Shown in pieces: positions 1 through 63,856 of a stretch of 63,856 nucleotides of DNA. How positions within the stretch are numbered: position 1 is the stretch's first letter; each line of letters begins with the position of its first letter. Origin of the DNA: Glycera tridactyla (taxonomy: Eukaryota). The notes below the pieces were generated by a model that ran no database searches, was not told where the DNA came from, and worked only from the letters and a program-made list of their open reading frames with translations. The stretch lies in the NCBI GenBank assembly GCA_965644265.1, contig OZ286465.1, positions 78,120,145-78,184,000 of the forward strand, read 5' to 3'. Both the position numbers and the translations under genes were made by a program.

Positions 1-14065: not shown

Positions 14066-14170
14066 ACGACCACCACGCATTGTCATCTCATAATCATGGT
14101 CATGCTCAAGATGTGGAAAGGCATTCGCTGGCTCAACCTGGCTCATCTTATCTTCATGATGGAATTCACC
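14066..14170 (-). pseudogene. Transposase internal exon (105 nt, phase 0-0) with DHDY HCF-1-binding-type motif
   Basis: ttttcag|GGT...CGT|gtgagt. Translates as GEFHHEDKMSQVEPANAFPHLEHDHDYEMTMRGGR; a [D/E]HxY motif is typical downstream of THAP domains. Confidence 0.7.
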
Positions 14171-14930
14171 CTGAAAAGAAAGAAAAAAAGATGAATGAAT
14201 CTGCATTGTACTTGATGCATTTTTTCCATAATCCTCTCAGGTAGAGCTCAACCCCGAAGAGTATTAGTATTTCACCATAAGCTTTGGACTCGAGCATTCA
14301 TGCAAATTCAAGGAGATTTCAACAAGATTCTCCAAATTCAATGAGTCGTGTACAAACGCCAAATTCTTTAATGGTCCCACTCATGCCCATTGCATGGGCG
14401 TCACAATATAGCAATTATGGTACTGATGTGATATTAAACCAGAACCAACCAGCCATCTAAACCTTCTCTAATCACATAGATAGTACATTATGTGAATAGT
14501 CCCTGTCTGGCTGGACCAAGTATGTAACTGGGTGAAAGTCATGAAGCATTTTGGAAGATCTGGCTCACAAATGCCCAATCTGAAAGAAAATTCCCATAAT
14601 ATTGGAGCATACCGAACTACGACATTCACATGCCCAATGTTGAATATCATTGAAACCTGCTATGTAAGAACCACTGACAAAAGCCTACCTCTTGTGAGAC
14701 CACATTTTGATCCCATTTACTTGGATGCCATCCTCTGATGAGCAAATTAGCAATAATGGCAAAATCTGAATGCAATGGTGATATGTTTGCAATGATAGAA
14801 CAAGATAATCCGTGATATCTTATCAGTCCTCACCATATACAGAAATGCTAATTAAACTCATTTTATCTCAACTGGACACTTCTGATGGGAACAATAATAG
14901 GAGAAATGAACATGCAACACAAATACTTAC

Positions 14931-15023
14931 ATTCATGATCACCATATCATCGCAAACTGTGGTATCCATGCGGCAGGACTCCACTTCTTCCGTGATTTCA
15001 ACCATACATGGCAGACCTTCACT
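14931..15023 (-). pseudogene. 93-nt phase 0-0 exon, copy A
   Basis: tgtttgtag|AGT...AAT|gtaagt. Open frame SEGLPCMVEITEEVESCRMDTTVCDDMVIMN. Confidence 0.55.
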
Positions 15024-15641
15024 CTACAAACACAATGAAAACTATTAGAAATGCAAGAGAACCTGTATACAGCTAGGGAATTATACATGCGGGTAAAACA
15101 GAATAGAGGCAGATAAATGGTCATCAAACCATGATTTGGGCCCTGTATGGCCATAGGCATAACACCTGTGGGGGGGGGGGCTATGGACACGTCAACCTAA
15201 ACCTACCCAACTGTGATCGAAAGGGATGAAAGCAATCCAACTCTAAATGTTATTAGTGACATTGGGTGAACAGCAGCTACTCAGAATCCATAGTTTTTCT
15301 GAAGTTTACCAGTAAATATTGGAGAAACAGATAAGGGCTATTGACACTGAAAATTTGGATAAAATATGCAAAATCACAAAATCATCACAGAAATTTCCCA
15401 ACAATGAGATGTCTTAATTTGCCAATCTTAACAGTACTCACCATATACCTAAATGCTGATAAGAATGCTTGTACATATTGTAGATAAGAATTTTTTGTTT
15501 TTGACTGTATAGAATGCATCTGTTGTTCAGTTAAGGGAGGAAATGAAGAATTCCCCAAAAAAACTGAACTCATTTTATTCCATCTGACACTTCTGATGGG
15601 AACAATAATAGGAGAAATGAACATGCAACACAAATACTTAC

Positions 15642-15734
15642 ATACATGATCACCATATCATCGTAAACTGTGGTATCCATGCGGCAGGACTCCACTTCTT
15701 CCGTTATTTCAACCATACATGGCGGACCTTCACT
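15642..15734 (-). pseudogene. 93-nt phase 0-0 exon, copy B (part of the ~200-bp direct repeat 14875-15076 / 15584-15787)
   Basis: Same splice signals as copy A. Open frame SEGPPCMVEITEEVESCRMDTTVYDDMVIMY. Confidence 0.55.
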
Positions 15735-16022
15735 CTACAAACACAATGAAAACTATTAGAAATGCAAGAGAACCTATGAACAGCTAGGCAGACACCCAAA
15801 TGCTATCTGAAAAAAGCTGAATGTGGCAGATGAGAATAAATTTAGCTAGGGCAGGATGGACCTCTGACTGAACAGTAACAGCACGTACATGAATTGCGAC
15901 AACAACTGGCGCACAAACAACGACAGTGGATGGCAACGTAATAGACCACAGCAATACGACCGCTGTAACTCGTGGAATACTGAGTGGCCGCCAATTGAGA
16001 GAGACAGCAGATACAATAATCG

Positions 16023-17080
16023 ATGATGAGCCTACAGCCACTATTCAAAAGGTTCGTTCCGAGGATATTCCCACCTCCATGGAAGCATTCACTTGAAGAC
16101 GATATACTTGCAGAAAATCTTATGTATCCTCCTGGTCTTGACCGCTTCGAACAACTCAGACAGGCAGTTCGATGTTTCGGCCACCCAAAAATCATTGTCA
16201 TTGGAGCCTCACATGCTGTCCGGTTAGTACAGTATATCGATAACCTGGAACCGGATGACTTCATGTATTCATACACTAATCCTTCCAATATTGAGCCACT
16301 TGCAGTGTGGGGCGCAAAGTTCTGGTCCCTAGAGGATAATATACGAGGAAAGAAACTGTCGAAAAAGAATCAGAAGATATATGGTGACCAACTATCTAAC
16401 CCACGCTTAGCGGAATTCCAACCTGATTTCATGCTTCTGAACTTAGGATCAAACGATGCAGATGACTGCAATAGCCATCTCACCCAGATTAGGAACTCCA
16501 ATACAACCTACAACTATAAATGGAAAGCCCCGATAGAGGCGAGTATTTGAGCAGATCAACTTAAGCTGGAAATAGCCGCGGTCATGACCTTCATCAGATC
16601 CAAGTACCCTGACATACCGTGTGGTGTTATCCCGATGATTCCGAGAAAAGGATGGTGCCCTGAAGCAAGATATATGTCCAAAAAACTGAATCTAATCCTA
16701 TCGAGTGACCTGAAAAAATTACACAACCTACGTCAACTCCTGCCAAAGTCGCTTTACCATAATGGGAAAAGTAGATATGCTAGATTATCTGATTAGCACT
16801 TTCCTCGCACATGATAACCTCCACCTAAGGCAACTGTATGTTACTAATGGATATCCTACCTGGTATCTATGATTGGTGGGGAACATCACAGCGCACAATG
16901 AACCCTGGAAGATTCATCAGTGAACGTACCCCACGACGTCGGAAACGTCGACTCCTATCACACCATGAACACGAGCCACTGTCGACCCTAATAGTTGACC
17001 AGAGCGAACCAAATCCACGCACAGTAACCAGATCCTCGCAGAAGCGCCTCAAATCAGACATCATGCAACAAACCAGCTAG
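16023..17080 (+). pseudogene. SGNH/GDSL esterase-like ORF1, disrupted
   Basis: All four SGNH blocks appear in order: IIVIGASHAVRL (I), AVWGAKF (II), MLLNLGSNDAD (III), and FLAHDNLHL (V, ~16800-16825, shifted frame). MIPR lies between III and V. Stop at 16548-16550 plus frameshifts. An upstream open stretch from ~15856 may be the N-terminus. Confidence 0.8.
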
Positions 17081-17454
17081 AGGTCAGCAACTGCAACAAC
17101 AACCTTGCTTGTCACCAGATTATCGGATTAAATGGATAGGCCTATATGTTGGGTCGAAGTCATAATAACAACAGCTCACCTCAGACTAAGAATTAACGAG
17201 GCAACTCTTTTCATACATCACATCAGTGGATCTGGTGGACATCGTGGTCTGCCTAGATGGAATCGCAATGATTTCACCTTGCTGCAGATCATGATCAACA
17301 CATCTGCAACGTCAACAATAAACGACAGCCTGGAATTCCCCTCCATAAATTTCTAATCAATCTGCCAAAATTAGGACATCTTGTGAGATACCAACGACAA
17401 CAGGAACCACATCCAACACGAGATATAGTCGTCCAATACCTCAGTGGGACAACT

Positions 17455-18700
17455 TAGCCTGCCGAGGTGAAACCAAAATGGCGACATCTTGCAACCGGCT
17501 AACGTTGCACACACTGACATCTTGTGGGGGATCGACGTTGACATCCTGGAAGCAGATGGTAACCTAACCTGCTGAGGTGAAGCCGCAATGGTGACATCTT
17601 GCAGCGGGCTAGCGTGGCATACACTGACATCTTATGGTGGATCGACGGCAAAGGCAGTCACTCCCAACACAAGATATAGTAGTTCATCATCTCGTCCATG
17701 GAGCAGATGAGCAACTCTATCTGCCGAGGTGAAACCGCAATGGCGACATCTTGCAGCAGGCTAACGTTGCATCCTCTGAGATCATGTGGCGGATCGATGG
17801 TGACGTCTTGAAGCAGATAGACATCTAAGCCTGCCGAGGTGAAGCCGCAATGGCGACATCTTGCAGCGGGCTAATGTTGCAGATCAACAGCGACGTCCTG
17901 GAACCAGATGGGCAACTAAGCGTGCCGAGGTGAAACCGCAATGGCGACATCTTGCAGCAGGCTAACATTGCATACACCAACATCTTGTTGTAGATCGACA
18001 GCGATGTCCTTGGAGCAGATAGACAACAAAGCCTGCCAAGGTGAAACCGCAATGGCGACATCTTGCAGCAGGCTATCATTGCATCCACTGACATCTTGTG
18101 GCGGATCAACGGCGTTAGCATGCAAGCACATCACCAGGTAAATTCGTTTGACATCTCGTTCTTGAAGCAGATGAGCAACTCTACCTGCCGAGGTGAAACC
18201 GCAATGGCGACATCTTGCAGCAGGCTAACGTTGCATCCTCTGAGATCGTGTGGCGGATCGACGGTGACTTCTTGAAGCAGATAGACATCTAAGCCTGCCG
18301 AGGTGAAGCCGCAATGGCGACATCTTGCAGCGGGCTAATGTTGCAGATCGACAGCGACGTCCTGGAACCAGATGGGCAACTAAGCATGCCGAGGTGAAAC
18401 CGCAATGGCGACATCTTGCAGCAGGCTAACATTGCATACACCAACATCTTGATGTAGATCGACAGCGACGTCCTTGGCGCAGATAGACAACTAAGCCTGC
18501 CAAGGTGAAACCGCAATGGCGACATCTTGCAGCCGGCTATCATTGCATCCACTGACATCTTGTGGCGGATCAACGGCGTAAGTATGCAAGCACATCACCA
18601 GGTAAATTCATTTGACATCTCGTCCTTGAAGCAGATGGGCAACTCTACCTGCCGAGGTGAAGCCGCAATGGCGACATCTTGCAGCTGGCTAAAGTTGCAC
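17455..18700 (+). repeat. Tandem array of 11 monomers (91-152 bp) with a 464-bp 4-mer higher-order repeat
   Basis: Core ctgccgaggtgaa(a/g)ccgcaatggcgacatcttgcagc starts at 17459, 17569, 17721, 17831, 17922, 18033, 18185, 18295, 18386, 18497 and 18649 (spacings 110,152,110,91,111,152,110,91,111,152). Confidence 0.95.
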
Positions 18701-19292
18701 AACCGCAACAACAGCATCAACAAAACGTACCTGAAGCGTCAAGAATCAGTACTTGAGTCAAGGAACTTGAGTCTTGTATCCAAGCGGCAGCCTAATTTCA
18801 ACATGCTGTTAAGAACCCGGCACGGACATATGACCGCATACTGCACCCACTTATAGAAAAGTCAGCCACACATCATACATACGCCTAGCACGCACTCACA
18901 CAACTTATTGGTGAAACAGTCCCCGAAATATGTGTGTTTCGTGTGTCTCTCGAGTGCCTCCTACTAGTATGTTGTACTTTGGTATGTTTGATGTGTGCCT
19001 CTTCTTGTTTTCTAGTTTTTCTTGTTCCCCTGATTCTCCTGTATTGGTAGCTATGAGATCAATCAAACTAGAAAAATGTCTGCTGACACTATAAATGCAC
19101 AAGGTGACCCAGAAACACCCATGGTTGATCGATTTCAAGCGACCCAGAAACACCTACGGTCAACCAATTTCAAGCCTGGGCATGGCATGCTAGCACTGTA
19201 CTTTATTCCGGACCATCTGTGAATGCCAGATACGATCACTTACTCAGTCCGTCACTCACACCTTCAAACACACAAACGTACTCACGCACACA

Positions 19293-19298
<6 letters not shown>

Positions 19299-19331
<33 letters not shown>
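19299..19331. repeat. (CA)n microsatellite
   Basis: Direct reading. Confidence 0.95.
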
Positions 19332-19333
<2 letters not shown>

Positions 19334-19668
19334 AAACGTACATACATACATACCATTAGCCATTCTCGAAACTTACGCAAATGTTTAGGAATATCGTGAT
19401 GATCTGTCAGTCGTGCTGCTTGTAGTATATCTTTCTCCTCTCCAGAAGGCAGGCAGTAGTATCATGAATGAGCTTGAGCTTTGTGCTAGAAGGAAATCCT
19501 GACCGCGACACATGACTTACAATATTATATATATCCCTGCAACTATTATCCCACTATCTAATACTCGAACAAATCATTTGGAACTCAGTTTCTATCCTAT
19601 CTCAGGATTAGCGAGTCAGCTACAGCCTTAACCCCTCCCTCTATCACCTATTTACTACCTAATAGTGA

Positions 19669-22630
19669 ATGCAAACAAATAGACGCCGAGCTAAACATCA
19701 GTTTCCTAGTGCTATACCATTATGTGACCTCAACTATTCTGCAGCTGCACTGTCTAACCTACCAGGCATTAGCTTTGGCTCATTGAACATCCAGAGCATC
19801 ACCAGAAAAATCGATGATGTCAGCCACTTGCTATTCGATAGTAAACTCGACTTCCTGTCTTTGTGTGAAACCTACCACAATGAAAGTATTGCGGGCGAGG
19901 AATTAATCATACCTGGCTACTCACTATATCGCCAAGACAGAACATCAAACAGTGGCAAAACCTGCGGAGGAGGACTATTGGTATATCATGCCTCACACCT
20001 TGCCACGGTACCAGTTCCTGACATTTCTGTTTGCACCCCTGACGTGGAATCAAACTGGATAGCGTTGAAACTAAAAAACTGCCGCCCCCTAATAGTGGGA
20101 ACTATCTACCAGCCGCCAGATGGCTCCCTGACAAATTTTTTGAATCATCTCAATGCTAGCATAGACAAGATTGACGAACTATACCCGGCCCATGATCTCC
20201 TTGTCCTAGGAGATACAAATATTGACGTGAGCACTAACAATACTTCCCGGAAACGCAAATACCTAAACTGCCTAAAATCCAGAGTGCTCACCCAACTCAT
20301 AAGCAGCCCAACAAGAGTATCCGCGCGATCGTCGACTACGATTGACCATATTATCACTTCCAATGTTAGTTATTATAACCATTATGGAGTCGTAGACCCG
20401 GGCTTGAGCGACCATTATTTAGTCTATACCACTCGCAAATGTCAGAAAATAAGCAGAAGAAAAATCAAATGTACATTTCGAAGCTATAGAAATTTTGGTA
20501 AAGAATTGTTCACAAATGACTTAATGAACATTGATTTTTCTGAAGTACTCTGAGCTACGACCACAGATGAGGCTGCAGATAAACTGGTTAAAATATTAGC
20601 TCGGTGCATAGACAATCATCTCCCCATCAAAGAGCGAACGTTCAGTGACAGGGATCTACCATGGATCAACAATGAATACAGGGGCTATATCGACTTATGC
20701 CAACACAGGTCATATTTATTCAACAGAAATCCAACACATCTTAATGAGGCTCTGAAACGAGAAGCTTATCGTCAAAAAAAGAAAAATTGAAATCGGAACT
20801 CATAAAAAACTATGTTGAGACAACAGTAGAACAAAATTCTGACAACCCAAAGAAACTGTGGAAAGGCATAAAGAAAATATGGCCTCTGTAAAAAAGTGAA
20901 TCTAAACTTCCCACACTCACGTCTGAATCACTATCAGACAGAGCCAATGAGGTGAATGAGTACTTTGTAGGAGTAGGTAGTTCCTTAGCAAATATGATCC
21001 CAGACGAGGAATCACCTTTTGATACAGTGATTCACAAACCCTCTGTGTTTGAGATTAGAGCAACATCATGCACAAAAGTCACTAAGATAATAAAAGAATT
21101 TAATAATACATCATCGGCCGCAACAGATGGCATAAGCAATGAACTCTTGAAATACTTACCCCCAAATGTGATCGAGGTCATCACATATGTATTCAATAAA
21201 TCTATCAGTTTCTCTACATTCCTGTCAGTATGGAAAGTCAGTAATGTCACCATTCTACATAAGGGAGGTGTAGATACATCTGTTACAAACTTCTGTCCAA
21301 TTTCAATTATACCAAGCTTAGGGAAGCTTTTAGAAAAGGTGGTCCACTCCCAGGTATATTCATATCTAGCTAGTCATAAGTTACTGTCGGATGCCCAATT
21401 TGGATTCAGGGAGGGGTGCTCCACTGGCTCATGCCTGGTCAGCTTTCTTGATAATATCTATCAGGAGGCTGATCAGGGATGTCCCCTGGGGTCCTCTCCC
21501 TGGATCTAAAAACGGCATTCAATACTGTTGATCACTCGAAGCTTATCCAACGATTGCATGAGGAGGGTTTCAGATATTCTGCCACAAATTGGTTTGCGTC
21601 ATACTTGGGTAGGCGCTCACAGAAAGTGAAACTTGAAAACGTCCTATCAGACTCCCGACCTATCACACATGGTGTTCCCCAAGGCTCGATATTGGGGCCA
21701 TTGTTATTTGTGTTGTATGTCAACCGTTTGCCAAATGTGCTGAAGGCGACTACATGCTTTCTATATGCAGATGACACTGCAATATGTGCGAGTTGCACCA
21801 ATGAAAATGACATCATGACCAAACTAGAGGAGGATCTAGGCAGGCTCCAAAGGTGGTTTTCTTATATGAAGCTATCAATGAATTTATCCAAATCAGGAAT
21901 GATGTTTTTCAGAACGAGACCCCAAGTGAGCAGTATTCAAGCACAGCATTTGAATTTCCAAGGAGTAAATATCTAGTGACTTGACAAGTTTAAGTATCTC
22001 GGCATCATCCTAGATGAACATCTCTCATTTGATCACCATTGTGAATACATCATAAAAAAGGTCACAACCAGACGTTCAGCCATGGCCAATATAAGACCAT
22101 TTATCACAGAAAAGAGAGCCCTTTACATCTACCATTCTCTCATTCAATCGATTTTTTGCTTTACCAATTTCGTGACCTGTGGAATGAGTATCAGATCTAA
22201 GCAGAAGCTACAAGTCTGTCAAAACAGCTGTCTAAGGGTCGTGAAAAAACTCTCACGACTGAATTTCTCAGCAAGTAACTGCCATACAAGCCTAAACGTG
22301 CCCTATCTTGAAACTCTGGTCAACCGCCACCTAGCGGTAGAAATGCACAAGATAGTACACGGCAGGTGCAGCAACATGCTGCAAGGCATTGTAAAGAGAA
22401 GGTCTTCTATCTCGAGTCGAACCCCAAGACAATCGGTCAGTCTTGATCTTGAAATAAGGCGATGCTGCACACAATTCGCAAATAATGGTTCAATAGCTCA
22501 GGGAATACGACTATGGAACTGGATCTCCGATGATATCGGATCGATAGACAAAAACTCGACTGTAAAAAAGAAATTCAAAGTGCTATTTGGTCATGTTACC
22601 CAAAGACTGGGTCCTACCCAACCAAATTAG
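19669..22630 (+). pseudogene. LINE ORF2 (APE endonuclease + reverse transcriptase), CR1/L2/Crack group, disrupted
   Basis: APE motifs LNIQS, LCET, YRQDR...GGG, IYQPP, GDTNID, PTR..TTIDH, SDH. RT motifs QFGFR, DLKTAFNTVDH, GVPQGSILGPLLF, YADDT. Stops at 20551 and 21974 plus frameshifts. Confidence 0.95.
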
Positions 22631-24281
22631 ACTGGGTAGAGTTATGGGGGTGACATAGCATTCGCTAGGACCATCTTGAATAGTCATCCATACTGGCCCT
22701 TTGTCTTTTGTCATCTACCCACATACAGCCATGTTCCACCTCACAACAATCTGTCCTAGCTAGTCTATCTTTGCTATTTTCTACTGTGTCGCATGAGCAT
22801 GTAAAACTGAAAGGAGGCTTATGCCAATATAAATATCCCTATTTCCATATCAATATCAATAGTTTATCCATATATACCATGTTCGCCACCCACCCATAGC
22901 TCAGCCTGAACCACTAGATACAATAGTTGACCAATAGAAACCCTCAATATTGCCCACACGTAAGGTTTGAAGACAATTGCCTTACTCCCGCGTTTACAAC
23001 TGAAGCTCACTTCTCACTTGCATGACCCGTGTATATAAATGTATATATATGTATCTACAAATGTATTGTATATAATTGATGTGTATTTTGTAGTTAAGCC
23101 CTTTGTAGCATGTCGTATGACTTTGTCCATGCTATTCTCAATAAAAGTTTCAATCAATCAATCAATATTCAGTAAACTTCACATATATTTGGCAAACATC
23201 ACTGACTTTGAATGGTATTTGCGAAATGCAGCAATATCTCAAGACATTAGGGTCGGAAAAAAGTTGACTTTTTGAAAAGAATAATGAATTTTTGACTTTT
23301 TTCAGTTAAATCACCTTTTATTGATTTGAATCATCGATAATGATTTTTTTCACATGGTAAAGAATGAAAGCGTCAAATCACTCATGATTGTTCATGGATA
23401 GCTATTCATTAAAATGATATGATTTGGACATACACTACATGTTTTTACCAAACTGTTCGGGCTAGAAAAATATCAAAAATCTGATTAGCTGTCCACTGTT
23501 CAAATCTATGAAGTGAGCATCCACCGCCTGTTTCCAATCAGGGTGTTAACCTCCCCCCCCCCCCCCACTTCCTCCATCACAAGGACAATCCCCTTAGCTT
23601 TGTCAAGTCACACAGGCTTCATTGTACAAATGACAGAGATGCTAATACTGTAATTCATGGACAATAGCTGAGTGGACACGACCAAACATGCCACTGTAGT
23701 TTGTTATCAATAATCACATTCTATCTAGACACACACTCCCTAAGAACTTGTGGTAATGACTGATATATGCCCATGTAGCCCCAATCTCAGAATCACCAAT
23801 TTTTACAGAACAGTGATATAAAATGGAACAGATTACCTAAGCAGCTGTCTATCAGTCATGGTGTAAACTTGTATGAGAATCAGAGGAGAAATTGAAGAAA
23901 AAATCAAGACATGAATCACAATGGGATGTGAGTCAGCTAAATTTCCAGCTGTCATGATGGAAATTAATTCATGAGAAATAAGAATGATCAGGCAATAGAA
24001 TTGATGGATTTGAATCAGACCAGCCCTACTTCCTAGGCTAGATATATCACTCATAATGTTATGAATCATTAAAAGGGTAACTGAGTTGCTGTTATGCCCA
24101 TAAATTCAAAATCATACTTTAAACATCAAAGTTTCAACTTTGTGTAGAATTTAGTTTGGAAACAATAGAATAAGAAATCATGATTGAAAAAGTAAAATTT
24201 TAACCCTGCATAAAATTGAAACATATATTTTTCACAGAGAAAACATGGAGATGAACACATAACCCTGCCTGACAAGACTCC

Positions 24282-24532
24282 TCATGATTTATCAACCTTG
24301 AATGAACTAGAACTCCCCTTGATCATCAACTTTGTAGGATGCAATTCAAAACTGTCTAAGTGATCATGTGAAACCCTGCAGTGTAATGAGAATGAACTCT
24401 TCTTGGTCTGGCTGATGCTGAATTGAGACCCATCACCCTGCTCCCTATGAGATGATGTAGCTAACTCTCTTCTTGAAGGCCGCCGTGTTCGTGATGTTTC
24501 TTTGTTGCTTGGATGTCCAGGAAGATTCTGAT
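24282..24532 (-). pseudogene. Probable exon 2 of the THAP transposase (3' end uncertain)
   Basis: Acceptor ttttctag| at 24533, followed by DQNLPGHPSNKETSRTRRPSRR, resembling the THAP C-terminal tail and basic linker. Confidence 0.4.
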
Positions 24533-24755
24533 CTAGAAAACATAACAGGACCAATTATAGGGATGATAAAACAAATCAGAAATGCAAAACACACATCAAT
24601 CAGAAATGCAAAAAAATATTTCAATGATCTGGATACATCTACATAATCATGAATCATTATTGTATAATAAGATATGATAATGATATATAATAATATCAAC
24701 TTCTCAATTGATTGCATTACATGTTATATATACAATTGTTTGGTCACCTAATTAC

Positions 24756-25006
24756 CTGGATAGACGTGATTGAACCCTTTGTAGCGCTTGTTGGGTTTGG
24801 GAGGTTTTGAGAAGTGGCAGCTGCACATTTCGCTGTACTTGCTAGGCTTCCCATTGGAGCCTGGCTTGTCACCAGCCCTTCTTGTGGCTACCACCCATGC
24901 TGTCCTAAATGGGTCATCCTTCGGAAAAAATGTAGAAAGATTTGCAACTTCCTCTCATTCCCCTTTCATGTGAGCAACCATATACTGCACAATTTGATCT
25001 ACCCAT
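24756..25006 (-). pseudogene. THAP zinc-finger exon (first exon of the transposase), frameshifted
   Basis: MGRSNCAVYGCSH...FYI, then a 1-nt shift to FPKDDPFRTAWVVATRR...PSKYSEMCSCHF. This gives the C2CH signature with conserved F, P and W. Donor cag|gtaatt at 24755. Confidence 0.85.
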
Positions 25007-26462
25007 CTTCACTCTTCTGTTGTTCAAGCTGAAATGAGCTGGTGAATACTGGGCAACCACCATGGTTGAGTGGAGATACAGGTGGTAACCATGGCTACCT
25101 GCCAACTCTCACACCTATAATCCCCCCTCCCACCCAAGAGCTGGCTTGTGGTGGAGGGTAATGTGAGTGACATTTGCTCACACCTGCTCACTCTCCCCCT
25201 ACCCTCTTCCCCCCCCCTGCACCCACCACAATAGCAAGCCCTGTGATCTGCAGATCAAACTACCCCCCCCCCCACAAACACACATACACAAACCTTATGA
25301 AATCAGATCAAAGTCTTCACCCACCAATCCCCAACCCACACAGTCTGACCAACTGATTGATATCTGCTCACACCTGTATTCAATGTCAAGAATCTATGCA
25401 CTAGCCATGACAACCCTTCTAGAAAAACACATGCTTACCTCAGCAACCTGAGAAAATACCAGGAAAAACTCGCCATTAAGTTGATTAATTCATGTGCTGA
25501 CATCAGTTGACACTGCTTGATCATAGCATCTGACAGCTGTCATGTGGTGGGGTACCTCCTCGAGCCTCGTTCTGGGGCCGGGATCAACATGCGCGTCGAT
25601 GATGTGCGCACCTATTATCGTCCTATGCGAACTCGAGAATTGGAGTTTCTGAAGAAGATTGGCCACAAAAGAGACCTCCCAAATGCAATTTAATGTATGA
25701 TTCGGCCATCATGACAACGCGCACGTTTAGTCTGGAATGGCACGATGTGATAAATCGTACTTGCCATGAAAATTGAGGAAGTTCGGGTTTTATTCCTCGA
25801 AGAATGAAGAAACGAGCGCATCATCACCATCTTGAAATAGGTATGAAGGAGACCGCTGCAAAACAGTGGCGCCACCGGTTCTTTTAGTTCCTAATCGATC
25901 CGCTAGGGCGCGATTTTATTACTATAAATTCTCTCTCAATCTTTCCAATGCTATTTCTCAGTACATACTCTGATGATATTCACCCTGTATCATACTATCA
26001 TACTAATCTCGGATGTTTCCATCCCACTACACACAATCTATACTCATGATCATTGTATTTCTAGATATGAATCTCAATTCCCTCTTTCCTATCACTACAT
26101 AAATTGTATATATACATACTCCATATGGTGTTCCTTCTGCTACTCTTTTCCTTTCCCCTTTCTCTCTTTGTTCCTGGACCGTTCACTCAATCTCATTCAT
26201 ATATCCCATCCTCACCTCCTCCTTCTTTCACCCTCTCTTCATCCTCTCTGTTCTTCGATCTCTCACTCATCACCTATCATGTGCTCCCTTATCACCCGCT
26301 TTCATATCTACTGATTGCAATTTTTTTGTATTACTGTTCGATGTTCTATATCGATAATCTTCTCTGTTTTATTACCCTTGATGACTTTAGCATGTAATAT
26401 GACCCTTGTGGTCGCATGACTCTTGTCGAATAATAGTTTCTTATTCTTTTTCTTATTCTTAT

Positions 26463-26775
26463 AACCCCATAGATGAGATGGAGTTGGTGTGTGGTTATTT
26501 CTGTAGAAGACCTGCTGTCAAATTTTACGTAGATTTCTCTCAGAAGTGGCCCATAGGGAGATGGACATTTAGCATACGCAACTGTGGTGAGTGAATACCC
26601 CCATGATGTCACACAGCTGTGGTGAGTGAGCACCCACTCCATAATGTCACACACCTGTAGTGAGTGAGAACCCTCTTCATGATGTCACAGGACTGTGGTG
26701 AGTGAGTACCCGTCCATGATGTCACAGGACTGTGGTGAGTGAGTACCCCCATGATGTCACACGGCTGGTGAGTGT
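26463..26775 (+). repeat. Dispersed repeat: ~120-bp unique flank plus ~35-bp minisatellite (copy 1, ~5 units)
   Basis: Flank accccatag...ggttatttctgta...gggagatggacatt is homologous to 48263-48380. Unit ctgtggtgagtgagtacccccatgatgtcacacaa. Confidence 0.85.
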
Positions 26776-28907
26776 ATTTATGCAGATGTCTCAGTATTTC
26801 TTGCACGTTGAGGATCGGGTCACTCTGGTTGCGTGGATCGATCTAGATGTAATTTAGCCCGTGAAATGGACGATAGTAATGTCTAGATTGAATGGGAATT
26901 CAACCGCCTCAATCGTTTCATATGAATCAAAACCATGTCCCTGATTCTCATCAACATTATTCAGATGCCTGTGCCAGGGAGTACTCTGCCCCCGCAAACG
27001 CCTTAAATAAACTAGTAGCAGATGAGGGGAAAGTGATTGCATTGTCATCCGTGGATGTGCTCGCAGTGGCTTCAGTTGACCCAGTGATTCTTTTACTCTT
27101 TCTAGACTTTTTGGCCGTAGTTACTTGCCTTCTAGATTTTACACTTTCCGTGGCATCCTCACGTTGCCTCTCGTCGTCCTTGCCTGGTAAATCCATAATG
27201 CGAGGCAGTAGTGCCCAGCTGTTTGGTACGGACGTGGTGCAGGCTGGCAAAAACCCCCGAGCAGCACAGACATGTGTGATCAATGGTATGTTTGGATCAC
27301 AAGTAAGGGGTAATCCCAAAATCGTCATGCTGTTCACCCCTCATTATGTATGCAGAAAATGCGCCAGCACATTGTTTTATTGGTCTCCGGCTTCGCGCCT
27401 TTCAATGACCCGCATCTTTTGGGCGAGAAAGCCCGCCTTGTCAATGCTTTTGCACCGGTTGTTATGACTGCGTTTTTGCACGTCTGGTGCGGCTTTTTTC
27501 TGACTTTGTGGGCCATCCGGTCTCTAGCGGCCGGTCCCATTAGACAGGCCCGGAGATACCACAAGGAATTTCCCACGGAATGTCGCCTCAATGCAGCTCT
27601 CAGTCCACAATGACGGCTTGTATCAGCCGCTGCCATTGTCTGGAGAATGAAGGGAGGAAAGGGAAAGGAGCTAGGGTAACTGCAACAGTTTACCCTCTCC
27701 ATTTCAGATGTACCATAGGCCTCTCCCTGCACACTCTTTAGATTTCCGAGCGAGAGGAGTATTTCTCCACCCAGTGGAAAAAGGGGGCACATATTGTCTG
27801 GGGCCAAGTTGGTCCTCCAGGTATGTGTCAAGGAAAAGATTCCTGTCCTATCAAGAGACAGGTCCCTGGCAGCTTTTAACGGGCTGGAAGGGCATCCACC
27901 ATTCAGGTGGTGGAGCACGTGCTATACAGTGGCGCATCACCGCCCCCCCCCCCCAAGTGAGGAGCGAGGAGAGGGAGATGCGTTCTGCATGTGACCGAAG
28001 CACGAACTGGAGCATGTGACCGGTAAACGCACATACATCCTTTGTGCCTGAGGGGTGACTACCGGAAACGGAGGCATCTGATGTCTAGATTGAGTGGGAA
28101 TCCCAAAGTGAAAATAGTACCGTCTCTGAGGGAAAAATTGTCAGCGACCTGTCCTCCATTGAACATTGACCGATCCACTCATAGACTCGTATGCTCAATT
28201 ACTTTTAAGTAATTTGGGGAGGAAAGTTCAAGCAGTATGTGGATAATCGTATGAGTAGATTAAGCATATAATTGAGAAATTCAATTTTCCTTAATCATAA
28301 ACATGTAGACGACATTTCCTCGTATGTGTGACGTCATTGGGATCATCATGACCCTGTCAAAAAATGGGGGACACTACCCATCACGAGTGGTGTTTTCCAG
28401 GAGTATTACCAATACATTGACGAAATATTCATGGAATGGCCCCTGACTAGATCTTTACAAATAATTATTCATATACTTACTCAAATCTCCAGGAGTTACT
28501 TGAATAGTATTCAGTGCAAATTCCCATCCCATGTGGTGAAACACTCACCATATTTAGCCACTCCAAACATCGGACACTTGTCAGAGAAACCCATGAAAGG
28601 GATCTCAAAGGGAATTTGAAAATAGGAGGGACAACTAAGGGCAACCCTCTGTACCTAGACCAAAATTTGAACATTTCATCACATTTTGTGATCAATTTGT
28701 TAGGATGGAGGCATCCTGAATAGGCACTGATGAGTATCTCATTGATGAAACTCGGAATCATCACTATAAGCATCTAGCAATGCAATATGTAGTGTGTATG
28801 AGGTCTGAAACAAGCCAGAGGGCCCTGTTACCAGTTGATACCAACATTGAATAGTAGTCCCTAATATTGACACCAGGTGCCTCCACCAGGCACTAGCGCC
28901 ATCTAGC

Positions 28908-29080
28908 TGACGTATCCAACATGACGTTGACGTGACGTGACGTTGACGATGACGTCATGCATTTTTAGTAGTGTCCAGAACCGTCATTCTGAGTCTGCCT
29001 AGCAAGTTGGTCAGACTCGCTTGCCAAGTCTACACCATATATATATATAGTTGTTTCTTTTCGGGCCTGGCGTGACGTCA
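28908..29080. promoter_or_regulatory. Cluster of TGACG/CRE-type motifs
   Basis: TGACG at 28908, 28922, 28928, 28933, 28938, 28944 and 28950. Full TGACGTCA at 28950 and 29073. Function not shown. Confidence 0.3.
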
Positions 29081-29566
29081 CCACAGATTAGGTAGAGGTG
29101 TGTCTGAACTGTCAGCTACTTCGTCAGACACTTGACAACCTTTCAGCTATTCAGGTTCCCCATCATCCTGTGTTCAGGCTTTGTGAGAGTGATGTCTCCA
29201 GGAGAGAGAACATCTAGCTTGCATTAACCAAGAACACACGGCATACATAACCCTAGGGTTGATACATGCCGTTAAACCTCGAACAAAACACAAAATATGT
29301 TTATAAAATTTTCGTATTTAGATAGTACTAGTGGTGTTTCCTGCAAGCTACCTTCATTCTGGCGATGGCGGTTATTTGATTGATGCTCTGGATCATACAA
29401 GACCTGGAGAATGATGACAATGTCTGCGACAGAGGCGTATGGTTGTTTACTTGTTTATTATTCGTCTTCACTGTCCTAGTAGAATATATCATACAGGCAT
29501 GTCAGTGATATTATTTGCTGCCTCCACTCAGTTGAAATAAACACAGAAAAAAACTAGAAACATGAT

Positions 29567-29700
29567 ACAGTCAAACCTGCTATAACGGGTGCCTGTATTC
29601 AGCGGCCACCTGTCCTAAATGGCCACTTCCCATCCCCCAACATATTTTCCTATATATTTCACCTGTATTAAACGGCCACCTGCATTAAGCGGCCAGCTGA
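29567..29700 (+). mobile_element. One end of a Tc1/mariner(pogo)-like MITE
   Basis: ta|cagtcaaacctg start with repeated (t/c)agcggccacctg / aacggccacctg subterminal motifs. No matching opposite end found. Confidence 0.45.
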
Positions 29701-30256
29701 TATGAAGGCAAGATGGAATGATTAAGTCTCAATTCTCTTCATGAGCCTAACACGGGATCTCATAAGGCCCCAACCATGTGAGTATGAGGGGACTATTTTG
29801 TGTGAGTATTGACACTATCTGATGAAGCCGAGTGGTTTGGCGATCGGTCAGTGGATTGAATTGCTATAATTGCCCATTTAAATATGTCCAAGATGAACTT
29901 CAAACCAGATACAGGTACCACAAAAGATCATCTTACATCGATAAAATGCTGACAGCACCTGTATGGTGGCAAATTCGTCAAGAACGAATCGATACAAGGT
30001 CGCAAGGTAGCACGTTACACAAGAATCATTTTGGACCCCACCTAATACATAGATGCATGCACAGCAAACAGTCCCATCCCTATACATTTTTCACTTTTAT
30101 GGATAAATTGTTCAGGCGAATATGTAGGATAGGGGAAGGGCATATTTTGATGAAAAACTGAGTCATATGTTTCATGACTTGTGCGCCACAATACGGGGAC
30201 GTGAAGAGACGCGCCTTGCCCAGCGAGTCCCGATCTGGCCAATGCTGATCGGTCCG

Positions 30257-30353
30257 CTCTCTCCCTCCCCTATATCTCTCTCTCCCTCTCTCTCTATCCC
30301 TCTTTATCCCCCCCTCTCTCTCCCTCCCCCTGCCTCTCCTATCTGTCTCCCTC

Positions 30354-30384
<31 letters not shown>

Positions 30385-30440
30385 CTATCTCTGTCTCTCT
30401 ATCTACCTCTCTCTATCTACCTCTCTCTATCTGTCTCTCT
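30257..30440. repeat. CT/CTGT-rich simple repeat
   Basis: Direct reading. Confidence 0.9.
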
Positions 30441-31134
30441 CCAGAAACGAATATGAAACGTAACGAAACGAATCTGACCCAAGTCCGGCGCCAGTCACAG
30501 CTGGGCAGGTAGCCTTTTCGGGAAGCTTGTTAACTGTATGAAACACTGCTGCCGTCATCACTGGGGCGTTAGTCACAAGAGATTGTTCAACTGTGCGTAG
30601 TATGAATATGGACGCGCGATAATGGAATTTGATCTTGGTCGAAAATATGTATGTGAGTGAGGGCATATTGTTGCATGTGACCCAGGGACGGACAATTGTA
30701 TCTTGTTAACCTATTCGTATTGATCCGCCTCCCTTAATCAAAGTCAATTGCCAGACTGACAGCTGCAAATACTGTCTATGTCACTGAATGCCCCCCCCCC
30801 CCCCCCCGATGCACCCAATCCAGATATTTCTTCTGGACGTCTAATCACTGTCATTTCACCCATACAAGGTCGCAAGGTAGCTAGGACACCAGCGGGACTA
30901 TATCGCGACGCCAATCCGGTGGGTGTGGATGGGATCATCCTAGCTTTCTCCTCCAGGGTCTCCTTTCAGAGGTGAAATGATATGGAAATCAGACACTCGA
31001 ACATGCTACTTATGCCACATAGCAAAACATGAAAAAATGCGATGCAAAAAGGATAATTTTAACAGCAGGATTGTCATGTGGTGTAAGCTGACACTACTCT
31101 CCAATCTGATGCACACTCCTACTATACTCTGTCG

Positions 31135-31645
31135 AGTCAAGTCCAAATGTGGCAGGTACGTTTCAGGCACTAACTTCACCATTTCTTGTTCGATTTCAGT
31201 TTCAATGGCAAGAATGAATTGTATAGCTCTTCCGGCGATCATCGGATATGGGTCCGACTAGAAGAGGATCACACCATCATCTCATTGCATTTATACGGCG
31301 AATCCGCCGGCATTATCGTCTGGTCTCCCATGTGAAACAACGGAGATACAGCCGCTGCCTGCCTCAAAACTAGCGTGAAATCGACAAATTAGGCGCTTCG
31401 GGTGAAATATACAAGGGAAATTCGCCGAGATTACATTTAGGGTCGCCGGAAATGTCAACAATGACTATGCGTGAGTCTCATTTCAATCTGGTGCGAATTC
31501 GAGATGTTAGAGGTTCCCTTGTACATTTCACCTCAGAACGCCAAATATGTCGATTTCACGCTGGCGGCCGTATCTCCATTGGTTCCACATAGGAACTGGC
31601 GGATTCGTCGTAAAAATGCAATGAAATGATGGCGTAATCCTCTAA
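31135..31645 (+). mobile_element. Foldback/MITE-like repeat with long imperfect inverted arms (31263-31420 vs 31514-31642)
   Basis: The arms are reverse complements (e.g. gggtgaaatatacaagggaa / ttcccttgtacatttcacc). A related diverged copy lies at 49660-50070. Confidence 0.7.
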
Positions 31646-34050
31646 GGAAGCATACAGATCACCCAAGACCAGGTTTGATGAATGCCGGAAGACCTGTACA
31701 ATCCGTTCGTGCCATCAAGAGTCAAATCAGACGAAAATTGACGAATTTAGTGTGTGAAAAGTACCCGTCACATTTGGATTTGACAGAGTTTACCATTATA
31801 GTAGTGGCACACGTCACACACCCCACCCCTTCTCATTGCTGTGTCTGCTTTTCAAAACGTGACCACCCAGCTGTTGGTTTGCCATTGACTCGAACTACTA
31901 AACTTCAGCAAGTGCAAGTAAGTAAGCCAATGGCATTGCCCATGTCTATTGTACTAGAATTACAATATATCCATATTAATTATCTGGATTCATACATTGA
32001 TACTAAATATGTTTACCACCAAACTAGGGGGAGAACCTCTCGACCTGATGTACAAGGCCGATGATGGAGACTTTTATCTTTAAAGAGTTCAAATATCTGC
32101 AAACGATGATGAATCACATGATAATTTAAAGAGATCTATGTGATACGACGATGGCGTGATTTATAGAAATATCCAATCACTTAGGAATTATATCTTGCAA
32201 TGTGTTATGACAACATCCACACTGGAGCAGAGGGTACTATACAAAAAGACTGCTCTTAGAGAAGAAATTTAGCGTGGGAATCGGATAGGACTGGACCCAT
32301 GAAGATTAGTGTTCAGCAGGGTCAGAGGAAGGTTGCTGAAAAAGAGGAGAGTAGCTTTGGAAACTTTCCCTGCTATTTCACCTCCAAAAGCAAAGAAGGT
32401 CCCTTTAGGTTGGAGGAGTAGGATGAGAAACACGAAAGTTTCTGCTACTGTTTATGTAGCTCCATCAGATGATGAACAGGTAGCACAGAATGATGTAGCT
32501 CTGGAGGTGTTACATGATGTAGCACAGGTCCTTGTAGCTCCTGTAGATGTACCACATAGGGTTCAAGGAGATGATCAGCTCTTGAGTCAGAAGCAAGAGA
32601 TCAGAAATTCAGTCAGTAAAAGGAAGAATCCAGGGCCACAAAAGCTGATGCTACTGCTCAAAACGTGAGGAGAATGAATGCGAACTTTCAGACGTTTTGC
32701 CACTGGAATCCTCCCTACATATCTTATCAGCCCGATCCTACTCATCTTGATCCATGGGGAATAGGACCAAATGTAGGAGATGTTTCATTCGACGCAGAGC
32801 ATGGATCTCAAGAGATAGAGATATTCTAGTAACTAATCATCATGACTAATGTTTTCAATGTCGTGTAGATGTTTTCAATGTCGTGTAGAATCTCGGAATC
32901 AACATTCAACATAACTTTAGAATTGATACTAGCAATCGAATACGGGCTACTGGTGAGTTAGTTCCAACCCCTTAATTGTAAAAATATATTGCAGGCCACT
33001 AACCTCTCCCTCTCATCTAACTGGAAGTTGTGATAATCAAAGTCCCTGATTTCACTCTCCCCAGCTGACCAGTGATCTGAGATGTGAGGTAATAACTGCA
33101 TACCAACATCACAGGGGTCCTGTCTGGAGGATTGGCAGGGGCGGTCTAACTGCCATCACCCTGCATACGATTACTCACAGCACTCCAGAAAAGTTGCTAA
33201 TTTCAAACCAAAATTTTCCTAGTTCACTGTTGTGCAACTATACCCATATTCTGCATAATGGTGACTGGTTTTCCAATTGCTACGTATGGAAGCTGGGAAG
33301 AGCCCATGAGTGATGGATCGATATGAAAAATGACATATAAAGTATCACCCCTATTGGTTACCATTAGTAGTACGGAGGCTTCGTTGACTGAACTAGAATC
33401 ATCTGTCCCTCTGCGCATGCCAGGACCCCTACAGGAGGTAGTGAGGAAAGCCTGTTTTGGATAGATTTCCTACATACTGGTAATAGCTTGAATTGTTCAG
33501 TAACTGCTTGAGATTACCTGTTTGCCTGGCCGTTCTAGATGAGAGATGAAGATACAAGCCAGTCACGGCATGACAACATCAAAATTATCCACCTGCTCGG
33601 TGGTCAGATACATTTTCAGATCTACCTGCCCCCATCAAAATTCAGCATGCCTCCATTATGTATTCAGTGCATTTATTATCATTTTCTACCTAGGTTTAAA
33701 AATCAACCTGCCCACCTTGGAAGTCTACCTGCAAGGGGCAGGTGAGAGACCATCTCATTGCACCCTGAACCTGCGTCTGACATGCCATGATTTCGATATT
33801 GAGATAGCAAGAGAAAGAAAAAGAGGGTTCCGGTTCCTGCTGTGGTCAGTAGGAGTAACAGATTATCTGCCCAGCAATTATTTCCTGGATTTCTCTGATT
33901 TTACTACTCATACTTAGGAACTATCATCATCAGGGGATGATATAAACACCCCTAATTGTATCTGTGGACATTATGTGATTTCTCCGGCCAGGATTACTGA
34001 GGATGGACAGGGATTTTATGGTGGTGGTGTAGGGTTTCTATGCCATCAAC

Positions 34051-35049
34051 ATGGCCGCTAGCCAGCAGGATACTGCTGGTACCATAAAACCAGTATATAT
34101 TAAAAGTGCGCTGATTCCCTTTGGAGATAAGCCTGTGACTGTGCCTGAACTTTGCAGAAGTGTTGAAGCTGTGTGTGGAAAAAACTCAGTAGATGGTGCC
34201 CAACTATTCGGGGGTGTGTGGAGACTTTATACCACGAGTGAGGATATTTGGGTCAATCTCTTACTAAATGGGTTTGACATCCGTGGTGTCCATGTCAGCC
34301 CAACAGACAGTAACCCTTTCACCATAAGAGGGCCTAATGGGCAAGAAGTACCAACCACTAAGTTGGCGGTCAGTGACATTCCCTTCAATGTATCGGACAA
34401 TGAAATTTGCAATGCCTTGGCCAAACTGGGCATCAAGTTTACTAGTTCATTGAAGTTTGAATATAGCCGCGATGAGAGTGGACAATTGACCCGTTGGAAG
34501 ACAGGCAGGAGATTTGAATGGATAGCTGTTCCAGCCACCCCTTTACGGAGGAACATCAGGGTTGGCTTCTACCTGGCCAGACTCTTCCACAAAGAACAAT
34601 GGGCGATGGATAGAAAAGCTGACAAATGCTGCAGTAGGTGCCTTAACTTAGGTCACTATGTGCGGGAGTGTACAAATTAGATTCGGTGCCGAACGTGTCA
34701 GGAAGGTCATAAGATGGGTGACCCCAGGTGCAGCCTCGTTACACCAGGCCAGGAGGGGCCTCATGAGGTGAGGGGGGCAGCCATGCCAGCACCGAATGTG
34801 GAAGTACAGGAGGAGAAGGAGGTTGGAGAGCAGGGAGAGGAGGAAGTGAAGGAGGCTGGAGATAGGGAAGTTGAGGAGCTAGCCGGGCATCAAGGCCCTG
34901 ATGACCAGGCCACGAGCGATGCCTCCAGCATGGAGACCAGCAGCAGCAATGGTGCCAGTCAGATGAAACGACCCCCTGCATCACCGGCACAAAGTGAACC
35001 AAAGAAGGTGCATGAGGAGAATGAGGGTGGCTCTGGGGAGAATACCTAA
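34051..35049 (+). pseudogene. Tx1/L1 ORF1 with two Cys/His zinc knuckles, one premature stop
   Basis: CSRCLNLGHYVREC, then TAG at 34678, then in-frame CRTCQEGHKMGDPRC and an acidic tail. TGRRF motif present. Confidence 0.85.
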
Positions 35050-35170
35050 CCCTTGTTCATCTCCATGCTGACCTTGAACTGACCTGGACTGTCCCCCACT
35101 ATGAATACTGAATATTGGTCAATGGATTTGTTTCACAGGGATATTTAATTTTCTCTTGCTATATCATCCT

Positions 35171-38100
35171 ATGGCTCACAATCTGAAACTTCTCAGCTTC
35201 AATTGCCGTGGTTTGAATAACGCTACAAAAAGACGAGCTCTTTTTTCTATCTCAGAAAGTTCAAATATGACATTATCTGTTTACAAGAAACACATATAAA
35301 TGAAAACAATTGTGACATTTGGGAGAAACAATGGGCAGGGCCCATGGTTTACAGTCTTGGCTCATCAAGTAGCCAAGGACTTGTTATTCTGTTTTCAAAA
35401 CAATTCTCTGATGAGGATATTCATGTGTGTGATGTGTCAGAGAGAACTATATGTGTTACACTGAAATTAGATGATGATCTTGTTGGTGTGTGCAATGTTT
35501 ATGGTCCTAACAATGACTCCGAAAAGAGACATTTCTTTCAGACTCTCAATGAAATTGTTGTTGATAACTTTCACTCTCTAGATATATTCTGCATTACTGG
35601 AGATTTCAACACTGTTTTGAACAATGATTCAGACATAATCTCAGGTAACATACATAACCCATCAACTGTGACTGCCTTCCAGAATTTGATTTATCAGCTG
35701 AATGTATTTGATGTGTGGAGATCACTCCATCCATATTCGAAGGAATCCACATGGAGCAGATCTAACCCCTTCACTGCTCGCAGACTTGACTATATGTTAT
35801 GTACTGAATCAGTTTCCCTGATATCTAACAATTGTGATAATGTGTCTATTCCTCAGTCTGATCATAAGGGTGTTGAGTTGGTGTTACAACTAGGCAATGT
35901 TGAAAGAGGTCCATACAGATGGATATATAGTGAATCACTTCTGACCATCCCAGCCTACACTCAAATCCATGACACAATTGATAAGGTGATAGACCAGAAT
36001 AATTTGATGAATTCTCAACAACTATGGGATTTTTGTAAGATTAAGATAAAAGAAGAGACCATTGCATTTTGCAGAGGTAAAGGTAAGATATCTGAGAGAA
36101 CCTTGGCTGATGTGAAAGTTGACCTTGAGAGAATGGAAAAACTCCTTTCTGATTCACCAAAGGATACAACAATCTTGGCAAAATGTATTGAATTGAAGAG
36201 GGAGCTGGAACTGTGTTCTGCTCACTTGGCCAAAGGAGCTCAAATCCGGGCTAGAATGAAGTGGGTGGAAGATGGTGAGAAAAGTACCAAATATTTCTTC
36301 TCACTGGAGAAGGCCAGGGGGAAAAAAAAGATCATCAACTCATTATTAACAGATGATGGTCAGGTACTTACTGATCAAATGGACATAATGAATTACCAGG
36401 TTGACTATTATAAAGAGTTGTATTCAAAAAAAATTGATCTCAACTCCAGAGATGAACAATTGCAAAAGGTGTTGAACCACATAAAACTTCCAAAATTGGG
36501 AGATACTCAACAAATGTTATGTGAAGGTTTGATTTCAGCTGCAAAAGCAGGTGATTCTCTGAAGAGGATGAAGAATAACTCCTCACCTGGGTCAGATGGA
36601 CTCACTGCTGAATTTTACAAAGCTTTTTGGGAGAAAATCAGCCCTTTAGTAGGCAATTCCCTGAATGAGGCCTTCAATGCTGGTGCCATGTCAGTCTCAC
36701 AAAGGAGAGGCATAATCACTCTTATTCACAAAGATCAGAAGTTGCCAAGAGACCAGCTTAATAATTGGAGACCCATCACATTAACAAATGTTGACTATAA
36801 AATACTTGCGAAGTGCCTGGCAAGACGTCTCCAAATAGACTTGAAATCCATTGTATGTGAGGATCAGGTTGGTTATGTTAGAGGGAGAAACATTTTCACA
36901 ATAGTTCGGATGATTGATGATGTAATTGAATACATAAGATACAGAAATGACAGTGGAATTATTCTTGCATTGGATTATACGAAAGCATCTGACTCAGTGA
37001 ATAAACAGTTTCTGTGTGAAGCATTAGAAACTTTTGGCCTTGGCCCAGACTTCATTCAATGGGTCAAGACTCTGACAAATGACACGGAGAGTTGCATACA
37101 ATACTATGGCTGGATGAGTTGTTTCTTCCCATCAGATTGTGGTGTAAGACAGGGTTGCCCTCTCTCACCTCTCTTGTTTATTGTTGCTTTTGAAATTCTT
37201 GCTATACTTATAAGACAAAATGATGATATTATTGGGATCAAACTCCCGGGTGAATCACATGTATCCAGAGAATTGCGTATCGCCCAGTATGCTGATGATA
37301 CAACACTTTTTCTATCAGATGCAGGATCCTGCCATCGAGCATTGTTTTCATTAGATCTATTTTCTGAGGTCTCAGGACTGCACCTGAATAAAACCAAGAC
37401 AAAAGGCATGATTATTGGTAGCAGGGTGAATGAGGATGATTTACCTGATGTTCACTGGATCTCCAAGCATGGACATATCAAAATATTGGAAATATACTTT
37501 TGTTCCTCTCAGCCCGCATCCAGTGTAGATAGAAATTGGAAAGAACGGGTGGAGAAAATGAAGAGGATGATATGTCAGTGGTATAAACGGGATTTGTCAA
37601 TCATGGGTAAAATATTGATCATAAAGACTTTCATATTGTCACAACTAATCTATGTTATGCAAGCTATCTCTATTCCTCGTGATGTCTTGAAGGAAATCAA
37701 TACACATGTATACAGATTCATCAGGAAGAAGAGGTTCTCAAACAAAAAGGCTTTTGAAAAAGTAGCTATGAGGAAGGTGGTTTAAAGATGATTGATACTC
37801 TTGATATGCAACCTAGTTTTGATATTCTGTGGGTCAAAAGATTGTGAGAAAATCCTGAAGCGATATGGGCACAGATTCCCAAATTTTGTTACAGGGCACT
37901 TGGGCCAGATTTTCAAATCCAATTGCTTCCTACAGCAATTCAAAGGTTTGAAGGAAGTGAAACTTTCATTCTGGCAAAATCTGCTCAAGAAATGGCTGTC
38001 ACATAATGTAATATACAAGTTTGATGAAGTTAAGCCTGTCTGTCCTCTTATGGAGAACCTTTGGAACAATAATGATGTGAAATACAAAGGTGCCACTCTT

Positions 38101-38949
38101 TATTTCAAAAACTGGATCCGTAAAGGGATTTTGTGCCTGGCTCACTTGAGTAGGTCAGGCCAGTTCATGTCATTCAATGAGATCTGTGATCTTGTTGGGA
38201 AGAATCTTCAGACATTCTTGCAGTACAATGCCCTGATAAATGTGATTCCGCATGAGTGGAAAACATGGGCCAATATTAATGCCACCAGTGGCAGAGGGCC
38301 ATTATTTTGGGAGGAGGAGATTACCAGGCTCTCCGGACAAGATGTAAGAAAATATATAGTAGGGGTTATATATTCAATCTCTCATGGGGAGCAGTTCTGG
38401 GCCAAAAAATATGAGGGATTCAAATTGACGAGGGATCATTGGCTGCTTGCCCATCAGTGTACTCATGAAACAAGTCTACAGGTGCTTGCCTGGAAAATAC
38501 ACCATAATATCTACCCCACAGCCATACTGTTGTGCAAAATGGGCATCGCTGATTCCAATGAGTGTTCCTTCTGCCCTGGTGAGACCGACTGTATTGAACA
38601 TTTTTTCTTTGATTGTAGAATGAGTAGGAAACTCTGGTTGTATGTTGAGAAAATTATGAATGTGGTGATTGGTAGGAGGATATCTCTTACTGAACAAAAT
38701 GTGCTATTTGGGTTTACATCCCAAGAGATGTCCCTACCTGATATGCGAAATTTTGTGAATATCTGTATGTTAGTGGGAAAAATGTGCATTTCAAAGTTCA
38801 AATATGGCTCTCACATCAATATTGAATACTTGTTTGAATCTAAAATGAGGCTGAGAGTTAAATATGTGCCCCCTCTACATCAAGGTAGCTATCTTGAATG
38901 TTGGGAGTATAATCTCAATCTGATAAGGATTCAAGAGTGGAGGGTCTAA
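35171..38949 (+). pseudogene. Tx1/L1 ORF2 (APE + RT + C-terminal zinc finger), frameshifted
   Basis: MAHNLKLLSFNCRGL...CLQETH (shift ~35245), YGPN, GDFN, RRLDY, SDH, PGSDGL, WRPITLTNVDYKILAK, GVRQGCPLSPLLF, YADD, EEGGL (shift ~37770), CSFCPGETDCIEHFFFDC. Confidence 0.95.
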
Positions 38950-39564
38950 TTGGCAGAGCTGCAGAGGTCCATTTGACCCCTTCATCACACGTCTAGCATC
39001 ATCCTTCCACATGCTGGTCCCAGCTGGAGTGCTTCGTCAACAGACCCTAAATATGCAAAGGACAACTGATCATACTGTATAATACTTATCTGATTATTGT
39101 TTGATTTTCTCTGTTTCACTTTGTCTTGTGTACAATGTACTGATTATCATGTATATATGGCATGCTATGCATGAGGATATAGCACAGCCTACTACACATT
39201 TATGAATGTGTAAGACTAGTCTTCGTGAGAGCAGCAGTGAAAAGGAAATGGTGACAGTGATACTTTATGTTTACCATTGTATGTAAAATGAGGAGATTTG
39301 AGAAGTTGGTGATTATCACCATTCATGGAAGCAGATGAGGTGCTAATTGATGTTTTGCTACTACAGTAGATTGACAGTGGATTGACTGTTTGCAAATCAT
39401 TGTGTATATAATCCTTGTATATATGTACATGCTATGTCAAATAAACAATAATGAAAAAAATTAAAAAAGAAAGAAAAAGAGGGGCAGGGGGGGGTAGGTA
39501 GGTGGGGAAGAGCTAGATTTGAAGGGGATGGTCAATGCAGGCAAACCTGCCTAATGCTACTTTT

Positions 39565-40236
39565 ACACTAAGGCGATTTTATTATAGTTTTCTCAATGCT
39601 TGAAGCAGGATAAGACACTTAATGACACGGGATGAGACAGTTTGCTGCGGATAGAGGCACATTGAGCATGATTGAGCACATATTCAGCATGGTCTGGCAA
39701 GTAATGACACGCAATGAGGCAGGGTGACACAGATTGCACCAGGCTTCAAGACATAATATATGACCAGGTTTGCATACAGTTTATGAATGGATAGTCAAAT
39801 CAGCCCAGTGTAAGAGCAAAGTGATAGCCACCATTTGAAGAAGGAGAAAAACTCTCACAGTGTATGATTGCAGTCTGTGCAAGAATGATGGTATCGCTCG
39901 TGAGGGTGGTGGGGAGGGTGGTCGTGCTAACTATCCATTCATAAACTGTATGCAAACCTGGTCATATATGTCTTGGATCGTGTCCCATCCACGTGTGAAA
40001 TCGTTTATGAATGGATAGTCAAATCAGCCCACTGTAAGAGCAAAATGATAGCCACCGTTTGAAGAAGGAGAAAAACTCTCACAGTGTATGATTGCAGTCT
40101 GTGCAAGAATGATGGTATCGCTGTTGAGGGTGGTGGGGAGGGTGGTCGTGCTAACTATCCATTCATAAACTGTATGCAAACCTGGTCATATATGTCTTGA
40201 ATCATGTCCCATCCACGTGTGAAATCGCCTTAGTGT
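39565..40236. mobile_element. MITE with perfect 15-bp TIRs and an internal 225-bp duplication
   Basis: acactaaggcgattt (39565-39579) / aaatcgccttagtgt (40222-40236). Internal repeat 39781 vs 40006. A ~40-bp internal inverted repeat at ~39757-39793 pairs with 39930-39969 and 40155-40194. Confidence 0.8.
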
Positions 40237-40729
40237 GGAGTCGGAATTAAAGTCCAAGCTGGGGACTCAAGACAGTTCGCTGCTATCACTATTTCAAGGA
40301 TCTGGTTCACTCAGACTCATATTTCTAAGTTTCAGAATCCGTCTTCTTTATCAAGATAGTTTTCACTATATTACTATAGATATGATCTGCATGGTCGATG
40401 GGATAGTTGAGTGGGTTGGTGGTTGGTTGAATCTCAAATATCCGTCGAGAGCACCTGCTGGGCTATGTGGATATGTTTAATTAAATAGATCCCTCTTCTG
40501 AGTCCCTCGCAGAAGATGATATGGTATGACTACAGAGTTATTTCACTGGCATTACCTGTGTAGCTCAGTGAAGATATGAACTGAGGTCTTTGGCGAGAGC
40601 TTAGGTACTAAATGTCGCGATTGACAGCGAATGATTATTTAAACGAAGGACACAACTGTTTACAGGTCACTTGATTCCAGAGGGTTGTAGAGGGATGATA
40701 TTGGCTGGAGGTAGGACCAGTGGTTCAGC

Positions 40730-42364
40730 ATGAGGCTAGCCTGGGCCATCTTGGCCCTGTGTCAGACATTGATGATAGTGGCAGCATTCGAGGGTGAACT
40801 GCCTCCGGTATCCTACAGTCCTGCCTGGCACTTCTCACCCGACCATCACAGCCTGACATTCTCAGATCACAGAGAACATGTTAAAGTGACGGAGATTCTG
40901 ACAAATGTATTCTGCAATATGTCTCACGATCTAGAGAGAATTATCATAAAAGCACATGTATCATATATCAACCGGCGTGCCTTCGAAGGTCTACACTTCT
41001 TGTCTGTACTAGATCTATCACAAAACAAGATGGCTGGACTGCGACGGAATATGTTTCTCCCACTAGCAAACCTGAATACTCTCGTAATGAGGAATAATAG
41101 AATCAATGAGATAGAAAATGGTACTTTCAATGCACTTCGGCTTTTGAGGAAATTGGATCTATTCGGCAATCGTCTATCATATCTGCATCAAGGAATGTTA
41201 GTGGGTCTACAATACCTCCGTCATATTGAGCTTGGCGGAAATCTAGTTTCTGCTATCGAGGAGAACGCCCTACATAGCCTCATACATCTACATACAATTG
41301 AATTGCGTGACAACTCCATATGTTTCTTGATTTCATCTTGCCCTGTAGTCAATCCTCTACAAAATGTAGACAGTAGCAATCACAGCAGAGAAACCTCTTG
41401 CCATAAATTTGTGTCTTTGTTGAACTTGGACTCCAATTGCATAGACACAATTGACAAAAAGATGTTCACCCAAATGAGCCAATTGCGCACGCTCCAGATT
41501 GCAGATAATAGCATCATATCCATTGAGCTTGGCGCATTCAAGAATCTTGGAGTTTTAATTCATCTGGATCTGCGGGATAATGATATCAAGTGTTTATACC
41601 AGGGCATCTTTGAAGGTTTGGAGCACCTGGAAGTTCTGTACCTCAATGACAATAGAATTCACACAATAGAGAGGGGCTCATTGTCCAAGATGAATTTAAG
41701 TCTATTGGATCTAGGAAGCAACCCCATGGATATCTTATTGGAGTATGTATTCTCGGATCAGGTAGATTTTGAACATTGGTCTAGTGGGATCACATATTCT
41801 AGGTGGGCTAACAAGACACATATTTGCATCAATCATTACGCTTCTTCTCTTTGTAATCAGGAGCGATTCGGTACATGTAGATGCTACTTCCACGGGGACA
41901 GAAGCAACAAAATTCTCCTTCTGAACAAAAATCGTATGAAGAGCATACAGACTGGTGCTTTCCATGGTATCTACACCCACTTGCAGCAGATGGATCTATC
42001 AAATAATCTTCTCCAGAATCTCACTCGTGGTATGTTCTGGTACCTGCAAAGTCTTCAGATACTTCATGTCAGGAGCAACATCATTCATCATATTGGGAGA
42101 AATGCCTTTGAGGGCCTTGCAAGCCTGAAATACCTTAATTTGGAAAGGAATATGATTGAGGTCATCTCTGAGGACAATTTTGATGAGCTGTCATGCCTCC
42201 AGGTTCTTAGCCTTTGGAAAAATCATATTGTGCTCATGGTGCCCAGGGCGGTAGCTGGCCTCAGCCAGCTGTGCACTCTGTGTGTTAACTCCAACAAAAT
42301 CAAGCATGCACCACGCCTGCACACAGCTGCATCTCTCACATGCATCAATCTGTCCTACAATCAG
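40730..42364 (+). CDS. Signal peptide + extracellular leucine-rich repeats, exon 1
   Basis: MRLAWAILALCQTLMIVAA signal-like N-terminus. Many typical LRRs (LDLSQNKMAGL, LDLRDNDIKCL, LNLERNMIEVI). Donor aatcag|gtgagt, phase 0. Confidence 0.85.
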
Positions 42365-42540
42365 GTGAGTCCTTAAGGTGGTCTGATGACATGTATTGAT
42401 TGATAAACTTTATTACAAAAACAGAATGACATTGTCATATCAATTGCTCCAGTGGAAATGTAACACAAAGAGCAAAACTCAGGAACTCATTGTTAATCCA
42501 TGGTTGGTGTCTATCTCTTATCACATAATCAGATTTGTCC

Positions 42541-42712
42541 TCCACCCGTGACTAGCGTACTGGGCTGGCATGCAATTGGTCCAGGGTTCAATCCCAGGGC
42601 CCACCATGCAGGAATGTTTCACCCTTCATCTTCGCTCCTCCTTGGCAGGTGGTCCGATTTAGCCTACTCAAGTGCAGAAAGTGGACCTAAAACAACACCA
42701 TTTCCATTTTCC
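42541..42712 (+). mobile_element. tRNA-derived SINE copy
   Basis: B box GGTTCAATCCC at 42585 followed by ccaccatgcagga, shared with the copy at 51873. ATTTCC-type tail. Confidence 0.65.
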
Positions 42713-45609
42713 ACCCGTGACGAGTGAAGGACAGCTTTTCGCGGGGAGTGGAATCTGTCGAAGCGTCCTCCACTCTAGAAGCCGTCCTCCACTCTAGTTA
42801 CCGGAACTATTTGTTTCCTCCTGTTTCTCACATTCAACACTGAATATCATGTCAAATTTTCGTAGTTATTCTCATTTCTCATTAATGGTGATCATGAGAT
42901 GAATATTGGAGCAAAACTTGCTTGGAGGATGGTCTTGGACAGATCGCACTCTTTTGCATTGGTAGTACACACAACACTCGCCACTGCATGGCTCGTGTTG
43001 TATTTCTGTGCCTGCAAACTTGTGCGATCCGTCCAACTGTCCTCCACGCTTGTTTGCTCCTATCTATTCACCTCCTCAGTGATGGTCGGGGCATGTGTCT
43101 CCATCATTCTCTGGAGCTGTCCCAGCGGATAGATATCGGCTTTTCAACTGATCTGATGTTTTCTATTGGGCTAAGGTCGAATATTTGTCAGGTCTTGGAC
43201 ATAATCCGCTCCTACAACTTTCCTGTAGCTTCTGAATTTTATTTGTTCCTGGTTTTAGGCAGCTTTGATAATGTCCTGCTAACAAAGGTTAGGGAGTGGT
43301 CGCTGAGACCGACAGGTAATACTCCTGAGCGACTGTAATAGTCTTTTTGGAGACAATCACATGATAGCTGTCGCACTGAGGGGTGTTACCCATGTGGGGA
43401 CATCAATCAGTTGATCCAGGCCTCTATCACATAAAAACTTACTGAGATGCTTAACTTAACTATAGCTTGTTTTGCCATGTTTGATGTTATTGTCACCTAG
43501 AATTCAAGCGTCAGCAATTGTTTCGAACAAAGCACAATACATAAAACAATGCAATATATCATATTGTGCAAAGAAAACATCGTGTTCATGCCAATAGTGC
43601 TGGCACAGCCTTTTCGAAGCCGAGAGTAGTAAAGGGGGCACTATACAGGCAGATCAAGAGGTAGGGGCACTCTACGGGCATACGTTTTTGACACCGTTAT
43701 ATACACGTAGCTTTCTGAAGGAAGCGGGTAAATAGGATGTAGATGATCACCATGGATGAGTCCTGATTGGATACACTCTCACCAGTGACATGAAAGTGTC
43801 GTTGGATATGACTTCAGAGATGGCACCGTCTGTAAATGCTTTACTAGGTACTTATGTGCCAATTATTGATTGTAGATATGTCATTGCAATTGTTCCCTGT
43901 TGCTCCATGAACTATAGTATGGCCCATGTGCACTACACAAGTCGACTATGGGAAAGTTCAAGTCATGCCACAATTTTTTTCTTCTATTCTCAGCCATATG
44001 ACTGACAGGAATCCAAAATTATAGTCTTCTATGAGTGTCAGCTCCCAACCTAATACTTGTTAGATATGCTATCGATGGACTCATTCTCGTGTCTTTCCTG
44101 TCATCTATTTCCAATTGACGAATCTTTTTGTTTTCATTATCTTAAGTTCGGGATTCATGAGAGAGATTTGAGCAGGGCGTAGAGCATACAGCTCCCATAA
44201 ACCGAAAATAAATACATATTGTCTCCCCCTATACATGGCTTGAATATATACTCTTTTGAGTTGATAGGTGCAATTGGATCCAAACCGACCATCAACCAAT
44301 ATGGCGTCAGTATATCAGACAATCCGGGATCAAGCAGTCATCAACAACTACATCACCAGGCAGAGAATACCCTGAAAGAAATTCCCATCTTTTCAATGTT
44401 GAAATAGTCATCTTCTTTCCTCCAGAACCAGTAATCAAAAAAGAATTTGAGATATCTCGATAATGCCTCAATATGGTGCTATATTTCCCCTCTTCTCACT
44501 CAAAGAATCAGCATAGCATCAAACGTTCATCCTCAAGATGATTGGATTTGAAGTCAAAGTGTTGGGGGTTTCACTCACCTACCCATGGAGGACTCCCCTT
44601 TGGACCTATTTGCTCAGTAAGAGGAAATGCTCCATAGGCGTATGAATACATGTTCTCAATGTTCTCAACACTGATTGTTGGAATCAACCACACATATACT
44701 TTTTTTTTTAATACAGAAAAGGTTTCATTCCACATAGTCACCAGGACCATAGAACTGTCCCAATTGTGATTTCCAAGCTTGGCGCTTGGCCTAGCAAACA
44801 CCTATTAGGCCAGCACCGCTGTTATTACTTCGAAGTACAGAGAACGAGGTAGACACAAGATCCCAGTGGATGTAACCACGTGTGGCCATAAAGCAAGAGT
44901 CCCTGTTCATGGGGTGATCTGAAGGATTATGCATGCCATTTATTCCTGAGTTATGAAAGTTGGGTGTTCTGTCACCTGCAGCCACCATTCCTATGAACCC
45001 CGAACATGAGATGATTGGGAACTAGCAATATCGAGTGGGAGTAGCTTTTGGTTTCGACACACCACTACCTACTGACAATAAAGCAAATGAAGCGAACATT
45101 AGACGACCAAAATCCTCCGTAGTATTAAAGAAAGGAACATCGAGATGATGCTTTTTCACCTCTTTCTCTCTCTGTCCCTCCCTGTCTCCCCCTGTCTCCC
45201 CCTGTCNNNNNNNNNNNNNNNNNNNNNNNNNNNNNNNNNNNNNNNNNNNNNNNNNNNNNNNNNNNNNNNNNNNNNNNNNNNNNNNNNNNNNNNNNNNNNN
45301 NNNNNNNNNNNNNNNNNNNNNNNNNNNNNNNNNNNNNNNNNNNNNNNNNNNNNNNNNNNNNNNNNNNNNNNNNNNNNNNNNNNNNNNNNNNNNNNNNNNN
45401 NNNNNNNNNNNNNNNNNNNNNNNNNNNNNNNNNNNNNNNNNNNNNNNNNNNNNNNNNNNNNNNNNNNNNNNNNNNNNNNNNNNNNNNNNNNNNNNNNNNN
45501 NNNNNNNNNNNNNNNNNNNNNNNNNNNNNNNNNNNNNNNNNNNNNNNNNTACTATTGTAACACGACGCTCTTGATTATTTCCCGCCATCCACTTCTATCA
45601 TATCCTACT

Positions 45610-45849
45610 TCAATTAAATGTTGAAGAGTCTTTTTCTGGTCTGCTGCAATTGACGTTGATGCTTGGTTCCTGTAGATGTTTTCTAATGATTTCCAACCAT
45701 GTTGAATGGGTTCTTCTGACTGGTCTTTTCACTCTTCTAAGTGCTTCCTTGAGCAAGCGTCCTGCAGGAGAGTAATCATGGAGTCTTAGCAGATAGCCTA
45801 GCTGGTTGAGCCTACGCCTTATGATGGTCTTTCTCCACTGCGTCGTCAC
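45610..45849 (-). mobile_element. RTE-like LINE 3' coding fragment
   Basis: RRRLNQLGYLLRL...PAGRLLKEAL...KRPVRRTHSTWLEIIRKHL resembles the RT C-terminal RRRLRWLGH...RP.GRP..TW...I.KDL. Confidence 0.7.
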
Positions 45850-46063
45850 TTCATATAGTACGGCTTCTCAATGGTGAATTTCTTTTTATGTTTGATATCC
45901 ATTCGTTTACATCAATATGTTTCATATCACACTCGCTACATACGCATTGGAAGTTCTCAATCTGATTTGTGGACTGACCTTTTCGCCAGTAAGGACTGTG
46001 TTAAAGGTATTGAAGGCATCAAAGGCCAGTGGTTTTCTTCTTCGTTTATTCAATTTTCTCCAG

Positions 46064-46415
46064 ATAGAGGCGGTGCCAGTCGGCTATTTCGAGGATAATC
46101 ACCATCTGATCAGTCTTCACCTAAAACGGAATCATGTACAAATACTCAAGGCATTCTCATTCGTCAATTTAACAGCATTAACGAGTCTTACGCTTTCTGA
46201 AAATAGTATATCTGTCATCAACGAGCATGCATTTCAAGGACTTACTGCACTGCGTGAGCTTGAACTGGATAGAAATAGGATCCACGAAAGTGACTTTAGT
46301 GGGATACCACTCAGGTGTAAGCTGAATTTGAAGAGTAACAAGATCACAAGTTTGAGTCGACTTCGTGGACTACCTGGACGACTTGATGTATATAGTGCCA
46401 ATTTCTTCTCTGATG
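46064..46415 (+). CDS. LRR exon 2
   Basis: Acceptor caattttctccag|ATA, phase 0, gives LSYNQ|IEAVP, completing an LRR. LTLSENSISVI, LELDRNRI. Donor gatg|gtaag, phase 1. Confidence 0.85.
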
Positions 46416-46452
46416 GTAAGCTACATCTTGCATTATGAATTGCTTGATAATA

Positions 46453-46985
46453 GTAAGTAAGTAAGTAAGTAAGTAAGTATTCATTTATTTGACTTCGAAA
46501 GCACATCACAATTCATACAATATTAAAAATAATATGATGAGGTTGCAATGTTGCGCGGGACATCTCGAAGGATGCAACCATCCCGTTTCGAAGGTTCACA
46601 CAACTGAAATAACATACAATTCATTTCTCACTGGTTCATACATCAATTTTTACTCAAGAATCTTCCCTATCTAGTTACTCTCCGTTATCCATGATAGTAG
46701 TGCTGTCTTAAACTGATCCAATTGTTCAATTGTTCTTATACTTTCAGGTAGTAAATTCCAACACTTCGAGCCTTCTACTGAAAATGACTGCATACCAGCC
46801 CTACTTCTACTCATAGGCACAACAAGATCATCCCTACATGCTCCTCTAGTGACTCTTCCATGTCTCATGCTAAGTGGCTCAAATAGTTCATTCAAATACA
46901 CTGGTGCTAATTTTCGAATACATTTATATACAAGAATGAGCAGATGGTACTGGGTCAGTACATCGGACATGTTTGGGATCATTCA
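46453..46985 (-). mobile_element. 5'-truncated CR1/L2 LINE 3' end
   Basis: LVYKCIRKLAPVYLNELF...TRG...SFSVEGSKCWNLLPESIR...FKTAL, followed by aataaa and a (CTTA)n tail. Confidence 0.85.
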
Positions 46986-47044
46986 GGACTCCTGTTTCAG
47001 GGTCCCAAGCGAAAAGTTGATTGGTTGGTTAGCTGGAATTCGAT

Positions 47045-47412
47045 GGCATGTGTGTGTGTGTATGTGTGTGTGTGTGACCGAGAGAGTGAGAGAGTGAGTG
47101 AGAGAGAAAGTGAGTATTTGAATGTTGATCACTCTGTAAAACTAATTGTTATTTATCCCATTTGTTTCAGGCAGTTGGCTGCGGTATCCAAATTCTGCAG
47201 ATAGTCTGGGTCCCAGTATCATGCCATACACAAACGCTAGCGTGAATACATGCAGATTCTGTAAGTTAACATCCATCTCTCATTATTAATCGGGGTATAT
47301 CATCACGATCAAATTTCATGTTGCCACTTGAGATTGCTGAGAGAGGGTATGGTGAAAGGAGTGTGCCCTGGTTTACCCCACTTTTGGGTACTGCCCTGGA
47401 TTTCATTGGGGA
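47045..47412 (+). repeat. Dispersed repeat copy 2 (homologous to 2360-2630) with a ~120-bp insertion
   Basis: Alignment by eye breaks at ~47196 and resumes at ~47318. Confidence 0.8.
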
Positions 47413-48262
47413 CCCAGGACATGCCGGTCAAAGTATGGGGTATTGGTGACCTGTTTTTTGTTGTCTTATGGGCACTAACTGTTGATGTTAAGGAGGTTGC
47501 ATCGTAAAAGGAAAACCCATCTCTTGATCCTATTTTTGTGTGTGCCTCACAATATATATGTGAAGTATTGGAAAATGGAAGAAAAATTATTACTCGGATA
47601 TGGTGATCAGTGGATGCATAGATATCTGAGTTTTTAGTGAAAATGTGTTGCTTAATCCAAAGCACCATCGAGAAATCACACAATTGTCACGCATTTATCT
47701 GCATAACACCTGAAGAAACCCAACTTTGAGAGTTTGAAAAAATCAGGTGTCATGGTTCTTATGAATTGTCCACAAGACATTTTATCCCTGGTTATCTGGA
47801 TCAAGGGCGAGGAAATATCTTGAGGACACTGTGACCTATCCAGTGACAACATGTGTTATCTATCAGTGGGGGCAGTTGATGGATACATAATGAGTTTTAT
47901 GGCATCTCAGCTACCCTCACTGACCTTTGAACCCATACTGAAGCTGCGCAGTCTCGCTGTGCACTGACAATTCTCTGCAACCTTCATGAGATGTCCGAGC
48001 AGAGGTCAGTAGTGGATAATATCGGGTTTTTCTCTTCTACATCCTCAACTGCAGGTAAGCTGATATGAAAATCACAGAAAATCAGTGTTATTCCAGACAG
48101 CACTATGAAGAACTTTCTGGATGATAATGAAAGGAATTGCAGGTCTATTACATATGTAAATGCATCCCATAGGACTGTTTTGTATGTTTAACAATTTGAT
48201 GATTGGATTGTTTGCACAGGTAACACCAGATTGGATCACGTTAGTGTAAACCTTGCAAGTAA

Positions 48263-49270
48263 CCCCATAGACAAGAAGGAGATGATCTGTGGTTATTTCT
48301 GTAAGAGACCAGCTGTCATATTTGACATAGATTTTTCTCAAAAGTGTCCCGTAGGGAGACGGACATTCAGCATACACAACTGTGGTGAGTGAGTACCCCA
48401 TGATATCACACAACTGTTTTGAGTGAGTACCCTCATGATGTCACGCAACTGTAGTGAGTGAGTACCCCTCCATGACGTCACAGGACTGTGGTGAGTGAGT
48501 ACCGCCATAATGTCACACAACTGGACCTCCATGACTTCAAAGGGTGTGATGAGTGAGTACCCTCCCGTGATGTCACACAATTGTGGTGAGTGAGAACCCC
48601 CATGATGTCACACAACTTTGGTGAGTGAGTACCGCCATAATGTCACACAACTGGACCTCCATGACTTCAAAGGGTGTGATGAGTGAGTACCCTCCCGTGA
48701 TGTCACACAATTGTGGTGAGTGAGTACCCCATGATGTCACACAACTTTGGTGAGTGAGTACCGCCATAATGTCACACAACTGGACCTCCATGACTTCAAA
48801 GGGTGTGATGAGTGAGTACCCTCCCGTGATGTCACACAATTGTGGTGAGTGAGTACCCCCATGATGTCACACAACTTTGGTGAGTGAGTACCCCTCCATG
48901 ACGTCACATGACTGTGGTGAGTGAGTACCCCTCCATGATGTCACATGACTGTGGTGAGTGAGTACCGAATGATGTCACACAACTGTGGTGATCGAGTACC
49001 ACCCGCATGACGTCACACAACTGTGGTGAGTGAGTACTCACACCATGATGTCACACAAAGTTGGTGAGTGAGTACCTCTCCATGATGTCAAAGGAGTGTG
49101 GTGAGTAAGTACCCCCATGATGTCACACGACTCTGGTGAATTAGTACCCACTCCATGATGTCACATGACTGTGGTGAGTGAGTACCCACCTCCATGACGT
49201 CACACAACTGTGGTGAGTACCCCTCCATATTGTCACACGACCGTGGTGAGTGAGTATCCCCCTCCATGAT
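48263..49270 (+). repeat. Dispersed repeat copy 2: flank plus ~35-bp minisatellite array with a ~130-bp higher-order block x3
   Basis: Unit gtggtgagtgagtacccc..atgatgtcacacaact. The variant block ctggacctccatgacttcaaaggg starts at 48521, 48651 and 48780. Confidence 0.9.
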
Positions 49271-49659
49271 TTCAGCATGAGAGAAGAATACTCTCTCCAT
49301 GATGGCAGGGTATGACCCATCAATGGATATATGAACGAGCCAACTTACTGGGTGACTAGGCATATGAACCCATATTGGCCAGTATCTCTTATATATCGTT
49401 TATGTTTTCTGTCCCAGTTCAGATTTCTCTGAGCATTTTCACTTTCTATAACTTCGATGATGCTGTTCCTGAAGCAGGCCTCAAAACCAACACATTTGAG
49501 ATGCTTTTTCGAGACAAGAGATCAATTTTTTAGACATAACACATTGAAGGCGAATGTGACGCTAAAATGACTGTCCCATAAAACGTTTAAAGGTTCTCAC
49601 CCCAGTGGCCACGGGAATGTGCAAGCAGCATTGACTGCTAACAATTTCAGTGCTGACTG

Positions 49660-50070
49660 ATCGTAACTCTGTCGAATCCAAATGTGGCGGGTACGTTTCA
49701 GATGCCAACTTCGTAAATGTTCATCTGATTCAACATTGGATGGAACGAATCGATTGTACAGGGGTTCCGGCGATCATCGAACCTAGTCACGGCTGCTATG
49801 TTTTTGCTTTTGAAGATGCTTACGCCCACTTTCCATTGGATTTTCACGACGAATCCGCTGCCATTATCGTCCGGTCTTTCCTATGTGAAACAATGGAGAT
49901 ACGGCCACCGCACCTGCCGCGAAACCAATGCGAAACTGACATATTTGGCGTTCTAAGGTGAAATATACAAGAGGACCTCGCCGTGATCACATTTCTAGTC
50001 GTCAGAGATATCAACAATGTCTGTCTGCAAGTATCATATAAATCTGGACTGGATTTGCGATGCTATGGCG
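49660..50070 (+). repeat. Diverged copy of the 31135-31500 repeat
   Basis: Shared ccaaatgtggc(a/g)ggtacgtttcag, ccggcgatcatcg, cgaatccgc..cattatcgtc and ggtgaaatatacaag. Confidence 0.75.
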
Positions 50071-50108
50071 ACAAATGTACCCGCCACGATTAAGCTAGAC
50101 AGACTGTA

Positions 50109-53100
50109 TAGTCCAGGCACATATGTCACATATACAGATCCGAAAATTCTTGGCACCATACATTTTCTCGATCCTTAGCCATCAGAGTTTCAGAAGAAAT
50201 TGTTGCCATTTTATTCTGATGGTCAAAAGTGAATTTTTTCATGATTGAAAACTATCATTCAGAATCGCCAATAAAAAAATTCTTGGCATGGTTATAATTA
50301 CTGACAAATATGCCAATTTTGAGATAAGCTATGAATGTATTTCACAAAGAGAGATGGAGATATACATTATTGAGGACAATCTTGTAATTTTCATGCATAT
50401 TTCTGGTGAAAATATGGCTAAAGTATCATTGAAACTGATGCTTCTATACAATGTACACGAATGTGACATTTTCTCAAATATAGAGGGTATTGATCAGTTC
50501 ACTTCACAAAGAAAGGGCTGTATATTATTACAAGAATCTCCCAATGAATAATTGGATTACAAGAAACCTTTGATGAATGATTGGTGAAACTCTATCAATC
50601 ATCATCATAGAAATAGTATACAATGCATCTTATGGTACCCAAGAAAACATAACACTTTCACAATTTTTTTCTATATCGCAAACTTTTCAGTCATCTGTTT
50701 TATCTAAATCTGTGCCATTATCACTCTGGCCAAAGTAGTGCAAAATGGTAATATCACAGGTTCCTTCTGAACCCTCACATCTGCACAATTTGGTACAGAT
50801 CATGTTCCGTCAACAGCATCGAAATCTGTGAACTGAGCACTTGTTGGAAGAACAACCACACGTAGCCATCTAGAGTAGCAAATCTGGAGCAGGTTTAGAC
50901 AAATTTTTCACTGGTACACAAGAGATGTCTATCCCTTCTCTACTCTATTTCATCCATAGTTTTCGAGTGATTGAAATGTTCATACTGGTGTGCATTTATT
51001 GCACCATATCATGGCTATGTTGTATGCTTGGAGTATCCCATACCATGGAGTACCTTCAGTTTGTGTTAGCTTCTCAGCTCCAGCATTTGACTGCCTGAAT
51101 AAAAGCTATCAGAGCTGGCCAACATCCTTCAGTTTCTCAGCTTGTATAGGAGAATTCTGGAACTGAAATCCTTTTCTGCAACAAACTCAGTCATCCCAGG
51201 TATGGTTGGCATAGCAGGTTTGATTGCTATCCCCGGTCAAAGATCCTGTAGTGTCTGTTCCTGTGGAGCAGACAAAGTTCTGGAAGTACGGCAACCATAT
51301 CCTCAATGCATTCAGGGATATCTGCCCCAGTTCATCAATCAAATCAATCTGTTGCTAGGATAAAAACATCAGTATCTGGAAAAAACAAGTCTACTGAAAA
51401 CCCTGCTTTGTTTTTATCCACAGAGTGCAATTACAACATTATATCGCCTTCTTGTGTACTGATGAGGTGACCAGCAATGGTGTGAAGCAATTTTGTGCCA
51501 CTTGCTTTTGTGATGACTGCAGTCTTGCTGCCAGTTTTGAATGTTTCCTGCAGAATATTCTGTTGGACTAGCTTTAGTTTTGAAATTGTCCAAGATGTCA
51601 GATATTGGTATTCTGATTGGTGTAGCCCCACTGCAGATTACTTGGTTTCTGTTTTTTTCCTTCTCTTTGATTGTTGGCTTTCAGTGAGTGTTCACTGCGA
51701 TGGTCAAACACAACATAAGGCAATCGTGTTTTTGGGATTTGTGTTTCTGAAAACCAAACAAGTAAGATGCTCAATCCTATCGATATTTGATGTCATGCTC
51801 CCTATTGATTCATTGTTAATCATTACCATTCCATCAAATATCAATGCTTTTGGCTTCCCTTACATAGAAGCCTGCCTTGGTGGCTCAGCGGTAGCATGCT
51901 GGGCCACCGTGCAATGGGCCTGGGGTTCAATCCCCGGTCCTACCATGCAGGAGCAGTTTTTTCAGCATCTGACAAGGCGAAGGTGCAGAGTGGAGAATCT
52001 GCTGCCTGTGATACACAGGGACCAATCAAAATCAAGATGCTCCCTCGTAGTCATCAGCATTGATACTCAATGTGAAGCCCCATCAAGGAGAGAATTTATG
52101 AAATTCAGACATTCAAGGTGTCATATATGGGTCCTCATCCATTGATATATCTCACATTTTCTCAAGAACTTTCGAGGGTAAGGGCTTATTGTTCCTGTAT
52201 CCATACATACTTCAGCAATATCATTGGCTCCCTTCACCCAGCTGGATTAAGCACGAAACTGTATGAACACGATTTATCTGTGGTATATAAGGGAGGTTGA
52301 ATGGACATTGAATAGAATAAGTTTCATCACAGTCACTTGTTCTAACATGGGATCTCATCAGGCCCCAATCATTTTGATATTTGGGGAATATTCCAAGAAG
52401 GAGATGAGTAGTGGAATGAATCCTTCTGATGGCCCTTTTGCTCAATTTCCATGATGGATAGAATTTGTTCAACACATCAGACTAGATACAGGTACCACAA
52501 GATCATTTCTAAATGAAAATATGTTCATGACAGTGCTAAGACAGTGGCAATTTTGTGAGGAGCAGATTGAGAGATGATGACATAGGAAAATTTGCGAGCA
52601 AATTCTCCAAAAATTTATTCAGTGTGGCTTGCCTATAAGTGAGATCTTCAAGGCCTTCCGTGAGCTTCATTCTCTTGTTTCCTTGATCAACAGCATTATC
52701 TGATCCTATGATTATGAATGCAATATGGTTCTTCTTTACCCAGAAGTTGCCTCGAATGAATGTATCCTAAGGAGGATGTTTTATGAACCCCAGCTTATTG
52801 AATTTACCAAGATATCATGGTAGATGCGGTGCATACTGGAGTCTATTCTGAGAAGAATAAGTGAAGCAATTTTCTCAACGATTCTAGATAGGCAAGTCAA
52901 AGTCCTCTCTTTGATCCCTCATTGAATACCACCGATATACTGACAAAGTAATTCGTGCACATCAGGAGTCTTTTTTAGTTTTCCTCAGGCTGACAAGTGC
53001 TCTTTTGTGGTATTTCTTCCCATCATGACGGCAGTTAAAGCCTGATCAAGAGATTCATGAAGCTGTGACATATTATGCAGATCAGGCATCATTTCCTCCC

Positions 53101-53637
53101 TGACAAGGAGGTCATGAACTGCTTTCTATATTAGACAGTGAGCATCCATCACAGATCTGTCTTGTTGTAATTAGTCCAAAAGGCCCAGCTTCATTCCTGT
53201 TCATTCCACTGCATCTAATCAGTGATCATGATGCTCTCACAGCACAAAATACTGTATGTCATTCACCTATACATGGCATCAGATTAATGAAGTGAACTAA
53301 TCACGAAAAAACAGTCACATATAATCATCAGTTACATAATAAAAATAACAAAATCATGCATGAATATGTTTATTCCAAATATATACTGATAGAATATATT
53401 GGTAGCCATCATAATAAATGCTCTATTTGACAAGATGTTTGAGTACCCCTCCAAAATGAGATTTCTCGATGGCGTTTTTCAGTGATGTTATTCAAACATT
53501 GAAAAAGTCACTTTAGTGCATTAGAAAAAAATGGCACCAAAACTTTTCTGAAACTCTGATGCCTAAGGATCAAGAAAATGTATGGTGCAAACAATTTTCA
53601 AACGGAACAAAATTGAATCACATATACGCCTCGAATA
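50109..53637 (-). mobile_element. Academ (XPG + Cys-rich, AcademX-type) DNA transposon remnant with ~175-bp imperfect TIRs
   Basis: TIRs 50109-~50285 and ~53460-53637, left end starting TAG. Decayed minus-strand motifs: NRLQYAPHLP*YL, RGNFWVKKNHIAF..IGSDNAVDQGNKRMK..EGL (transposase); STQEGDI..LH...PDTDVFIL and TGTDTTGSL (XPG/H3TH); EKLTQTEG...QAYNIAMIW; PAPDLL..CGC..KC...C...MICTKLCRC (Cys-rich). Confidence 0.8.
51873..52010 (+). mobile_element. tRNA-derived SINE inserted in the Academ remnant
   Basis: A box TGGCTCAGCGG at 51881, B box GGTTCAATCCC at 51924, then taccatgcagga. Confidence 0.7.
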
Positions 53638-54430
53638 CATATTCCATACAACAAATTTCATGCTGTCAATGTCACATAGTGTGAAAAGATTATTAAGTGA
53701 TTTAATGGGGTTGAAAATGTCACATCTTTATTCAATTGCCAGGTAAACCAGATGAGAGGGCACTTCATCCAACACTTATCCTTTGTCACACGCTATGTAG
53801 AATGTCTTTTGGGCGTTGTACCAATCCCCGTACCTCTATTTCTAAGGGGAGTATGCCACATGAGACTCACTTTGTGCATGACTTTGAGCTTCATGTATTT
53901 TCAGGACTCTGGGTTTCCCATGCTTTCCCCATATCTAGTGGATATCTAATCTCCAGTTTTACCCAAATAGATTTGATACTAAGTTATGAGCTGATAATTC
54001 CAATATATCACTTAGCCAGCCATACTGCAGGTTTGACTCATTTCAGTGATACAGATTCTTTTGTGGTCAGTTGTTATCCATTCTGACTGCTAACTACTGT
54101 AGATGTAAGTATTTACTGCAGATAGCTGTGCAGATCCGAGTGTTGCCAAAAAACATCTAACTATGCACCCCAGGTGCTGAGTAATCCATGAGGGCCCAGC
54201 CTGCTGCTCTGTTAGTTAGGTGACAGGGGGGGGGGGGGATATGACTTACATGGTGTGTTTTGTTGCTGGCTGTAGCTGATATATTTTGACTGCACAAAAA
54301 TGTTCATCCTCTACATTTGTGCCCGTGTGCGCGCATGTATATGTCTGTGCATGTGTTTGTCTCACCAAAAAGGTTATGATTATCGGTCAAATCAGTGGAA
54401 TCAAGGCAGGGAGATATGACTGGCTTGCAG

Positions 54431-56571
54431 GGAACATATCTGTCGTGGAGAGGCTTATGGAATGCGTCAATCGGCGGCTAATGGGGAGTACTTCACGGAC
54501 TACTCTTGATGTAATGATCTACAAGTTGATGAGATCTGCCAACTATGAGGACAATTATGAGATCATCAGTATGCTGATGGTTGTGTTTGGGGTAACTCAG
54601 CGATTGCTAATCCAATGTAATAATCCGGCTTCCGTTGCTGGCCATCTCACCAAAGTGTGTGGCTCATTGCAACTGCCCAACGATTCTCACACTACGTCAT
54701 CCTTGGTGATATCGCTGGTCGAAGGTCACTCCTTGAATCTCTACATGCAGCACTTCCGGTTGACCTACTCTCCTAGCTGTAAGGTCAATTATCTAGAGAT
54801 GCGACGTCATCAGTCATGTGACATGCACCACCGTTACTGTGGATACCTACCACCCTGGAATGAGACTAGTCCAACATCTCGAGTAACACTCTCACTGACC
54901 AGGCAGTGGCCACATGATTCTGTTCAGATACAACTTAGATATGATGTGCGCAAATCCTGGGTCATGCTGGTTCATCATCATCTGTATTTGACTGTGGGAT
55001 ATACTCTTCATTCTACAGATCCATACCCCCGTCACACAGAAATCAAGCACCAAATACAGATTCTGACTGAGTATGACTCGATCATTCAAATAAAGACTAT
55101 TTTTTGGACAAGTTGGAATCTTATTCTCTTCGATGAGCCGGGCCGGTTAGCCGGGCTGTTGGAGGATGCCCTGTCTTCTTCACATCGACTTCAAATCTGC
55201 TACCAGGCAGAATATTTCTCAGAATTTGGACATGACAGGGTTTATATTGAGCGCGTTCGTTCACCAGCTAGCATTCAAAATGGATGGCTTATTGTGAATA
55301 CTACAATCACACAGTCTTACTATCGTGTGCTTATTCCTATATTTGGATCAAGTAAGACCAGTGCTAGAATTCTGGTTCACCAATACAATACCGTCGGATA
55401 CCAAGAGGGAGAATGCAAATATGCTGGTAAGGTCATCATGGATGATAGGATCGAATATGGCCCCTTCTGTTCATACAAGCATTACTCTATGTATTCTGTT
55501 ACTGGGATTTCTCTTACTCTCAAAAATGGGCATCTGGTAATTTACACTTATAGGCCTTATGCATACATGATGCTGATGTTGGAGACAGAACCTGTCCTAC
55601 AAGCCAGAAGGGATATAGTTATTCCTCTTTGGATTCATAGTGCTTTCCTAAAATCTGATCTATTTTATCAGAGGCTTTGTTGGAATATATCAGATAAAGC
55701 AGAAACAATGGTTGCCCTACCGTCAGGATTACCAACAACAAGACAGCCTTACCTACTCATCCATATCAACCACTACTTCTTGTATGCTATGAGACACATG
55801 GTCTTGATTCCTAAGTCATCATATTGCACAGCATGTCCTCTGATGGAAGAGACTCGAGGTTTGGATTTACGGATCAACATTTCTAGTAAGTGCTCGTGTT
55901 TTGAACCAATACTCCTCTTGAGTGCAGATCGGAATAGACACAGTCTCCTCACGGGACATTCTTGTCCCAGTCACATCTCACCTTTCCAACCACAGAATAT
56001 ACTATGCCAGATCTCATCAAATGTGTCTGTCACAATTGCTACTATCAAAGTGCACGATGATGGTTTCACGTTTGTGAAGTTCACGGCTTCATCCCAGGCT
56101 TGGGTATATTTGATGATTCAGTCGGATACAGTTGGAAAATATAGTTCCAAGCCCAGAACCAAGAAATTCATCCTACAGGATTCATTGAGCTGGAAATCAG
56201 AGTACACTTTTCTCAACATGAGTATGACTTTATGGGAAGGTGCCCTCACTTACGTGAATATCAGTTTCCACTCAAACACTTTCACATACTGCTCACAGGG
56301 AATACGATCCTACTCAACAAATCGCCTTACAATCCACATGGCATCAGTGACCAGTGCCAAAAATACTGAAATTTGTATCGGTTATCGATGCTATTTGATC
56401 ATCAATGCATACAGACTGTCATGGATTGAAGCTGAGAGGATGTGTAGTGCATGGAACAGCACCTTGGTTAGCATTAATAGTTATGAAGAGCTTGACATAG
56501 TAAGACACATACTACGTAGATATGTACCAGAGACCATATCATATTTGTTCATTGGATTAAAACAGATGAGG
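54431..56571 (+). CDS. GRL101-like receptor ectodomain exon (CUB-like segments + N-half of C-type lectin)
   Basis: Stop-free for >800 codons. YCGYLPPWNET and CKYAG...YGPFC (CUB-like). CYLI...SWIEAERMC...LVSINSYEE...FIGL (CTL). Donor atgagg|gtgagt, phase 0. The 5' acceptor (cttgcag| at 54430, phase 1) is inferred. Confidence 0.75.
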
Positions 56572-56599
56572 GTGAGTTGCCTATTCAGACATAAGTGTC

Positions 56600-56601
56600 G
56601 T

Positions 56602-56633
<32 letters not shown>

Positions 56634-56720
56634 TAAATATCGTCATCATCATTGTCGTCAACATCGTGGTCATCACCACCCCACCATCTTCATTGTTGTT
56701 GTCTTCGTTGTCGTCGTCAT
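56600..56720. repeat. Intronic CAT/CAG/GTC trinucleotide repeats
   Basis: Direct reading; lies downstream of the 56571 donor. Confidence 0.85.
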
Positions 56721-57064
56721 CATGACAAACACCGCCATCCCCAGACCACCCTGAAACATACACACCATGATTGACAAAATGAGGATGATCGTGTCTTATC
56801 ATATCCAAGTGAATGAACAGACAAAAGATGAGACCATATACTGAAACCCCTCTCAACTATACTTCTCAACATTGGACCTTATTTCAGATGTCACTCTGCA
56901 CTTGTGTTGGTGTCTGTCAGATGCCTTCGCAATGGTTATGAGTGAGGATATTCAAGACATCACCTGCTGATTTCTCGAGGAAGGTGAAAAGTCTGATAAA
57001 TGGGCATGCAATGGATATTAGTGAGAAGAATGAGCAGCATCATTACTCTCAGACCTTTAGCTGT

Positions 57065-57212
57065 AGTCGTAGCTAACAATTGCCAACGTTCTGTAATGGA
57101 AACAGGACCCCCCCATCTCGTTTTATGACACTCAAGATAAAGATTATTTGATAGGGAATTTTGTTGAACGTTTCCTTTGTTAGCTCAACTGACCAGCCTG
57201 CTGATTGCACTC
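57065..57212 (+). repeat. Dispersed repeat with an inverted copy at ~60890-61035
   Basis: Shared tgtaatggaaaca...tgttagctcaactga(c/a)cagcctgctgat. Confidence 0.75.
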
Positions 57213-57240
57213 ATTTCACCACCTGATTTATATGTTACAG

Positions 57241-60200
57241 GGTACCCTTGGCTGGACTGATAACAGGGCATTGAGTATATCACAAATTAATGAATACATT
57301 CTGATGAACACAACTCACATTTACAAAGACAAGGCCCTGACTGCTCATGATTGGATATCAGAAGTGATACAGGGAGATGCACACAGATATAATATCACAT
57401 TAGCTTGCCACTTTTTGTGGCTTCATTCACCCCATATACAGTTCATGCCCTGGATCAGAATCTCCTGTACAAAACAGTTCTACGTGAAATACATCATCTG
57501 TGAACATGAGAGAACTACCTCATTCCAGGCCTTAACAACGATCAGTGGGACATCTGCTGTCCCAGGAGACCCCAGAACAAAGGATGAGATATTGACTATC
57601 CTGAGATATACCACTCGCAAATGCAACAAATACTGGACATACATCAATGGACAATGTTACAGAGTAATGCAGGGGAGGAAAGACAGTCTGGAAAATATTG
57701 CTGAGTATCCGATAGATGTTAATATGGCGGTGAGTGAGAGGAGACGGGTATGGCACCACATAATCAATTACCTGGAGGATTATGTGACACATCAAGTGAA
57801 GCATAGAAAATATATCGTGATGAGAATTCACGGTCAGTGTGCCTCATTGGTGAGGACACAGAGCGCATCAGGTAGCATCTGGCGTCGAGTTACCGACTGC
57901 TCACTCATGCTGCAGGCTGGCTTCATGCTCCATACAAAACATGACCTCTGCTCTGCTGACCGAGATTACTTCATTCGGCAATTCATCAAATCTCCAACAA
58001 TCAGGAATATACCACATGCCTATGTGCTCCCACGATATGACACTGAGGTGGTCAATTCAGACAGAGCACATCTGCAAATGTCTGCCTACCTAGCAAAGCT
58101 TCATCCGAAGGAGCAAGGGAGAGGCATAGGGTTCAAAATCACTGATGGTAAGAATGCCACATCAGGTTCAAAATTGTGCTCAATATTATATCCATCTGAT
58201 GTGGGAGATCCGCCATCCTGGCGATCCCATAGCCAAACTATTAAATGCCATCATCTTGAATATATCTTGGGCAAGACAGGAGTCATTGGGTCGAATTCAA
58301 AGCAAGGTATGTGTCCAGTGAATTATATCAGATGCTCCGATGGCAGCTGCATATCACAAAGACGACGTTGTGATAACAGCATCGATTGTTTGGATGGTTC
58401 TGATGAGAGTGATTGTCCAATGATCTGCACAAGGTCGGACCAGACAAGATGCAGAGCAGAGTGTCAATACCCAGCGTGTAGATGTTCTGACTTACATCAC
58501 CAATGCTCAGGCAGTGGTTGCATATCCATGTCTAGAGTATGTGACCAAGTAATTGACTGTTTGGATGCCTCGGATGAATACTGCTGCTCAGAACAGATGT
58601 TTGAAATTCATGGAGATGTTGAGCAACATATTACGAGCCTGCCAACAGATGATGCATGTCTCTTCAACAGAGTAGAACTACTCTCTCCAGACCAGGATAT
58701 TCACCTTAGATGCTGTTCAAATCATGAATGTCCAGGAATGTACAAATGTTATGACTCATATTGCATCCCATACCGTTATGTCTGCGATGGCCTGAGAGAT
58801 TGTCCAGCAGGAGAAGAAGAACTTCAATGCAACTTGCTCGTATGTCATGGAATGCTGAAATGTATTGAAGATGCTATCTGCATCGCCTGGGAAGAAGTGT
58901 GTGATGGGATCAAACATTGCCAGATGTCTGGTGATGACGAGATGCTGTGTGATTTACCATCATGCCCCAAAGGTTGTCTTTGTGTTGGCTTAGTTGTCAT
59001 ATGCACTGCTAAAAATCTCACATCAATGCCCACATATCACATGTTTACAAAGTCATATGACATGTCGAGTAACATGATAACGTTAGGTCCAAATGAATTT
59101 GAAGGCCAATCCTGTCCGCTGAAACTGATTCTGCGGAATAACAAAATCACTGAAATTCACACAGCTGTATTCTCCAAACTAGACAAATTGCAAGAATTAG
59201 ACATCTCAATGAATGATATCTCAGTGGTTGGACAAAAGTCGTTTCTGGGTCTGATCTCCTTACGCATTATATCCCTACAGAACAACAACATTAGGACATT
59301 GGAGAGATGTAGCTACATAGGCCTGCCTAGATTACACATTCTTGACTTGAGCAAACAGAGGATAGCAATAATATTTCCTTCAACCTTCCATGGATTGGAG
59401 TTCCTCTTTTATCTCAATCTATCCAACAATCTTATAACACACATAGCATTGCACCTATTTGAGGGTCTGCATAGATTAGAAGTGATCGACATATCAAACA
59501 ACCCAATAGCCTACTTCCATAGTGATTCACTGGTCGGACACACCTCAATACAGAATGTTTATTGCACACTACCAGAGTTGTGCTGTTTTATCCCTCCACA
59601 AGTTGTTTGTGGAATGCAAGAGGTGTATCATCTATTCTCATGTGGGTTGTTAATTCCTAGCACTGAATTGAGAATAGTGATATATATCATGGGCCCCATG
59701 GTGCTGACTGTGATTATGATGACATATATAAGCAGGCATCATTTGCAATCCAAGAAAAGTGATCAGACTCTAGGTGGCGAGCTCTATCTTATCACATCTG
59801 ACTGCATGATAGGGCTCTATCTCATCGAGATGCTGATCACGGATGGCTTATACAAGGACCAGTTTCCACTACATGTCAGCAGCTGGAGGACTGATATCCA
59901 ATGTAAAGCTGCTGGATTTCTTGTCTCATTCCACTTCTCTGGTGGAATCCTGTCGACTTTGGTTATTGCTTTGGAGTGGTTTGTTATAGTCTTCTTTCCT
60001 TTCAGGTCCAAAGAAATGATTGGCTCCTTCAAAAAAATGATACCATTGTGTCTCATCCTGAATGTTGGCTTGTCATCTTTAATTTCAACTTTGTTGTCCA
60101 CAGCCACAGACACATGTGTGTTTCTCATGTCCGATATCAATGACATGACTGATATGACAGTCATCTTGCTACCAGTTGTTGGTGATTCTGTTCTACTTGT

Positions 60201-60465
60201 ATTGGCCGCCATTATCATGGGGTCATCAAGATGGATTGTGTATGATGTACGAAGGACTTCCGGTCGTCAACAGACACATCAGGAAACAATACTCACTATT
60301 CGGGTCTGTCTCCTAAATGTCTGTAACTTTCTCAGGTGGTCGACTTCAGTGTTCGGGGCAATCATCACACTCAATGACCTGCCCATCTCCGAGGTTGCCA
60401 TCTTCTGGGTATTGATTTGTGTTCTGTCGCCACTGGCAATAACAAGATCACTTTTGCTTGGTTAA
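57241..60465 (+). CDS. GRL101-like LGR terminal exon: CTL C-half, 4 LDLa, LRRNT + LRRs, hinge, 7TM
   Basis: Acceptor tgttacag|GGT, phase 0, gives FIGLKQMR|GTLGWTD. LDLa examples CSDGSCISQRRRCDNSIDCLDGSDE. CPKGCLC cap, LRRs, ELCC hinge. LGR-type SDCMIGLYL...WRTDIQCKAAGFL. Confidence 0.9.
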   Translation, partial: GTLGWTDNRALSISQINEYILMNTTHIYKDKALTAHDWISEVIQGDAHRYNITLACHFLWLHSPHIQFMPWIRISCTKQFYVKYIICEHERTTSFQALTTISGTSAVPGDPRTKDEILTILRYTTRKCNKYWTYINGQCYRVMQGRKDSLENIAEYPIDVNMAVSERRRVWHHIINYLEDYVTHQVKHRKYIVMRIHGQCASLVRTQSASGSIWRRVTDCSLMLQAGFMLHTKHDLCSADRDYFIRQFIKSPTIRNIPHAYVLPRYDTEVVNSDRAHLQMSAYLAKLHPKEQGRGIGFKITDGKNATSGSKLCSILYPSDVGDPPSWRSHSQTIKCHHLEYILGKTGVIGSNSKQGMCPVNYIRCSDGSCISQRRRCDNSIDCLDGSDESDCPMICTRSDQTRCRAECQYPACRCSDLHHQCSGSGCISMSRVCDQVIDCLDASDEYCCSEQMFEIHGDVEQHITSLPTDDACLFNRVELLSPDQDIHLRCCSNHECPGMYKCYDSYCIPYRYVCDGLRDCPAGEEELQCNLLVCHGMLKCIEDAICIAWEEVCDGIKHCQMSGDDEMLCDLPSCPKGCLCVGLVVICTAKNLTSMPTYHMFTKSYDMSSNMITLGPNEFEGQSCPLKLILRNNKITEIHTAVFSKLDKLQELDISMNDISVVGQKSFLGLISLRIISLQNNNIRTLERCSYIGLPRLHILDLSKQRIAIIFPSTFHGLEFLFYLNLSNNLITHIALHLFEGLHRLEVIDISNNPIAYFHSDSLVGHTSIQNVYCTLPELCCFIPPQVVCGMQEVYHLFSCGLLIPSTELRIVIYIMGPMVLTVIMMTYISRHHLQSKKSDQTLGGELYLITSDCMIGLYLIEMLITDGLYKDQFPLHVSSWRTDIQCKAAGFLVSFHFSGGILSTLVIALEWFVIVFFPFRSKEMIGSFKKMIPLCLILNVGLSSLISTLLSTATDTCVFLMSDINDMTDMTVILLPVVGDSVLLVLAAIIMGSSRWIVYDVRRTSGRQQTHQETILTIRVCLLNVCNFLRWSTSVFGAIITLNDLPISEVAIFWVLICVLSPLAITRSLLLG

Positions 60466-62036
60466 CACCTGACAGGGCTACATACTTTCAGGTCACATCA
60501 CTACCACAAATCAATTGAAATCATTATTTATGCTGTCATGGAAAAAGTTACAATTTGACTATATCTTTTCCACTCGAGAAAACGAACAATATTAACCAAG
60601 AACAAAAGAGCATAAAAATACAAATAATACATAAATGTAGGCAATAAAACACATATAAGGCATACCGATGGAAGATGTAAAACTACCTTTAGATTGGTAG
60701 AATTCTTGAAAGGTCTTCGTGACGATTCTGATGGGAGGTTTTGCAGTAGAAATCATCACGACTCCCTTACTTAATAACATATGATATTCTGTCTATGGTC
60801 CTATATTTTTTTTTGATTCACGGTTTTGTATGGAATGATTAGAGATGGAGATATACATCATCGGTATCTCAAAACAAGAGCAAACTAAGAGTAAATATCA
60901 GCAGGCTGTTCAGTTGAGCTAACAGAGAAAACATTTGCCAAATCCCCTACAAAATATTCTCTACCTTGGATGTGTCGAAAATGAATGGGGACTTTGTTTC
61001 CATTACAAAGCGTTAGCGATTGTTAACTGCAACTGAACACCCTGCAGGTCTAGGTTTCAGGATATGTACGCAGATGTCTGAGTATTCCTTGTAATTTAGG
61101 GATTATGCCATCATTTTGGAGATAGAAAGTAACTTCATCACCGTAAATGTCTTTCGGTAACCTGCCATAATGAGTGACACTTAGTCTTCGCCTTTTGCTT
61201 CCGAGTTCCGATAGAGCTTGAACTTTAATTCGAAGCAACTCCATTCAGACAGGAAACTCTCTTCCTTATACTGTGTGTGAATCGCCGCCTATCCATGTCT
61301 TGAACTGAACCATGGTTCTTTTTTTTTTTGCTGAATCACTCAGTATTGAGATTTCTAATGAAATTTAATGTATGGAGTGTTTGTGTGAAATATCTTTCGT
61401 TTTTATAGAAATTACACATTTCTATTTTGATATCATCTCGTATATCTTGCCATAGATAAGATCTACTTCTCTGACTGCTAGAGTTGGATGAGTCATTGTA
61501 ATTTTATTTGGTAGTCAATAAATATATATCTGCAACTCTATTCCCAAGTCCTTACTTTTTATCCAGTACTTGAGCATGTCATTCAAATCATTGAAAGAAC
61601 TTATTCTATTTACATCATGCATTGAGTCAGCTATCCGAGGGGATTGAATATGTAATACTGATCACATCATTCTTCTGTTGCTAGACGAATGAACACTGAA
61701 AACAACTCGATCCACAGGGACAATACCATAAAATAGTTTATGGGAGAAATGCCCGGTCACACTGCATACTGTCTCTTGCACTTGTTGAATAGAAATCTTC
61801 TTGGAATTGAAATTAGCTTTGAGCCACATGAGCTATTTATCATAAGGATTTGGGAGATACCAATTAATACCTGTTGGATGACTGGTTCCAAGGTCTTTTT
61901 ATTTTACAAAGGATTACACAGGGATAGACAATATCCTATATCAACCTGTCTCCATGAGCAAGGCTACATAATTTTGCCAGACCCAGTCATTTAGGTACAT
62001 GCATAACATCAAATTTCCAAAACTGAAGGCATGGCG

Positions 62037-63105
62037 TTTGAGGTACATGCATTATATCCTGATAACCTGTCTCAAGGAGCCAGGCCCCTTGATTTGGCCA
62101 GGGCCAGCCTTTCAGGTATATTTATGACCTGTATCCAAGAGCAGGACTTCTTTATTTGGTTAGGCCCGGCCTTTGAGGTACCTGCATTATATCCCAATGA
62201 CTTGTCTCCAAGAGCCGGGTGCCTTGATTCGACCAGGCCTGGCCCTAAAAGTACATGCAATTTATCCCAATGACCTGTCACCAAGAGCTGGGCTCCATAG
62301 TTTGGCCAGGCCCGGCCTTTGAGGTAAATGCATTATATCCCAAAGACTTGTTTCCAAGAGCAGTGCGCCTTGATGTTGCCAGGCCCAGTCTTTGAGGTAC
62401 ATGGATTATTTCCTGAAGACCTGTCTCCGAGAGCCAGGCACCTTGATTCAGCCAGGCCAAGCCATTGACGTATATTCATTGTATCCTGATGACCTGTCTC
62501 CAAGAGCACGGCCTTTGAGGTACGTGCATTATATCCCAGTAAGATGTTTGAAAGAGCCGGTCTCCCTGATTTTGGTGGGCGCACCCTTCCAGGTATAGTA
62601 ATCACATCTCCATGGCGTGGCTCTAGGAACTGGGCTCAATGATTTAGTGAGGCCTGGTCATTCAGGTATATCAATTATATCCTAATGACCTCTGACCAAG
62701 ATCCGGGCTCTATGATTTTGTGAGGCACAGCCTTTGAAGTACAGTAAAACCTGTCTATAGTGAAAAGTCACGGGCCAGATTTTTCTTATCACTGTAGACA
62801 GGATTTCACTATACACAGGTCAATTATAGTGAAAAAAAACAACGTTCGATGCAGCCTTTCAGGTACATTGCAGCTTACTTACCTGTCTCCAATGATCTTG
62901 TGAGGCCCGGCCTTCAAGGTATATCAGTCATATCGTAATGACCTGTGTCCAGGAGTCAGATTCAATGATTTTGTGAGGCCTGGTCTTCAAGGTCTATCAA
63001 TCATTACTTGTCTCTAAGTACGTTGCTGAATGATTTTGTGAGGCCCGGCCTCTGAGGTATGCTCATTGTAACCTAATGACCTGTCTCCAAGAGTCTGGCC
63101 AGAAA
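62037..63105 (+). repeat. Diverged ~73-bp tandem satellite (~14-15 units), interrupted at ~62741-62850
   Basis: Unit tttgaggtacatgcattatatcc.aatgacctgtctccaagagc...tgattt...aggcccggcc. Confidence 0.85.
62743..62812. mobile_element. Small Tc1/mariner-like inverted-repeat element inside the satellite
   Basis: ta|cagtaaaacctgtctatagtga ... tcactgtagacaggatttcacta. Confidence 0.45.
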
Positions 63106-63856
63106 GTGAAGATGCTGGTCTCTCTCGACCTGACAAAGACATGCTAGTACTGAATGCTTACGAAGTCTGGTGGAGACAGCTTGAGTGAGGAGGTGCCTCA
63201 CTAAAGTTCTAGACTGAGATCTGCAGCTGAAATCAAGTCGTGCATGGAAGACCGCAAAATCTGGCGTGCCATTATTACCCGGGGAGACCCAACCTGATGN
63301 NNNNNNNNNNNNNNNNNNNNNNNNNNNNNNNNNNNNNNNNNNNNNNNNNNNNNNNNNNNNNNNNNNNNNNNNNNNNNNNNNNNNNNNNNNNNNNNNNNNN
63401 NNNNNNNNNNNNNNNNNNNNNNNNNNNNNNNNNNNNNNNNNNNNNNNNNNNNNNNNNNNNNNNNNNNNNNNNNNNNNNNNNNNNNNNNNNNNNNNNNNNN
63501 NNNNNNNNNNNNNNNNNNNNNNNNNNNNNNNNNNNNNNNNNNNNNNNNNNNNNNNNNNNNNNNNNNNNNNNNNNNNNNNNNNNNNNNNNNNNNGCGCAGT
63601 TGGGCGCTCTTGTTACCCTTTCTACCGGCATTCCACTCGGCAGGGCTCTCTTCAAAGACAATCGACAATCTATTTACTTCTTGTGAACATACTGTATGAG
63701 CCCTAGCCGACCACCAACCACCACTGTGTCGTCATTCAATTGCAATCGTGAGCAACTTCCATGAATAGCGGGTGTGTATATATTGACGACATTAGATCAA
63801 ATTCACAGCAACTCCCTGATACAATCATGTTCATACACGCCTCGGATCGAGTTGAC

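What the first reader, a model, noticed from the sequence alone, without database searches (positions are those of the whole stretch)
40730..60465. Possible single ~2450-aa receptor: SP-LRR array-CUB-like-CTL-LDLa x4-LRR-7TM
Seen in sequence: the LRR exons carry a signal peptide but no TM segment or stop, and exon 2 ends in phase 1 at 46415. The GRL101-like ORF has no signal peptide and has a phase-1 acceptor (cttgcag|) at 54430. Joining 40730-42364, 46064-46415, 54431-56571 and 57241-60465 gives 7353 nt, i.e. 2451 codons in one frame. Established: Lymnaea GRL101/type C2 LGRs are LDLa-LRR-7TM. Inference: a second, N-terminal LRR solenoid plus a lectin would make an unusually composite pattern-recognition or chemosensory GPCR, perhaps built by exon shuffling.
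Basis: partly seen in the sequence, partly recalled or inferred. Interest (0 to 1): 0.75.

Follow-up and report, generated by a model that had tools for sequence, protein, structure and literature searches.

The report
Giant mosaic LRR-CUB-lectin 7TM receptor gene
The upstream leucine-rich-repeat exons and the downstream receptor exons most likely form one six-exon gene for a ~2,535-residue mosaic membrane receptor, one of 60 to 100 or more rapidly diverging copies in this invertebrate genome, with a membrane part that has lost the usual G-protein switch motifs.

Summary
All four claimed exons are open, their phases and splice sites are as stated, and 7353 nt is right. The assembly gap (45207-45549) lies inside intron 1.

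The single-gene reading is supported by comparative evidence, not by RNA: no RNA run was listed.
- 50 of 59 paralogous CUB/lectin exons in this genome have LRR exons upstream on the same strand.
- The upstream exon-1 homologues start with a signal peptide. The CUB/lectin exons never do.

- exon A, 47171-47260;
- exon B, 48220-48384, the last LRR plus a 4-Cys cap.

Both are phase 1-1 in the window, in paralogs and in a contig of another species. There, exon B lies only 237 nt from the CUB exon.

The revised model has six exons, 7608 nt, 2535 aa.

Relatives in Lingula and in a metaclust sequence have CUB-lectin-LDLa-LRR-7TM without the N-terminal LRR block, so that block is a lineage-specific addition through phase-1 introns.

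In this subfamily the 7TM has W in place of the E/DRY arginine, has no NPxxY, and stops right after TM7. Canonical G-protein coupling is therefore doubtful.

First readers of this scan noted similar receptors elsewhere in this genome (s1-320844, s1-333407).

The parts
40730..42364 (+). Coding exon 1: start codon, signal peptide, and two blocks of typical extracellular LRRs separated by a Cys-rich knot (545 codons; ends in phase 0)
   Evidence: Open frame. LRR_8 6.4e-63 in 8 stretches. Donor CAG|GTGAGT. Homologous exon-1-like ORFs in 7 paralog loci all start with Met plus a signal peptide and share the L.(F/L)SDS..H.VT motif. dN/dS 0.49-0.52 against the two 85% copies.
45207..45549 (.). Assembly gap, inside intron 1 (42365-46063)
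   Evidence: The N run is flanked on the left by a CT-rich simple repeat. No family-like coding piece is seen in the readable part of the intron. The gap was not filled.
46064..46415 (+). Coding exon 2: about 4.5 more LRRs; ends in phase 1
   Evidence: LRR_8 3.1e-21. Acceptor ttttctccag|A and donor ATG|GTAAGC. A strong phase-1 donor sits at the homologous place in 8 paralog loci and in L029.
47171..47260 (+).
   Evidence: Conserved tblastx block among distant paralogs. Acceptor tttgtttcag|GC and donor TTCT|gtaagt. It has the same phases and a length that is a multiple of 3 (81-102 nt) in L021, L023, L025, L028 and L029.
48220..48384 (+). Coding exon B (new): 165 nt, phase 1-1; the last LRR plus a 4-Cys cap (CG.FC.RP ... 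CP ... CG) that closes the N-terminal LRR solenoid
   Evidence: Conserved block. Acceptor ttgcacag|GT and donor TGTG|gtgagt. The TGTG|GT donor is in phase 1 in all 6 loci examined. exB-like matches lie between exon 2 and exon 3 of 7 other paralogs.
48374..49274 (.). 35-nt satellite (about 26 copies) in the intron; its unit begins inside the exon B donor region
   Evidence: Tandem Repeats Finder; blastn self-matches.
54431..56571 (+).
   Evidence: Open from 54433. CUB and Lectin_C are above the Pfam cut-offs. It has no usable Met or signal peptide. A 17-sequence alignment shows invariant Cys, Trp and Gly residues. The AF2 model is low-confidence and all-beta; its best fold matches are multi-CUB proteins. 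There are 59 or more paralogous loci.
57241..60465 (+).
   Evidence: Pfam. The LRR plus 7TM part is collinear with RXFP1 chain 7tmw_R. The 7TM alone matches LGR-type receptors (8w1z_A 4e-6, LHCGR 0.009). Motif losses and a conserved stop position are shared by the subfamily. dN/dS of the 7TM is 0.31-0.38.
60643..60648 (+). AATAAA, a candidate polyadenylation signal 178 nt after the stop
   Evidence: Read directly from the sequence; function is inferred.

Best explanation
One protein-coding gene on the + strand with six coding exons: 40730-42364, 46064-46415, 47171-47260, 48220-48384, 54431-56571 and 57241-60465. Together they are 7608 nt and give 2535 aa.

The product is a membrane receptor with its N-terminus outside. 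In order it has:
- a signal peptide;
- a long N-terminal LRR solenoid, closed by a 4-Cys cap;
- a helical linker;
- a CUB domain followed by several CUB-like beta-sandwiches;
- a C-type lectin domain;
- four LDLa modules;
- a second, membrane-proximal LRR block;
- a seven-helix bundle of the LGR (relaxin / glycoprotein-hormone receptor) type.

It belongs to a lineage-specific family, clustered in tandem, with at least 59 CUB/lectin exons and at least 129 7TM matches. The core CUB-lectin-LDLa-LRR-7TM is older: it occurs in Lingula and in a metaclust sequence. The N-terminal LRR block was added between the signal peptide and the CUB region through phase-1 introns.

Inferred mechanism. The mosaic ectodomain binds an external macromolecular cue, such as a glycan, protein or lipoprotein-like ligand from the environment, a conspecific or a microbe. 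By analogy with type C LGRs, the signal would pass through the LDLa/LRR/hinge region to the helix bundle. This subfamily has lost Arg3.50, NPxxY, helix 8 and the C-terminal tail. Output is therefore probably not classical G-protein activation, and the bundle may act as an anchor or signal through partners.

Shown: exon structure, domain content, family size, motif losses, and purifying selection. Inferred: that the exons are spliced together, the ligand class, and the signalling mode.
For: (1) Order and strand. 50 of 59 exon-3-like loci have a short LRR ORF upstream on the same strand within 130 kb. Chance expectation is about 0.003 per locus. None has one only downstream.

(2) Splice phases. 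Exon 2, exon A and exon B all end in phase 1 with good GT donors, and exon A, exon B and exon 3 all start in phase 1. This holds in the window, in paralogs that are only 25-47% identical, and in L029 from another genome.

(3) No stop ends the LRR part before these donors. The read-through tails differ in length and sequence.

(4) The distance from the exon B donor to the exon 3 acceptor is only 237 nt in L029 and 505 nt in L021. That leaves no room for a terminator, a promoter and a signal-peptide exon.

(5) Exon-1-like ORFs always start with Met plus a signal peptide. Exon-3-like ORFs never do. A scan for signal-peptide mini-exons found none in 4 of 9 loci and nothing conserved in the rest.

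(6) dS is similar in all parts against the two close copies (0.10-0.20), so the LRR and receptor exons duplicated together. dN/dS is below 1 everywhere.

(7) Domains were identified.

(8) L029 is at most 32% identical to any copy in this genome, so the exon chain predates the split of the two species.
Against: There is no transcript evidence at all. No RNA run was listed, so read laying could not be used.

The annotated or assembled relatives (Lingula LOC106174476 and metaclust P0087) carry their own signal peptide directly before the CUB region and have no N-terminal LRR block. A two-gene layout is therefore biologically possible.

In the window itself the intron from exon B to exon 3 is 6 kb and holds a satellite.

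The assembly gap in intron 1 could hide an exon.

Pfam 7tm_1 does not recognise the tail, and the homology of the 7TM alone is weak (E 4e-6 to 0.04).

The AF2 model of the CUB/lectin exon is of low confidence (pLDDT 54.9).
Confidence: 0.8

Rival explanations
1. There are two neighbouring genes that always duplicate as a pair. One is a secreted LRR protein (exons 1, 2, A and B, ending in an unseen last exon or by read-through). The other is a separate CUB-lectin-LDLa-LRR-7TM receptor with its own undetected signal-peptide exon.
For: The Lingula and metaclust relatives start with their own signal peptide just before the CUB region. There is no RNA evidence. The intron before 54431 is 6 kb. A few weak candidates of the form ATG, hydrophobic stretch, phase-1 donor exist in that interval.
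Against: The phase-1 chain is conserved through four exon borders in all loci examined. Exon B lies 237-505 nt from the CUB exon in compact copies. No conserved signal-peptide exon was found, and 4 of 9 loci have no candidate at all. The LRR part has no conserved stop, transmembrane segment or tail. The tails that follow if splicing fails are not conserved.
Confidence: 0.1
2. The locus is a decaying, non-functional copy. The 7TM has lost its switch motifs and C-terminus, so the long frame is a recent relic.
For: Arg3.50 is replaced by Trp, there is no NPxxY, and the protein ends at TM7. Pfam 7tm_1 fails. Relic fragments of exons A and B lie upstream in the same window.
Against: There are 2535 codons with no stop or frameshift across six exons with good splice sites. 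dN/dS is 0.31-0.52 in exon 1, the CUB/lectin exon and the 7TM (0.62-0.80 in exon 2). The same motif losses, and a stop at the same alignment column, are shared by copies that are only 27-30% identical (C28, C39, C18). The truncated form is therefore old and maintained.
Confidence: 0.05
3. It is one gene with regulated isoforms. Because exons A and B are symmetric (phase 1-1), skipping them gives the reader's 2450-aa form. Intron retention after exon 2 or exon B gives a short secreted LRR protein.
For: Skipping keeps the frame (arithmetic). In-frame stops follow both donors closely, at 46436-46438 and 48388-48390.
Against: Nothing speaks for it beyond frame arithmetic. Skipping exon B would remove the conserved Cys cap of the LRR solenoid.
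Confidence: 0.05

Closest known systems
Lingula anatina LOC106174476 (uncharacterized protein, 2042 aa; P0090) and its 40%-identical metaclust relative P0087
   Same: The order is the same: CUB, a long beta-rich stretch, Lectin_C, 3-4 LDLa, LRR, then a rhodopsin-type 7TM. P0087 matches exon 6 at E 1.9e-21.
   Different: They have a signal peptide directly before the CUB region and no N-terminal LRR solenoid. Their 7TM is recognised by Pfam 7tm_1 (2.3e-31 for P0090). Identity to the window protein is only about 24%.
Type C LGRs: relaxin receptors RXFP1/2 (structure 7tmw) and Lymnaea GRL101
   Same: LDLa module(s), then LRRs, then a hinge, then an LGR-type 7TM. The LRR plus 7TM part aligns collinearly with RXFP1 residues 212-669. 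It shows the TM2-TM3 signature W.T...C.aAGFl.
   Different: GRL101 has about 12 LDLa and 6 LRRs, nothing else in its ectodomain, and is usually single-copy (PMC8286064). The window protein has 4 LDLa plus CUB, lectin and a second LRR solenoid, has more than 100 paralogs, and has lost Arg3.50, NPxxY and the C-tail.
Asterias rubens LOC117296560 (2734 aa; P0091) and other mosaic 'GRL101-like' receptors of deuterostome invertebrates
   Same: A very large mosaic ectodomain (CUB, Lectin_C, LDLa, LRR) on an LGR-type 7TM.
   Different: It carries other added modules (kringle, F5/8 type C, EGF) and no N-terminal LRR solenoid. Its 7TM is canonical.
Expanded LRR pattern-recognition or chemosensory receptor families (Toll-like receptors; tentacle-enriched GRL101-like genes of Charonia and Acanthaster)
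   Same: The N-terminal LRRs are of the typical extracellular class, closest to ALS, TLR3/13 and LGR4/5. The family is large, tandemly clustered and fast-evolving. GRL101-like genes are reported as enriched in sensory tentacles (PMC13403566, PMC6267866).
   Different: There is no TIR domain or other known signalling domain. Expression of this family is unknown. The cited papers propose chemosensation only as a hypothesis.

Membership tests
Type C LGR (LDLa-containing leucine-rich-repeat GPCRs) | One or more LDLa modules N-terminal to the LRR block | tested here: met
   Ldl_recept_a 5.5e-18, three stretches above threshold, and a fourth by cysteine pattern.
Type C LGR (LDLa-containing leucine-rich-repeat GPCRs) | A capped LRR ectodomain directly before the 7TM | tested here: met
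   LRR_8 1.9e-25. LRRNT gives 18.3 bits, below the 25.8 cut-off. The region is collinear with RXFP1 chain 7tmw_R residues 212-669.
Type C LGR (LDLa-containing leucine-rich-repeat GPCRs) | A rhodopsin-class 7TM of the LGR clade | tested here: inconclusive
   Pfam 7tm_1 gives no hit at E<=5. phmmer against PDB gives 8w1z_A at 4e-6, LHCGR at 0.009 and RXFP1 at 0.038, with seven aligned helices. More distant paralogs align well with canonical members.
Type C LGR (LDLa-containing leucine-rich-repeat GPCRs) | G-protein switch motifs E/DRY (Arg3.50) and NPxxY, plus helix 8 and a C-tail | tested here: not met
   E-W-F stands in place of E/D-R-Y/F. R-S-L-L-L-G stands in place of NPxxY. The stop comes directly after TM7, with no splice donor there.
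GRL101 orthologue (type C2 LGR) | An ectodomain made only of about 12 LDLa and about 6 LRRs | tested here: not met
   There are 4 LDLa, with CUB, lectin and a second LRR solenoid in addition. The definition is taken from PMC8286064.
GRL101 orthologue (type C2 LGR) | A single-copy or low-copy orthologue | tested here: not met
   At least 129 matches to the 7TM part and at least 59 CUB/lectin exons in this genome.
CUB-lectin-LDLa-LRR-7TM mosaics (Lingula LOC106174476 type) | Domain order CUB ... Lectin_C ... LDLa ... LRR ... 7TM | tested here: met
   Exons 5 and 6 give this order. The same order is found in P0087 and P0090.
CUB-lectin-LDLa-LRR-7TM mosaics (Lingula LOC106174476 type) | A signal peptide directly preceding the CUB region | tested here: not met
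   The CUB exon has no start codon or signal peptide and enters in phase 1. Four LRR exons precede it.
C-type lectin domain | A complete CTLD (both halves) | tested here: inconclusive
   The N-half is above the Pfam cut-off (24.8 against 22.6 bits). The C-half, in exon 6, gets no Pfam hit on its own and is recognised only by eye (GWTD motif, terminal Cys pair). The joined domain was not searched.

The most novel reading that the evidence does not exclude
This would be a large, lineage-specific family of LGR-derived receptors that have given up G-protein coupling: Arg3.50 changed to Trp, no NPxxY, no helix 8 or tail. They would use a double-LRR / CUB / lectin / LDLa ectodomain as a diversified recognition surface. 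In effect this is a 7TM-anchored pattern-recognition or chemosensory repertoire that signals by a non-canonical route.
Probability: 0.3. Interest if true: 0.75.

Novelty: new variant of a known kind. Interest (0 to 1): 0.55.

Why it matters
Mosaic 'GRL101-like' receptors are widely annotated in invertebrates but remain orphan. Here the architecture goes further in three ways: a second, capped LRR solenoid has been added through phase-1 introns, the family has grown to about 60 to more than 100 copies, and part of it carries a 7TM without the switches needed for G-protein activation.

If these copies are expressed, they are candidates for a diversified recognition repertoire, immune or chemosensory. 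They would also be a clean natural example of domain accretion by exon shuffling, and of a class A 7TM scaffold reused without canonical coupling.

There is a practical point as well. Gene models that take only the two giant exons will miss about 750 N-terminal residues and the signal peptide. Another first-reader note on this genome does take only those two exons.

Tried and rejected
- RNA evidence. The look-up of sequencing runs (kind rna, 54431-60465) listed no run.
- Word-index protein search with the CUB/lectin exon gave no hit in the 392-1248 aa range.
- The exhaustive HMMER search gave only 85 hits. The best are bare about 700-aa exon ORFs from unannotated contigs, so no annotated full-length model was available for comparison.
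- A scan for signal-peptide mini-exons between exon 2 and the CUB exon found only low-complexity or unconserved candidates, and none in 4 of 9 loci.
- tblastx blocks C (about 52194-52280) and D (about 54309-54362) contain a stop or are low-complexity, and I rejected them as exons.
- ORFs of 100 aa or more inside the introns, on both strands, have no Pfam family.
- A possible further exon after the stop at 60465 was rejected: there is no GT donor at the conserved stop in 11 copies.
- The AF2 model of the CUB/lectin exon is of low confidence (pLDDT 54.9). I used only the general result 'multi-CUB-like beta-sandwiches'.
- The Atlas feature search gave only sub-threshold CUB and lectin leads.
- The species behind GCA_013332675.1 could not be found in the paper library.
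- Every search was made exon by exon by reference, so the split lectin domain and the whole protein were not searched or folded as one piece. The assembly gap was not filled or looked up in other copies.

Full report
**Observation**

- 40730-42364 gives 545 codons. It starts with Met and a hydrophobic signal-peptide-like stretch and contains eight LRR_8 stretches (6.4e-63).
- 46064-46415 adds more LRRs.
- 54431-56571 is closed in frame 1 but fully open from 54433, that is, in phase 1. It carries a CUB domain and the N-terminal half of a C-type lectin domain, both above the Pfam cut-offs.
- 57241-60465 is open to a TAA. It carries LDLa modules, LRRNT/LRRs and a hydrophobic seven-helix tail.

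The splice signals are good:

| Border | Signal |
|---|---|
| 42364 (donor) | CAG\|GTGAGT |
| 46064 (acceptor) | ttttctccag\|A |
| 46415 (donor) | ATG\|GTAAGC |
| 54431 (acceptor) | cttgcag\|GG |
| 56571 (donor) | AGG\|GTGAGT |
| 57241 (acceptor) | ttacag\|GG |

The sum of 7353 nt is right.

**The assembly gap**

The N run 45207-45549 lies inside the intron between exon 1 and exon 2, so no reading frame has to cross it. Its left flank is a CT-rich simple repeat. No family-like coding piece is seen in the readable part of either intron. One leucine-rich repeat reads smoothly across the exon 1/exon 2 junction (L..I.L..NQ | I..VP...F). An extra in-phase LRR exon hidden in the gap cannot be excluded.

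**One gene or two: family evidence**

The window is G000:C17:78120145-78184000 in a 2.04-Gb assembly.
- A six-frame search with the CUB/lectin exon finds at least 59 paralogous loci at 23-33% identity, plus two copies at 86%.
- Searches with exons 1 and 2 show LRR ORFs upstream of these loci on the same strand. I tallied this from the printed coordinates. 50 of 59 loci have such an ORF within 130 kb, often within 2-15 kb. About 0.003 per locus is expected by chance. None has one only downstream.
- In eight compact paralog loci fetched for a closer look, the exon-2-like ORF always carries a strong GT donor in phase 1 at the homologous place. An unconserved tail and a stop follow it. The CUB/lectin ORF always has a pyrimidine-rich AG acceptor in phase 1 and no usable start codon or signal peptide.
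- The exon-1-like ORFs all begin with Met and a signal peptide, and share a motif with the window's exon 1.

A tblastx comparison of the supposed exon 2 to exon 3 introns among distant paralogs showed two collinear conserved coding blocks.
- Exon A is 47171-47260 (90 nt; tttgtttcag|GC ... TTCT|gtaagt; motif GSW...PN....LGP).
- Exon B is 48220-48384 (165 nt; ttgcacag|GT ... TGTG|gtgagt). It encodes a last LRR and a four-cysteine cap (CG.FC.RP ... CP ... CG).

Both are phase 1-1, and their lengths are multiples of three wherever both borders could be placed: the window, L023, L028 and L029 for both exons, and L021 and L025 for exon A. In L021 and L025 no phase-1 acceptor was found for exon B.

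L029 comes from another genome (NCBI GCA_013332675.1). Its CUB/lectin exon is at most 32% identical to any copy here. In L029 the exon B donor is only 237 nt from the CUB-exon acceptor. In L021 the distance is 505 nt. That leaves no room for a terminator, a promoter and a signal-peptide exon.

A heuristic scan for signal-peptide mini-exons in this interval found none in four of nine loci and nothing conserved in the others.

The revised model is therefore six coding exons, 7608 nt, 2535 aa. It would, however, delete the cap of the N-terminal LRR solenoid.

**Selection**

I compared the window with the two close copies on the same chromosome. dS is similar for exon 1, exon 2, the CUB/lectin exon and the 7TM (0.10-0.20), so all parts were duplicated together. 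dN/dS by part:

| Part | dN/dS |
|---|---|
| 7TM | 0.31-0.38 |
| CUB/lectin exon | 0.39-0.47 |
| Exon 1 | 0.49-0.52 |
| Exon 2 | 0.62-0.80 |

This is a coding sequence under relaxed purifying selection, and the outer ectodomain evolves fastest.

**What the parts are**

- The N-terminal LRRs belong to the typical extracellular class. The best solved relatives are ALS, TLR13/TLR3, LRRC15 and LGR4/5.
- About 480 aa between the CUB domain and the lectin domain have no Pfam family.
- An AlphaFold model of the exon, built with a 17-sequence alignment, has low confidence (pLDDT 54.9). It is all-beta after a 60-residue helical start.
- Its best Foldseek matches are multi-CUB proteins: cubilin CUB5-8 at 1e-6, neuropilins, C1r/C1s and MASPs. 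I take this only as 'probably several CUB-like beta-sandwiches'.
- The C-half of the lectin domain is recognised only by eye. The two halves were not joined for a search.
- The membrane-proximal LRR plus 7TM part aligns collinearly with the relaxin receptor RXFP1 (7tmw_R residues 212-669).
- The 7TM alone matches LGR-type receptors weakly but specifically (8w1z_A at 4e-6, LHCGR at 0.009, RXFP1 at 0.038). Pfam 7tm_1 does not hit it.

**An atypical helix bundle**

The genome holds at least 129 matches to the 7TM part, mostly in intact ORFs of 1060-1230 aa. I aligned 21 paralogs with the window and a canonical insect GRL101-type receptor.

The window's subfamily consists of copies on C17, C28, C39 and C18 that are 27-30% identical to each other. 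It shows three changes:
- E-W-F stands where canonical members have E/D-R-Y/F.
- There is no NPxxY.
- The stop falls at the same column right after TM7. The stops are real, because no splice donor overlaps them.

More distant paralogs keep ERY/ERF, NPxxY and a tail. From established knowledge of class A GPCRs, Arg3.50 and Tyr7.53 are central to G-protein activation. Canonical coupling is therefore doubtful for this subfamily. The shared, conserved nature of the losses and the low dN/dS argue against simple decay.

**Relatives elsewhere**

The exhaustive HMMER search with the CUB/lectin exon found only 85 proteins in 1.84 billion. The best are bare exon-sized ORFs from unannotated contigs.

Exon 6 finds a 1742-aa metaclust protein (P0087). 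Its annotated 40%-identical relative is Lingula anatina LOC106174476 (2042 aa). Both have a signal peptide, then CUB, Lectin_C, LDLa, LRR and a Pfam-recognised 7TM, with no N-terminal LRR block. An Asterias protein adds kringle, F5/8C and EGF modules.

So the core architecture is known but uncharacterised. What is new here is the capped N-terminal LRR solenoid, the family size and the altered 7TM.

The true GRL101 has 12 LDLa, 6 LRRs and a 7TM, and is usually single-copy (PMC8286064). This gene is not its orthologue.

GRL101-like genes have been reported as enriched in sensory tentacles of a triton snail and a starfish, with chemosensation proposed as a hypothesis (PMC13403566, PMC6267866). 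This is a lead only.

**Mechanism**

The best-supported reading is a surface receptor whose mosaic ectodomain binds an external macromolecular cue. By analogy with type C LGRs, the LDLa/LRR/hinge region would relay binding to the helix bundle. Since the switch motifs are lost, the bundle may instead serve as an anchor or signal through partners.

The family size, the tandem clustering and the faster evolution of the ectodomain fit a recognition repertoire, immune or chemosensory. All of this is inference. Splicing itself is inferred from comparative evidence, because no RNA run was listed.

**Limits**

- There are no transcripts.
- There is a gap in intron 1.
- The fold model is of low confidence.
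- Family counts are lower bounds.
- The species is not disclosed. An earlier follow-up note of this scan calls it a worm-like invertebrate, which I did not check.
- The spliced model was never joined for any tool, and all searches were made exon by exon by reference.
- Other first-reader notes on this genome (s1-320844, s1-333407) describe similar receptors on other pieces. The first describes one as about 1900 aa in two giant exons, which my family analysis suggests is an underestimate.

Noticed in passing
window 48374-49274: A 35-nt satellite of about 26 copies has a unit that begins with the last bases of exon B and its GTGAGT donor. The exon-intron junction is therefore repeated many times downstream. 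The later copies lie behind an in-frame stop.
   Followed up: partly
window 26445-26585 and 2381-2655: These are relic copies of this gene's middle part. One is an exon-B-like piece, 64% identical in protein and 84% in DNA, with one cap cysteine changed to Trp and the same satellite after it. The other is a copy of the flanks of exon A plus its first seven codons. They lie 24 kb apart, with no CUB or 7TM exons near them.
   Followed up: partly
window 37792-38946 (+): A 385-aa ORF with a zf-RVT domain (2.6e-08), a retrotransposon remnant, lies just upstream of exon 1.
   Followed up: no
G000:C18:101.54-101.70 Mb and 103.75-103.96 Mb: Two clusters of family members appear to be near-identical segmental duplicates. 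For example, L023 and L024 have the same exon ends and introns, and hits are paired throughout. Some members carry stops and are probably pseudogenes.
   Followed up: no
window 46452-46476: A (GTAA)n microsatellite lies about 35 nt after the exon 2 donor.
   Followed up: no
L029 (NCBI GCA_013332675.1, JAAUYI010175150.1) 1-7092: A 7-kb contig of another species holds exon-2-like, A, B, CUB/lectin and LDLa exons in the same order and phases. The prokaryote-style gene calls on it split the gene into separate small 'proteins'.
   Followed up: yes
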